Assembly (NCBI GenBank): GCA_963829055.1 | Contig: CAWHHI010000016.1 | Coordinates: 352,001-416,000 of the forward strand | Reading direction: 5' to 3' | Length of the DNA stretch: 64,000 nucleotides | Origin: an uncultured Gemmatimonadaceae bacterium | GTDB lineage: Bacteria; Gemmatimonadota; Gemmatimonadetes; Gemmatimonadales; Gemmatimonadaceae | Shown here: positions 1 through 64,000 of the stretch, in pieces | Position numbering within the stretch: the first letter of the stretch is position 1 | Layout of the letters: the number at the start of each line of letters is the position of its first letter | Translations under genes and position numbers: made by a program | The notes under the pieces: model-generated | Databases searched by the model: none | What the model was told of the DNA's origin: nothing | Seen by the model: only the letters and a program-made list of their open reading frames with translations

Positions 1-1059
1 CGCCAATCCGCCGACGGCGAGCCGCAATCCCTTGGTACGTTCGCCGCTACGCGCACGCGAGAGGCCGCCGAACGAATCGAAAAGCAGAACCTTGGCGCCG
101 ACCTCGATGTCGCCGAGGTGGCTCCGCTCTACGAGTCCCAGCGGTGCGGTGCCGAGTACGGTCGAGATGTATTCGTTCGCCTGCACGGCGCTGATCGGCA
201 GCTGTGCGGGCGAAGGCGATTCCCAAGCGGCGAGCGTGGGAATGTACGTCTTGAATGACGCGTTCAGTGCCGTGAGTCGCGTCGCGATCGCCGTCTGCAG
301 CGTGCTTCCGGCCAGTGGCACGAACGCCTCCCCGCGGGCGGTGTCGGCCCCGGTTCCGTACGTCGTCGAGACACCTGCCGCGAACGTGCGCGCCTCGTTG
401 ACGAGGATCTGTACGCGCGCTCGGTCACTGCATACGGGATCGGTGCTCGCAGCCCCGCATGCCGTGAGCCGCGTCGTGAGCTCCTGAGCGGCACGCACGA
501 GCGAATCCACGACGCGACGGTTCTGTGCTGCCGCCGTTCCCGTCGGCGCCAACCCCGGATTTAGCCCGACATTGGCGGGATTGCTCTTGATGTTGCGCGG
601 GTTCACGTCGAAAACGACTTCGGATGTCGTGTGCTCGTACGGCACGGTGGCCGTGAGCATCACTCTGGACGTGAGTCCGAAGTCGATGACGAGCGCCGTC
701 CGCGCGATGTGCGCGGCGAAGTCAGTCCGCGCGGGACCGAGGCTGACTTCGGCCGTTGGCTGCGCCGCAAGCTCGCGCAGCGACGTGCGTAGCGGCACGA
801 GCACCTCCAACTGGCGCGCTCCGAGTGAATCGGATGACAGCGGCGCCCCAAGCGCCTCCAGTTTGCCACCCGGGCCGTACATCTCGTTGTAGCTTGCCCA
901 GCTCGCCTGCGCGGATACGCGGACGCCGCCGCGCGGAAGGACCGTCGCATCCGCGCCGACGCCGAGCACGCGTTGCGCGTTGCCTACCCGCGAGACACTT
1001 GCACCGAGCGAAAGCGCTGCGCACACCAGGATCCTGCGATGAGTGGAGCGAGATCGCAC
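1..1059 (-). CDS. Secreted/outer-membrane hypothetical protein, 3' end runs off the window
   Basis: Manual translation of the minus strand is open from GTG at 1059 to base 1 (MRSRSTHRRILVCAALSLGA..GADATVLPRGGVRVS..LGDIEVGAKVLLFDSFG). Signal-peptide-like N-terminus. Absent from the ORF track because it has no stop in the window. Confidence 0.7.
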   Translation of the reverse strand, partial: MRSRSTHRRILVCAALSLGASVSRVGNAQRVLGVGADATVLPRGGVRVSAQASWASYNEMYGPGGKLEALGAPLSSDSLGARQLEVLVPLRTSLRELAAQPTAEVSLGPARTDFAAHIARTALVIDFGLTSRVMLTATVPYEHTTSEVVFDVNPRNIKSNPANVGLNPGLAPTGTAAAQNRRVVDSLVRAAQELTTRLTACGAASTDPVCSDRARVQILVNEARTFAAGVSTTYGTGADTARGEAFVPLAGSTLQTAIATRLTALNASFKTYIPTLAAWESPSPAQLPISAVQANEYISTVLGTAPLGLVERSHLGDIEVGAKVLLFDSFGGLSRARSGERTKGLRLAVGGLA

Positions 1060-1144
1060 GTCGTGAAGCAGTGATGAAGAAGAGAGAAGGCGACAATGCC
1101 GCGCGGCGGTCGCCCACCCACGCTGGGGCCGTTATGATGCGTGG

Positions 1145-2959
1145 GTGACAACGTCCCCTCAACATCACTACCTCGTGTCTGCTACGCCACTCCCATCAGT
1201 CCCCTGGCTTCGCACCGGTAACCACTGGCTGTCGCTGCCGTGCATTCACCCGGCGGACGGCGCGATCCACGCTGTCGGTATGCTGCATCGCGGCGCGCGG
1301 GCGGCAGTCGAGTTTGCGGGCGGGGCCTCGTTCGCCGAGGGTGCCGCGCCGCCGCTGGCTCGGCTTGGCTTCACGGTGAACGGCACGACGCTGCCGCTGG
1401 CTCGGAGCGGCCTCGCCTGGGAGCGCGCGATGGAGTGGATGCCGACGTTCACCGCCAGCGCTGACTCCGTGGTCATCCGGGGCACCGTGTTCGCGCCGTA
1501 CGGACGCGATGCGGATACCGCAGGTGCCGTGTACGCGGTCGCCATCGAGAATCGCGGTCCCGCTGACATGGATGTCGTGGTCACGCTCGACGGGACTCTC
1601 GGCTACCGACAGCTACGCGTCCGCACGCCTCGCGCGTTCGAAGACGCACATTGCGCAATGCACGCGCCTGACGACGTCGTGGTGCTCAAGGGCGCCGCGC
1701 TGCCGGGACTCGTGGTGCTGGCGATCACCGCTGATGGGGACGCCCAGGTCGATGTCACTCCAGGCGAGCCGGCGCAGTACACGATCCGACGCACCGTGCG
1801 GGTCGCAGCAGGCCAGCACGCCGATGTGGCGTTCTACATCGCCGCGGGGCCCGAGCAGGATGGCGCGCACGCGACCGCCCGCGTTATGCGGCGACGTGGC
1901 TGGCGTGAGCTGTTGTCCGCCACGCGCGACGCATTGCGCGATCTCGAGCAAACGACCGGGCACGAAGGGCTCGACCGCCTCATCAATCGGAATCTCCTGC
2001 TCGCGTATTTCTACGGTGTCGGCCGGGCGCTCGACGATGCGCACTTCTACCTGGTGCGGACCCGAACGCCGTGGCACGGGCGCGGCGTCACGTTCCGCGA
2101 GTGGGAGTCGCTCACGTGGACCCTGCCGGCGATTCAGCTCGCCGACAGTGCGCTCGCGCGCGAGTTGATCCTTCGCGCGTGTGAGGTGCATGGCTACACG
2201 CCGGGGAGCGGAGTCCGCTATCTGGACGGGACGCTGTTCGAGCCGGGATTCTGCCTCGAGGGCGCTGCCTCGTATGCGTTGGCCGTGGACCGCTACATCC
2301 GTGAGACGAACGACGACCAGATCGTCGAGGAACCGGTGCTCGCGGATACGTTGTACGTCGCGTCCGAGGACCTCACCGCCCGCCGCAACGCGAACATTCC
2401 GCTCTACAGCACCGAGGTCGCGCCGAGCGGAAACCCGGCGCCGCTGCCGTACACGCTCCATGGCAACGCCGTCGTGGCACTCGCACTCGACGTGTTTCGT
2501 CGCACGCTCGACGAGCAGACCGCGCGTGACGTGCAGGATCCGGAAGGTGTGCGGGCCGCGCTCAAGCGTCATTTCGCACGCGATCGCGACGGCAAGTCCA
2601 CCTACGCGTCAGCCATCGACCTCAACGGCAACGCCGTGCTCGAGGACGATCCACTCGCTTCGGTATTCTGGTTGCCTGTGTACGAGGTCGTTGATCGCAA
2701 CGAGTCGACGTATCGCCGAACCGTTCGCGCGACTGGCACCGATCATCGCTTTCTCGTGCAGCAGTGTGCGCGTCTCCTGGGGCCGGAAGGCGCAGAGGTG
2801 ATGCAGTGGCTGCGACGCGCGCCGCTCGACGACGGCTTCGCTGCGGAGCAGGTCGATGAGTCGGGGAAGGCACAGGGGAACGGGGGAGATGCGTCCGTTG
2901 CCGGCCTCCTCGCTCACACGCTCTGGTACGCGGTACACGCACTCGGCGTCGCGCCGTGA
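1145..2959 (+). CDS. Glycoside hydrolase family 125-like (six-hairpin glycosidase) protein
   Basis: 604-aa ORF. Segments RYLDGTLFEPGF and LDDGFAAEQVD resemble GH125-like proteins. TATGAT lies 6 nt before the GTG start. Confidence 0.55.
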   Translation: MTTSPQHHYLVSATPLPSVPWLRTGNHWLSLPCIHPADGAIHAVGMLHRGARAAVEFAGGASFAEGAAPPLARLGFTVNGTTLPLARSGLAWERAMEWMPTFTASADSVVIRGTVFAPYGRDADTAGAVYAVAIENRGPADMDVVVTLDGTLGYRQLRVRTPRAFEDAHCAMHAPDDVVVLKGAALPGLVVLAITADGDAQVDVTPGEPAQYTIRRTVRVAAGQHADVAFYIAAGPEQDGAHATARVMRRRGWRELLSATRDALRDLEQTTGHEGLDRLINRNLLLAYFYGVGRALDDAHFYLVRTRTPWHGRGVTFREWESLTWTLPAIQLADSALARELILRACEVHGYTPGSGVRYLDGTLFEPGFCLEGAASYALAVDRYIRETNDDQIVEEPVLADTLYVASEDLTARRNANIPLYSTEVAPSGNPAPLPYTLHGNAVVALALDVFRRTLDEQTARDVQDPEGVRAALKRHFARDRDGKSTYASAIDLNGNAVLEDDPLASVFWLPVYEVVDRNESTYRRTVRATGTDHRFLVQQCARLLGPEGAEVMQWLRRAPLDDGFAAEQVDESGKAQGNGGDASVAGLLAHTLWYAVHALGVAP

Positions 2960-2974
2960 TCGACGCCGCATCGC

Positions 2975-3003
2975 TTGTCGGTCGCTGATACCCCCGATAT
3001 ACT
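2975..3003 (+). promoter_or_regulatory. Sigma70-type promoter for tRNA-Gly
   Basis: TTGTCG-17 nt-TATACT, 9 nt upstream of the tRNA. Confidence 0.65.
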
Positions 3004-3012
3004 AGTCAGCAC

Positions 3013-3085
3013 GCGGGAATAGCTCAGTTGGTAGAGCACAACCTTGCCAAGGTTGGGGTCGCGGGTTCGAGTCCCGTTTCCCGCT
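3013..3085 (+). tRNA. tRNA-Gly(GCC)
   Basis: GCGGGAA/TTCCCGC acceptor stem, CAACC-TTGCCAA-GGTTG anticodon arm, GGTTCGAGTCC T-arm; CCA not encoded. Confidence 0.98.
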
Positions 3086-3162
3086 CTCGAACGAACAGGC
3101 TTGAACGAGTAGCGTTGAACAGGCACTACGGGCGCCAGCGCGACGCGCTGAGTCGCCGACAC

Positions 3163-3201
3163 AAATGCGGGAGCGGCCACACCGCTCCCGTTTTGCGTTT
3201 T
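3163..3201 (+). terminator. Intrinsic terminator-like hairpin between the two tRNAs
   Basis: GCGGGAGCGG-CCACA-CCGCTCCCGT followed by TTTGCGTTTT. Confidence 0.6.
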
Positions 3202-3242
3202 CAGCAGCGAGCGTCGCGGAGCGGCGTCGCTGCTGTGGTCGC

Positions 3243-3326
3243 GCCGGGGTGGCGAAATCGGTAGACGCGCGAGACTTAAAATCTTGTGGGGGTAACCCCA
3301 TCCGGGTTCGATTCCCGGTCCCGGCA
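3243..3326 (+). tRNA. tRNA-Leu(TAA)
   Basis: GCCGGGG/TCCCGGC acceptor, CGAGA-CTTAAAA-TCTTG anticodon arm, long variable arm, GGTTCGATTCC. Confidence 0.97.
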
Positions 3327-3340
3327 TCACTCGACATTCG

Positions 3341-4975
3341 TTAGGCGTCCGGAACGGTGTCGCGCTTTGGCGGCAGTGGCGAGGAGTCCGGTTTGCCTCG
3401 CCGGATTGTATCGCCCGGTGTCCACGCCTTGTGTCCCTGTGGCAACCACCCCGGTACGACCTCGGGCACTGCGTTCGCTCGCGGACGCCGCGGCGGCGTG
3501 GTGTTATTGGTCGTGGCAGGACTGTCAGCTGCCGCGCGGCGGTTTCGCGTTCGCTCTCGCGCTGTCCGCACTGGAGGAGAACGGCGGTTGACGCGGCGCC
3601 GGCGCCGCGGATCCGCGTGCCGTCTCGCCCGTTAACGTCGATCGTTGTCGACCGGCTGCGGCGTTCGTCCCCGCGGGTGTGGCACTCGCGAAGTAGGCGG
3701 CCGCGCCTAACGCGGCGGAGAGTGCGAGCACGATCGGTGGGATTGCGATCAACCACATTTCGCTGCGAGTGAACGCTCGGCGCCGTCTCGGGCCGCGGCG
3801 GAGCGGGCGACGTCAATGTCGGACGGGCCGGCGGGGCGCGGGACACCGCGGCAGGGCGCGATCTCGGCCGGTGGACTGCCCACTGCCTCCGCTGCCTGAC
3901 GTGCGGTCGGTGCGACGGACGGTTCTGTGCGACGCTCCTGCCCGCCGGTCGCGTCCGTCCCTACCGTCTCGGTCCGCCCCGCCTCGGTGACGGCCTGCGA
4001 ACGCGACGCCGGCTCCGGCGGTGCGCTGGTTGTCTTCACAGCGGTCGGCGCGATCGGCGACGCCGTGCTCGGTGGAGCGGCGGCGTGCGCCCGCGTGGCT
4101 GGAGGTACGACTGATCGCGCACGGCGCCCCTCGCGCATAACGCCTCCCGCCGGAACAGCCGCCGTGTCTGCGCGCAGGTCGAGCCCGGGTGGTGGCACGA
4201 GTATGGGACGCACACTGCGCGACGGTTCCGCGTCCTCGACGGTCGAGCGATTCCCACCGCACGCGCATCCGGCTGCAGCTGCGAGGTCGAGCAGCACGCG
4301 CGATCGGCTCGGTTGCCACAGCGCAGGGTCGACGCTCGCCACGTCCACGTCGCGCAGCAGTCGATCGACCGGCGCCCGCGCCAGAAACCGACGCGCCGGC
4401 AATCCTCCCGGCAGGGAACGATGACGACGCCACCGTTCTGCATCGGCGTCATCCATCTCCGCGGCGGCCGATGTATCGAGCGTTATGCCTTCGCGGTGCA
4501 GCGATGCAAAGAAGCCCGCTGGTGTGAAGCGCGCGTTGATGGACGCATCGTTCGCGCTCGGGCAGTCGCCGACGTAGGTGATCAGTAACGACTCGCCATA
4601 GACGAGGCGAAGGTATCGCGCGGCCGCAACGGGCGGAGCGGCGACGACGATCTTCCGGACCGGCTTGGCGGTCGCCGCCACCGCGAGGAGAGACGCGACG
4701 CGCGCGCACGTGCACGCGAGCACGACATCGTCAGGGCAGGACTCGAGCTCGGCCAGATATCGCTGTGCAACAAGCTCGTCGCCCCAACTCGGCGGGACGA
4801 CAATGTCGAATCCGGCGGCGGCGCAGGCACGTGACAGCTCCGCGGGGGGCGCTGGTCGCGCGGCCACCAGAGCGTCGTTACCGAGAATCACGGCAGCGCG
4901 CGAGTTCTTGCCGCGCCGCGGTGCGTCCCTACCGGCCAATTTGTTTGGTCGTTGCGCGCTCTCTGCTCCGTCCAC
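3341..4975 (-). CDS. Degenerate [FeFe]-hydrogenase large-subunit C-terminal-like domain + Pro/Ala/Thr linker + TM helix (split by about 2 frameshifts)
   Basis: ORF 3749-5128 has AGFDIVV, ACTCAR, PPVAAARYLR..YG..ITYVGDCP and DLAAAAGCACGG. The frame continues in ORFs 3525-3758 (TM WLIAIPPIVLALSAALGAAAYF) and 3341-3571. GTG 4975 has AGGA upstream. Confidence 0.55.
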
Positions 4976-5111
4976 GCCACCGGTCCTGTACAACGTCGGG
5001 CAAACTACTCGTCGGCTGCCGCTCGTGCCCGCAGACCAGTCACTGACGAGACGTGGGACTGCGAACACGACACTACGAATACGCGCAACTACGGCGGAAC
5101 CAAGCCGATGC

Positions 5112-5144
5112 AAAAAGGCGGCACGCATTTCTGCGCCCCGCCTT
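5112..5144 (-). terminator. Intrinsic terminator of the Rad52/DdrA-like gene
   Basis: Minus strand AAGGCGGGGCGCA-GAAA-TGCGTGCCGCCTTTTT. Confidence 0.75.
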
Positions 5145-5184
5145 CATCACGTACCGGACGTACTGGTTATCGAACCGATCCCAA

Positions 5185-6117
5185 TCAGAACGGCAGGTCG
5201 TCGAGCGACATCCCGAGCGGTGAAGAGTCCAGCGCATCGGACGTCGAGCGCGACTCCGCAGCCGCGGGTGCGCCTTCATTTGTCGCGGCAGATCCGCTCG
5301 CGCGAGGCGGCCAGACCACGCCGTCGCACGACCTATCGCGGCACTTGAAGTCCGGTGCCTTCGGATTCCGCTTGGAGAGGCGGTTGTCCCACATGCGTCC
5401 ACCGCACTTGGGGCACGACGGCGTCGACACTGGCTCGGCGACGGTTGCCTCGGTGGACGGCTCCGGCGCTTCTGTAGCCGTTGCCGCAGCAGTCGGACGG
5501 ACGCGCTTCGCTACGCCGGCACGCGCACGCGCTGGGGTGCTCGCGGCCTCTTCCTCATTTCCATTCGACGAAACGGCGCCGTTCGACGACACGGCCCTGT
5601 CCTCTGGCAGCGGCGCGCCGTTGGCTGGACCGAAGCGTCGCGCATAGACGACACCTGGATCTTCGAGCGGCTTGGCGTTGCGGCCGTCACCGTCCACCTG
5701 AACCCAGTTCTGCTCGTAGGCGTAGAGCTCGTGCGCGATGCCGAAGCGGACGGCGGCACGCTTGAACGCGTCCGTCGCTGCGGCTTTGTAGTCGCGGCCA
5801 GTCCCGACATCCTCACGGATGACGCCGAGAATTTGCAGACGCGCCTTGAACGAGCAGGCCGCGCCGTCGCCGCCATCATCCAGACCCGGAATGGGCGGGA
5901 GCAGCTCGAGCGTCAGATCCCACTCGCCCGGTACTACGGCGTCCAGGCGCTCACGCGCGGTGTTCGCCTCGATATACGCCACGAACCGCGCGAAATACTT
6001 GCCGTCGCGGGCGATGACTTTGCCGTCCTGCCGCCAATAGACGACCCCGTTAGGCAGTGGCTCGGCAAGGCGCGACCAGAATGTCGGCCTTTTCAGTGTG
6101 TGTGTCGTGTCTGGCAA
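5185..6117 (-). CDS. Rad52/Rad22-family (DdrA-like) ssDNA-annealing protein with C-terminal Zn ribbon and acidic tail
   Basis: AYIEANTARERLDAV..W..KARLQILGVIREDVG..KAAATDAFKRAAVRFGIAHELY; CPKC..C-x4-C; ends DDLPF. Confidence 0.85.
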   Translation of the reverse strand: MPDTTHTLKRPTFWSRLAEPLPNGVVYWRQDGKVIARDGKYFARFVAYIEANTARERLDAVVPGEWDLTLELLPPIPGLDDGGDGAACSFKARLQILGVIREDVGTGRDYKAAATDAFKRAAVRFGIAHELYAYEQNWVQVDGDGRNAKPLEDPGVVYARRFGPANGAPLPEDRAVSSNGAVSSNGNEEEAASTPARARAGVAKRVRPTAAATATEAPEPSTEATVAEPVSTPSCPKCGGRMWDNRLSKRNPKAPDFKCRDRSCDGVVWPPRASGSAATNEGAPAAAESRSTSDALDSSPLGMSLDDLPF

Positions 6118-6125
6118 TCATGCTC

Positions 6126-6590
6126 TCATCCCACCTTTCTGGTCCAGTCCAGGTTCCTGTTTGCCCGCCGAACATCATCGACGGCCGGGCAGCTACGACC
6201 ATGCGTGCAGTACAGTCCGTGGCGATCGAAGAACACGAGGTGCGTTTCCGTCGAGCCGTTCAATGTTTCGTCGACGCGAAACAATCGCTCTACCGATGTC
6301 CCAGCGCCGCACTTGGCCTGCGGGTCCAGACTGCGAACACGGACGACCCGCGGTGCGGTATCGGTGTGGCGACTGGCTGAAGAAGGCTTACGCGACGTTC
6401 GTTGCGTCGGCTTGGCCTTCCCTCGAGGCTTGGCGGTGCTGCGTCTGCCAGCGAGTCGCTGACTTTCGCCACGGGTGGATCCCTTCGTTTTGCCAGCCTT
6501 CTTGCCCGGCGCAGACGGGGATTCCGCCGATTTTGCCCGATGCTGGCCGGACGCCCGGCCCGAGGTCCTCCTTCGCTTGACTTTCGTCAC
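6126..6590 (-). CDS. Hypothetical protein, Lys/Arg-rich N-terminus and putative Zn-binding C-terminal domain
   Basis: 154 aa, ends 8 nt upstream of the Rad52-like start; C...CTHGRSCPAV motif. Confidence 0.7.
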   Translation of the reverse strand: MTKVKRRRTSGRASGQHRAKSAESPSAPGKKAGKTKGSTRGESQRLAGRRSTAKPRGKAKPTQRTSRKPSSASRHTDTAPRVVRVRSLDPQAKCGAGTSVERLFRVDETLNGSTETHLVFFDRHGLYCTHGRSCPAVDDVRRANRNLDWTRKVG

Positions 6591-6600
6591 GCCATTACCG

Positions 6601-6619
6601 ACAATCTGCTACAGAATGT
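6601..6619. promoter_or_regulatory. Candidate palindromic operator in AT-rich divergent promoter region
   Basis: ACAATCTG-CTA-CAGAATGT (7/8 inverted match). Confidence 0.45.
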
Positions 6620-6671
6620 AACGGTGTTTCGGGCTATATTCGGTATCTCAAATTATGGTTGCCTGCAACGA

Positions 6672-7235
6672 ATGTCAACTGAGACCGAGGAGCCAGAACT
6701 CTCCGCGCCGGGCGTCCCCGAGCTGACAACACTCGGTAAACGCATCGAAATGCTCCGCCTCGACCGACGCCTGAGCAAACGCGTTCTCGCGCAACGCGCC
6801 GGTACCTCGCGGCAGCAACTCTGGCGTGTGATGACGGGAAAGTCCGAGCTCACGAGCTCGCTCTGCGCCCGTCTATCTGAAGTGCTCGAGATCGACTGTC
6901 GTGAGTTACGCGACGCCACCGTCGCCGACAGCGCCGAGGACGGGCGCGTCCCCCGCGCGATCGCCGACAGACTCACGCCCGCGCGCGTGTCGTATGAACT
7001 CCTCGCGAGCCTCGAAGGTTCCGCGTCGCGGCGATTCTCCGACGCGCTCGATGAGTACGTCGCGCGACCTGATGGGCTCGCACGGACCCTCGAAACGATG
7101 CCCAGTACTGACGACGGCCGTCGGCTCAAGCGAGCACTGCTCGACGCTGTGGAAGAGATCGCGATGACGCGTTCCATCAAGCTGCCTCACGCGTTCTTCG
7201 ATCTTCGTCGTGCGGTCGTCAACGACGACGCGTGA
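6672..7235 (+). CDS. XRE-family HTH transcriptional regulator
   Basis: LGKRIEMLRLDRRLSKRVLAQRAGTSRQQLWRVMTGK..LSEVLEI is a typical HTH_3; ATG 6672. Confidence 0.85.
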   Translation: MSTETEEPELSAPGVPELTTLGKRIEMLRLDRRLSKRVLAQRAGTSRQQLWRVMTGKSELTSSLCARLSEVLEIDCRELRDATVADSAEDGRVPRAIADRLTPARVSYELLASLEGSASRRFSDALDEYVARPDGLARTLETMPSTDDGRRLKRALLDAVEEIAMTRSIKLPHAFFDLRRAVVNDDA

Positions 7236-7353
7236 TCCGCAGCCGAGCCGGCTGTGACGCTGACGAGCTGAGCCTAACGCGGCATTCTGGTCTTTGGTAC
7301 GCGGCTGGCGCGCGTCGTGCACTTCGGGCGCGCCCCAGACAAAGAGGCGACCA

Positions 7354-7881
7354 ATGGATCGAGGCATCGACTTTCTCAAGAGTCAGATCAATAACGCGGT
7401 CATGCAGCACCGCACGCTGCTAGAAAATCTCGAGGATCACGAGAAGCAGGCCGAAGACCCGCGCTACCGCGACCTCTGCTCGGCAGCGATCCCGCAGATG
7501 CGCGAGCATCAGCGCATGCTCGAGCAGTACCAGCAGGAAATCGGCGCCGAGACGGGCGTCGCGAAGAACGTGCTCGGCAAGGCGCTGGGCGTAGCGCGCG
7601 ACCTCGCTGACGTCGCTCGTGAGAGCGATTTCCTCCGGCTCGTTGGCGACATCGTAACGGCTCGTCAGTCGCAGGACACGTTCGGCACGTTCCGCGAAGC
7701 GGGGCGTGTGCTCGCAAACCCGCAGCTCCAGCGGATCGGAGAGATGGGCGAGCAGCACCACGAGCAATTCGTTCGCGACGCGAACCGGCTCGTCGCGCAG
7801 ATGTTCGTCGAGCATGCACGCGGTGTCGAGGCCGGCGCCAACGCGCGCACGACCGCGTCGCGCGAAACACCGCGGATGTAG
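7354..7881 (+). CDS. Ferritin-like four-helix protein (DUF892/YciF-like)
   Basis: Helical, with REH and EQHH putative metal ligands; AAGAGG RBS. Confidence 0.6.
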   Translation: MDRGIDFLKSQINNAVMQHRTLLENLEDHEKQAEDPRYRDLCSAAIPQMREHQRMLEQYQQEIGAETGVAKNVLGKALGVARDLADVARESDFLRLVGDIVTARQSQDTFGTFREAGRVLANPQLQRIGEMGEQHHEQFVRDANRLVAQMFVEHARGVEAGANARTTASRETPRM

Positions 7882-7939
7882 CAAGCGCGGGCGCGTAGCT
7901 CCGCGCGCGTCACCGAGCGACGCGAGGTGACGATCGGGT

Positions 7940-7969
7940 GGTGCGCGAGCGGACGTCCGCTCGCGCACC
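7940..7969. repeat. Perfect 30-bp palindrome
   Basis: GGTGCGCGAGCGGAC|GTCCGCTCGCGCACC. Confidence 0.85.
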
Positions 7970-8009
7970 GATCCTCCCAATGCCGGAGGCTGCTGGATAG
8001 CTTACGCGC

Positions 8010-9005
8010 ATGACCGACGTCGTCGCGCTCTGCGCCGAGCTGCTGTCCATTCAGTCGCCCACCGGCGGCGAAGGGAAGATCGTGGAATTCGTGTCGCGAC
8101 GCCTCGTGAGTCGCGGCTGGAACGTCACCGTGCAGGAGGTGACGCCCGGTCGTGGTAACATCTGGGCATCGCGCGGCGGAGGCGGAGTCACGCTTTCCAC
8201 GCATCTCGATACCGTTCCGCCGTATGTACCGCCGAAGATGGACGGTGACCGGCTGTACGGGCGCGGCGCCTGCGACGCCAAGGGAATCGCGGCCGCAATG
8301 CTTGCCGCCGCCGATCACCTCACCGATTCCGGCGAGGACCGCGTCGATCTCCTGCTTCTCGTTGGAGAGGAGAAGGGCTCCGACGGAGCACGGGCCGCGA
8401 ACCATCTCCCGGCAACGAGTCGATTCCTGATCAACGGTGAGCCGACAGAAAGCCGGCTCGCGAGCGGCGCCAAAGGATCGCTCCGCGTCACCGTGAAGAC
8501 GCGCGGTCGTGAAGCGCACTCGGCCTACCCGCAGCTCGGCCGGTCGGCGATCGAACCAATGCTCGAGCTGCTTCCGACCATCCGCTCCGTGTCGCTGCCG
8601 ACGGACGCCGTCCTTGGTGACACGACCGTGAACATCGGAACCATCCGCGGCGGCACCGAGGCGAACATCATTCCCGGTGAGTGCGAGGCCGAGCTGATGT
8701 TCCGACTCGTCGGCGATGTCGCACACGTGAAATCTCTCATCGAGAAGTGGGCCGGTGACCGGGCCGAGATCACGTACGGGTCGTACATCCCGGCGCAGCA
8801 TTTCCACGTCGTTCCGGGCTTCGACATCGCTCCGGTCGCGTACACCAGCGACATCCCGCTCCTTGGCCGTTGGGGAACCCCGCTGATGTTCGGGCCCGGC
8901 TCCATTCACGTCGCGCACACGCCTAACGAGCACATCGAGCTCAGGGAACTGCGTGACAGCGTCACCGTTTACGAGCGCCTGGTGCGCACGCTCCTCGCCG
9001 CATGA
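8010..9005 (+). CDS. M20 metallohydrolase (DapE/ArgE family)
   Basis: HLDTVPP, GRGACDAKG, GEE, GEPT, GPGSIHVAHTPNE; heads the DAP operon. Confidence 0.9.
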   Translation: MTDVVALCAELLSIQSPTGGEGKIVEFVSRRLVSRGWNVTVQEVTPGRGNIWASRGGGGVTLSTHLDTVPPYVPPKMDGDRLYGRGACDAKGIAAAMLAAADHLTDSGEDRVDLLLLVGEEKGSDGARAANHLPATSRFLINGEPTESRLASGAKGSLRVTVKTRGREAHSAYPQLGRSAIEPMLELLPTIRSVSLPTDAVLGDTTVNIGTIRGGTEANIIPGECEAELMFRLVGDVAHVKSLIEKWAGDRAEITYGSYIPAQHFHVVPGFDIAPVAYTSDIPLLGRWGTPLMFGPGSIHVAHTPNEHIELRELRDSVTVYERLVRTLLAA

Positions 9006-10081
9006 CGACCGAACGCACGCCTCCTGCCCGCCGAATTCCCGTCGCGATCCTCGGCGCCACTGGCGCGGTGGGACAGACGTTCATCCGCTGCCTGCGCGAC
9101 CACCCGTGGTTCGAGATCGCGGAGTTGGCCGCGTCGGAGCGCTCCGCGGGCAAGCCGTATCGCGAAGCCACGCGGTGGCTGGAAGGGCAACTACCGGACG
9201 CGCTCGCCGACCGTGTCGTATTGCCGTGCGACCCGGCCAAGCTCTCCGCGCCCATCGTGTTTTCGGCGCTCGACGCGGCAGCCGCCGGTGACCTCGAGCC
9301 GGCGTTCGCCCGATCCGGCGCGCTCGTGTTGAGCAACGCCAAGAACTTCCGCATGGATCCGGACGTACCGCTGGTGATCCCGGAGGTGAACGCCAGCCAT
9401 CTGGCGCTCCTCGAGACGCAGCGTCAATCGCGAGGCTGGTCGGGCGGCATCGTGACGAACGCGAATTGCGCCGCAACGGTCGCCACCGTGGCGCTGGCCC
9501 CGCTCCATGAGGCGTTTGGCGTTAGGCAGGTGTTCGCCGTAACCATGCAGGCGGTATCCGGCGCCGGATACCCCGGCGTGCCGTCCCTCGACATCCTCGG
9601 CAACGTCATCCCGTACATCGGAGAAGAGGAGCCGAAGATCGAGCGGGAGATGCCGAAGATGCTCGGCTGCGTGGAAGGCGGCGCTCTCGTGCCCGCTCCA
9701 ATGCGCGTCAGCGCTCACGCGAACCGCGTCGCGGTGGAGCATGGCCATACGGTCTGCATGTCGGTCAAGTTCGAACAGTCACCGTCGCCCGAAGACGCAC
9801 TGCGTGTGCTGTCCGAATGGCGCGGCGATCCGACGGTGCGAGGCCTGCCGAGCGCCCCTGAACGTGTGCTGCTCGTGACGGACGCGCCCGATCGCCCCCA
9901 ACCTCGCCGTGACGTCGGGACCGGCGCCGGCATGACGGTCGTCGTCGGACGCGTTCGGTCGGACCCGCAGTTGGATCTGAGGCTCGTCGCGTTAGGCCAC
10001 AACACGATACGCGGCGCCGCCGGCGGCTCTGTGCTCAACGCCGAGCTGCTGGTCGCCACCGGCGTGATCAGCCGGGCATGA
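9002..10081 (+). CDS. asd: Aspartate-semialdehyde dehydrogenase (archaeal/eukaryote-like subtype)
   Basis: GATGAVG, NANC, QAVSGAG, HNTIRGAAG. Confidence 0.97.
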   Translation: MTTERTPPARRIPVAILGATGAVGQTFIRCLRDHPWFEIAELAASERSAGKPYREATRWLEGQLPDALADRVVLPCDPAKLSAPIVFSALDAAAAGDLEPAFARSGALVLSNAKNFRMDPDVPLVIPEVNASHLALLETQRQSRGWSGGIVTNANCAATVATVALAPLHEAFGVRQVFAVTMQAVSGAGYPGVPSLDILGNVIPYIGEEEPKIEREMPKMLGCVEGGALVPAPMRVSAHANRVAVEHGHTVCMSVKFEQSPSPEDALRVLSEWRGDPTVRGLPSAPERVLLVTDAPDRPQPRRDVGTGAGMTVVVGRVRSDPQLDLRLVALGHNTIRGAAGGSVLNAELLVATGVISRA

Positions 10082-11435
10082 TCGTCGTCAAGTTCGGTGG
10101 CACGTCCGTCGGCGACGCGGCAGCCATCGAACGCGCGGCCGAGATCGTGCGCGGCCGGCTGGCTCGCCGTCCACTCGTCGTCGTGTCCGCGCTCGCGGGG
10201 ACCACCAACACGCTGCTCGCGATAGCGGAGCAGGCAGAGAAGGGTCAGCTCATCGGAGCGCTCCGCGGCGTCGAGGGACTTCGCGAGCGCCACCTGGCGG
10301 AGACGTCGCAGCTTCTCGGAGACAGCGGTATCGGAGCCGAGATCGGTGCCGACCTGAGCGCGATGTTCGATGAGCTCGCGAGCCTCGCGGAAGCGCTGTC
10401 CGTGCTCGGCCACATGACGCCGCGGAGTCTCGACGCAATCGCATCCATCGGCGAGCGTCTCTCGTCGCACCTCGTGGTCGCCGTCCTCTGTGAGCGCGGC
10501 GTGCCAGCGCAGCTCATCGACGCCGGTGACGTCATGATCACCGACGACCACTACACGCGCGCCGAGCCGCAACCGGAGCTGATCGCCGACGCGACGCAGC
10601 GAATCATTCGTCCGCTGCTGGCCGCCGGGACAACTCCCGTCGTCGGCGGCTTTGTCGGCGCGACAGCGGCCGGCATTACGACGACGTTAGGCCGCGGTGG
10701 CAGCGACTACAGTGCGGCCTTATTCGGTGCCGCGCTCCGCGCCGAGGCGATCGAGATCTGGACCGATGTGGACGGCATGCTCACGGCCGATCCGCGCGTC
10801 GTCGACGGCGCACGGCTGATCGAGCAGATCCGTTTCGACGAAGCGTCCGAGCTGGCGTCGTTCGGCGCCAAGGTCCTGCACCCGAGCACGATCGCGCCGG
10901 CCGTCCGCATCGGCATTCCAGTTTACATCTACAACTCGCGTCGCCCCGACGGGTGCGGGACGCGCATCACGTTCGACGCGCCGCGCCGGCCCGGTGAGCG
11001 CTATCGCGGGGAAGAAAGACGTGTCGCTGATCCGCATCCGCACGCCGCGGATGTTGCTCGCGCACGGATTCCTGCGGCGGATTTTCGAGATCTTCGACGA
11101 GAATCGCACGTCGGTCGACGTGGTCGCGACGTCCGAGGTCTCCGTCTCTATGACGATCGACGATGCCACTCACCTCGACGCGCTGCTCGGATCGCTCACC
11201 GCGCTCGGCGATGTTTCCGTCGAACGGAACCGTGGCATTGTCGCGTTGGTCGGCGCCGGACTCGGCGACAGTACCGCGACAATGGCGAGGGCGCTCGCGG
11301 CGCTCGACACGATCAAGGTGCACATGGTTTCACTCAGCTCGGGCGGGATCAATCTCACGCTCCTCGTCGACGGCGATCAGGTCCTCGACGCTATGCGACG
11401 GCTTCACACCGCGTTCTTCCCACCGAGCCCAATGA
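10078..11435 (+). CDS. lysC: Aspartate kinase (frameshift near 10990)
   Basis: KFGGTSV, TLGRGGSDY, GAKVLHP; ACT domains in ORF 10994. Confidence 0.93.
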
Positions 11436-12142
11436 GCGACCTGCGTCTCGCGATCGTCGGTGACGGTAAGATGGGCCGCGCGATTCATGACCTCGCGCGC
11501 GAGCGATCGTTCGCCGTCACCGCGACGATCGGCGCCGCCGACAACGCCGGCGGGTCGGCTTTGACTCGCGAGCGGCTGGGTGACGCCGAAGTCGTGATCG
11601 AGTTCACGGAAGCAGACGCGGCGCCGTCGAACATTCTTGCAGCGGTGCGCGCGGGCTATCCCGTTGTCACTGGCACGACAGGCTGGGGCGACCGACTCGA
11701 GAGCGTCACCCGAGAAGTACATGGGTTGAACGGCGCGCTCGTGCATGCGCCTAACTTCTCGATCGGTGTGAATCTGTTTCTCGCGCTGGCGGCCGCGGCA
11801 GGTCGCGTTATGCATCACGCTCCGGAATTCGATCCCCACATCGTGGAGACCCACCACGCGGCCAAGAAGGACGCGCCGTCCGGTACGGCGATCGCGCTCG
11901 AGCGTGCCGTGCGCGGGCCGTTGGGCAGAGCCGTTGACATCACGAGCGTTCGCACGGGCCACGTCCCCGGCACGCATGAGCTGTCGTTCGACGGTGCATT
12001 CGAGCATATCCGACTCACGCACATGGCTCGTGATCGTCGCGTGTTCGCCGACGGCGCATTGCGGGCCGCGGGTTGGGTGCGCGGTCGTCGCGGCGTGTTC
12101 ACCATGCGGGACGTGCTCGATCTGGGAGCGGAGGCCGTCTGA
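11432..12142 (+). CDS. dapB: 4-hydroxy-tetrahydrodipicolinate reductase
   Basis: GKMG, GTTG, ETHHAAKKDAPSGTA. Confidence 0.95.
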   Translation: MSDLRLAIVGDGKMGRAIHDLARERSFAVTATIGAADNAGGSALTRERLGDAEVVIEFTEADAAPSNILAAVRAGYPVVTGTTGWGDRLESVTREVHGLNGALVHAPNFSIGVNLFLALAAAAGRVMHHAPEFDPHIVETHHAAKKDAPSGTAIALERAVRGPLGRAVDITSVRTGHVPGTHELSFDGAFEHIRLTHMARDRRVFADGALRAAGWVRGRRGVFTMRDVLDLGAEAV

Positions 12143-13032
12143 TGTCCACAATGCTGCGCGGGTGTGGCACCGCGCTCGTCACACCGTTCACCGCGAGCGG
12201 CGCCGTCGACGAGGGTGCGCTGCGGCGCTTCGTCGAGTGGCAGATCGCGGAAGGCGTCCACTTTCTCGTCCCGTGCGGATCGACCGGTGAGGCAGCCACG
12301 CTCACGACGGCCGAGCAGCGTCGAGTCGTCGAGATCACGGTCGACGTGGCGGAGGGAAGGGTCCCCATCGTGGCTGGCGCGGGGTCCAACGATACGGCAC
12401 GTGCGATCGCGCTGTCACGCGAGATGCGAGACGCGGGAGCGACGCATCTGCTTCACGTCTCGCCGGCGTACAACAAGCCGCCGCAGCGCGGCATCATCGC
12501 GCACTTCCGCGCGATCGCGGACGCCGTCGATCTGCCCATCGTGTTGTACAATGTGCCGGGACGCACGGCCAGCAACATCGAGGCGCGAACGACGCTCGCG
12601 CTCGCCGAGCATCCGCGCATTGTCGCCATCAAGGAAGCGTCGGGGAATCTGGCGCAGGTCACGACCATCCTGCGGCACCGACCCGACGACTTCAGCGTCC
12701 TGTCCGGCGACGACGCCCTGACGCTGGCTGTGATGGCGGCTGGCGGCGATGGCGTGATCTCCGTCGTGAGCAATGCCACCCCGCGACTGATGGCACGGCT
12801 CACGGACTTCTGCGCGAGCGGCGACTTCGCCGAGGCGCGCGCGCTCGCCATGCGTCTCACGCCGTGGTTCGAGGCTGCGTTCATCGATTCCAATCCAATT
12901 CCCGTGAAGGCTGCACTGTCGATGATGGGCAAGATGGAGAACGTGCTTCGATTGCCGCTCGTCCCGCTCACCAGCGAGCACGAGGCGCCGCTGCGCGCCG
13001 CGCTGGCCGGAGTGGAGGCGCTGTCACCATGA
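12142..13032 (+). CDS. dapA: 4-hydroxy-tetrahydrodipicolinate synthase
   Basis: GSTGE, YNVPGRT, IKEASG, NPIPVK. Confidence 0.97.
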   Translation: MSTMLRGCGTALVTPFTASGAVDEGALRRFVEWQIAEGVHFLVPCGSTGEAATLTTAEQRRVVEITVDVAEGRVPIVAGAGSNDTARAIALSREMRDAGATHLLHVSPAYNKPPQRGIIAHFRAIADAVDLPIVLYNVPGRTASNIEARTTLALAEHPRIVAIKEASGNLAQVTTILRHRPDDFSVLSGDDALTLAVMAAGGDGVISVVSNATPRLMARLTDFCASGDFAEARALAMRLTPWFEAAFIDSNPIPVKAALSMMGKMENVLRLPLVPLTSEHEAPLRAALAGVEALSP

Positions 13033-13904
13033 CGGTGGTCACGAGCAACGCGCTCGCCGAGCGCATCGAGGCGATCGCGTCAACGCCGCAGGGCACCCCG
13101 TTGCCTAACGATACCGAGTCCGTCGTCTACGAGCTGCTCGGTGCGCTGGAGCGTGGCGAGTTGCGCGCGGCCGAGCGCGCCGCGGACGGGACGTGGAATG
13201 CGGTGCCCTGGGTCAAGCGAGGTATCCTGCTGGGATTTCGCGTTGGCCGCGTCGTAGCGATGCCCGAGGACGGAATCGACCACGGGCCAGACCAGCCCGC
13301 GGCATTCTTCGACAAGCACACGTTTCCGCCGCGGGCATTGACGTTGAAGGACAGCGTGCGTGTCGTACCCGGCGGCACATCCATCAGGCGTGGGACGTAC
13401 GTGGCGCCGGGCGTCGTGTGCATGCCGCCGGCCTACATCAACGTCGGCGCGTACGTGGGCGCGGGAACCATGATCGATTCGCACGCGCTTGTCGGGTCGT
13501 GCGCGCAGATTGGCGAACGCGTGCATCTGAGCGCCGCGGCGCAGATTGGCGGAGTGCTCGAGCCGGTGAACGCCGCGCCCGTCATCATCGAGAGTGACGC
13601 GATCGTCGGCGGGAATTGCGGCGTATACGAAGGAACGATCGTCAGGGCGCGCGCGGTCCTCGGGGCAGGAGTGGTGCTCACCCGCGGCACGCCAGTGTTC
13701 GACCTCGTGCGCGAGCGCGTGTATCGCGCTGAAGGCGGCCGACCACTCGAGATTCCCGAAGGAGCAGTGGTGGTGCCGGGCGCGCGGGCAGTGCGTGGCC
13801 AGTGGGCGGCAGCTGAAGGTCTCTCGTTGCAGACCCCACTGATCGTCAAGTACCGTGACGAGAAGACAGACCTGGCGACCGCGTTGGAGCAGTGGTTGCG
13901 ATGA
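13029..13904 (+). CDS. dapD: Tetrahydrodipicolinate N-succinyltransferase
   Basis: WVKRGILLGF, GSCAQIG, IGGVLEP hexapeptide repeats. Confidence 0.95.
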   Translation: MTVVTSNALAERIEAIASTPQGTPLPNDTESVVYELLGALERGELRAAERAADGTWNAVPWVKRGILLGFRVGRVVAMPEDGIDHGPDQPAAFFDKHTFPPRALTLKDSVRVVPGGTSIRRGTYVAPGVVCMPPAYINVGAYVGAGTMIDSHALVGSCAQIGERVHLSAAAQIGGVLEPVNAAPVIIESDAIVGGNCGVYEGTIVRARAVLGAGVVLTRGTPVFDLVRERVYRAEGGRPLEIPEGAVVVPGARAVRGQWAAAEGLSLQTPLIVKYRDEKTDLATALEQWLR

Positions 13905-15179
13905 CCTCCCATCCGGCCTCACTCGCGATCCGTGTACCGGGCGACAAGTCGATCTCGCACCGCGCCCTCATCTGTGCCGCGCTCGCGAGCGGCCGGTCGC
14001 GCATTCGCAACATACTGCCATCGGCCGACGTGCATTCGACGGCAGGAGTTCTGCGCGCGTTAGGCGTGACGATCCCGCCACTCGGGCACGACGTTCGTGT
14101 CGACGGGCGTGGTCTCGGTGCTCTCGAAGCCGCGAGCGAGCCGCTCGACTGCGGAAACAGCGGCACGACGGCGCGCCTCATGACCGGCGTGCTGAGCGGA
14201 CACCAGTTCGCGAGCCGCCTCATCGGCGATGCGAGTCTCAGCCGACGTCCGATGGCGCGTGTTGCTCGCCCGCTCGAGGCCATGGGCGCGCGCTTCACGT
14301 TCGAGGACGGGGATCATCTGCCGATGGTCGTGACTGGCGGACAATTGCGTTCGATCGACTGGCCGAGCCCGACGGCGAGCGCGCAGGTCAAGAGCGCGAT
14401 TCTCTTCGCGGGGCTCGTGGCGCGGCGTTCCTGTGTCCGTCACGGAGCCCATCCGCTCCCGCGACCATACCGAGCGCATGCTGGCGTCTCTTGGCGTCGA
14501 GATCCGTTCGTGTGGCGGTGAAGCGTCGCTCACGCCGGCGTCCGAGCTGCCTTCATTCCAGATCGACGTTCCGGCGGATCCATCGTCGGCGGCGTTCCTC
14601 GCCGCGCTCGCCGCGGCGGGAGGGGTAGGGAGCGGCACGCCCGTCGCGCTGACAGATGTCGCGTTGAATCCGACGAGGCTCGGGTTCTTTCGCACGCTGC
14701 GCGACATGGGCGCCGACGTGGAGTGGGAAGTAGAGCGCGAGGAGTGCGGCGAGCCGGTCGGCACCATCACGGTCACCGCGCGTGGGTTGCGCGCGGTGCG
14801 CGTGGCCGGCCAGGACGTTCCGGCGATGATCGATGAGCTGCCGCTTCTCGCGTGTCTGGCGACGCGCGCCGATGGCGAAACGGAGATCCGTGGCGCGAGC
14901 GAGCTCCGGGTCAAGGAAAGCGATCGGATTGCGGCGGTCGTCGCCAACCTTCGCGCCGTCGGCGCGGATGCGGACGAGCTTCCCGACGGGCTGCGCGTGC
15001 GCGGGCCGACGTTGTCGTTAGGCGGTCAGGTGCGGGCGCACGGGGATCACCGGCTGGCGATGGCGTTCGGTGTGCTTGGCGCGCTGTCTGGCGACGCGAT
15101 CGTTGTGGACGATCCCGACTGTGTCTCGGTCTCGTATCCGGGATTCTGGTCGGATCTGGCGCGACTGACGGATGAGTAA
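13901..15179 (+). CDS. aroA: EPSP synthase (frameshift near 14430)
   Basis: PGDKSISHR, GNSGTT, SAQVKSA, RDHTERML, ELRVKESDR, DHRLAMAF. Confidence 0.95.
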
Positions 15180-15894
15180 AGACGCATTGCCGGACACGCC
15201 GGTCGTCATCGCGATCGATGGACCCGCCGCGTCAGGCAAGTCGTCCACCGCCCACTGGGTTGCATCGGTGCTCCGGTATCGACACGTCGATTCGGGCGCA
15301 TTGTACCGCGCCGCAACGGCGGCGGCCGTGCGCAGCGGAGTGTCACCCAGCGAATGGACGGAGGCGTTCGTGCTCGACGCTGCCGCCGGCATCAGCCTCA
15401 GTCCGCGCGACACGTCGTTCGCGCCGTGCATCGACGGCAAGGACATCGAGGCCGAGATCCGCGGACCCGAGGTGACACGGTTCGTATCCCAAGTAGCGCA
15501 GATGCCGCTCGTTCGCGCCTGGGTGAACTCGCTCGTGAGGGACACGGCGCGCCGGCACGATGTCGTCGTCGATGGCCGAGACATGGGCACCGCCGTTTTT
15601 CCCGACGCCACGCTCAAGGTGTTCCTGATCGCCGACCCGTGGGAGCGCGCCCGTCGGCGGTTGACGCAGCAGATCGGCCGTCGACCCACCGAGGCGGAAA
15701 TCGCAGAAGAGACGGATCGCATCGTCCACCGCGACGCGCAGGACGCAACCCAGACCGTTCAGGCGAAGGACGCCGTCCTGATCGATACGACCTACCTGAC
15801 GCAGCCTGAGCAAGTAGACCGCATCGTCGCGCTGGCGAGGGCCGTAACTCAGCGTGGAAGCGAAACTTCCCCCGTTGACGGGCATATAGGCTGA
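15172..15894 (+). CDS. cmk: Cytidylate kinase
   Basis: IDGPAASGKSS, DSGALYR, DGRDMGT. Confidence 0.97.
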   Translation: MSKDALPDTPVVIAIDGPAASGKSSTAHWVASVLRYRHVDSGALYRAATAAAVRSGVSPSEWTEAFVLDAAAGISLSPRDTSFAPCIDGKDIEAEIRGPEVTRFVSQVAQMPLVRAWVNSLVRDTARRHDVVVDGRDMGTAVFPDATLKVFLIADPWERARRRLTQQIGRRPTEAEIAEETDRIVHRDAQDATQTVQAKDAVLIDTTYLTQPEQVDRIVALARAVTQRGSETSPVDGHIG

Positions 15895-15903
15895 CAATAC
15901 ATT
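15875..15903 (+). promoter_or_regulatory. Sigma70-type promoter of rpsA
   Basis: TTGACG-17 nt-TACATT. Confidence 0.7.
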
Positions 15904-16037
15904 TGACGGTTCGCGCGAATCGGACCTGAGATCCGTCCCACAAGGGCGGCTTTTGGGGCCGGCTTCGTTTCCCGTTCTGCACTTCGACTCGTCGCGGCGA
16001 GCCTAAAGATCCGCGGTCCAGGAGAATACTCATCGGT

Positions 16038-17846
<1,809 letters not shown>

Positions 17847-17870
17847 CGCCAGGCAGGCACCAGCGAATAC

Positions 17871-17912
17871 CAGCGGGACGCTTTCACAGTCGAAAGCGTC
17901 CCGCTGTGTTTT
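17871..17912 (+). terminator. rpsA intrinsic terminator
   Basis: 15-bp stem CAGCGGGACGCTTTC/GAAAGCGTCCCGCTG + TGTTTT. Confidence 0.85.
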
Positions 17913-17921
17913 CGAGCTCAC

Positions 17922-17944
17922 GCTGATAGCTGATCGCTGATAGC
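17922..17944. repeat. Heptamer tandem repeat (GCTGAT[A/C])x3
   Basis: GCTGATA GCTGATC GCTGATA GC; same family as the arms at 60455 and 60992. Confidence 0.75.
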
Positions 17945-17964
17945 CCCATTAGCTTCACGCCTCT

Positions 17965-19514
17965 ATGACCATGCGAGAAAAGCTCGATCTGCTCGAACGG
18001 CGGCGCGCCGAATCCGAGCAGGGCGGAGGCGCTGAGCGCGTCAAGGCACAGCACGACAAGGGGAAGCTGTCGGCGCGCGAGCGACTCGACGTGCTGCTCG
18101 ACGAGGGGAGCTTTGTCGAGTTCGACCGCTTCGTGACCCACCGCTCGACCGACTTCGGCCTCGATCGGATCAAGACATACGGTGACGGCGTCGTGACCGG
18201 CTACGGCCGGATCGACGGCCGGCTCGTCTACGTCTTCTCCCAGGACTTCACCGTGTTCGGCGGGTCCCTCTCGGAGGCGTTTGCGGAGAAGATCTGCAAG
18301 GTGATGGACCTCGCGCTGCGGAATGGCGCGCCGATGATCGGGCTGAACGACTCGGGAGGCGCCCGCATCCAGGAAGGGGTCGTGTCGTTAGGTGGGTACG
18401 CCGACATCTTCCTCCGCAACACGTTGGCGTCCGGCGTGATTCCACAGATCTCCGCCGTGCTCGGCCCGTGTGCCGGTGGCGCGGTGTACTCGCCGGCGAT
18501 CACGGACTTCACGTACATGGTCCGGGGGACGTCGTACATGTTCGTCACCGGACCGAACGTCGTGAAGACGGTCACGCACGAAGACGTGACCATGGAGCAG
18601 CTCGGTGGCGCCGACACGCACGCCGGCACGTCAGGCGTCGCGCACTTCGCGCATGACTCGGAGCTGGCGTCGCTGCAGGCCATCCGTGAGCTGTTCCGCT
18701 ACGTGCCGTCGAACAACCTCGACGATCCACCGCGCGGGACCGGCCGGGATCCTCGCGATCGCCGCGAGGAGTCGCTCATCGACGTCGTGCCCGATAACGC
18801 GAACAAGCCGTACGACATGCACGAGGTCATCACGCGCATCGTCGACGACGGCGAGTTTTATGAAGTGCACGGTGCGTACGCAGGAAATATTCTGTGCGGC
18901 TTCGCGCACCTGGGCGGCTACAGCGTCGGGATCGTCGCGAATCAGCCGGCTGTGCTCGCGGGGGTGCTGGACATCAACGCATCGGTCAAGGCAGCGCGCT
19001 TCGTTCGGTTCTGTGATGCGTTCAACATCCCGATCGTCACGTTCGAGGACGTGCCAGGGTTTCTGCCCGGCGTTATGCAGGAGCACAACGGCATCATCCG
19101 ACACGGGGCGAAGCTGCTGTACGCGTACTGCGAGGCCACGGTGCCGAAGCTCACCGTCATCACGCGCAAGGCTTACGGCGGTGCGTATGACGTCATGAGC
19201 TCGAAGCACATTCGCGGCGACTTCAATGTCGCCTGGCCGACCGCCGAGATCGCGGTCATGGGCCCCAAGGGCGCCGTCGAGATTCTGTTTCGCCGCGAGA
19301 TCGCCGAGAGCGGCGACGGCGTGGCTGCGACTGATGCCAAGGTGCGCGAGTACTCCGAGAAGTTCGCGAACCCGTACGTCGCGGCGAGTCGCGGATACGT
19401 CGACGATATCATCGATCCGCGCGACACGCGGCCGCGCCTTATCGATGCGCTGAGCACGCTCGAGCGAAAGCGCGACCGCAATCCGCCAAAGAAGCACGGG
19501 AACATCCCGCTGTA

Positions 19515-19515
<1 letters not shown>
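17965..19515 (+). CDS. pccB: Acyl-CoA (propionyl-CoA-type) carboxylase carboxyltransferase subunit
   Basis: [38 protein letters not shown]. Confidence 0.93.
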
Positions 19516-21063
<1,548 letters not shown>

Positions 21064-21067
<4 letters not shown>

Positions 21068-22321
21068 CAACCGCTCGCGTTCACGTCGAGTCCATCGCAG
21101 CCGGCGGAGACGGCGTCGCGAGGAGCGAAGGCATGGCTGTCTTCATACCGAGGACCGCACCTGGCGACACTGTGGATGCGCGGCTCGACGTGCGCGGGAG
21201 GTTCGCACGCGGAGCGGTGTTGTCGATCGTCGAACCATCTCCCGAGCGCGTAGACCCGCCGTGCGTGCACTACACGCGTGATCGCTGCGGCGGATGTCAG
21301 ATCCAGCATCTCGGGTACGATGCGCAGCTGAGCGCCAAGAGCACGATCGTTCGCGACGCAATGCAGCGCATCGGCAAGCGCTCCGTTGATGCCGTGGACG
21401 TCCGACCGAGTCCGGCGCCCTGGGCGTACCGCACGAAGCTCACGCTCGCGCTCCGCTGGCGCGGTGATCGCTTGATCGCGGGTCTCCATCCGTTCGACAG
21501 ACCCGATGCGGTGTTCCAGCTCGAGGAGTGCCTCATCACGGACGATCGCGTTGTGGCCATCTGGAAGCAGATTTTCGCTGCGGCGTCGCTTCTTCCGAGA
21601 GCCGCGCAGCTCCGCGGCGCGGTTCGCCTGACGACGGACGGCGCGTCGTTCGTGCTCGAAGGCGGAAGCCAGTGGTCAACGGCTGAAGCGTTCGGCCAAG
21701 CGCGTACCGGCGCTGTCGACGGTGTGGTGGGAGCCGGACGGACAGAGACGTCGATTGCTCGTGGACCGGCGCACGGGCGACGTGGGCGCATCGGAGGCTC
21801 ACGACGCGAAGTCGCCCGACGCGTCGTTCACGCAGGTGAATGCGGCGGGGGCGGAGCAGCTTCACGCCTACGTGATTGGAGTCGCCAGGGCGCATGCGCC
21901 AGCGGTCGTCATCGACGCGTACGCGGGGGCGGGCGCGACAGCTATCGCGCTCGCCGGCGCTGGCATGCGCGTGACCGCGATCGAGCTTGATGCCGCCGCC
22001 GCGAGGTGGGTTGCGGCGCACCTCCCACCGGGGTCTCGCGCGATTGTCGGGCGTGTCGAGGACGTTATCGGCGACGCGCTGCCGGCCGATGTCGTGATCC
22101 TCAACCCGCCGCGTGCCGGCGTCGATGAGCGAGTCACATCGGCGTTACAGGAGGCGACGCCGCCGCGCGCGATCGTCTACGTCAGCTGCAACCCGGCTAC
22201 GCTCGCGCGCGACGTACAGCGCCTGTCCCGGTACCGCATCGCGTCCATGTTGTCGTTCGACATGTTCCCACAGACCGCGCACGTCGAGACGGTGTGCGAG
22301 CTCGTTCCGGAGGCCGCGTGA
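21064..22321 (+). CDS. rlmD: TRAM-domain 23S rRNA m5U methyltransferase (frameshift near 21700)
   Basis: C..CGGCQ Fe-S motif, NPPRAG, YVSCNPATLARD, DMFPQTAHVE. Confidence 0.9.
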
Positions 22322-22818
22322 AATACCTCGTCGACGTTGCCGGCAGGACCGTGGAGGTCGAGCTCGACGCCAATGGCGTTCGTGTGGACGGGACCGAGGT
22401 CGAGGCACATCTGGCTGACCTCCCGGGTACGCCCATCGCGTTGCTTACCATTGGCGATGAGGTACACCGCGTGGCGGTGGCGCGAGGCGCATCGCGCGGA
22501 CGGTACGCGCTCTCGCTCGACGGCTGGCGTTACGACGTCGAGGCGCTGGACGAGCGAACCCACGCGATCCGGCAACTCTCGGCGGCCACGTCGGGGCCGG
22601 CGGGGCCCGCGCCGTTGATTGCGCCAATGCCGGGGCTGATCGTGCGCGTGAACGTCGAAGTCGGGAGCGTGGTTCAGGCCGGCCAGGGCCTCATCGTGAT
22701 GGAGGCGATGAAGATGGAGAACGAGCTCCGCTCGGCGGCCGCGGGGGTCGTAAAGTCCGTCCGGGTGAAGCCCGGCGTTGCCGTGGAGCGGGGCGCGACG
22801 CTGGTGGAGCTCGAGTAG
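22318..22818 (+). CDS. Biotin carboxyl carrier protein
   Basis: APMPG..EAMKMENE. Confidence 0.93.
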   Translation: MKYLVDVAGRTVEVELDANGVRVDGTEVEAHLADLPGTPIALLTIGDEVHRVAVARGASRGRYALSLDGWRYDVEALDERTHAIRQLSAATSGPAGPAPLIAPMPGLIVRVNVEVGSVVQAGQGLIVMEAMKMENELRSAAAGVVKSVRVKPGVAVERGATLVELE

Positions 22819-22838
22819 CGAGCCACTTTTCACGTCGG

Positions 22839-22867
22839 TTGACAACACGTAAATGCTTGTCTAGCTT
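22839..22867 (+). promoter_or_regulatory. Sigma70-type promoter of rplM-rpsI
   Basis: TTGACA-17 nt-TAGCTT. Confidence 0.75.
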
Positions 22868-22955
22868 ACGTGTCTGCCAAAATCAGGATAGCCCGGTCCG
22901 CCACTGGCGCCAAGCGCCAGGGTGCGGGCCGTTCACGTTCGGATTCGTATTCTCA

Positions 22956-23411
22956 ATGAGCACTTACACCGCGACACCGAAGGACATCGAACATCGGTGG
23001 TTCATCGTTGATGCCGATGGGATGGTCCTCGGTCGTCTCGCCACTGAAATCGTGCGCATCCTGCGCGGCAAGCACAAGCCGATGTACACGCCGCACATGG
23101 ACACGGGCGACAACGTCATCGTCATCAACGCTTCGAAGGTGAAGCTGACGGGGCGGAAGATGGAGCAGAAGCGCTACTTCACGCACACCGGCTACATGGG
23201 TCACGAGCGCTTCACGCCAGCCGCGTCCATGCTGGCGAAGCACCCGGAGCGCATGATCGAGAAGGCGGTGTACGGCATGCTGCCCAAGAGTGCGCTCGGC
23301 CGGCAGCAGTTGCGCCGGAAGCTCCGCGTGTACGCGACGGCCAATCACCCGCACGTCGCGCAACAGCCCGGCGTGCTGACGTTCAACGCTCGCACCAACG
23401 AGACGAAGTAA
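22956..23411 (+). CDS. rplM: 50S ribosomal protein L13
   Basis: LGRLA..LRGKHKP.YTPHMDTGD. Confidence 0.99.
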   Translation: MSTYTATPKDIEHRWFIVDADGMVLGRLATEIVRILRGKHKPMYTPHMDTGDNVIVINASKVKLTGRKMEQKRYFTHTGYMGHERFTPAASMLAKHPERMIEKAVYGMLPKSALGRQQLRRKLRVYATANHPHVAQQPGVLTFNARTNETK

Positions 23412-23806
23412 TGGCTGACAGTTCGACGACGCACGCCGTTGGCCGCCGCAAGGAAGCGGTGTGTCGCGTGTACATTCGCCCCGGCTCCGGCAAGTGGGAT
23501 GTCAACGGTCGCACGTTAGGCGACTACTTCCCGCGGGCCGCGCTCGTGTCGGCCATTCAGCAGCCGTTCACCGCGACTGACACGCTCGGGCGCTTCGACG
23601 TCAAAGCGAACGTCGTCGGTGGCGGACAGACGGGTCAGGCCGGCGCGCTGCGTCTGGCCGTCGCCCGTGCCCTCGTCGTGCTCGATGAGGCGCACCGCCG
23701 CAAGCTTCGTGACCTCGGTCTCCTGACGCGCGACGCGCGTGCGGTCGAGCGCAAGAAGCCGGGACGTCCGAAGGCCCGCAAGCGGTTCCAGTTCTCGAAG
23801 CGCTAA
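23411..23806 (+). CDS. rpsI: 30S ribosomal protein S9
   Basis: GRRKEA..GGGQTGQAGA..QFSKR. Confidence 0.99.
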   Translation: MADSSTTHAVGRRKEAVCRVYIRPGSGKWDVNGRTLGDYFPRAALVSAIQQPFTATDTLGRFDVKANVVGGGQTGQAGALRLAVARALVVLDEAHRRKLRDLGLLTRDARAVERKKPGRPKARKRFQFSKR

Positions 23807-23818
23807 CGCGTTTCGAGT

Positions 23819-23880
23819 GCTATCAGCTGTCAGCTCGGAGCTATCCGCCGGCTGGTAGTTGGCGACTGACAGCCGATAGC
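23819..23880. repeat. Heptamer-armed inverted repeat/hairpin
   Basis: GCTATCAGCTGTCAG...CTGACAGCCGATAGC (14/15 match) with inner AGCTATC/GGTAGTT stem. Confidence 0.75.
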
Positions 23881-23887
23881 GTTCGAC

Positions 23888-23990
23888 CCACTCTGCACGC
23901 CTTCCGAGTCACCTCGGGTGCTGGCCCAGCCAGTCGACGGTGATGATGACGAGGGCGGACGACAAAACCCATTCGAGGTTCTAACAGCAA
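23888..23990 (+). promoter_or_regulatory. Putative S2 ribosomal-protein leader (rpsB autoregulation)
   Basis: CGCCTTC/GAGGGCG stem, GGGTG loop element and downstream AAAACCC able to pair, as in S2 leaders. Confidence 0.6.
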
Positions 23991-24920
23991 ATGCAGCCCA
24001 GTCTCCAGCAGCTCCTCGAGGCCGGTGTCCACTTCGGACACCAGACTCGCCGTTGGAATCCCAAGATGCGCCGGTTCATTTTCGCCGAGCGGAACGGGAT
24101 CCACATCATCGACCTTCAGAAGACGCTCCGTCAGCTCGAGCTGGCGCAGAAGCTCGTGCGCGAAGTCGTCCTGCGCGGCGAGAACGTCCTCTTCGTCTGC
24201 ACCAAGCGGCAGCTCGGCGCCATCGTCCAGGGCGAAGCCGAGCGCTGCGACGCGATGTACGTCGTCGAGCGTTGGCTCGGCGGACTGCTCACGAACTTCC
24301 AGACCGTCAAGAAGCAGGTCCGGAAGCTCAAGGACCTCGAGGCAGGCTCCGAGGCCGGCGGCGAGTTCGAGAACTACACGAAGAAAGAGCAGCTCCTGAT
24401 GTCGCGGCAGCGCGACAAGCTTGCCAAGAACCTCTCGGGCATCAAGAGCATGACGCGCATTCCCGGCCTCATGTTCGTGATCGACGCGAAGAAGGAGCGC
24501 ATCGCCGTGAGCGAGGCGAACAAGCTCGGGATTCCGATCGTCGCCATCTGCGACACGAACTCGGACCCTGATCTCATCAGCGTTCCCATCGCGGGCAACG
24601 ATGACGCGATCCGGTCGGTCGAGCTGATCGCGCGCGCCATCTCCGACGCGATCACCGAAGCCCGCCGCGAGGCGCCGACGCGCCCGACCGAAGAGGAAGG
24701 CGAGGAGAGCACCTACAGCTCCGATCGCGGCATGGAGCCGGCCGCTGGCGGCGCAGGTGGAAGTGAAGAGGAGCGCAAGCGCCGTCGCCGTCCGCGTCGT
24801 CGCCGCGCGAAGCCAGAAGCGATCGCCGCACGGCTCAAGGGCGGCGCCGAGGGCGGTGAGGCGGTCGAGGGCGGCGATGCTGCCGGGGACGCAGACGAGG
24901 GCGCAGACACGGAAGCCTGA
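23991..24920 (+). CDS. rpsB: 30S ribosomal protein S2
   Basis: LLEAGVHFGHQTRRWNPKM, NDDAIRS. Confidence 0.99.
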   Translation: MQPSLQQLLEAGVHFGHQTRRWNPKMRRFIFAERNGIHIIDLQKTLRQLELAQKLVREVVLRGENVLFVCTKRQLGAIVQGEAERCDAMYVVERWLGGLLTNFQTVKKQVRKLKDLEAGSEAGGEFENYTKKEQLLMSRQRDKLAKNLSGIKSMTRIPGLMFVIDAKKERIAVSEANKLGIPIVAICDTNSDPDLISVPIAGNDDAIRSVELIARAISDAITEARREAPTRPTEEEGEESTYSSDRGMEPAAGGAGGSEEERKRRRRPRRRRAKPEAIAARLKGGAEGGEAVEGGDAAGDADEGADTEA

Positions 24921-24961
24921 ACGCTCCCACTGCCACAGGCCTCGAAGACCGTCTACAATCC

Positions 24962-24992
24962 AAACGCCGCCGGCGCCGTGCCGGCGGCGTTT
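24962..24992 (+). terminator. Hairpin/attenuator between rpsB and tsf
   Basis: AAACGCCGCCGGC-GCCGT-GCCGGCGGCGTTT. Confidence 0.65.
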
Positions 24993-25015
24993 CCACGAAA
25001 ACGAAGGAAAGACAC

Positions 25016-25915
25016 ATGGCTGCGACCACCATTACCGCAAAGGATGTCCAGGAGCTGCGCCAGCGTACGGGCGCCGGCATGATGGACTGCAAGAAGGCAC
25101 TCGAGGAGACCGGCGGCGACGTCCACAAGGCGGTCGAGTATCTCCGCAAGAAGGGCATCGCCAAGGCCGAGAAGCGCGCGGATCGCGCCGCCTCCGAAGG
25201 CCGCATCGTCGCGCTCGTGAGTGACGACGCGAAGACCGCCGCGCTGGTCGAGATCAACAGCGAGACGGACTTCGTCGCGCGCAACGAGGAATTCGGCGCG
25301 CTCGCCCAGGATGTCGCTACGCAGGTGTTCGGCGCCGCGGCATTCGATGGCATCGTCACGGTCGCGACCGAGGGCGAGGTCATGAAGCAGCCGTGGCACA
25401 AGGACGCGAGCAAGACCGTCGCTGACGCCGTGAAGGAAGCGTCAGGCAAGACGGGCGAGAACGTCGTCGTGCGTCGTTATGCGCGCTTCAAGACCGATGG
25501 CGTGATCGGCTCGTACGTGCACCACAACGGCCGCGTCGCCGTCATCGTGGACATTGCCGGCGGGACTGGCCCGGCGGTGCAGAACGTCGCGAAGTCGGTT
25601 GCCGAGCACATCGCGGCCGGCGTTCCGAAGGTGCCGCTCGGCGTGAACCGTGAAGAGGTTCCGAGCGACATCGTCGAGCGCGAGCGTCGGATCTACGAGG
25701 AGCAGGCCCGCACGGCCGGCAAGCCGGACGCGATGATCGCGAAGATCGTCGACGGTCAGGTGAACAAGTTCTTCTCGGAGAACACGCTACTCGACCAGCC
25801 GTGGGTGCGTGATGATTCGAAGACGATTCGCCAGCTCGTGGCGGACGCGAGCAAGGAGAGCGGCTCGACGCTGACGGTGCGTCGCTTCGCTCGCTTCCAG
25901 ATGGGCGAGGAGTAA
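25016..25915 (+). CDS. tsf: Elongation factor Ts
   Basis: LRQRTGAGMMDCKKAL, NSETDFVA. Confidence 0.99.
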   Translation: MAATTITAKDVQELRQRTGAGMMDCKKALEETGGDVHKAVEYLRKKGIAKAEKRADRAASEGRIVALVSDDAKTAALVEINSETDFVARNEEFGALAQDVATQVFGAAAFDGIVTVATEGEVMKQPWHKDASKTVADAVKEASGKTGENVVVRRYARFKTDGVIGSYVHHNGRVAVIVDIAGGTGPAVQNVAKSVAEHIAAGVPKVPLGVNREEVPSDIVERERRIYEEQARTAGKPDAMIAKIVDGQVNKFFSENTLLDQPWVRDDSKTIRQLVADASKESGSTLTVRRFARFQMGEE

Positions 25916-25921
25916 GCGACG

Positions 25922-26641
25922 GTGACAGCCACCGCCGTCGCCTATTCGCGCGTCCTGCTCAAGCTCTCGGGCGAAGCACTCGCCGGCGACAAGGCGATGG
26001 TCTTCGACTTCGAGCGTGTCAATCGATTCGCCGATGAGATCAAGGGGATCGCTGACATGGGCGTCAGCGTTGGTCTCGTCATCGGCGGTGGCAACATCGT
26101 TCGCGGCTCTCAGCTGTCCAAGAACGGCATGGATCGCGTCACAGCCGACTACATGGGCATGCTGGGGACCGTCATCAACGCCCTTGCGCTCCAGGACGTC
26201 CTGGAGCGCAAGGGACTCGACACGCGCGTCATGACCGCGATCCGGATGGAGGAGTTAGCCGAGCCGTATATCAGGCGTCGCGCGCTCCGGCATCTCGAGG
26301 TCGGGCGCACCGTGATCTTCGCCGCGGGGACGGGGAACCCGTACTTTTCCACCGACACGGCTGCGGCGCTGCGAGCCATCCAGATCAAGGCCGACGTCAT
26401 CATCAAGGCCACGAGCGTCGACGGCGTGTACACCGCGGACCCCAAGAAAGACCCCGACGCCAAACGCTACGACACGCTGAGCTATCGTGAGGTGATGGTG
26501 TCGGAGCTTGGCGTGATGGACCAGACGGCGGTGACGTTATGCAAGGAAAACAACCTCCCGTTGATCGTCCTGAACATTCACCATGAAGGCGCGGTCGCAA
26601 GCGCGGTACGCGGCGAGCGCGTGGGAACGATCGTTCGATGA
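25922..26641 (+). CDS. pyrH: UMP kinase
   Basis: [21 protein letters not shown]. Confidence 0.99.
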
Positions 26642-27192
26642 CAACAATTCCGCAGATCGTGAAAGACTGTCGCGCGCACATGGACAAGGCGATCGAGAGC
26701 TCGAAGCGGGAATTTTCTTCGATCCGCTCCGGCAAGGCGTCGCCCTCCATGCTCGATACGGTGCGTGTGGACATGTACGGCACGCAGATGACGCTGAACC
26801 AGGTGGCGAGCGTATCGGCGCCCGAGCCGCGCATCATCCTCGTGACGCCGTTCGACAAGGGCCAGCTCAAGGCGGTCGAGAAGGCGATTCGTGAGTCCGA
26901 CCTCGGGCTCGACCCGGCGGTGCAGGGCGGCGTGATCCGCGTTCCGCTGCCGATGATGAACGAGCAGCGCCGCAAGGAGCTGGCGAAGGTCGTTCACAAG
27001 CTCGCTGAAGAAGGACGGATCGCCGTTAGGCACGCGCGCACGACCGCGCGCGATCAGCTGAAGAAGCTGAACGGCGTGAGCGAGGACGACGTGAAGCACG
27101 CCGAGAAGGATCTCCAGAAGATCCACGACGACTACATGCACAAGATCGACGAGCTCCTGAAGCACAAGGAAGCCGAGATCATGGAAGTCTGA
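26638..27192 (+). CDS. frr: Ribosome recycling factor
   Basis: [27 protein letters not shown]. Confidence 0.98.
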
Positions 27193-27205
27193 CCGGACCC
27201 GCACC

Positions 27206-27958
27206 GTGCACTCCAGGAACGCCGCCGAGCTGCTCGCGCAGATCCGCGTTCACGGCGCGGTGCCGCGACACGTGGCCATCATCATGGACGGAAACGGCCG
27301 GTGGGCGCGCGAACGGCGCATGCCCCGGCCGTTTGGGCATCGGTCCGGCATGAAGTCGGTGCGGGAGGTCGTGGAAGGCGGGGTCGAGGTGGGGCTCGAG
27401 GTACTGTCGCTGTTCGCGTTCTCGCAGGAGAACTGGCACCGTCCGCCGACCGAGATCACGGCACTCATGTCGCTGCTCGAGGAGTACATCGCGCGCGAGG
27501 CCGACGAGCTGCACCAGCGAGGCGTTCGGGTCCGTGCGTTAGGCGCGCTGGAGCGACTCACGGCGGACGCCTCCGCTGCCGTGGAGCGCGTGGTCGCGCA
27601 AACGGCGGGCAACGACCGGATGATTTTGAACTTGTTCATTTCTTACGGCGCACGCGCCGAGCTCGCCCGCGCCGCGAGGCTGCTGGCGCAGGACGCGGCG
27701 GCCGGGCGGATCGACGCGACGTCGATCGACGAGACGGCCTTCGCGAGTCGGCTCTATACGGCTGAGTGTCCCGACCCGGACCTGCTGATTCGCACGTCCG
27801 GGGAACAGCGCCTCTCGAACTTCCTCCTCTGGCAGCTCGCCTACTCGGAGCTGTACATGAGTCCCGTACTCTGGCCGGACTTCACGCGGGGCGATCTGTA
27901 CGAGGCGATTCGCGATTTTCAGCTGCGCGAGCGTCGGTTCGGCCGAGTACCGGCCTAA
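27206..27958 (+). CDS. uppS: Undecaprenyl diphosphate synthase
   Basis: HVAIIMDGNGRWA, FSQENW, RTSGEQRLSNFLLWQ. Confidence 0.98.
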   Translation: MHSRNAAELLAQIRVHGAVPRHVAIIMDGNGRWARERRMPRPFGHRSGMKSVREVVEGGVEVGLEVLSLFAFSQENWHRPPTEITALMSLLEEYIAREADELHQRGVRVRALGALERLTADASAAVERVVAQTAGNDRMILNLFISYGARAELARAARLLAQDAAAGRIDATSIDETAFASRLYTAECPDPDLLIRTSGEQRLSNFLLWQLAYSELYMSPVLWPDFTRGDLYEAIRDFQLRERRFGRVPA

Positions 27959-27961
27959 CGC

Positions 27962-28819
27962 GTGAGCGAGCTCGCCAAGCGCATCCTCACCGCACTGGTG
28001 GCGGCGCCGCTGGCGCTCGTCATGATCTACCTGGGTGGCCTTCCGTTGGCGGCGTTCCTCGCGCTCGTGTCCGCCGGCTGCGCCTGGGAGTTCTATCGCA
28101 TCGCGACGGCGGGCGGACTCGAGCCACTCGACCCGATTGGGATTCCACTCGCCGGCGCTATCCCACTCGTCACGTATGCCGCTGCCGTCGGCGTCTATCG
28201 ACCGACGCTCGCGGTTCCCGCGGTCGCGTTGCTCGTGATCCTCGCCGCGGTCATCTGGGCGCGAGGTACCGGGCGCCGCCCGCTTGGCGCGGCGTCGGCG
28301 ACGGTCATGGGCGTGCTGTACACAGGAGGCTCGCTCAGCTTCGGCTACGCGCTGCGTGAGTACCCGTACGCGGTCGGCGATCGAGCGGGGACGGCGCTCG
28401 TCGCCTTGCCACTGATCCTGACCTGGGCATCCGACATCGGGGCGTACTTCGTGGGGCGCGCTGTTGGCGGGCCGAAGCTGCTGCCGTCGGTGAGCCCGGG
28501 GAAGACGCGCTCCGGCGCGTTAGGCGGATTGCTCGCGACGATCATCGTCGCGTGGCTCTACGTACGCTTCGCGTTAGCGCCGGTGGCCTCGCTCACGATG
28601 ACGCTGCCGGCGACGATCGTATTCGGGCTCGTCATCAGCGTCGCGGCACAGGTGGGCGATCTCACCGAGTCGCTGCTCAAGCGCGAGGCGAACGTGAAGG
28701 ACAGCTCACGCCTGCTTCCCGGCCACGGCGGACTGCTCGACCGACTCGATAGCCTGCTGTTCGTCCTGCCGGTCGCGTACCTCCTGTTCGGTTGGCTCCT
28801 CATCCCGGCGGTTCCGTGA
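27962..28819 (+). CDS. cdsA: Phosphatidate cytidylyltransferase
   Basis: SPGKT, KDSSRLLPGHGGLLDRLDS. Confidence 0.97.
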   Translation: MSELAKRILTALVAAPLALVMIYLGGLPLAAFLALVSAGCAWEFYRIATAGGLEPLDPIGIPLAGAIPLVTYAAAVGVYRPTLAVPAVALLVILAAVIWARGTGRRPLGAASATVMGVLYTGGSLSFGYALREYPYAVGDRAGTALVALPLILTWASDIGAYFVGRAVGGPKLLPSVSPGKTRSGALGGLLATIIVAWLYVRFALAPVASLTMTLPATIVFGLVISVAAQVGDLTESLLKREANVKDSSRLLPGHGGLLDRLDSLLFVLPVAYLLFGWLLIPAVP

Positions 28820-29946
28820 CGCGCGGGATCGCGATCCTCGGATCCACCGGCTCGGTCGGCACGACGGCGCTCCGCGTGCTCGAGCGTCAGCGTGATCGGT
28901 TCCACGTCGCCGCTCTGACAGCGTTCGAGAACACGACGCTGCTCGAACAGCAGGCCATGCAGTTCTGCCCGCCGTTCGTGGGCATCGTCGGTGATGGAGC
29001 GAACCCACGGGCAGGATGGCGAACCGGCGAGCAATGTCTCGTCGAAGCGGCGACGCTGCCTGACGCGGACATTGTCCTGAACGCGGTCGTTGGTGCCGCC
29101 GGCCTCGATGCAACGCTCGCGGCGCTCGAGGCGGGCAAGCGCGTCGCGCTCGCGAACAAGGAAACGCTGGTCATGGCAGGCGACCTCGCCGCGGCGGCCG
29201 CAAAACGCGGCGGCGGTGAGATCGTCCCTGTCGATAGTGAGCATTCGGCGATACTGCAGTGCCTCAGTGGCCGGCGGCGCGACGAAGTGCGGCGCGTGAT
29301 TCTCACGGCGTCTGGCGGCCCATTCCGAGACTGGCCCGCCGACCGGCTCGCGCGCGCTACCGTTCAGGATGCGCTGCTTCACCCAACATGGCGCATGGGT
29401 CGGAAGATCACGGTGGACAGCGCGACGCTCGCGAACAAAGCACTCGAAGTGATCGAAGCACATTATCTGTTCGATCTTCCATACGACCGCATCGAGGTCA
29501 TTGTGCACCCCCAGAGCGTGGTTCACTCGATGGTCGAGTTCGTGGACGGTAGCGTGCTCGCCCAGATGAGTGTTCCGACGATGGAGTTGCCGGTGCTGTA
29601 TGCGCTCACGCATCCCGAACGCGTACCGGACACCGGGGTAGGACCGTTCGACCCGGTGGCGTGCTCTCCGTTGACGTTCGAGCCCGTGCGGTACGACCAG
29701 TTTCCGGCGCTGCGCCTGGGAATGCAGGCCGGGCGCGCGGGCGGTGCGGCTCCTGCGGTGTTCAATGCCGCCAACGAGCAGGCCGTGGCCCTTTTCCTGA
29801 GTGGACGGATCACCTTCAACGACATAGCGAACGCGATCGACTCTGCACTCGAGACGCTAGGCGATACAGCAAGCGGGAGCCGCGAGGCGCTGCTTGCCGT
29901 GGATTCCGCGGCGCGGGCGCACGTTCGCAGGTTGCATTCATGCTGA
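28816..29946 (+). CDS. dxr: DXP reductoisomerase
   Basis: GSTGSVG, LANKE, PVDSEHSA, NAANE. Confidence 0.98.
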   Translation: MTRGIAILGSTGSVGTTALRVLERQRDRFHVAALTAFENTTLLEQQAMQFCPPFVGIVGDGANPRAGWRTGEQCLVEAATLPDADIVLNAVVGAAGLDATLAALEAGKRVALANKETLVMAGDLAAAAAKRGGGEIVPVDSEHSAILQCLSGRRRDEVRRVILTASGGPFRDWPADRLARATVQDALLHPTWRMGRKITVDSATLANKALEVIEAHYLFDLPYDRIEVIVHPQSVVHSMVEFVDGSVLAQMSVPTMELPVLYALTHPERVPDTGVGPFDPVACSPLTFEPVRYDQFPALRLGMQAGRAGGAAPAVFNAANEQAVALFLSGRITFNDIANAIDSALETLGDTASGSREALLAVDSAARAHVRRLHSC

Positions 29947-31140
29947 GCTACCTCGCACCGCTTCTCGTTTTCGGGCTCGTCGTATTCGTTCACGAGCTCG
30001 GACACTTCCTGGCCGCGAAGGCCATGGGCGTCTACGCACCGCGGTTCTCGATCGGGTTCGGGCCGGCGCTCTGGCGCCACCGATGGGGCGAGACGGAGTA
30101 CATCCTCGCGCTCCTGCCGCTCGGCGGGTACGTGCGCATGGCGTCGCGCGAAGATCAGGCGACCGCTTTCCTCGAAGGTGGAAGCGAAGAGCCGCAGGTT
30201 CCTGAGGTCGGCGGCAATACCGTTCCGCCGATGGTGGCTGGGGCCGAAAGCCCGCGCGACTGGGACCCTAACGCGATGAAGCCGTTCGGTCCCAAGCCGA
30301 TTCCGGAGCATCGCTGGTTCGAGTCGAAGCCGCTCGCGGCTCGCCTGTTCATTCTCATTGCCGGCGTCACGATGAACGCGGTGCTCGCGATCGTCCTCGA
30401 GGTCGGGACGCTGGCGGCGTACGGTCGCCCGTACTATCCAGCCGTTATCGACTCGGTCGTCGCCGGTCGACCCGCGGAGCGCGCCGGGTTGGTGAAAGGC
30501 GACAGCATCGTGTCGGTCGATGGAGAACCGGTGCGCGATTTTCAGGGGCTCATTGCCCGCGTGAGCACAGCCGCCGGTCGCACGATCGCGCTCGATGTCG
30601 TGCGTGATGGTGTCCGACGGACGGTCAGCGTTCAGCCGGAAGTAGCCGAGGTCGAGAATCAGATTACCGGGCAAGAAAGAACGTCTTGGCCGCATTGGCG
30701 CGGCGCCGCGGCAGCGGGTCGCGCGCGACCCGCTGCCGTTCTCCGCGGCCGTAGTCGGGGGGTGGAACAAGACCTGGGAGAACGCGGGCGGGATCGTGCA
30801 GATCGTGCGCGGGCTCTTTTCCGGCGATGTCCCGACGTCGCAGCTTGGTGGTCCGATCGCGATCGGATATGTGTCGGTGCAGGCGGCGCGCGGCGGAATC
30901 GAGACGCTCGTCTTGCTCATCGCCTTCCTGAGCATCAACGTGGCGGTGTTGAATCTCTTGCCTGTTCCGATCCTCGACGGAGGTCAGATTCTGTTGAACG
31001 TTCTGGAAACGGCAAAGGGTAGCGCGTTCAGCGCGCGCACCCGCGAGTACATCCTGCGTGCTGGTCTGCTGGCCATCGCGCTGCTCTTCGCACTCGTGAT
31101 GTTCAACGACATCAAGGGACTGCTGCAGCGCTTCGGGTGA
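29940..31140 (+). CDS. rseP: RIP metalloprotease RseP (frameshift near 30690)
   Basis: HELGH, PDZ domain, NLLPVPILDGG. Confidence 0.95.
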
Positions 31141-31532
31141 TGCGGCTCATCCTCGCCTGTTTCGGCGGCCTTCTGTTCCTCGTGCCGCTGTCACGGGCTC
31201 ACGCCCAGGACCGCGACGTTAGGTTCGCCATCACGACGGTGGGAGACACGACGATCACGTTTCACGCGGGGAAGATGACGTGGGTGGTGCGCACGAAGGG
31301 TGCGATCGTGGTCGACCCGCGGCGTCGTGACGCACTCGTTGCGCGGCTCAGGGTGGTCTCGGTCGGCGCCAACGGCGAAGCGACCGCGGTCGTGACCGCA
31401 CAGTCAGGGCGCGTAACAACTGACCACATTGTGATCGGTACCGAGCCGCCCGTCCGCTGGTACAAGAACACGCTGATGTGGATGGGCGCCGCATTCGGAC
31501 TCGTCGCGGGCTTCGGGCTAGGGAAGCTCTAG
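31137..31532 (+). CDS. Hypothetical exported protein with C-terminal membrane anchor
   Basis: Signal peptide (AHA-Q), beta-rich body, hydrophobic tail; start overlaps the rseP stop. Confidence 0.7.
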   Translation: MMRLILACFGGLLFLVPLSRAHAQDRDVRFAITTVGDTTITFHAGKMTWVVRTKGAIVVDPRRRDALVARLRVVSVGANGEATAVVTAQSGRVTTDHIVIGTEPPVRWYKNTLMWMGAAFGLVAGFGLGKL

Positions 31533-33142
31533 CGCTCGCAGATCGGGCTGCGACGAGGCAGCGTCTTGTTCTGAGCCTCGACGGTGACGGTGTCCGCGTA
31601 GGGCGCGCACCGTGAGTGCATGATGATGCGCTCGTAATCGCCGATCGGCAGGACGATGTTCTTCACCGGCACGACGCCCTCGCGATGTACGCTGTCGCCA
31701 GGGGTGAGCGACTTGAGCGTCCACCGCGCGCCGGCCGGATTCGCATCGAACGAGAGCGCTCCACAGGCACGGGGGCGCAGGGTGACACTCTTCGTGCGAC
31801 CCGCCACGACACGAGTGTCGATCGTTTCGGTCGCGTTAGGACAATCGACTGGGGATGACACGCTCGCCGTCACCTTGTACATGCCAGGCTTCAACGTGTC
31901 CGACCGCCACCCGTTGCCTTTCGCGACTTCCTTACCCTGCAACAAAATGATCGCGTCCCCCGGCGCGGTCACCGTGATTCGTCCTGTCGTCGGGGGCGGC
32001 GGCTTGGCCGAATCCCGGCGCACGGAGTCAACGGCTACGACCGGCGGCACCACAATCCGTGGTGGCGGTACGGCCGCCACTGAAGACTCGGCCTTCACCG
32101 GCGGCGGCGGTGGCTGCACGGTACGCGACGGTGCGAAGAAGCGCATTCCGACGGCTATCAATGCCAGCGCAGCGGCGCCAACGACCCACGGAGTGGCATT
32201 CGACCGCTGCTCCGGTGCGTCGCCGTTCATGGCGACCGCGGGCTGCGAGTCGGTCCGCACGATGACCGTCGGCTCGGATCCGGTGAAGCGCGTCCGATAG
32301 GCCGACGTTTCGAGCGTGGCCGGCAGCAGCGTTGCGAGCTCCTGCGCGAAGAGCTCGCCGGTGGCGGGCCGGTCGTCCGGAAGCTTCTGCAAGCAATGCA
32401 GAATTGCCGATTCGAACGCAGGCGTCAGGTCGGGGTTGATACCGCGAGGCGCGGGCGGCGGCTCTTCGACGTGCTGCCGGGCAATCTCGTACCAGTCGTC
32501 GCCCTCGAAGGGCAGCCGGCCTGTGGACGCCCGGTAGAGGGTCACGCCCAGCGAGTAGATGTCCGCGCGACCGTCGAGCGGCTTTGCCCGCGCCTGCTCC
32601 GGCGCGAAGTACTGCGGTGTCCCCACCACCATGTTCGTCCCGGTCTGCCCGGTGTAGCCGCTCACGGCTCGGGCGATCCCGAAGTCCGCCACGACGGCAT
32701 TGCCGTGCGCGTCGAACAGGATGTTATCGACCTTGATGTCCCGGTGAATCACGCCTTCGCGGTGCGCGTAGCCGAGCGCTTGAGCGACGTCGATGCCGAC
32801 GCGGACGACGAACTCTTCGGGAAGGGAACTTGCGACCTCTAACCGGTCAGCCAGCCCGGACGGGTAGTAGTCCATGGCGAAGTAGACGGCTTCGCCATGA
32901 CGCCCAACCGAGTAGATCTTGATGATGTTCGGGTGGCGGAGCTTCGCGGCCGTGGCTGCTTCGCGGCGGAACCGCTCCTCGAACGTCGGGTCGCCCGCGA
33001 ACTGCGGCTTGAGGACCTTGAGCGCGACGTGAATCTCGAGCTCCGGGTCGAACGCTTTGTACACCCACGCAAACCCACCGGAGCCGATCAGCTCTTCGAT
33101 CCGGTACTTTCCGAGAGTTTGTCCAAGGTGGCGTTCAGACAC
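31529..33142 (-). CDS. Hanks-type Ser/Thr protein kinase with TM helix and extracytoplasmic domain
   Basis: GSGGFA, VALK, HRDIKVDN, DFG, GTPQYFAPE. Confidence 0.95.
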   Translation of the reverse strand: MSERHLGQTLGKYRIEELIGSGGFAWVYKAFDPELEIHVALKVLKPQFAGDPTFEERFRREAATAAKLRHPNIIKIYSVGRHGEAVYFAMDYYPSGLADRLEVASSLPEEFVVRVGIDVAQALGYAHREGVIHRDIKVDNILFDAHGNAVVADFGIARAVSGYTGQTGTNMVVGTPQYFAPEQARAKPLDGRADIYSLGVTLYRASTGRLPFEGDDWYEIARQHVEEPPPAPRGINPDLTPAFESAILHCLQKLPDDRPATGELFAQELATLLPATLETSAYRTRFTGSEPTVIVRTDSQPAVAMNGDAPEQRSNATPWVVGAAALALIAVGMRFFAPSRTVQPPPPPVKAESSVAAVPPPRIVVPPVVAVDSVRRDSAKPPPPTTGRITVTAPGDAIILLQGKEVAKGNGWRSDTLKPGMYKVTASVSSPVDCPNATETIDTRVVAGRTKSVTLRPRACGALSFDANPAGARWTLKSLTPGDSVHREGVVPVKNIVLPIGDYERIIMHSRCAPYADTVTVEAQNKTLPRRSPICER

Positions 33143-33153
33143 TACGCGGAGCC

Positions 33154-33182
33154 TTTACAGAGGTGGGCAGGTCCAGTAAAAT
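33154..33182 (+). promoter_or_regulatory. Sigma70-type promoter of rpsO
   Basis: TTTACA-17 nt-TAAAAT. Confidence 0.7.
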
Positions 33183-33240
33183 ACTGTGCTCCAACCAATT
33201 GAGCGCTCAGGCGTAGCTGGACGCGCGGGGAATATATCAC

Positions 33241-33501
33241 ATGGCTTTTGAAAAAGCACCGACGGTCACGAAGTACCGGACGCACGACACCGACACTGGA
33301 TCGACTCGTGTGCAGGTCGCGCTCCTGACGGAGCGGATCAACTATCTGCGGGACCATTTTGATGCGCACGCGAAGGATCATCACAGCCGTAGAGGGCTGC
33401 TCATGATGGTCGGAAAGCGCAAGCGCCTCCTGAGCTATCTGCGACGCACCGACGTCGACGGATATCGGCGCATCATCCAGGAACTTGGACTCCGCAACTA
33501 A
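33241..33501 (+). CDS. rpsO: 30S ribosomal protein S15
   Basis: [22 protein letters not shown]. Confidence 0.99.
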
Positions 33502-33519
33502 CTGCTGAGTCGTTTCCGT

Positions 33520-33556
33520 CCGCGCGGGCGCGCACTTTTGCGACCCGCGCGTTTTG
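33520..33556 (+). terminator. Hairpin between rpsO and pnp
   Basis: CGCGCGGG..CCCGCGCG followed by TTTT. Confidence 0.6.
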
Positions 33557-33577
33557 CGTTTACTGAGGCGTGACATA

Positions 33578-35918
33578 ATGATGCATTACGTTGAACGGAC
33601 CTTCGCCGGTCGTCGTCTCCGCATCGAGACGGGCCGTATGGCGAAGCAGGCCGCTGGCTCGGCCGTCGTCCAGTTCGGAGACACCATGGTCCTCGCCGCA
33701 GTGACGGTGAGTGATCAACAGAGCCCGCTGCCGTTCTTCCCGCTCACGGTCGAGTATAAGGAAAAGACCTACGCGGCTGGCAAGATTCCCGGCGGCTTCA
33801 TCAAGCGCGAGGGTAGACCGCACGACGCTGAAATCCTTTCGGCACGGATCATCGACCGATCGATCCGCCCGCTGTTCCCGGAAGGATTCAAGAACGAAGT
33901 GCAGGTCTTCATCTACGTCATCTCCGCCGACCAGGAGAATGACGCGGACGTCCTCGCGCTCATCGCGACGTCGTACGCGCTGAACGCCTCGAGAATCCCA
34001 TTCTCGGGTCTGATCGGCGGCGTTCGCGTCGGCCGTATCCAGGATAAGTGGGTACTCAACCCGACGTTCCAGCAGCTCGGCTACAGCGATCTGGAGCTGG
34101 TCGTCTCGGCGTCCAATGACTCGATCGTGATGGTCGAGGGTGGCGCGCTCGAGGTGAGTGAGACCGATGTGCTCGACGCGCTCGGCGTTGCCCACAAGGG
34201 CATTCGCGAGCTCATCACGGCGCAGGAAGAGCTTCTGGCCAAGGCCGGTCGCGAGCCGAAGATGGAGTGGACCAAGGCCGTACCGCCCGAGGGCGTCGTC
34301 GCGCGCGTGAAGGCGCTCGCAGAAGGACGCATCAGCGAGGCGCTCAACCAGAAGGACAAGCACACGCGCATCGAAGCCGTGGAGCGCGCGAAGAAGGAGC
34401 TCGCCGAGCAGCTGCTCGTCGGATTTCCCGGACAACTCGAAGGACATTCACACGCTGCTCGGCGACGTCGAGTACAACAGCCTGCGTTCGCAGGTGCTCG
34501 ACACCAAGCACCGCGTCGATGGCCGTGGTCCGCGCGACGTCCGCGCGATCTCGATCGATACGGGATTGCTGCCGCGTGCGCACGGGTCGGCGTTGTTCAC
34601 CCGCGGTCAGACGCAGGCGCTCGTCGTTGCCACGTTAGGCACGGCCGACGACGTGCAGCGTCTCGACACGATCGACGACCCCGCGGAAACGACGAAGTCG
34701 TTCATGCTGCATTACAACTTCCCGCCGTTCTCCACGGGCGAAGTCCGACCCATGCGCGGCACCAGCCGCCGCGAGATCGGCCACGGGAATCTGGCCGAGC
34801 GCGCACTACAGGGCGTTCTGCCGCCGTTCGAGGAGTTCCCGTACACGATTCGCATCGTGTCCGACGTTCTCGAGTCCAACGGCTCCTCGTCGATGGCGTC
34901 CGTTTGCGGTGGCTCGCTCGCGCTGTTCGATGCCGGCGTTCCGACGCGTGCCGCCGTCGCTGGTGTGGCGATGGGCCTGATCAAGGAAGGCGAGCGCTAC
35001 GCGATCCTCACCGACATTCTCGGCACCGAGGATCACCTCGGCGACATGGATTTCAAGGTCGCCGGCACGACGAACGGCATCACGTCGATCCAGATGGACA
35101 TCAAGATCGAGGGACTCGAGCTCTCGATCATGAGCGAGGCCCTCGATCAGGCGAAGGAAGGCCGTCTCCATATCCTTGGTGAGATGGAGAAGGCGCTGGC
35201 TGCCCCGCGGGCCGACCTGTCGCCGTACGCTCCGCGCATCGTCACGGTGCAGATCAACCCCGAGAAGATCGGCGATCTCATCGGCCCGAAGGGCAAGACG
35301 ATCCGTGGCATCCAGGACGAGACTGGCGCAGAGATCAGCGTCGACGACTCGGGTACCGTCACCATCGCGGCCGTTGGCGGCGAGGCGATGGAGCGCGCGC
35401 GCCAGATGGTGCAGGCGATCACGCAGGAGCCGATCGTCGGAGACGTGTACGAGGGACTCGTGAAGAGCACGACGGCGTTCGGCGCGTTCGTGGAAATTCT
35501 GCCGGGCACCGAAGCGCTGCTTCACATCTCGGAGATGCGCCACGGCCGTACGGAGCGCACCGAGGATGTGGTCAAGAAGGGCGATCGCGTGAAGGTGAAG
35601 CTCATCGATCGCGATGAGCGTGGCCGCCTGCGCCTGTCGATGAAGGCGCTGCAGCCGAAGCCGGAAGGCGATACGGGCGAGGGTGCCGGCAACGGCTCCG
35701 AACCGCGTCGTGATCGAGGCGATCGTGGCGATCGCCCGCCGCGTGAGACTGCTGGCGCTGCCGGCGGCGAAGGTAGCGAGCCGTCGTACGCCGCTGCGAC
35801 CGCACCGGAGGAAGGCGAGGCGTCTGGCGAGTCCGCCGAGCGTGGCGAGAGGCCTCGTCGTCCGCGCCGTGGTGGCGGTGGCCGCGGTGGATCAGGCGGG
35901 GGACGCTCGCGCGAGTGA
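33578..35918 (+). CDS. pnp: Polyribonucleotide nucleotidyltransferase (frameshift near 34420)
   Basis: AGKIPGGFIKREG, HGSALFTRGQTQ, SNGSSSMAS, GDMDFKVAG, KH and S1 domains. Confidence 0.98.
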
Positions 35919-37190
35919 TTACCCGCGTCGATACGCGCCTCGCCCCGGCGCTGCGGCGCTCTACGTTACCGAATGGACTGACCGTGCTCTCGGAGACCAT
36001 GCCGGGAGTGCGGTCGGTGTCGTTTGGGGCGTGGGTGCGCTCGGCCTCCATCCACGAAGAGCGTGAACGGATGGGCGTCTCGCACATGCTCGAGCACATG
36101 GTGTTCAAGGGGACGCGTGATCGCTCGGCGCGCGACATCGCGCTGGCGCTCGAGGTGCTCGGAGGATCGCTCGACGCCTACACGGCGCGTGAGCACACCT
36201 CGTTTCAGGCCCGTGTGCTCGATGAGCATCTGCCTCAGGCGGCGGACGTGATCGCCGATCTGATGTTCCGGCCCGTACTCCGCGCCAAGGATCTCACGCT
36301 CGAGCGAAAGGTTGTGCTCGAAGAGATCAGCATGGTCGACGACACACCGGATGACCTCGTGTTCGAGCTGCATAACGAGGCAATGTGGGGGAAGCACCCG
36401 TACGGATACTCGATCCTCGGCACGCGAGAGACGGTGTCCGCGCTGAGTGTCCGCGACCTGCGCGACCTGCACGAACGCGCGTACCACCCCGAGCACGTCG
36501 TCGTCGCTGTCTCGGGGAACGTGGACCATGACTCGCTGCTCGAGACGCTGGAGCGGACGGGGTGGTCGGATATCCCGCGCGGCAACACGCCGCTCGTCGA
36601 GACCGAGCGCCCTAACGCGGTGCCGGCACAGACGCTGCACGTCGATCGCGACTCGACGCAAACGCATCTCGTGTTCGGCGCACCCGCCATCCCGCACGGT
36701 GATCCGCGTCGATACGCGATGACGCTCATCAGCATGTTGCTCGGTGGCGGCATGAGCTCGCGGCTTTTTCAGCGCGTGCGTGAGGAGCTCGGGCTCGCCT
36801 ACTCCGTGTTCACGTACCAATCGTTCCATGCCGACGCCGGCGTGCACGGTGTGTACGTCGGTACCGCGCCGGAAAACGCGGAGGCGGCGGCCGACGCGAT
36901 CCGCACGGAATTGCGCCTGGTGGCGGAGCAGGGCATACCAGAATGCAGAACTGGCCGCGGGCAAAAGCCAGCTGAAAGGCCAGATCACGCTCTCGCTCGA
37001 GAGTGTGTCGTCGCGGATGTATCGCGCCGCGGCGGTGGAGCTGTACAACGAACCGTACAAGCCACTCGACCAGCTGTTGGCGGAGATCGATCGCATCGAC
37101 GGCGACACTGTGGCCGCAATCTGTCGTGAATTCTTTGCACCGGAACTTCACACGGTGCTCAGCCTTGGCCCCGCCGCTTCGGCGGCTTGA
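35915..37190 (+). CDS. M16 family zinc peptidase (frameshift near 36945)
   Basis: HMLEHMVFKGT, LGGGMSSRLFQ.VRE. Confidence 0.95.
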
Positions 37191-37225
37191 CCTGAGACCC
37201 ACCACTTCACCACGACGGCACGACT

Positions 37226-38341
37226 ATGCGCATTGGCGTACCCAAAGAGATCAAGACGAACGAGAATCGTATCGCCCTCGTTCCGGCAGGAGCCGAGTCG
37301 CTGGTCGCGGCAGGCCACACGGTGATGATCGAGCAAGGCGGTGGAGAGGGTAGCGGATTCGCGGACTCCTTGTACACCGACGTTGGTGCGACCATTGCGC
37401 CCGATGCCGCGACGGTCTGGCGCGAAGCCGACATGATCATGAAGGTGAAGGAGCCGATCGAGCCGGAGTGGAAGCACATGCGCCGCGGGCAGGTGATCTT
37501 CACCTACTTCCATTTCGCGGCCGACGAGCGCCTAACGCGCGCACACATGGACTCGGGCGCGATCTGCATCGCGTACGAGACCGTCGAGCTACCGTCGCGC
37601 GAACTGCCGCTGCTCACGCCAATGTCGGAAGTCGCGGGGCGCATGGCCGTGCAGGAGGGCGCGAAGTACCTCGAGAAGCTGTACGGTGGTCGCGGCGTGC
37701 TGCTCGGCGGGGTTCCCGGGGTCGCGCCGGCAAAGGTCGTGATCCTTGGCGGCGGCGTGGTCGGTATCAACGCGGCAAAGATGGCGGCCGGGATGGGCGC
37801 GAAGGTGGTGGTGCTCGACATCTCGCTCGAGCGGCTGCGCTATCTGTCGGACGTCATGCCGGCGAACGTGCAGCTGATCCACTCGAATCGCCACAACATC
37901 CTCGAGCAGATCGAGACCGCGGATCTCGTGGTCGGCGGCGTGCTCATTCCCGGAGCGAAGGCGCCGAAGCTCATCCGGCGTGAAGACCTCAAGCGCATGC
38001 GTCCGGGCTCGGTCATCGTCGACGTGGCCATCGACCAGGGTGGCTGTATCGAGACCATCCACGCGACGACGCACGAGAACCCGACGTATGTGGTCGACGG
38101 CATCATCCATTATGGCGTCGCGAACATGCCGGGCGGCGTCCCGCGTACGTCGACGCTCGCGCTCACGAATGCGACGTTCCCGTATGCCGCGAAGTTGGCG
38201 AACAAGGGGTGGAAGCAGGCGCTCCGCGACAGCCCGGCGTTGCTCAAGGGGCTGAACGTGGTTGATGGCAAAGTCACCTATGCTGGTGTGGCCGAAGCGT
38301 TCGGTATGGAGTACTGCGAACCGGCTGCGTTCATCGCGTGA
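37226..38341 (+). CDS. ald: Alanine dehydrogenase
   Basis: [29 protein letters not shown]. Confidence 0.98.
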
Positions 38342-38778
38342 GCCGCGTTCGCGTTCTCCGGCTGCCTAACAATCTGGATCTGCCGCTTCCGTCGCGGCAG
38401 ACGACCGGCTCCGCGGGTTTCGACCTGGCATCCGCGGAGCCGGACTTCGTTCTCGCGCCCGGAGAACGTCGGCTGGTCGCGACCGGGCTTTCGATCGAGC
38501 TTCCGCCGGGGGTGGAAGGGCAGGTACGCCCACGGTCGGGACTCGCGCTTCGGCACGGCCTGACGATGCCTAACGCGCCTGGTACCATCGACTCGGACTA
38601 CCGAGGCGAGTTGAAGGTGATTCTCCAGAATGGCGGACCCCAGCCAGTCACGATCGCGCGGGGGGACCGCATCGCGCAGGTGGTGTTCGCGCGGTATGAG
38701 ACGCCGGAGCTGGTGGATGCGACTGAGCTCGCGGACAGTCCGCGGGGCACTGGAGGGTTCGGAAGCACCGGCCTGTAG
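38338..38778 (+). CDS. dut: dUTPase
   Basis: [31 protein letters not shown]. Confidence 0.98.
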
Positions 38779-38781
38779 CCG

Positions 38782-39579
38782 GTGACATCGCGGCGCGGTG
38801 CGATGTTTGCGCTCCAGCCTCGCGTGATCCCACCCGTTCTCTGTTACCACAAGATCGAACGCCGGCGCGAGCTCGGCGTGACGCGCCTGTCTCCACGCCG
38901 TTTCTCGGCACAGATCGGGGCGTTGGCCGCGGCCGGGTGGCGCGGGATGTCGCTCGCGGATTTCGCGGCGACGGTGAGGGGTGAGCGGCGCGGAAGCGGT
39001 CGTGAACTCCTCGTCACCTTCGACGATGCCTACCGCGGTCTTCGCGACTTCGCGTTCCCGGTACTGCGCGACGCGGGGTTCTCGGCCGCGTGTTTCGTGA
39101 TCACGGATTTCGCGGGGCGACTGAACCGCTGGGACGTCGCGTATGGCGGCCGCCGTTTCGCGCACCTGGCGTGGCGCGACATCGAGAGGTGGAGCGCGCA
39201 CGGTGTCTCGTTCGAGTCCCACACGGTGAGTCATCCACGATTGTCGTGGGTGGATGATCGCCGGCTCGCCGAGGAGCTTTCCCGGTCACGGTCGGCGCTG
39301 GCAGCAGCGTTAGGTGCTCCGCCTCACGCGGTCGCGTATCCGTTTGGGGCGGTCGACGAGCGTGTCCGCGCAGCCTCGGTAGCGGCCGGCTACTCGCTTG
39401 GATTCGGCGTCGGTGGTCGGTGGCGCGGTGACCTGCTCGCGATTCCACGCGCTCCAGTGCACAGCTGGTCGCCGCTACTCCCGGCCGTCGGTCCGCTCGG
39501 TCCGTTGGAGCGCGGAGCGTCAGCGCTCGCAGGCCGCTGTTCCGTCGGCACGACGCTCTGGCACCACCTAACGGGATGA
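38782..39579 (+). CDS. Polysaccharide deacetylase (CE4)
   Basis: LCYH, TFDDAY, SHTVSHP, AYPFG. Confidence 0.92.
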   Translation: MTSRRGAMFALQPRVIPPVLCYHKIERRRELGVTRLSPRRFSAQIGALAAAGWRGMSLADFAATVRGERRGSGRELLVTFDDAYRGLRDFAFPVLRDAGFSAACFVITDFAGRLNRWDVAYGGRRFAHLAWRDIERWSAHGVSFESHTVSHPRLSWVDDRRLAEELSRSRSALAAALGAPPHAVAYPFGAVDERVRAASVAAGYSLGFGVGGRWRGDLLAIPRAPVHSWSPLLPAVGPLGPLERGASALAGRCSVGTTLWHHLTG

Positions 39580-39585
39580 TGGTGT

Positions 39586-40776
39586 CTACACGAAGTACTT
39601 CATGACGACCGGGAGCAGCGACGGGTGCCTGACGAGTGCCTCGCCAAAGATCCGGCGCAGCGTTCGTCGTCGTTCAGGAATCCTGTTCACCGTCTGCGCG
39701 AGCGAGTCGTAGAACGCGTCGTCGAAGCGGGCAAGCGCTTCCTTCACCTGATAGAAGCGCACGTGGTCGTCGCCAAGGAGGCGCATCCACCGCGTCTGGT
39801 ACGATGCCAACGCGTCGGCGCCCGTGTTGCCCGCGGCGAGGGCGGAAAGTGCTGTCTCCGCGGCCAGGCGACCCGACTTCATCGCGTTCACGATACCGCC
39901 GCCGGATAGCGGATTGATCATGTGCGCCGCGTCTCCACACAGCATGAGGCCGTCGGCCGTTAGGCGCGGGATCGTCGCGGAGACGATGACGCCACCAATC
40001 GTTCGGCCCGATACTGCCGCGTTAGGAAAGTTCGCCGCCATGTAGTCGTCGAGCCACGCGAGCGCCGATCGGCCTCCGGCGCGCAGACCAAGAATGCCGA
40101 GGCCGACGTTGGCGGATCGAGTGCCCTTCGGGAATACCCATGCGTAACCACCCGGCGCGACGCGGTCACCGAAATGCAGCACGATCGCATCCGCGTCGAT
40201 CGGCTGATCATCGACGACATACTGCGCGCAGCTTTCCATGTCGCGGGCGCGGACGCGCGTGTCGATGCCCGCCCATCTGCCGACAGCCCCCTCGACACCG
40301 TCCGCGCCGACGACGATGCGCGCGCGAATCTCGCCTGTCTCGCCACCCGCAGAGACGCGCACACGCCATCGAGCGCCGTCGCGCTCCATGCTCGTGGCTT
40401 CGACAGACGAGCGGATGTCCGCGCCGGCTGCGCGAGCCTCCACCGCGATCGCTGGTTCGAACCGCGTGCGATCGAGGATGAAGCCAACGTCGCCCTCGGC
40501 GACTCGCACCTCGGTGCCATTCGGCGCGCGAAAGAGAACCCGTGTAATGCGACGCGAGATCCACGGCGCGAGAACACCGCCGGGCGCCGGATCGAGAAAC
40601 TCAGCGACACCGGCGGAGCCGACGCCTTCGCCGCACCGGACCGGCGCACCGATCGCGGCGTCGCGCTCGAGTACGATTACGGAGTGGCTGCGCCCGCGAG
40701 CTGCCGCTTCTCGCGCCGCGATCAGACCCGCAGGTCCGCCGCCAATGATGAGAACATTGCAATCTTCGATGCGCAC
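39586..40776 (-). CDS. Geranylgeranyl reductase-family flavoprotein (resembles archaeal DGGGPL reductase)
   Basis: GGGPAG, PVRCGEG, GADG, PGGYAWVFPKG, GDAA..NPLSGGGI. Confidence 0.9.
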   Translation of the reverse strand: MRIEDCNVLIIGGGPAGLIAAREAAARGRSHSVIVLERDAAIGAPVRCGEGVGSAGVAEFLDPAPGGVLAPWISRRITRVLFRAPNGTEVRVAEGDVGFILDRTRFEPAIAVEARAAGADIRSSVEATSMERDGARWRVRVSAGGETGEIRARIVVGADGVEGAVGRWAGIDTRVRARDMESCAQYVVDDQPIDADAIVLHFGDRVAPGGYAWVFPKGTRSANVGLGILGLRAGGRSALAWLDDYMAANFPNAAVSGRTIGGVIVSATIPRLTADGLMLCGDAAHMINPLSGGGIVNAMKSGRLAAETALSALAAGNTGADALASYQTRWMRLLGDDHVRFYQVKEALARFDDAFYDSLAQTVNRIPERRRTLRRIFGEALVRHPSLLPVVMKYFV

Positions 40777-40792
40777 GAAGCGAGTGGGGCGG

Positions 40793-41011
40793 TTACTCGG
40801 CGATGAGCGAGGCGCGATCGATCATCGCGAGCGCGAACACAGGGCACGGCGCGATGCACTTTTGACACCCTGTGCAGACTGGCGCGTCTATAAGCAGTCC
40901 GCCCTGGCGCAGGTGTATGGCGCTTGGGGGACACAGCGGCACGCAAAGGCCACATGCATCGCAGCGGTTCGCGTCGACGACAGCAACTTGGAGGGAAGCG
41001 ACTCGCGCCAT
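40793..41011 (-). CDS. 2x[4Fe-4S] ferredoxin
   Basis: CDACGLCVPLCP and CTGCQKCIAPCP. Confidence 0.93.
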   Translation of the reverse strand: MARVASLQVAVVDANRCDACGLCVPLCPPSAIHLRQGGLLIDAPVCTGCQKCIAPCPVFALAMIDRASLIAE

Positions 41012-41019
41012 CGCGAGCG

Positions 41020-41086
41020 ACGTTACGGAGTTGCCTAGGTTGTGTCAAGCCAATGCCTTGCTCGCCCATACCCGCTCCGCTACCTT
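41020..41086. promoter_or_regulatory. Back-to-back promoters for ferredoxin/GGR (-) and mreB (+)
   Basis: Minus TTGACA-17-TAACGT (41048-41020); plus TTGCTC-17-TACCTT (41058-41086). Confidence 0.65.
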
Positions 41087-41148
41087 ACGCCCCGATGTGC
41101 TGTTTTTACGACCCTCCGTGCCTCATGGCACGCCTGAGCCCCTGCTAG

Positions 41149-42189
41149 ATGCGCTGGCCCTTTTTGAAAGCGGGAAGATCGTTTTTCCCGGCGAACGCCA
41201 TTGCGGTTGATCTCGGCACCGCCAACACACTGATCTACGTCAAGGGCGAAGGTATCGTTCTCAACGAACCCTCGGTCGTCGCGATCGATCGCGAGTCGAA
41301 GAAGATCAAGGGTGTCGGTCTCGAGGCCAAACGCATGCTCGGTCGCACGCCCGATGGCGTGCTCGCCGTACGACCGATGAAGGACGGCGTGATCGCCGAC
41401 TTCGACGTCACCGAGAAGATGCTCCGGTACTTCCTAACGCTGATCATCGAGAACCACGTGTTCAAGGTGAAACCGCGTGTGATTGTCTGTGTACCATCGG
41501 GCATCACGGAAGTGGAGAAGCGCGCAGTGCGCGATTCCGCGCTCGGAGCAGGCGCCAAGGAAGTGTTCATGGTCGCGGAGCCGATGGCCGCCGCGATCGG
41601 CGTCGGATTGCCGGTCGAGACGCCGACGGGCAACATGGTCATCGACATCGGCGGCGGCACGACGGAGATCGCGGTCATCGCGCTGTCCGGTATCGTGAGC
41701 GATACGTCGATTCGTACCGGCGGCGACGAGCTCGATACCGCGATCGTGCAGTTCATGCGCAAGAACTACAACTTGCTCATCGGCGAGCCGACGGCGGAGC
41801 AGATCAAGATCAACATCGGATCCGCCGCGCCGGTTGGCGACGAGCGCGAGATGGACGTGAAGGGGCGCGACCTCGTCTCCGGAATTCCGAAGACGGTGCG
41901 CGTGCATTCGAGCGAGATTCGTGAGGCGGTCCAGGAACCCATCCAGCAAATCGTCGACGCTGTTCGACGCGCACTCGAGATCACTCCACCGGAGCTCGCG
42001 AGCGACATTGTCGATCGTGGTATCGTCATGACCGGCGGCGGAGCGCTCATCCGCGGACTCGATCTGATGCTGGCGCAGGAAACCGGGCTGCCCATTCACG
42101 TCGACGAGGATCCGCTGACGTGTGTCGTGCGCGGCACCGGTCGCATTCTCGACGACGAAGAGAAATACTGGTCCGTCCTCAGTAGCTGA
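41149..42189 (+). CDS. mreB: Rod shape-determining protein MreB
   Basis: [28 protein letters not shown]. Confidence 0.99.
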
Positions 42190-42199
42190 GGCACATCCA

Positions 42200-43261
42200 G
42201 TGGCTCGCGCCGTGCGGTCCGGCACACGCGTGGACACCGCGCTCCTGGTGGCCTGTTGTGCAATGGCTCTGCTCGCGACGGTGCTGCCCCTGAACCTGCG
42301 TGAAGCGATCGCTGGAGGGCTACGCCGAACCGTCGTGGCCCCGCTGGTCTCCCTGCAGCAGCAAGCAGAGCGCGGCCGATCGGCGTTCCTCTCGCGGGAA
42401 GCAACCACGAGTCGCCTCGACTCGATCTCGCTTCGCAACATGCAGCTGGCGAAGCTCGAGAGCGAGAACGAGCGGCTCCGCGCGCTGCTCGGCCTCGGGC
42501 GACAGCTGGAGTGGGGCTTCGTCTCCGCCGAAGCGTTGCGTGTCACTGACATCGGCGAGGAGAACACGCGGACGCTGACTGTCGGCTCACGCGCCGGCGT
42601 CGAGCCGAAGACGCCCGTCGTCGCGCCTGAAGGACTCGTGGGCATGGTGCTGACCGTCGACCCGGCGTCGAGCATCGCGATTCTGTGGACGCACACCGAT
42701 TTCGCCGCGAGCGCGATGTCGGCCGACCGCAGTGCCTACGGCATCGTGTATCCCCATCTCTCGGAGTCGGGCCGTGGCGAGGGAACTCCGCCCGAACGGT
42801 ACCTCCTCGAGCTCCGCGGCGTGGCGTTTCGCTCTGCGCTCAAGCCGGGGACGCCGATCGTCACGTCGGGACTCGGGGGCGTGTATCCAGCCGGCATCCC
42901 GATCGGTTCTGTGCTCGGCGAACTACGCACGTCGGAAGGGTGGGCGCGAACGTACCTCGTTCGTCCGGCGGTTCGGCCGCCTGATGTGTCGAACGTGATC
43001 GTGCTGCTACCGGGAAAGACAAAGGACCAATCGCTCGATCGCGTCTGGCGATCGACTGTGAGCGCTGACTCCGCCGCTCGAAGAATCGCAGCCGCCGGGG
43101 ACTCCATTGCGCGTCGCGTCGCTGCTGATTCGGTGCGTGGCGCGGAGGCGGCCGCGGCGCGCCGCGCGGCGGACTCTGTCGCGAAGGGCGTCGCGCGGCC
43201 GGATACCGCGGTGCGCGCACCCGCGCGACCGGCCACGCCGCGACCCGGAGGACGACCGTGA
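42200..43261 (+). CDS. mreC: Rod shape-determining protein MreC
   Basis: ENERLRALL, TSGLGGVYPAGIPIG; synteny. Confidence 0.95.
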   Translation: MARAVRSGTRVDTALLVACCAMALLATVLPLNLREAIAGGLRRTVVAPLVSLQQQAERGRSAFLSREATTSRLDSISLRNMQLAKLESENERLRALLGLGRQLEWGFVSAEALRVTDIGEENTRTLTVGSRAGVEPKTPVVAPEGLVGMVLTVDPASSIAILWTHTDFAASAMSADRSAYGIVYPHLSESGRGEGTPPERYLLELRGVAFRSALKPGTPIVTSGLGGVYPAGIPIGSVLGELRTSEGWARTYLVRPAVRPPDVSNVIVLLPGKTKDQSLDRVWRSTVSADSAARRIAAAGDSIARRVAADSVRGAEAAAARRAADSVAKGVARPDTAVRAPARPATPRPGGRP

Positions 43262-43746
43262 ACTGGACGCGCAGCGCGCGAGCCGTGCTCGCGTTCGCCC
43301 TTCTGGTGGTGCTGCACTACACTGTCAGGCCGCTGCTCGGTTGGCGCACGCCGGTGGACTTTCTCGTGATCGCGGTGCTACTCTCTGCTGTGCGAGTGCG
43401 GCCGGGTGCCGCGGCACTCATCGGTTTCTGCACCGGTCTCGTCGCCGATTCGTTGATGCCGAGCGCGTTCGGTGCTGGGGCGCTGGCCATGACGGCGGTG
43501 GGCGCGACCGCCTCGTGGCTCAAGGCCGTATTCTTCGCCGATAACGTGGTGCTCCACGGATTTTTCTTCTTCGTGGGCAAGTGGGCGTTCGACATCGTCT
43601 ACGTCACCGCTGAGCGGCGCATGCGCGGGGTCGAGCTCGCGACGCAGTTGTTGTTATGGTCCCCTCTGTCGGCCGCACTGACCGCCGTGGCCGGCGTGAT
43701 TCTGCTTCTGATGTTACGCCCGGTGCTGGAGCCGCAAGCTGCATGA
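43258..43746 (+). CDS. mreD: Rod shape-determining protein MreD
   Basis: Hydrophobic 162 aa, G..GL..D motif; synteny. Confidence 0.9.
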   Translation: MNWTRSARAVLAFALLVVLHYTVRPLLGWRTPVDFLVIAVLLSAVRVRPGAAALIGFCTGLVADSLMPSAFGAGALAMTAVGATASWLKAVFFADNVVLHGFFFFVGKWAFDIVYVTAERRMRGVELATQLLLWSPLSAALTAVAGVILLLMLRPVLEPQAA

Positions 43747-43768
43747 GCTTCCACGCATGAGCTTCCAC
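43741..43768 (+). repeat. 14-bp tandem duplication at the mreD/mrdA junction
   Basis: GCATGAGCTTCCAC x2. Confidence 0.9.
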
Positions 43769-45549
43769 CCTAACGAGGTTCAACGACGCGGACGCACGGC
43801 GTCGGTCATACTCGCGGGAGCATTCGTGTTCCTCGCGTCGGCGTTCTTCCGCACGCAGATCCTCGAGCACGCCGCGTACACGCTGCAGTCGGAGACGAAC
43901 CGCCTGCGCGAAGTACCGCTGCCCGCGCCCCGGGCGATCATCTACGATCGGCACGGAGCCGTCATCGCGGAGAATCTGCCCGGCTACTCCGTCTCGATTC
44001 TCGCCAAGACGTCGGACTCGCTTCGCGTCGCGCTTCGTGGACTCGCGGGCGTCATCAACCTAACGCCAGAGCAGATCGAGGCCGCGGTCCGGCGTTTCAA
44101 GCAGGCGCCAAACCGGCCGACGACCGTGCTGGCGGATGCGAGCTTCGACGTCGTCTCGGTTCTCGAGGAGCATCGCGTCGACTACCCCGGTCTCATCATC
44201 CAGGCCGCGCCGAAGCGATACTACCCCGACAAGGAAGCAGTGGCGTCCTTCGTCGGATACACTGGCGAAATCACAGAATCCGAGCTGAACCAGCGTCCGT
44301 ACCGCGGCTACAAGTCGGGCCAGGAGGTCGGCAAGGCCGGACTCGAGCGGCAGTACGAGGCGCAGCTTCGCGGGAAGGAAGGCACACACTTCGTCGAGGT
44401 CGACGCGCGCGGACGCGTCGTCGGCGAGGCAGGCAGTGGGCGTGGCGACGTCGCGCCCGAGTCGCCAGACGCACTCTATACGAACATCGATCTCGATCTG
44501 CAGCGTTTTGCGGCCTCGTTGTTCGGCGACACGTTGCAGGGCGGCGTCATGGCGGTGGATCCGAAGACGGGGGAGGTGCTCGCGATCCATAGTGCGCCGA
44601 GCTTCGATCCGAATCGCTTCATTGGCGGCGTGTCGACTGAGTACTACTCGCAGCTTCGCGACGACCCACGTCGGCCGCTCTACAACAAGGTCATTCAAGG
44701 CCTCTACCCACCGGGATCGACGTTCAAGCTCGCGACGGCGATCATGGGGCTCGAGGCGGGCATCGTCGGGCTGGACGATCACATGCCGACGCCCTGCACG
44801 GGCGGGTACTTCTTCGGCAACCGCTACTTCCGTTGCTGGGACAAGAAAGGCCACGGCAACGTCAATCTGCGGCAGGCGATCGAGAAGTCCTGCGACGTCT
44901 ACTTCTATCAGCTCGGGCTGCGACTTGGCATCACGCGCATGCTCGCGGGCGGCGTGTCGCTCCGCATGAACGACAAGAGCGGCATCGACCTGCCTAACGA
45001 AAAACGGCCGCTCTGGCCATACGCCGCGGAATACTTCAACAAGCGCTACGGCCCCGGCGGCTGGAGCAACGGTGTGCTGCTGAGTCTCTCCATCGGGCAG
45101 GGCGAGAACTCACAGACCGTCGTCAACATGGCGAAGTTCTACACCGCGCTCGCCACGGATGGCTCGGTGGTGCGGCCGGAGATCGTGAAGCGGCAGACGG
45201 AGCGCACGAAGCTGTTCAAGCTGACGGCCGAGCAGATGGCGGGGCTGCAACAGGCGATGGCCGGCGTCGTGTCGTCGCGCGGCACCGCCGCGAGCGCGCA
45301 GATCCAGGGCGTCGTGATCGCGGGCAAGACCGGTACGGCGCAGAGCGGTGTCTTCCGCAACGGCATCGAGTTGAACCACGCCTGGTTCACCGGGCTACGC
45401 GCCCGCTGACGATCCCGAAGATCGTGGTCGTGGTGATGCTCGAGCAGGTGCCGTTTCACGGCACCGTCGCGGCGCTGATGGCGTCGAAGATGATCGAGCA
45501 TTACCTCAAGCGGCCGACTATTCAGGGCGCGCAGTTGGAGGGCGATTGA
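43757..45549 (+). CDS. mrdA: Penicillin-binding protein 2 (frameshifts near 45393 and 45414)
   Basis: PPGSTFK, SCD, KTGTAQ. Confidence 0.96.
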
Positions 45550-46796
45550 TGCGGAAATCGGTCAGCGACTATCCGCTCGTCATCCTCGCGCTCCTGCTCT
45601 CCGCGTACGGCATCGCGATCGTCTACTCGGCTGGCCAGACGGATTTTCCGGTCGCGTATATCGTCGGTGCGTGGAAGCGACAGCTGGGGTGGTTCGTATT
45701 GTCGCTCTTCGCGGCGTACGTGCTGTTCCGCGCGTCCGTGCGCCTCGTGGATTGGATGACGGTGCCGCTCTACTGGATCGGCATTGGTCTGCTCGTGGTG
45801 ACGCTCGTATTCGGCTCCGGTGCCGGCACCGCCGCGAGCGTGAAAGGCTGGCTGACGATCGGTGGCGTGCGCATTGGGCAACCGTCCGAGCTCGCGAAGC
45901 TGACGGTCGTGCTCATGCTGGCGCGCGTCCTGGCGTCGCGGAAAGAAGCGCCGAAATCGCTGCTCGATCTGTGGAAGCCGGCTGCCGTCGTGGGGCTGCC
46001 GTGGCTCCTGATCATGGCGCAGCCGGACCTCGGTACGGGCATCGTCTTCATCGGCATCTTCTTCGCCCTGTTGTTCTGGTCGGGCGTCTCATGGCAGTTA
46101 CTGGCGCTCATCGCGAGTCCGGCCGTGAGCTTGATTCTCGCGTTCAGCACCGGTCTCTGGGGCGCGTGGTTCCTGATACTCATCGCGCTCGTACTCTACT
46201 ATCGGCCGTACATGGTCGAGGGCGTTGTGCTGGTCCTGGCGAACGTTGCCATGGGCGTGATCGCACCGCTGCTGTGGGAGCGTCTCGCGCCATATCAGCA
46301 GCGACGACTTCTCGTGTTCCTCGATCCATCGGCGGACCCGAGAGCGTCGGGCTACCACGTGCTGCAGTCGCAGGTCGCCATCGGGTCCGGCGGGTGGTTC
46401 GGCAAGGGCTACACACTCGGCACTCAGAAGCGGCTGGCGTTTCTACCGGCGCAGCACACGGACTTCATCTTCTCGGTCGTTGGCGAGGAGCTGGGTTTCA
46501 TAGGCGTGACGCTCGCGCTCGCGCTATTCCTGCTCCTGTTCATGCGCGTCGTTCGGGTTGCGTCCCGTGCGAACGACTCGTTCGGCAGCCTCGTCGCGTT
46601 CGGCCTCGGCGCCAGTTGGTTCGTCCACGTGGTCGTGAATATCGGCATGACGCTCAACCTGATGCCGATTACGGGCATTCCGCTGCCGTTCTTCAGCTAC
46701 GGCGGCTCGTTCATGCTGGCGAGTTGGCTCGCGATCGGGATCCTCCTCCGGATCTCCAGTGAGGGGCGGGGCAGGGCGGACACGCTCGCCGTCTGA
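45549..46796 (+). CDS. rodA: Rod shape-determining protein RodA
   Basis: QPSELAK, QPDLGT, HTDFIF, PFFSYGGS. Confidence 0.97.
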   Translation: MRKSVSDYPLVILALLLSAYGIAIVYSAGQTDFPVAYIVGAWKRQLGWFVLSLFAAYVLFRASVRLVDWMTVPLYWIGIGLLVVTLVFGSGAGTAASVKGWLTIGGVRIGQPSELAKLTVVLMLARVLASRKEAPKSLLDLWKPAAVVGLPWLLIMAQPDLGTGIVFIGIFFALLFWSGVSWQLLALIASPAVSLILAFSTGLWGAWFLILIALVLYYRPYMVEGVVLVLANVAMGVIAPLLWERLAPYQQRRLLVFLDPSADPRASGYHVLQSQVAIGSGGWFGKGYTLGTQKRLAFLPAQHTDFIFSVVGEELGFIGVTLALALFLLLFMRVVRVASRANDSFGSLVAFGLGASWFVHVVVNIGMTLNLMPITGIPLPFFSYGGSFMLASWLAIGILLRISSEGRGRADTLAV

Positions 46797-46804
46797 TACG
46801 AGAA

Positions 46805-46970
46805 GCTGGTAGCTGCCCGCTCGTGCTGGCCGCTGGTCGAAGCAAGGGTGCGGAATTGGGGTCAGACTCGAATTGAACCATTCTCGCGCGGTCGAGTCCA
46901 AGGAAATTCGAATCTGACCCCAATTCACTCAGCGTCACCAAGCGACCAGCACGACCACCCAGCACCCAGC
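46805..46970. repeat. Nested inverted-repeat element: 22-bp REP-like IR inside heptamer-periodic arms
   Basis: GAATTGGGGTCAGACTCGAATT (46853-46874) / AATTCGAATCTGACCCCAATTC (46905-46926), 1 mismatch; outer GCTGG../..CCAGC arms. Confidence 0.8.
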
Positions 46971-47024
46971 GAGTAGTTGCGAGGGTCCCTTCCGTCATTG
47001 GACGGTCGGGCTCAGATTTCCCGG

Positions 47025-47888
47025 ATGGCATGGTGGAAAAAGGAGAAAAAGTCCCGCGCCCCGCGCACCGAGAAGCTCGAGATCCCGGCCGACGCGTGGG
47101 AGAAGTGCGAGGCGTGCGGGCATACCGACATCCGCGAGAAGTTCGTTCGCAATCTGAACGTCTGCCCCAACTGCGACTATCACCGTCGCATTCGTGCGGG
47201 CGACTACGTCGGGATTCTCCTCGATGAGGGGTCCGCCGAGGAGACCGAGGCCGATCTCCGCTCCACCGACCCTCTCGGCTTCCCGGAGTATCAGCAGCGC
47301 CTCAAGAAAGCTCGCGCCAACGCGGGTGAGGGCGATGCCATCATGACCGCGACGGGAACGCTCGCGGGTGCCCCGCTCAACGTCGGCGTCATGGACTTCA
47401 GCTTCATGGGTGGATCCATGGGCTCTGTCGTCGGCGAGAAGATCGCGCGACTCGGCCAGCGCTCCCTGGAGCGCAAGTATCCACTCGTGCTCGTCTCGGC
47501 TTCTGGTGGCGCGCGGATGCAGGAGGGCGTGCTATCGCTCATGCAGATGGCGAAAGCGTCCGCGATGCTCGCGCAGTTGGCCGAGCGCCGCATTCCGTAC
47601 GTCTCGATCCTGACGAATCCGACGACGGGCGGCGTCAGCGCGAGCTACGCCATGCTGGGCGACGCAATCCTCGCTGAGCCTGGAGCTGTCATCGGATTCG
47701 CCGGACCACGCGTGATCAAGCAGACGCTCGGACAGGACCTGCCGGAAGGATTTCAGACGGCGGAGTTTCTCCTCGATCACGGCATGGTCGATCGCGTCGT
47801 GCACCGCCGCGAGCTCAAACAGACGGTCGGGCAACTGCTGCGGCACATGAGCGGAAAGCCGGCCGCGACGGGGTGGGCGTCGCCCTGA
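47025..47888 (+). CDS. accD: Acetyl-CoA carboxylase carboxyltransferase beta
   Basis: Zn finger CxxC..CxxC, FMGGSMG, SGGARMQEG, PTTGGVSAS. Confidence 0.98.
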   Translation: MAWWKKEKKSRAPRTEKLEIPADAWEKCEACGHTDIREKFVRNLNVCPNCDYHRRIRAGDYVGILLDEGSAEETEADLRSTDPLGFPEYQQRLKKARANAGEGDAIMTATGTLAGAPLNVGVMDFSFMGGSMGSVVGEKIARLGQRSLERKYPLVLVSASGGARMQEGVLSLMQMAKASAMLAQLAERRIPYVSILTNPTTGGVSASYAMLGDAILAEPGAVIGFAGPRVIKQTLGQDLPEGFQTAEFLLDHGMVDRVVHRRELKQTVGQLLRHMSGKPAATGWASP

Positions 47889-49174
47889 GCGACCAGCGCA
47901 GCGACTATCGCGGGGCGCTCGACTACCTCTTCACACGCACGACGGGAAAGTCGAAGCTCGGTCTCGAACGAACCGCCGCGTTCCTTCGCGAGCTCGGCAA
48001 CCCGCACGAGCGCTTGCCGTCACTTCACGTCGCCGGCACGAACGGAAAGGGTAGCGTCTGCGCGACGCTCGAAACCGTGCTTCGCGCGAAGGGGCTCCGC
48101 GTCGGCAAGTACACGTCCCCACACCTCGTCGATTTTCGCGAACGATTTCTCGTCGACGGCAGGCGCGTCGATGAGGACTACGTCGTGGATTTCATCGAGC
48201 GGTGGACGCCAACCGTGGAGCGTATCGGCGCGACGTTCTTCGAAGCGACGACGGCAATGGCATTCGACCTGTTCGCGCAGCAACACGTCGACGTCGCGGT
48301 CATCGAGACGGGGCTCGGCGGACGCCTCGACTCGACGAATGTCGTTCGCCCGCTCGCAGCTGGCGTGACCTCCATTGGCATCGATCACGTCGAGTATCTG
48401 GGCGAGACACGCGAGGAGATCGCGGCGGAAAAGGCCGGGATCTTCAAGCGTGGTATCCCGGCCGTGATCGGTGAGCGAGACGAGGCCATTCGCGCGCTTC
48501 TCGCTGAACTCGGACGAAAGCATGGCGCGACGCCGATTCTCGACGTCACCACTGCGTCTGCGCCGGAAGACGTTTCCGTCGGGCGCGACGGGACCACGTT
48601 CACGCTCACGGTCGGAGGCGAGCGCGGGCAGGTGCGCACCGGGCTCGCGGGAGCGCACCAGGCGTCAAATGCGTCGTTGGCGCTCCTCATGCTCAACGCC
48701 GCCGGAGGAACGCTGGCGACGAGTCTGAGCGAGGCGCGCCTCGCTCTACCCTCAGTTCGCCTCCCCGGGCGCTTCCATCGCGTCGGGCCGTACATCTTCG
48801 ACGTCGCGCACAACCCGGATGGAGCTTCGGTGCTCGCCCTGACCGTGGCTGCCGTTCAACCACCGTCACCGCGTGCCGCCGTGCTCTGCGTGCTCGCTGA
48901 CAAGGACTGGCGCGGCGTCATGACGGCGCTCGCTCCGGTCGTCGACGTCTTCGTGTTGACCGACGCCCCGACGGCACCAGCGAGCCGCGCCTGGAACCGC
49001 GATGACGCGGCGGCGTTCGCGCGCGAGCAGGGCTGGCAGGTGACGTCCGAGCCGGATTTCGATCATGCGCTCGCGAGGGCGGCGGCCACGGCGAAGACGG
49101 TTATCGTCACCGGGTCGTTCCACACCGTAGGAGACGCGATGGCGCGCTTGAACGTCGATCCCGTGGACGGGTAG
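47873..49174 (+). CDS. folC: Folylpolyglutamate/dihydrofolate synthase
   Basis: HVAGTNGKGS, TSPHL, ETGLGGRLDSTN, DVAHNP. Confidence 0.97.
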   Translation: MGVALSDQRSDYRGALDYLFTRTTGKSKLGLERTAAFLRELGNPHERLPSLHVAGTNGKGSVCATLETVLRAKGLRVGKYTSPHLVDFRERFLVDGRRVDEDYVVDFIERWTPTVERIGATFFEATTAMAFDLFAQQHVDVAVIETGLGGRLDSTNVVRPLAAGVTSIGIDHVEYLGETREEIAAEKAGIFKRGIPAVIGERDEAIRALLAELGRKHGATPILDVTTASAPEDVSVGRDGTTFTLTVGGERGQVRTGLAGAHQASNASLALLMLNAAGGTLATSLSEARLALPSVRLPGRFHRVGPYIFDVAHNPDGASVLALTVAAVQPPSPRAAVLCVLADKDWRGVMTALAPVVDVFVLTDAPTAPASRAWNRDDAAAFAREQGWQVTSEPDFDHALARAAATAKTVIVTGSFHTVGDAMARLNVDPVDG

Positions 49175-49183
49175 ATTTCCCGG

Positions 49184-50503
49184 ATGTCTACAGGAGCATT
49201 GCCCGGGTTTCGCGATTTCTACCCCGCCGAGTTCGCCGAGCGATCGCACATCTTCGCCGCGTGGCGTGATGTCGCGCAGCGGTTCGCATTCGCCGAGTAC
49301 GATGGACCTCCGCTCGAGCCGCTCGATCTCTACACGAAGAAGAGTGGCGAGGAGATCGTCGGTCAGCTCTACAACTTCGAAGACAAGGGTGGTCGCCAGG
49401 TCGCACTGCGACCCGAGATGACGCCCACGGTTGCCCGCATGGTCGCCGCGCGCGCGAACGCGCTCCGTAGACCCGTGCGCTGGTTCTCGGTCCCACAGCT
49501 GTTTCGGTACGAGCGCCAGCAGAAGGGCCGACTGCGCGAGCACTTTCAGCTCAACGTCGACATCTTCGGCGAGCCCGATGTTTCGGCGGATGCCGAGCTG
49601 ATTGCGGTCGCCATCGAGATCATGCGCGCGCTTGGGCTCGGCCCGGACGCCGTGCGTGCGCGCGTGTCCGATCGACGACTGCTGAACGCGCTCCTGCTTG
49701 CGGCGGGCGTGACTGAATCGCAACTGCCCGCGACGTACGCCGTGATCGACAAGATCGAGCGGACGCCCCTCGCGCTGTCGCAACAGAAGTTGGCCGATGC
49801 CGGGCTCGCGGGCGACCTCCCTGCGACCATCACGTCGCTCGTGATCGAGGCGCGCTCGCTCGACGCACTGCGTAGCCGCTTTCCCGACGATGCCGCCGTG
49901 AACGAGCATGTCACGCGGTTCGAGCAATACTTCGCGGCGCTCGAGCAGCTCGGGGTCCGGGACTACGTGGATCTCGATCTTCGCATCGTACGCGGGCTCG
50001 CGTACTACACCGGCATCGTGTTCGAGCTGTTCGACGCGACCGGAGAGTTCCGCGCGATCTGCGGCGGTGGACGGTACGACAATCTGCTCCAGGCGTTAGG
50101 CGGCGTCGACATGCCGGCCCTGGGCTTCGGCATGGGCGACGTGGTGCTCGGTGAGCTGCTCCGGGCGCGAGACCTCATGCCCGCCGGCGCGCAGAAGATC
50201 GACTTCTGGGTTGCGCCCGTCACGGCGACGAACCGGCTGCACGCGGTCCGCGTCGCGACCGCGCTTCGCAATGCGGGCGCGTCCGCCGAGTATCCGTTGC
50301 GAGACCAGGCGTTGGGGAAGCAGCTCAAGGCCGCTGGCAATGCCGGGGCCGCGCGCGTCGTATTCGTCGGGCCCGAGCTGGAGGCACAAGGGCAGGTCGA
50401 GGTGAAGTCGCTCGTCGATGGAAACCAGCGAGCGCTGCCCCTCGATGAGCTCATTCGGCAGGTGCGCGATCACACCAGTGGTAGCTCGGATCGACCGCGG
50501 TAG
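49184..50503 (+). CDS. hisS: Histidine--tRNA ligase
   Basis: [31 protein letters not shown]. Confidence 0.98.
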
Positions 50504-50509
50504 CCGGCG

Positions 50510-50535
50510 GTCATTCCGGAGTCGTTCGGAATGAC
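50510..50535. repeat. Intergenic hairpin
   Basis: GTCATTCCGGA-GTCG-TTCGGAATGAC. Confidence 0.6.
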
Positions 50536-50580
50536 GACCGATCACGCAATCCATCCAACTACCACGGTCTTACTCTTCTC

Positions 50581-52050
50581 ATGTCCGACGATAAAAAACT
50601 GACGACCCGCGCGGCCGACTTCAGCGCGTGGTACAACGAACTCGTACTCCGCGCGGAGCTTGCGGACTACTCGCCCGTGCGTGGCTGCATGGTCATCCGG
50701 CCTAACGGCTACGGCATCTGGGAGCGCATGCAGCGGGCCCTGGATGACAGGTTCAAGGCGACCGGCCACAAGAACGCGTACTTCCCGCTGTTCATTCCGG
50801 AGAGCTTTCTGCACAAGGAGGCCGAACACGTCGAAGGGTTCGCGCCCGAGGCCGCGGTGGTCACGCACGGCGGTGGAAAGAAGCTCGAGGAACCCCTCGT
50901 CGTGCGACCCACGTCCGAGACGATCATCTACTCGATGTACGCGAAGTGGGTGCAGAGCTATCGTGACCTGCCCATTCTGATCAATCAGTGGGCGAACGTC
51001 GTGCGATGGGAGATGCGCACGCGACTCTTTCTGCGCACGCTGGAGTTTCTGTGGCAGGAAGGGCACACCGCGCACGTCTCGCACGACGAAGCGCAGGAAG
51101 AGACGCTCAAGATCCTCCGCCTCTATCGTGATTTCATGGAGGGTTGGATGGGCATGCCCGTGATCACCGGGCAGAAGTCGGACGCCGAGCGCTTCGCGGG
51201 TGCGCTTCGCACGTATTCGTGCGAGGCGATGATGCAGGACAACAAGGCACTCCAGGCCGGGACGTCGCACAACCTTGGCCAGAACTTCTCGAAAGCGTTC
51301 GAGCTCTCGTTCCAGACGGAAACCGGCGGGCAGGAGTTCGCCTGGAATACGAGCTGGGGAGTGTCGACGCGGCTCATTGGTGGCCTCGTGATGACGCACG
51401 GCGACGACGCCGGTCTCGTGACCCCTCCCATGCTTGCCCCCACGGAGCTGGTCATCGTTCCGATCTACCGGAGCGACGAGGAGCGATCCAAGGTGCTGGA
51501 GGCGGCGGGACAGATCGAGCGCGATCTGGGTCGCGCCGACCGCCGGTACCACAATCCGATTCGCGTTCATGTCGACCGGCGCGACGGGATGAAACCCGGG
51601 GCGAAGTACTACGAGTGGGAGCTGCGCGGCATCCCGCTACGGATCGAGCTCGGTCCACGCGATCTCGACAAGGGGCAGGCGGTGCTCGTGCGACGCGACA
51701 CGAAGGAGAAGAAGCCCGTGTCGCTCGATACGTTAGGCACGGAGGTGGAGACACTCCTCGTGCGGATTCAGAACGACATGCTCGCGCGTGCGCGTGACCG
51801 CCGCGAGGCGAACAGCCTTCGTGGCGGAATTACGTACGATCGCTTCCGTGAAGTCATGCAAGGCGACGGCGCGTTCGTCTACGCCGGCTGGTGCGGCAGC
51901 GGCGCATGCGAGGCGCAGATCAAGGAAGACACGAAAGCAACCATTCGCGTCCTGCCGGACGAGGAGTTCCGATCGGCCGAAGCCCCGACGACGTGTTTGA
52001 AGTGTGGGCAATCCGCTACAGCCGAGGCATTGTGGGCGAAAGCGTACTGA
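50581..52050 (+). CDS. proS: Proline--tRNA ligase (archaeal/eukaryote-type)
   Basis: [34 protein letters not shown]-terminal Cys cluster, ends AKAY. Confidence 0.98.
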
Positions 52051-53326
52051 CCCGGCCGTTCGCCCGCGCGGACAGCGGTGCTCTCGCGTGTGAGGGAGTG
52101 CCGCTGTCCACGATCGCCGAGGCGGTCGGGACGCCGACGTATGTCTACAGCGCCAACGCCGTGCGCGATCAATACGCGCGTCTGGCGGCGGCGCTGAGCG
52201 GTGTTCCGTTCCGCATTCACTACAGCCTCAAAGCGAATTCGAATCGCGCACTGCTGTCACTGCTTCGTTCGTTAGGCTCGGCCGCCGACGTCGTGTCCGG
52301 TGGGGAGTTGTATCGCGCGCAGCGCGCCGGGTTTCCCGCGAGCGACATCATCTTCGGTGGCGTCGGGAAGACGGAGCAGGAGATTGCCGACGGCTTGGAC
52401 GCCGGCGTGCTGCTGCTGAACGTGGAGTCCGATGATGAGGTACGGATCGTCGACCGGCTGGCGCGCGAGCGAGGGATAGTCGCGCGGATCGCGCTTGCGC
52501 GTGAACCCGGAGATCACGGTCGAGACGCCACACTCCTACATCCGCACGGGCGAAAAGGGCCACAAGTTCGGAATCCCGTACGATGAGGTACGTGAGGTCG
52601 CGCGCCTGGCGGCGTCGCTGCCTAACGTCGTGCGTGCACGGGCTCGACATGCACGTCGGGTCGCAGCTATCGCGGCTCGATGCCTACCGACATGGCATCG
52701 AGCGTGTGCTGGAGTTGCTCGCGCAACTTCGCGCCGACGGCGCACGCGACCTTCGGTACCTCGACATCGGCGGGGGCCTGGCCGTCACGTATGACGCCGA
52801 GGAGCCGACGGACCTCGAGCAGTATGCGGAGATCGTGGTGCCGGCAGTGCGCTCGACGGGGCTACAGTTGATCGTCGAGCCAGGCCGGTTCATGGTCGGG
52901 AACGCGGGTGTGCTCATCAGTCGCGTGCTGTACCGAAAGCGCAGTGGCGGCAAGGAACTGCTGGTGGTCGACGCCGGCATGACCGACCTGCTTCGGCCGT
53001 CGCACTACAACGCGTACCATCGCATCGAAGCGGTGGAAACGATCGAGGGTCGGTCGCGCGTCGATGTCGTCGGGCCCGTGTGCGAGAGCGGTGACTTCCT
53101 CGCGCTGGACCGCGAGCTCGAAGATCTGCGGGCGAGCGATCTCATCGCGGTACATTCCGCGGGCGCGTACGGGTATGCGATGTCCTCGAACTACAACACG
53201 CGCGGTCGCCCAGCGGAAGTACTGGTCGACGGTGATCGCTTCGCGCTCGTCACGCAGCGAGAGAGTTACGAGCACCTGGTAGCGCCGGAGGTTCTCGAAC
53301 CCGAATGGAGGGGGAGGGTCGACTGA
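52032..53326 (+). CDS. lysA: Diaminopimelate decarboxylase (frameshifts near 52495 and 52630)
   Basis: [36 protein letters not shown]. Confidence 0.95.
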
Positions 53327-53834
53327 TGCTCATAGGGCTGATGTCTGATTCGCACGACCGAGTGCCGGCGATTCGTGAGCTGCTCGAGCGCATGATCGAA
53401 CACGGCGCCGGGATGGTACTGCACGCGGGCGACTACTGTTCGCCGTTTTCACTCGCGCCGTTTCTCGAGCTCAACGTGCCGTTCGCCGGTGTGTTCGGGC
53501 GCAACGATGGTGACCGCGAAGGGCTCAAGGCGTACGCCGCGAAAGGTGTCGGCATCGAGCTCCACGAGTCACCGCATAGCTTCGAGGTCGGCGGGCGCCG
53601 CATCCTGCTCGTTCACGACCTGGGCGAAGTCCACGAACGTTCGCTCGAGTCGCACGAGATCATCATCAACGGCTTCACGCATCAGCAGGAGATGCGAGAG
53701 CTCGAAGGCGGCGCGTTGATCGTGAACCCGGGCGAGGCGTGCGGCTGGCTCACTGGTACGCCCGCCGCCGCCATCCTCGACCTCGACACGAAGCACATCG
53801 AGTTCATTTCCCTCACGGAGCCCGCGTGGAAGGT

Positions 53835-53838
<4 letters not shown>
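53326..53838 (+). CDS. YfcE/MJ0936-family metallophosphoesterase
   Basis: SDSH, HAGD, GRND, GFTH, NPGE. Confidence 0.88.
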
Positions 53839-55386
<1,548 letters not shown>

Positions 55387-55390
55387 GATA

Positions 55391-55511
55391 GGGACTGGGA
55401 ATTGGGAACTGGGGAATCGGGAAAACCAAAACCCTCGGGATGCATGTCTCTCAGAGCGAGAGTGCGTCTCGAGGGCTTCTCAGTCCCCAGTTCCCGATTC
55501 CCGATTCCCGA
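55391..55511. repeat. STRR-like heptamer-armed long hairpin between convergent genes
   Basis: GGGACTG GGGAATT GGGAACT GGGGAATC GGGA ... CAGTCCC CAGTTCC CGATTCC CGATTCC CG, inner stem CCCTCGGGATGCA/TGCGTCTCGAGGG. Confidence 0.85.
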
Positions 55512-55515
55512 GTCG

Positions 55516-55968
55516 CTACACTCCCTTCTCCTCGAGGAGCTTCATGAACTCCGGCGGGTTCGTGAGCGCCATCAGTCGCTCCGGAACGTCCGGCTCCTTG
55601 CTGAACTGCGCGATCTTCCCGAGCACGGGGAGATACTGATTCGAGACCTCGAGCGGCGGCGCGACGATCAGGAAGAAGAACCTCACAGGCTTCTCATCGA
55701 TCGCCTTGAAGTCCACGCCTCCGCTCTTCCTGCCGAACGCCACGCGGAGCTTGTTCACGACGAGCGAGCGGCAGTGGGGAATCGCGATACTCCGCCCGAT
55801 GCCGGTCGACCCGAGATTTTCGCGGCGCTTCAGCATCTTGAACAGCATCCCCTCCGACTTCTCGTCGAGTTTGAGGAGGCTGATCATTTCCTTCAGGATG
55901 TCGTCCTTGGTCGTCGCTTCGAGCTCGAGCTTTACGGCATCTTCCGAGAAGAACTCGCGCAGTTCCAT
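55516..55968 (-). CDS. PTS IIA (Fru/Ntr-type) domain protein
   Basis: RENLGSTGIG..IAIPHC, F.AID.KPV. Confidence 0.93.
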   Translation of the reverse strand: MELREFFSEDAVKLELEATTKDDILKEMISLLKLDEKSEGMLFKMLKRRENLGSTGIGRSIAIPHCRSLVVNKLRVAFGRKSGGVDFKAIDEKPVRFFFLIVAPPLEVSNQYLPVLGKIAQFSKEPDVPERLMALTNPPEFMKLLEEKGV

Positions 55969-56025
55969 CCGTTCCCCGATCGTCGTAGAAAAAGAGGGGC
56001 ACCCCCGGCGCCCCATAAGCGACCG

Positions 56026-56092
56026 AAGTTACCCGACTCGGCAAGTCGTGTCAAACCTTCACGTTGCACGACTTCCAGAGCCCGGTTAGCTT
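56026..56092. promoter_or_regulatory. Back-to-back promoters for PTS IIA (-) and dusB (+)
   Basis: Minus TTGACA-17-TAACTT (56054-56026); plus TTGCAC-17-TAGCTT (56064-56092). Confidence 0.7.
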
Positions 56093-56098
56093 GCCCAT

Positions 56099-57139
56099 AT
56101 GCGCTTCCCGTACCCCGTCGACCACGAGATTCCAGTCATCCTCGCCCCTATGGCGGGGGTATCGGAGTCGCCGTTCCGCCGATTGTGCCGGAAGCATGGA
56201 GCGGACGTCGTCGTCACGGAATTCCTGTCCGCGGAGGGCATCCGTCGCGAGAACCAGGCGACGATCAGCAAGCTCCGGTTCGGGCCTGACGAGCGCACGA
56301 TCGGTGTACAGATCTTCGGCGCCGATCCGGACGCGATGGGTGACGCCGCACGCCTCGTTACCGACGTTTTCCAGCCGGACTTCATCGACATCAACTTCGG
56401 CTGCCCGGTCAAGAAGGTCGTTCGGCGAAATGGCGGCTCTGGGTGCCTGAAGGATCTCGGCCTCGTCCAGGACGTCATTCGGGCCGTCGTGAAGGGCACG
56501 TCGCTGCCCGTAACGGTCAAGATTCGGAGTGGCTGGAGCGAGGAGATGCGCGACCCGGTCACCATCGGCCTGCGCTGTCAGGACGCCGGCGCACGCGCGC
56601 TCGCGCTTCACGCACGGACGCGCACGCAGATGTATACGGGCAGCGCGCGCTGGGAGGAAATCGCCGCGGTTGCGGCGGCGCTGGAGATCCCCGTCATCGG
56701 CAATGGCGACATCAAGACGGCCGCCGACGCGCACCGCATGTACAAGCAGACCGGCTGCGCCGGCATCATGATCGCACGCGGATCGTTTGGGCAACCATGG
56801 ATCTTCGCGCAGACGCGAGCGCTGATCGATGGCACGCCCGTCCCGCCCACGCCATCCGTCGCCGAGCGCTTCGCCGTCGCGCTCGATCATGCCGCGATGG
56901 TCCAGGCGTACGAGCCCGATCCCGAAGGCGCGGCGATCGAATTCCGCAAGCACCTCGGCTGGTATGTGAAGGGGCTGCCTAACTCGGCGGACCTTCGTCG
57001 CCGGTTGCACTCAGTGAACGGCTTCGGGGAAGTCGAAGGCATCTTCGCCGACTACCTTCGCTGGCACGAGGAGCGTGCGGAGCACACGTCGTACGACGAC
57101 GTCGCGGACGCCGCGGATCTGGAGACCGCCGAGGCGTGA
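56099..57139 (+). CDS. dusB: tRNA dihydrouridine synthase
   Basis: LAPMAG, DINFGCP, VTVKIR, IGNGDI. Confidence 0.95.
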   Translation: MRFPYPVDHEIPVILAPMAGVSESPFRRLCRKHGADVVVTEFLSAEGIRRENQATISKLRFGPDERTIGVQIFGADPDAMGDAARLVTDVFQPDFIDINFGCPVKKVVRRNGGSGCLKDLGLVQDVIRAVVKGTSLPVTVKIRSGWSEEMRDPVTIGLRCQDAGARALALHARTRTQMYTGSARWEEIAAVAAALEIPVIGNGDIKTAADAHRMYKQTGCAGIMIARGSFGQPWIFAQTRALIDGTPVPPTPSVAERFAVALDHAAMVQAYEPDPEGAAIEFRKHLGWYVKGLPNSADLRRRLHSVNGFGEVEGIFADYLRWHEERAEHTSYDDVADAADLETAEA

Positions 57140-57894
57140 TTCGTGACCGTGTGCTGGCGCTGCTGCGCCAGGTCGCGGACGGTCAGCTGGACATCACTGC
57201 GGCGCTCGATCGACTGAGTCAGGATCCGCTCGAGTCGTTGCCGTTCGCGACGATCGATCACCATCGCGCGCTCCGGCAGGGCTATCCCGAAGTGATTCTC
57301 GGGCAGGGGAAGACCACCGAGCAGGTCGTGGCGATCGCCGATCGAATTGCCGCACGAGGCGAAGGGTTCCTCGTCACACGCGCCACCGAGGACGCCCTCG
57401 CGTCTCTCCGCCAGCGCTTTCCCTCGGTCGACGTCAATGCGCTGGCGCGGTGCGCACACCTGGCTCCGCGTGAACCCGTGCCGATGGGCCGCGGGACCAT
57501 TCTGATTGTGACCGCCGGCACAAGCGATCTCCCCGTCGCCGAGGAGGCCGCGGTGACCGCGCGCGCGTTAGGCAACGCGGTAGAGCGACTCACCGACGTC
57601 GGCGTCGCGGGAATTCACCGCGTGCTCGCGGGCGCTGAAGCACTGACAAAGGCGGCGGTCGTGATCGTCGTCGCGGGCATGGACGGCGCGTTGCCGTCGG
57701 TCGTCGGCGGGCTCGTCGCGACGCCTGTCATCGCGGTGCCGACGAGCATCGGCTACGGGGCGAGCTTCGGTGGCGTTGCGGCGTTGCTGGCCGCGCTAAA
57801 CAGTTGCGCCGCAGGCGTAACGGTCGTCAACATTGACAACGGATTCGGTGCTGCCGTGGCAGCGTCCCGGATCACACACGCGTCGATCTCGTAG
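57136..57894 (+). CDS. larB: Nickel-pincer cofactor biosynthesis protein LarB (PurE-like)
   Basis: DHHRALRQGYPEV, AGTSDLPVAEEA, DVGVAGIHR, VVNIDNGFGA. Confidence 0.93.
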   Translation: MIRDRVLALLRQVADGQLDITAALDRLSQDPLESLPFATIDHHRALRQGYPEVILGQGKTTEQVVAIADRIAARGEGFLVTRATEDALASLRQRFPSVDVNALARCAHLAPREPVPMGRGTILIVTAGTSDLPVAEEAAVTARALGNAVERLTDVGVAGIHRVLAGAEALTKAAVVIVVAGMDGALPSVVGGLVATPVIAVPTSIGYGASFGGVAALLAALNSCAAGVTVVNIDNGFGAAVAASRITHASIS

Positions 57895-57915
57895 CTTCCC
57901 GCCAAAACCCCTCTC

Positions 57916-59974
57916 GTGGTCAAAACGCGGATCTGGGTCAATGTGGCCGCGATCTCCGCGTGGGTCCTCGCTCTGGCCGGCATGCTGGCGCTGGCATGGG
58001 GAGCACAGGCGCCCTCGTGGACATCCGGTGTCGCCGCCGCTGCGTCAGTCGCCGCAGTGACGTACGCGTGGCTGCTCATCAGCCAGCGTCTCGACCCGCC
58101 GCAACGAGAGTTCATCAAACAGTACCTCGCGCTCGCGCTCGCGCCTGTGACGTGGCTCGCCGCGGCGTCAGGCGGCCCCGGGTCTCCCGCCGTCGTCGCA
58201 TTGGCGCTTGGCGTCCGCGTCGTTGCCGGCGCCGAGAACATTCGGGCCGCGATATCGGTTGCCGCTGGGGCGCTGGTCGCACTCACGGCGATTCACTACT
58301 CGGTTGGCGGTGCGATCGCGTTCTCCAATGTGCTGAGCGGCGGCGTCATCTTCGCGGCGCTCGCGCTGTTCCCGGCGTGGCAGGTCCAACGCGCGCAGGA
58401 GAACGCGAAACGTCGTCGCCGGGCCACGCGGTCCGAGAGCGTGTTCGGCGGCGAACGTACCAACACGCCGCGCGGTCACGAGGCGATGCCGTCCGATCTG
58501 CGGCGCGGCGTCGAGGTCACGCGACAGGAAGCAGAGGAGCGTCGGCAGACCGAAGTCCTCAGCCGCTATCTGTGTGACGTCCGTGATGCGTTAGGCGCCG
58601 ACGAGGTGGTGTTCTGGCGCTGGACGGGCGGGCGCGACACGCTCGTTGCCGCCGCCTGTTCGGGAGAGGGGACAGAGACCGAGCCGACGAAGTTCAACCA
58701 CGCCGAGTGGCTTCCGCTCGTGAAGTGGTCGGCCGAGGAGCGGATCGTTCACTTCGATGACGGCAATCCGGGACCGCGAGTCGCGATGGGACCGGTGGCC
58801 GGGCTCAAGCGCGCGTTCGGCGCGCTCAGCATCTCGTCGGAAGCCGGGCCTCAAGCCGTCGAAAGACGAGCTCAAGACGTGGGTGCCGCGATACACGGCG
58901 CAGGTCGCCGTGCTCGCGGAACTGCTCGAGACGCGAGAAGAAGTTGGTCGGCAGAATCGCCGGACGCAGGCACTGTTGCGCGCGGCGCAGCAGTTCCAGT
59001 CGAACCGCACGATCGAGTCACTCGGCCGCTCGATCTGCGAGACCGCGCTGGAGGTGACGTCCGCCTCACGCGGGGCGCTCGTGCGCTGGCATCCGAACTC
59101 GAGCGACGGCGAGGTTCAGAGCGTTTCCGAGGGCCATCGGATCGCCGAGGGCTGGCCGATCAGCGAGGACTCGCAGGTCGGGACCATGTGCAAGAATGGT
59201 CTGCCGCAGGTGTGGGAGGACGCGCGCATGATCGCGCGTCACACGCGCATCTACGGCGCGTGGGAAACGCCTCGGCCCATCGGGTCGCTCGGGATCATTC
59301 CTCTCAAGCGCGAGGCTGGTGTCATTGGTGCGATTGTCATCGAAGGCGACGAGCCCGGAGACGTGCTGATCGCCGAGGTCCGTAACGTTCGACTGCTCGC
59401 GGCCATTGCTGCGGTCTCGCTCGAGACCATGTGGGAGATCGAGGAAGTCACTCGCCGCGCCCGTACGGACCAGCTGACGGGGCTCGCGAACCGCCGCCAT
59501 TTCGATGAGCAGATCACCCGAGTCCTCGCGGAAACGGATCGGTTCGGCGGTTCGGCGTCGCTAGTCGTGGCCGACATCGATTTCTTCAAAGCGGTCAACG
59601 ACACGTTCGGTCACGATGGCGGCGACGCAGTACTCCAGAGCGTCGCACAGACGTTCCAGGAAGGCGTACGGAACGTGGACACGTGCGCGCGCTATGGCGG
59701 TGAAGAGATCGCGGTGCTGTTGCCGCAGACGAGCATGGACGGCGCGCGCGACTTCGCGGAGCGGCTGCGCAAGGCGATCGAGTCGCGCGTGGTCATCCAC
59801 GCCGGGCGCGAGATGACGGTGACGGCGTCGTTTGGTGTCGCGACGTATCCGGATAGCGCGGCGGCGCATGATGCGCTGTTCCCGACGGCGGACCGGGCGC
59901 TCTACCAGGCGAAGGCCGAGGGGCGAAATCGGGTTCGGTGCGCGATTCCAGGCGTAGTGCAGAAAGCAACTTAG
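57916..59974 (+). CDS. Membrane-anchored GAF + GGDEF diguanylate cyclase (frameshift near 58848)
   Basis: N-terminal TM helices, GAF-like domains, DIDFFKAVNDTFGH, RNVD I-site, RYGGEEI. Confidence 0.92.
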
Positions 59975-60013
59975 CCGTTCGACTTCGAGTCACTTTCGAG
60001 CCAGCGGCTCAGG

Positions 60014-60042
60014 TTGATCCGGCGGCGGTGACCGATTAGGTT
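60014..60042 (+). promoter_or_regulatory. Promoter of tmRNA
   Basis: TTGATC-17 nt-TAGGTT. Confidence 0.6.
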
Positions 60043-60051
60043 TGGTGCTAC

Positions 60052-60409
60052 GGGGGCGACTGGCTTCGACGGGGTTAGTGAAGCTGTGGCCGCGTGCCCA
60101 GGTACTCGGGTCCCTGGTAAAACACTCGGGAAAATCACAACTGCCAACAACAACCTGGCAATGGCTGCGTAAAGCTTAGGCTTTACAGCACCTGCCCATG
60201 GGGAAGCCCGCCCGAGGCGGCTTCGTGGGTATCGCAAATTCGGGATAGTCCTGCGCGTGCGCTCTCCGCGTCGGGGCGAAAGAATAGAGAGCTCGTCCAG
60301 GAGTGGGCTGCCTACTGGCCAGCGACTGGAGACCTCAACCGGTGGGCTACGCACGTAGACGCTGTGGTGGATCTAGTTTCGGACCGGGGTTCGATTCCCC
60401 GCGCCTCCA
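60052..60409 (+). ncRNA. ssrA: tmRNA; tag (A)ANNNLAMAA* at 60143-60172
   Basis: GGGGGCGA..GGCTTCGAC 5' end, GGGGTTCGATTCCCCGCGCCTCCA 3' end, internal tag ORF ending AA-stop. Confidence 0.97.
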
Positions 60410-60411
60410 TC

Positions 60412-60452
60412 AAACGAGAACGGGCCCGCCTAAAGGCGGGCTCGTTTCGTTT
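60412..60452. terminator. Bidirectional terminator after tmRNA
   Basis: AAACGAGAACGGGCCCGCC-TAAA-GGCGGGCTCGTTTCGTTT. Confidence 0.85.
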
Positions 60453-60454
60453 GA

Positions 60455-60485
60455 GCTATCAGCCATCAGCCATCAGCCATCAGCT
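60455..60485. repeat. Left arm (GCCATCA)x4 of inverted repeat flanking the four-helix-bundle gene
   Basis: GCTATCA GCCATCA GCCATCA GCCATCA GCT. Confidence 0.92.
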
Positions 60486-60887
60486 CAAACGGCGCAGCTC
60501 GCGATCGCCGGCGCGTCGCCGGATCGCGCTCGCGATCGCCAGAGACGCGCTCGAGCGACGCGAGCATTCGACGAACTTCCGACAGGGCGCTCTGGCAGCT
60601 CGTCGCGCACACTGGCCTCGGTATAGCTCAGGTCGTGGGCGAGGATCAGGTAGTACGACAGCTCGCTCGCGGAGCCCAGCGAGGTTCGGGCGTGCTTCGC
60701 CAGCTCCGCGTCGCTGTTCTTGCCGCAGCCTTCCGCAATGTTTGCCGGAACCGAAACGGCTGCTCGACGCGCTTGCGACGTCAGCCCGTACAGCTCATGC
60801 TCGCGGCCAGCGCGCCGTTTCGCGGTAGACGGCGAGGGTCAGCTCGTGCGCCTTCTTCCACACTGCCAGCTTCGTGAAGTCTCCCAT
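60480..60887 (-). CDS. Four helix bundle protein (23S rRNA intervening-sequence protein/Avd-like), frameshifted; 3' end approximate
   Basis: Manual translation [71 protein letters not shown]; missing from the ORF track because of about 2 indels. Confidence 0.88.
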
Positions 60888-60991
60888 GATTGGCCTCGCG
60901 GGTTCGAGGCCAATCTCGGTGCGCAAGCTTGACTGCGCTGCGACATCCATGTCGCGTGCGCGACAGCACGCAATCGAACGCGCCGTCTTCT

Positions 60992-61022
60992 AGCTGATGG
61001 CTGATGGCTGATGGCTGATGGC
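60992..61022. repeat. Right arm (TGATGGC)x4 of inverted repeat flanking the four-helix-bundle gene
   Basis: AGC TGATGGC x4; 30/31 reverse-complement match to 60455-60485. Confidence 0.92.
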
Positions 61023-63695
61023 AGCCGGTCGGGGTCGCCGCCAAGCGCGGCATGGGCTGCGGCCAGACGGGCGATCGGCACTCGGAACGGCGAACAGGAC
61101 ACGTAGTCGAGTCCCAGCTCGTGACAGAGCTTCACCGAACGCGGTTCGCCGCCATGCTCGCCGCAGATGCCCACCTTGAGATCCGGACGCACGCGGCGGC
61201 CATCCTCGACGGCCATCCGCATCAGCTTGCCCACGCCCGTCGCATCGAGCACGTGGAACGGGTCGTCCGGAAGAATACCTTTCTCGACGTAGTACGGCAG
61301 GAATCGACCGGCGTCGTCGCGGCTCAGGCCGAACGTGGTCTGCGTCAGGTCATTCGTGCCGAACGAGAAGAACTGCGCCGTCGCCGCGATCTCGTCGGCG
61401 GTCAGCGCCGCGCGCGGCAGCTCGATCATCGTGCCGATGAGATAGGGCACGTCCTCACCCATTCCGCCGAGCACCTGGCGCGCGACGTCCTCGAGGATGG
61501 CGCGCTGGTTCTCGAACTCGCGCGCCGTCGCCACCAGCGGAACCATGATCTCCGGCTGCACGTCGATGCCGCGCCGCGATGCCCGCACCGCCGCCTCGAA
61601 GATCGCGCGCGCCTGCATCTCCGTGATCTCGGGGTACGTGATGCCGAGTCGGCAGCCGCGATGTCCGAGCATCGGATTCGTCTCGCGCAGCGACTCGACG
61701 ATGCGGTTCAGCTCGTCGCGCGGCATGCCAAGCGTGCGCGCGAGCAGCTTCGACTCCTCGCCGCCGTGCGGCAGGAACTCGTGCAGCGGCGGATCGAGCA
61801 GCCGGATCGTCACCGGGAAGCCGTCCATCGCCTCGAAGATCCCCTCGAAGTCCGCGCGCTGCATCGGCAGCAGCTTCGCGAGCGCGCGGCGGCGTCCGCC
61901 CTCGTCGCGCGCGACGATCATCTCGCGCATCGCCGTGATGCGATCGCCCTCGAAGAACATGTGCTCGGTGCGACACAGCCCGATGCCTTCCGCGCCGAAC
62001 TGCCGCGCGACGCGCGCGTCCTGCGGCGTGTCGGCGTTCGCGCGCACCGCAGGCGACGCACCTCGTCGGCCCAGCTCAAGACGCTCGAGAACGACTGATA
62101 CATCGGCGCGCGTGCGGCGGGCGAGCGTCCCGCTCGTCACCGCACGATCTCGCTCGGAATCGTCGGCAGATCGCCGAGGAAGACGCGGCCGGTCGCGCCG
62201 TCGAGCGTGATCCAGTCGCCTTCGGAGACCGTCGTGCCGTCGACGCTGAACGGCGCTTCTCGGCGTCGACGTCGATGTCCTTGCAGCCGACGACGGCGCA
62301 CTTGCCCATGCCGCGCGCGACGACGGCGGCGTGACTCGTCATGCCGCCGCGCGCGGTGAGCACCGCGCGCGCCGCGACGATGCCGTGAAAGTCCTCCGGC
62401 GTCGTCTCGTCGCGCACGAGGATCACCGCGTCGCCCGCGGCCGCGCGCCGCTCGGCGACGTCGGGATCGAACACGGCGACGCCGCTCGCGGCACCCGGGC
62501 TCGCGGGCAGCCCGGTGCAGAGCGGCTTCGCGCGCGCCTGCGGGTCGATGATCGGGTGCAGCAGCTGATCGAGCTGGTCGGCGACGACGCGCTTGCACCG
62601 CCTCGTGTCGCGATCGATGAGCCCTTCGTCGACCATGTCGCGCGCGATGCGCACCGCGGCGGCCGCGGTGCGCTTTCCGGTGCGCGTCTGGAGCAGATAG
62701 AGCTTCCCGCGCTCGACGGTGAACTCGATGTCCTGCATGTCGCGGAAGTGCCGCTCGAGCCGGTCCTTCGTCTCGAGCAGCTCCGCGTACGCGCTCGGGA
62801 AGCCGATTCGCCATCTCCTCGATGTCGAGCGGCGTGCGAATGCCGGCGACGACGTCCTCGCCCTGCGCGTTGACGAGGAACTCGCCGTAGAACTTTCGCT
62901 CGCCGGTCGACGGATCGCGCGTGAACGCGACGCCGGTGCCCGAGTCGTCGCCGAGGTTGCCGAACACCATGGCCACGATGTTGACGCCGGTGCCGAGCGT
63001 CTCGGAGATGCCGTTCACCTGCGGTAGTCGACGGCCTTCTTGAGCGTCCACGACTTCCACACCGCTTCGATCGCGCCCCAGAGCTGGACGACCGGGTCCA
63101 TCGGGAACGTCTGCGCCGGTGACGTTGCGAACGAGCGCCTTGTACTCCTCGACGAGATTCCGCAGCGCATCCTCGCTCAGCTCGGCGTCGGTCTCGACGC
63201 CCTCGGTCATGCGCTTCGCGCGGAGCAGATGCTCGAAGTTCTGGATCGGGACGCCGAGCACGACGTCCGACGTACATCTGGATGAAGCGGCGATACGAGT
63301 CGTAGGCGAAGCGCGCGTTGCCGCTCTGGCGCGCGAGCGCCACGACGGTGCGATCGTTCAGCCCGAGGTTGAGGATCGTCTCCATCATGCCCGGCATCGA
63401 CACGGGCGCGCCGGATCGCACCGAGACGAGCAGCGGATTCGTCGCGTCGCCGAACCCCTTGCCGGTCACCTCCTCGAGGCGCGCGACGTGCGTCTCGACC
63501 TCCGTCGCGAAGCGTCGGCGGGAACGTGCCGTCGCGCAGGTAGTCGATGCAGACCGCGCACGCGATCGTGAACCCCGGCGGAACCGGAACGCCGAGATTC
63601 GTCATCTCGGCGAGGTTCGCGCCCTTGCCGCCGAGCACGTCGCTCATCTCGCGCGTGCCTTCGGCCTTTCCGTTGCCGAAGAAGTAGACGAGCAT
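61023..63695 (-). CDS. ppdK: Pyruvate, phosphate dikinase (multiple frameshifts; 3' end approximate)
   Basis: [65 protein letters not shown] in successive frames. Confidence 0.96.
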
Positions 63696-63735
63696 CGGGC
63701 GACCGGTGTGGGACGTGCTACAGGGCGGTCAGCGA

Positions 63736-64000
63736 TCAGCATCCGCAGCCGAATCGCAGCTTGTCGGGATCCGTCGGGGGCGGCGTTGGATAGTCGCCGG
63801 AGAAGCAGGCGTGGCAGAAGCCGCCCGGTCCGCCGGGCACCGACTCCGAGCATCCCGTCGAGCGACAGGTAGCCGAGCGAATCGACGCCAATGTGCGCGG
63901 CGATCTCGCTCGGTGGTCATGTTCGCCGCGATCAGCTCCTCGCGATTCGGCGTGTCGATGCCGTAGTAGCACGGACCGGTGATCGGGCGACGAGCGACAC
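63736..64000 (-). CDS. purF: Amidophosphoribosyltransferase C-terminus (partial, frameshifted)
   Basis: PITGPCYYGIDTP..ELIAA..IGVDSLGYLSLDGM..FCHACFSGDYP. Confidence 0.93.
   Translation of the reverse strand, partial: CRSSPDHRSVLLRHRHAESRGADRGEHDHRARSPRTLASIRSATCRSTGCSESVPGGPGGFCHACFSGDYPTPPPTDPDKLRFGCGC

Follow-up and report, generated by a model that had tools for sequence, protein, structure and literature searches.

An over-represented 8-mer of a Gemmatimonadaceae genome with a pattern resembling that of DNA-uptake tags

The word CGTTAGGC is scattered in thousands of copies through the genome of a soil Gemmatimonadaceae bacterium and of some relatives, installed through rare codons and conservative amino-acid replacements, against normal codon habits. 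In its pattern it comes closest to the tags by which DNA-uptake systems recognise self, and we tentatively read it (probability roughly 0.45) as an uptake-sequence-like 'self' tag of the lineage, kept at about one per 1.2 kb by molecular drive. The same word is the core of integron attC sites, an identity that the uptake model alone leaves unexplained.

Abundance and coding of the word

We analysed a stretch of 64,000 nt (the window) from a 7.78-Mb metagenome-assembled genome (G000, the source genome). An initial annotation, made from the window's letters, had listed 45 positions of the word. Forty-one are exact matches to CGTTAGG on the two strands (Table 1), compared with 2.83±1.87 (maximum 9) in dinucleotide-preserving shuffles (n=100); in the other four (54067, 11749, 38364 and 56977) T or A replaces the 5′ C, leaving GTTAGGC. 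The 28 exact copies claimed for CGTTAGGC were recovered by our count, and the expectation of 2–3 was slightly high, as the shuffles gave 0.94±1.02 (maximum 4). Genome-wide models bear out the over-representation seen in the window: the source genome holds 5,004 copies of CGTTAGGC and 6,391 of CGTTAGG, and CGTTAGGC is the top over-represented 8-mer under Markov models of order 1, 2 and 3 alike (131, 102 and 258 copies expected, respectively). CGTTAGG is present on all 20 contigs, at 0.64–1.09 per kb. Single-mismatch neighbours, described as scarce, are so genome-wide in the core (GTTAGC 356 and GTTAAG 75 versus GTTAGG 7,103) but not at the flanks, where CGTTAGGT (827), TGTTAGGC (435) and CGTTAGGG (428) are enriched too. 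The motif is asymmetric and has sharp edges (8–10 bp), lacking extended flanks and a half-site partner.

The proposal that the constraint acts on DNA rather than protein is supported, and the codon readings given for rpsI, pnp, frr, mreB and the uppS stop were all correct. Frames of the 41 window copies, obtained by arithmetic from ORF starts plus a local GC3 check, comprise 16 Leu-Gly, 11 Pro-Asn, 6 Leu-Thr, 4 Val-Arg and 1 stop, the remaining 3 being intergenic or unclear. In the source genome, 39.6% of Pro-Asn dipeptides are written CCT AAC, and TTA GGC, CTA ACG and GTT AGG make up 10% of Leu-Gly, 7.3% of Leu-Thr and 3.9% of Val-Arg, respectively; GG follows 1,579 of 2,305 TTA codons, and 157 of 492 TAA stops lie within GCC TAA CG. 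Among 16 relatives Frr reads A-V-R-H (10), A-I-R-H (5) or G-V-R-H (1), none with GTT AGG, a spelling found in the source genome alone. At the 27537 site of uppS, nine of 12 relatives have V-L-G and the other three M-, I- or F-L-G, without the word.

Table 1. Exact CGTTAGG matches in the window and their reading in the overlapping gene.
Word	Position	Strand	Context
CGTTAGGC	3339..3346	+	tRNA gene 13 nt upstream
CGTTAGGC	3705..3712	-	within ORF region
CGTTAGGC	6048..6055	+	Rad52/22-like gene (minus strand), CCT AAC = Pro-Asn, frame by arithmetic
CGTTAGGC	7272..7279	-	intergenic
CGTTAGGC	8921..8928	-	M20 peptidase gene, CCT AAC = Pro-Asn
CGTTAGGC	9520..9527	+	asd, GTT AGG = Val-Arg
CGTTAGGC	9990..9997	+	asd, gene frame TTA GGC = Leu-Gly
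CGTTAGGC	10685..10692	+	aspartokinase, TTA GGC
CGTTAGGC	13103..13110	-	dapD, CCT AAC
CGTTAGGC	14058..14065	+	split aroA, TTA GGC in best local frame
CGTTAGGC	15016..15023	+	aroA, TTA GGC
CGTTAGG(T)	18386..18392	+	carboxyltransferase gene, TTA GGT
CGTTAGG(G)	19796..19802	+	biotin carboxylase, GTT AGG
CGTTAGG(T)	20182..20188	+	biotin carboxylase, TTA GGT
CGTTAGGC	23514..23521	+	rpsI, TTA GGC; retained in G001, G003, G005
CGTTAGGC	27024..27031	+	frr, GTT AGG; G000 only; relatives' Val-Arg = GTC CGC, GTG CGG and similar
CGTTAGGC	27537..27544	+	uppS, GCG TTA GGC (A-L-G)
CGTTAGGC	27953..27960	-	overlaps uppS stop (GCC TAA CG); retained 3/3 congeners
CGTTAGGC	28518..28525	+	cdsA, TTA GGC; Leu vs V, I or Y in other genera
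CGTTAGG	30267..30273	-	rseP, CCT AAC; retained in G001, G005
CGTTAGG	31217..31223	+	ORF131, GTT AGG; G000 only
CGTTAGG	31834..31840	+	Ser/Thr kinase gene (minus strand), CCT AAC, frame by arithmetic
CGTTAGGC	34633..34640	+	pnp, TTA GGC; retained 3/3 congeners
CGTTAGG	36611..36617	-	M16 peptidase gene, CCT AAC; G000 only
CGTTAGGC	37530..37537	-	ald, CTA ACG = Leu-Thr
CGTTAGGC	38568..38575	-	dut, CCT AAC
CGTTAGG	39308..39314	+	polysaccharide deacetylase gene, TTA GGT; retained 5/5 congeners
CGTTAGG	39567..39573	-	deacetylase gene end, CTA ACG
CGTTAGGC	39958..39965	+	geranylgeranyl reductase gene (minus strand), CTA ACG; G000 only
CGTTAGG	40020..40026	+	geranylgeranyl reductase gene, CCT AAC
CGTTAGG	41433..41439	-	mreB, CTA ACG; congeners: CCTCACG in four, TCTCACG in one
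CGTTAGG	43769..43775	-	PBP2, CCT AAC
CGTTAGG	44059..44065	-	PBP2, CTA ACG
CGTTAGGC	44992..44999	-	PBP2, CCT AAC; retained 4/4 congeners
CGTTAGGC	50094..50101	+	hisS, TTA GGC; CTC GG in congeners
CGTTAGGC	50700..50707	-	proS, CCT AAC; G000 only
CGTTAGGC	51731..51738	+	proS, TTA GGC; G000 only
CGTTAGGC	52270..52277	+	lysA, TTA GGC; G000 only
CGTTAGGC	52620..52627	-	lysA, CTA ACG
CGTTAGGC	57566..57573	+	AIR-carboxylase-like gene, TTA GGC
CGTTAGGC	58589..58596	+	ORF upstream of GGDEF gene, TTA GGC

Such a word might arise if long reads were consistently miscalled at a modified motif, and the window's assembly is indeed error-prone, with at least eight genes split by frameshifts and single bases at 30669, 34419 and 36942 that are absent from independent contigs. 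However, congeners in 260–1,170 contigs hold 2,500–5,100 copies, with words at matching orthologous positions. The word is not a sequencing artefact, because word-rich congeners with k141_ contig names (G001 and G003), which we take to be those of a short-read assembler, carry it too. All single-substitution neighbours of the word occur in the source genome. Contigs of four runs from four studies cover the window stretch at ~99% identity, and none of the 40 differences listed (of 40 + 770) lies in a word. Congeners, orthologous positions and independent contigs rule the artefact out as far as the data allow, and we give it practically no weight.

Strand, spacing and conservation

The copies of CGTTAGGC in the source genome are split between 2,547 forward and 2,457 reverse, and no association of word orientation with gene strand was found there. 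The forward share was 52.0% in bins of positive GC skew and 49.2% in bins of negative skew, which revealed no replication polarity, in agreement with the initial annotation. This lack of co-orientation with replication argues against a Chi-like self tag by which a helicase-nuclease would be attenuated, or a different defence sparing word-bearing DNA, which an over-represented, asymmetric 8-mer, word-dense phage contigs and an AddAB-like gene pair on contig C15 would otherwise suit. In addition, RecC and alpha-type AddB were sought in the source genome and not found, and its AddB-like protein occurs in only 5 of the 121 family genomes (2 word-rich, 3 word-poor). Known Chi sites fall well below the ~40-fold enrichment of the word and its density. 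We consider a Chi-like role very unlikely.

The mean gap between words is 1,201 nt. Words avoid one another at short range: their pair correlation was 0.29 at 0–100 bp, 0.51 at 100–200 bp and 0.79 at 200–300 bp, reaching ~1 past 300–400 bp in every relative orientation, and the 85 independent 7-mers with comparable counts that served as controls all gave 1.01 or more. Close inverted pairs were depleted (0.24), which speaks against use as terminators; we counted this against the uptake reading.

Conservation of the word between species is about twice that of other 7-mers. In six congeners words were retained at 12/23, 11/20, 8/16, 6/11, 4/14 and 3/5 orthologous sites, compared with 23–26% of all 7-mers at ~81% identity. 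Words specific to the source genome mostly lie 2–3 bases from the homologous sequence, the mreB copy being off by one.

Hyper-abundance together with conservation at orthologous sites is also a property of cyanobacterial HIP1. The word may be a by-product of sequence-specific repair or modification, through HIP1- or VSP-like biased correction towards it, and the enriched pyrimidine variants at the outer positions (CGTTAGGT and TGTTAGGC) would agree. However, a mutational bias predicts independent sites rather than depleted close pairs, the synonymous intermediates CGTTGGGC and CGCTAGGC occur at 0.65 and 0.39 of expectation, assembly indels show no clear clustering at the word, and a search for the Vsr family in the source genome gave no match. 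This origin seems to us improbable.

Alternatively, the word may be the binding site of a cytoplasmic DNA-binding protein acting, for example, in nucleoid architecture or chromosome handling, with selection keeping one site per roughly 1-kb domain. The bounded, asymmetric motif without flanks or partner, the exclusion zone of ~300 bp, the orthologous conservation and the words in phage genes are all consistent with this. It is nevertheless rather unlikely: a candidate protein was not found, per-site selection on thousands of sites would be costly, the identity with the attC core is left unexplained, and most of the family (79 of 121 genomes) does without the trait, which is therefore dispensable. 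Of the functions offered in the initial annotation, uptake or self-recognition fits best, though not decisively, a nucleoid-protein site is possible and repair or modification found no support.

Uptake genes and the distribution of the word

Under the uptake reading, a surface receptor in the type IV pilus/ComEC machinery would favour fragments that carry the word, and word-bearing alleles would then be fixed by homologous recombination. Copies would build up where the protein tolerates them, by way of rare synonymous codons or conservative amino-acid changes, up to the point where another copy inside ~300 bp gave no further gain. In a Neisseria study (PMC2397512), DNA uptake sequences (DUS) have a mean spacing of ~1,150 nt, comparable to that of the word, a second nearby DUS gives no rise in transformation, and new DUS differ from homologous sequence mostly by 2–3 bases, as do words specific to the source genome.

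The survey of relatives that the initial annotation had called for classed 35 of the 121 Gemmatimonadaceae genomes as word-rich and 79 as word-poor. ComEC is encoded in 115 of the 121, including all 35 word-rich genomes, and PilT in all 121; both are equally present among word-poor genomes, which counts against the uptake reading. Seven prepilin motifs were found in the source genome. We infer both uptake as the process and a pilin as its candidate reader. The 15 best non-congeneric matches to one pilin of the source genome (C3:516829-517212) comprise 14 word-rich genomes and 1 from a word-rich genus, with none of the 79 word-poor genomes among them; similarity of CdsA gave no such order, with 5 word-rich genomes in its top 16. 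The pilin gene aligns over its full length at the syntenic locus of G031, G070 and G076. G011 and G107 have a flanking gene closer to that of the source genome; there, the pilin gene aligns only at its N-terminal helix region, plus a stretch downstream of the gene. The association of the pilin with the word-rich state is partial, which counts against the uptake reading. Pilin scores are ordinary in 19 of the 32 non-congeners that are word-rich, the densest genera (g9, 2/3; g48; g54) among them, and in g48 the word-poor G106 matches the pilin better than the word-rich G058. Overall, pilin score and word gave a weak Spearman correlation (rho 0.21, or 0.19 when adjusted for CdsA; p=0.054). The ten pilin-sharing genera may be one clade and, if so, the association is a single event.

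Foreign DNA in the source genome lacks the word. Word-free stretches of 49.6, 44.1 and 31.5 kb hold a second ftsK, folD and DAHP synthase, 47–59% identical to the resident copies. The initial annotation had raised depletion in islands and prophages. In a few phage contigs, structural genes carry words at least as densely as the host does (19 in 15.2 kb, 15 in 7.1 kb and 4 in 4.5 kb), which counts against the uptake reading. A further word-dense contig comes from outside the phylum. These phage and out-of-phylum contigs are new here, as is one type IV pilin allele restricted to word-rich genomes or, once, a word-rich genus. Unlike Neisseriaceae, which have uptake-word 'dialects', the three word-poor relatives sampled (G008, G020 and G017; 100 kb each) revealed no substitute word of their own.

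Identity with the integron attC core

The initial annotation knew of no match to the motif, but CGTTAGGC has exactly the sequence of the conserved R′ core in integron attC sites, whose consensus is of the GTTRRRY type. In cassette arrays of the same bacterial order, every attC ends with exactly this word. The first 20 kb of one contig (G021:C95) carry 23 copies; in ~10 of the first 14, on folding, the terminal word paired with an inverse core GCCTAAC (or GTCTAAC) lying ~100 nt upstream, on the bottom strand. Such arrays adjoin intI in G021:C80 and G019:C26, and strand-polar CGTTAGGC arrays occur in contigs of GC 0.30–0.66 and in a metagenome contig of GC 0.47.

The dispersed words may be read by an integron integrase or some other, related tyrosine recombinase, whether as double-stranded secondary (attG-like) sites, as decoys or as products of attC-templated short-patch conversion. 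The exact attC ends next to intI and the arrays across contigs of varied GC favour this, and word density outside the phylum is easier to explain by a widely shared mobile reader. According to bioRxiv 10.1101/2022.09.11.507474, integrases are able to use genomic sites as double-stranded DNA; the attG consensus given there, however, is no longer than GWT. IntI (E ≤ 1e-40) does not track the word, being detected in 24 of the 35 word-rich genomes and in 54 of the 79 word-poor ones (Fisher p=1.0), and was sought and not found in word-rich G002, G004 and G057. Dispersed words lack an inverse-core partner (143 attC-like pairs versus 115 in the reverse arrangement, among ~7,100 copies), none of the 11 words lying right of the source genome's intI-like gene has an attC fold, and thousands of good insertion sites in essential genes should harm the host. 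On balance we regard this integron-linked reading of the dispersed words as unlikely. The words in phage, the contig from outside the phylum and the attC identity together point to a reader working within cells or passing between lineages.

Abundance, form and authenticity of the word

The 8-mer CGTTAGGC, referred to here as the word, is present in the window in 28 copies where 0.94 are expected, and its 7-mer form, CGTTAGG, in 41 copies compared with 2.83±1.87 in dinucleotide-preserving shuffles, which bears out the enrichment described in the initial annotation. Of the 45 coordinates listed there, 41 are exact, and the other four proved to be GTTAGGC preceded by another 5′ base. The window (C16:352001-416000) belongs to G000, an uncultured Gemmatimonadaceae genome of 7.78 Mb in 20 contigs (66.6% GC), in which we counted 7,392 copies of TTAGG, 7,103 of the core GTTAGG, 6,391 of CGTTAGG, 5,630 of GTTAGGC and 5,004 of the word. 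Genome-wide, the word is the top over-represented 8-mer; Markov models of order 1, 2 and 3 predict 131, 102 and 258 copies, respectively. A maximal-order model did not single it out as the lower orders do, because its sub-words are equally enriched. A logo of the 7,103 core copies carries information at positions -2 to +7 only, (G/T)C GTTAGG C(G/A), with a flanking C in 90% of copies 5′ of the core and in 79% 3′ of it. No further flanks or partner half-site appear in this logo, indicating that the word is not a mobile repeat. Two single-mismatch variants, CGTTATGC (583 copies, 4.4-fold) and CGTCAGGC (1,763 copies, 2.4-fold), are also enriched in G000.

The window assembly is error prone: at least eight genes (aspartokinase, aroA, biotin carboxylase, rseP, pnp, lysA, guaA and others) are split between frames. 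Single bases at 30669, 34419 and 36942 are absent from the contigs of four independent public runs, and are thus assembly indel errors rather than signs of pseudogenes. The word itself, for which basecalling artefacts had been a concern in the initial annotation, stands on several kinds of evidence. All six other genomes of the genus (relatives, titled Gemmatimonadaceae MAGs, were found via the frr gene) carry 2,500-5,100 copies in assemblies of 260-1,170 contigs, two of which (G001 and G003) have contig names of the k141_ style, presumably that of a short-read assembler. Copies lie at the same orthologous positions in these congeners, and none of the single-substitution neighbours of the word is missing from G000. 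Contigs of four runs from four studies span 22800-42799 of the window at ~99% identity, and the word is hit by none of the 40 differences listed there, with 770 further differences beyond these, so that this support is partial. A sequencing or assembly artefact is, as far as these data allow, excluded. As a proxy for modified bases we counted frameshift-type indels, 5 of 95 of which lie within 10 nt of a word compared with 1.6% background; the proxy was uninformative, because these indels are paired alignment gaps at divergent word sites.

Locations of the features discussed, in the window, in other contigs (C-numbers) of G000 and on phage contigs
Feature	Location	Words / length	Word strands	GC	Content
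Split core genes	window 10078-12142, 13855-15179, 19515-21990, 29661-31140, 33554-35918, 51891-53326, 53739-55391				
Two tRNA genes	window 3013-3085, 3243-3326				
Rad52/22-like gene	window 5185-6117				
HTH gene	window 6402-7235				
Two intergenic stretches	window ~46850-46930, ~55397-55511				
tmRNA gene	window 60052-60412				
Longest word-free stretch	C6:5440-55038			0.70	
Word-free stretch	C11:1-44055			0.664 (genome average)	
Word-free stretch	C6:591808-623330			0.73	
intI-like gene	C20:208041-208958				
attC-like sites	C20: 205102, 205717, 207189				
AddAB-like pair (L349)	C15:9001-16200				
Pilin	C3:516829-517212				128 aa
Second pilin	C11:105390-105806				
Phage contig	L105	19 / 15.2 kb	both		terminase, portal, major head protein
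Phage contig	L216	15 / 7.1 kb	both		virion proteins
Phage contig	L082	4 / 4.5 kb	both		tape measure, tail proteins

Strand, spacing, inheritance and coding effects

Forward and reverse copies of the word number 2,547 and 2,457, in agreement with the earlier view that it is not strand-polar. The forward share is 52.0% versus 49.2% in 50-kb bins of positive versus negative GC skew, and genome-wide the orientation of the word bears no relation to gene strand. Chi and KOPS are likewise over-represented asymmetric 8-mers, read by DNA translocases, and are strongly co-oriented with replication; the word, in contrast, lacks the polarity of Chi and the strong polarity switching of KOPS at ori/ter. Searches of G000 (86% complete) detected no RecC, alpha-type AddB or Vsr. 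An AddAB-like pair, broken by frameshifts, is present, and its AddB-like part occurs in 5 of 121 family genomes, both word-rich (G000 and G004, of high word density) and word-poor (G009, G084 and G037, of low density), and is unrelated to the trait. A Chi-like role for the word is thus weakened, and we regard it as very improbable.

The mean gap between words is 1,201 nt. At short range they avoid one another, with a pair correlation of 0.29 within 0-100 bp that rises to 0.51 for 100-200 bp, 0.79 for 200-300 bp and ~1 beyond, in any relative orientation. Of 85 independent control 7-mers of similar count none fell below 1.01, the lone control that did so being the word shifted by one base.

Across the six congeners (~81% nucleotide identity), words are kept at 12 of 23, 11 of 20, 8 of 16, 6 of 11, 4 of 14 and 3 of 5 orthologous sites; retention per congener is 29-60% (50-60% in five of the six), compared with just 23-26% for all 7-mers. 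Some 45% of words in the window are found in G000 alone, and these are usually two or three base changes away from the homologous sequence, as in CTC GG to TTA GG. A repair bias as the source of the word is a further reading that has weakened, and we give it only a very slim chance.

Our own crude gene caller covers just 74% of the genome, since frameshifts break genes, and 1,954 of the 6,391 copies lie outside called genes; with gene calls incomplete, the split between coding and intergenic DNA is therefore only roughly proportional. In confident genes, by these crude calls, the word is read as TTA-GG 1,306 times, CCT-AAC 979 times, CTA-ACG 628 times and GTT-AGG 431 times. CCT AAC encodes 39.6% of Pro-Asn dipeptides, where ~7% is expected from codon use, while TTA GGC accounts for 10% of Leu-Gly, CTA ACG for 7.3% of Leu-Thr and GTT AGG for 3.9% of Val-Arg. 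GG follows 1,579 of the 2,305 TTA codons, and 157 of the 492 TAA stops stand within GCC TAA CG. Among 16 relatives, Frr reads A-V-R-H in ten, A-I-R-H in five and G-V-R-H in one, and the GTT AGG spelling is confined to G000. In UppS, G000 has A-L-G at a position that is V-L-G in 9 of 12 relatives, and its CdsA has Leu at a site occupied by V, I or Y in the others. These codon skews and protein comparisons uphold the earlier proposal that the constraint acts on DNA and not on protein, and indicate that the force is able to change proteins conservatively.

The three longest word-free stretches of G000, 31-50 kb long, lie at contig ends and carry ordinary housekeeping genes. Within them are second copies of ftsK, folD and a DAHP synthase, 47-59% identical to the resident copies, so the word is absent from stretches holding foreign second copies of core genes. 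The stretches are either chimeric joins or large recent imports, and probably chimeric joins or contamination; G000 is 86% complete, with contamination given as 3.95%. A search for prophages inside G000 returned no match to HK97 capsid or TerL_ATPase, and the phage contig L105 has no homologue there.

Distribution of the word and its identity with an integron core

We surveyed 121 Gemmatimonadaceae genomes, including the unpublished G013 and G045, both word-poor. Word density is bimodal: 35 genomes reach 100 copies/Mb or more (maximum 1,327), 79 stay under 20 and 7 fall between. Most genera are uniform, genus g48 being the exception with 974 versus 13 copies/Mb, and by RpsA and CdsA similarity, a crude proxy, the word-rich genera are scattered and are not the nearest kin of G000. 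In 100 kb from each of the word-poor genomes G008, G020 and G017 we found no other hyper-abundant word or dialect. The word or a dialect of it is thus not general across related lineages, 79 of the 121 family genomes being word-poor. An apparent second word in the word-poor G029 turned out to be tandem heptamer arrays rather than a dialect; in G029:C4:100001-200000 (L067-L071) inverted pairs of (GGTRAGA)n arrays, ~100-500 bp apart, recur every few kb as a different repeat system. Over the 121 genomes, word density correlates positively with genome size (Spearman 0.35, p=1e-4); the window's word-rich genus spans 5.7-7.8 Mb and nearly all other genera 2.5-5.9 Mb, with one other word-rich genus reaching 7.5 Mb.

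The word is also dense outside the family. A metagenome contig, L266 (20.3 kb, GC 0.585), carries 21 words on both strands among acs, lpxK and other housekeeping genes. In 201 Gemmatimonadota genomes no match to its LpxK exceeds 36% identity, and the contig is, as judged from its sequence, from outside the phylum; its nearest protein-atlas clusters are mostly Verrucomicrobiota, a lead only. Another contig, L229 (GC 0.745), reached no taxonomic placement. Three phage contigs that carry hallmark genes are likewise word-dense on both strands (Table).

Word-poor genomes of this order have few copies, and these are clustered in strand-polar arrays with ~550 bp spacing. On contig C95 of G021, ~10 of the first 14 copies, when folded, pair the terminal word with an inverse core, GCCTAAC (or GTCTAAC), ~100 nt upstream on the bottom strand. 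In cassette arrays of this order, which adjoin intI in G021:C80 and G019:C26, attC starts with GCCTAAC and ends with CGTTAGGC. The word is therefore the end core of attC, which we take to be the R′ core (GTTRRRY type) of attC nomenclature. Strand-polar word arrays with cassette-like spacing also occur on contigs filed as viral (L135, L112, L077, L110, L089 and L125; GC 0.30-0.66) and on metagenome contig L300, so cassette arrays with the identical 8-mer core are widespread across hosts. L300 (GC 0.47), which is word-dense, is such an array and not part of a word-rich genome. The Rfam database has no attC family, and three array regions searched against it drew no match.

An intI-like gene is also present in G000, with a score of 265.7 bits that narrowly passes the curated cut-off. 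Its 3′ side holds three or more attC-like sites able to fold, along with further GCCTAACGC-type starts (C20:198000-209000); the sites start with GCCTAACG and end with GTTAGCC or GTTAGGT, in a layout unlike the usual divergent arrangement of intI and cassettes. Right of the gene, 11 words form a polar series; they lie in ordinary genes rather than cassettes, and all 11 lack an attC fold. The dispersed words share the attC core sequence, but differ from attC in being solitary, non-polar, inside core genes and independent of intI; they lack the inverse-core partner that would make a foldable 60-140 nt site. AttC-like pairs number 143 in G000 versus 115 in the reverse arrangement, a small excess only. 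IntI was detected in 24 of the 35 word-rich genomes and in 54 of the 79 word-poor ones (Fisher p=1.0), revealing no dependence of the word on the integrase. The genomic insertion consensus of integron integrase has been published as GWT only (bioRxiv 10.1101/2022.09.11.507474). The IntI null, the scarcity of attC-like pairs and this consensus disfavour the integrase as the reader, that is, the protein supposed to recognise the word.

Candidate readers and the interpretation of the word

ComEC is present in 115 of 121 and PilT in 121 of 121 family genomes, so uptake genes are equally present in word-poor ones. G000 has ComEC, PilT and pilins, with seven prepilin motifs. The pilins provide the one positive lead for a reader, as judged from sequence comparison. 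For a 128-aa pilin on C3, the 15 best non-congeneric matches (67-78% identity) are 14 word-rich genomes and G031, which has 54 copies/Mb and comes from a word-rich genus. No word-poor genome reaches that score, not even G011 and G107, whose CdsA is nearer to that of G000. Kinship ignored, the allele is in the genus g1 and 13 of 32 other word-rich genomes, and in none of the 79 word-poor ones. G031, G070 and G076 align over the entire pilin gene at the syntenic locus, whereas in G011 and G107 only the region of the pilin N-terminal helix aligns, plus a downstream stretch, even though the flanking gene is more similar there (74-75%) than in the former three (66-74%). For a second pilin, on C11, the top eight genomes are all word-rich.

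The remaining 19 of the 32 word-rich non-congeners have ordinary pilin scores, and the correlation of score with word density is weak (rho 0.21; 0.38 at genus level; 0.19 when CdsA-adjusted, p=0.054). The ten top pilin genera are all word-rich, as are 20 of 63 genera, which by hand calculation has a probability of ~1e-6 if genera were independent, which they are not; the ten may be a single clade, and a similar pattern would arise from gene flow among lineages that share the word. Scans of the pilins against solved structures and Pfam returned a generic N-terminal helix only, with no ComP-like match.

Among known systems, the DNA uptake sequence (DUS) of Neisseriaceae, whose receptor is of the ComP type, resembles the word most broadly: it is a short asymmetric word at about one per 1.1-1.2 kb on both strands and within genes, retained in the core genome and missing from DNA that was acquired recently. 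Published work gives a mean DUS distance of ~1,150 nt, new copies several bases away from the homologous sequence, and no gain from a second close copy (PMC2397512). DUS differs in its length (10-12 bp, versus 8 bp for the word), and the word lacks its use in inverted-pair terminators, is found in ~29% of the family with no dialects in three word-poor relatives, is identical to the integron attC core and is also dense outside the phylum. The USS of Pasteurellaceae, a 9-bp core with AT-rich flanks, also has thousands of copies, mostly in genes and in several frames; the word, in contrast, has no conservation beyond -2 to +7 and a high-GC host. USS are described as shaping codon and peptide usage (PMC2817400), and their even spacing is noted, citing Karlin et al. 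(PMC1939737). Copy number and density, strand equality, in-gene codon distortion in multiple frames, core conservation and the presence of competence genes are all as in uptake sequences. HIP1, the hyper-abundant octamer of cyanobacteria of unknown function, is also conserved at orthologous positions; it is a palindrome linked with a cognate methyltransferase, however, and the word is asymmetric.

On the strength of its density, non-polarity, place in core genes, absence from acquired DNA, multi-base novelty and the lack of benefit from close copies, we rank first, at a probability of roughly 0.45, the reading that the word would be an uptake-sequence-like tag spread by transformation-linked molecular drive. 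Drive leaves unexplained the identity with attC, the word's presence beyond the phylum and its density in phage genes, and two alternatives therefore stay in play: an integron-linked or otherwise mobile reader, which we consider unlikely, and recognition of the word by a cytoplasmic DNA-binding protein, which seems quite improbable. A combined scheme, rather unlikely as a whole, would make the word an uptake or self tag set to the conserved integron-cassette end and read by a particular type IV pilin allele; transformation would then prefer conspecific DNA and free cassettes, and reader and word would spread between phyla.

To our knowledge, uptake sequences come from two families only, both host-associated Proteobacteria, and finding a third in soil bacteria that are free-living would be notable, as are the patchy distribution, the presence in another phylum and in phages, and the identity with the integron recombination core. 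If such a case holds, natural transformation and integrons, both major routes by which genes are acquired, would be linked, and the word would offer a natural system for how sequence drive rewrites thousands of codons. It is a strong practical marker for binning, contamination checks and spotting foreign DNA. We found no literature on the word in bacteria, the text matches among those listed being primers only, and none joining 'DNA uptake sequence' with 'Gemmatimon'; the matches listed for Gemmatimonadetes and integrons were resistome or community studies only. New here are the quantified short-range repulsion with controls, the family-wide IntI and AddB-like nulls, the finding that ComEC and PilT are nearly universal, the foreign character of the stretches that lack the word, and the pilin-allele lead.

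Two further features of the window were noted. A Rad52/22-like gene and an HTH gene follow the two tRNA genes, with words at normal density; the region is possibly a remnant of an integrated element. Two intergenic stretches have matches at dozens of sites, in either strand, across G001, G002, G004, G005 and G006, and look like dispersed palindromic (MITE/REP-like) repeats.
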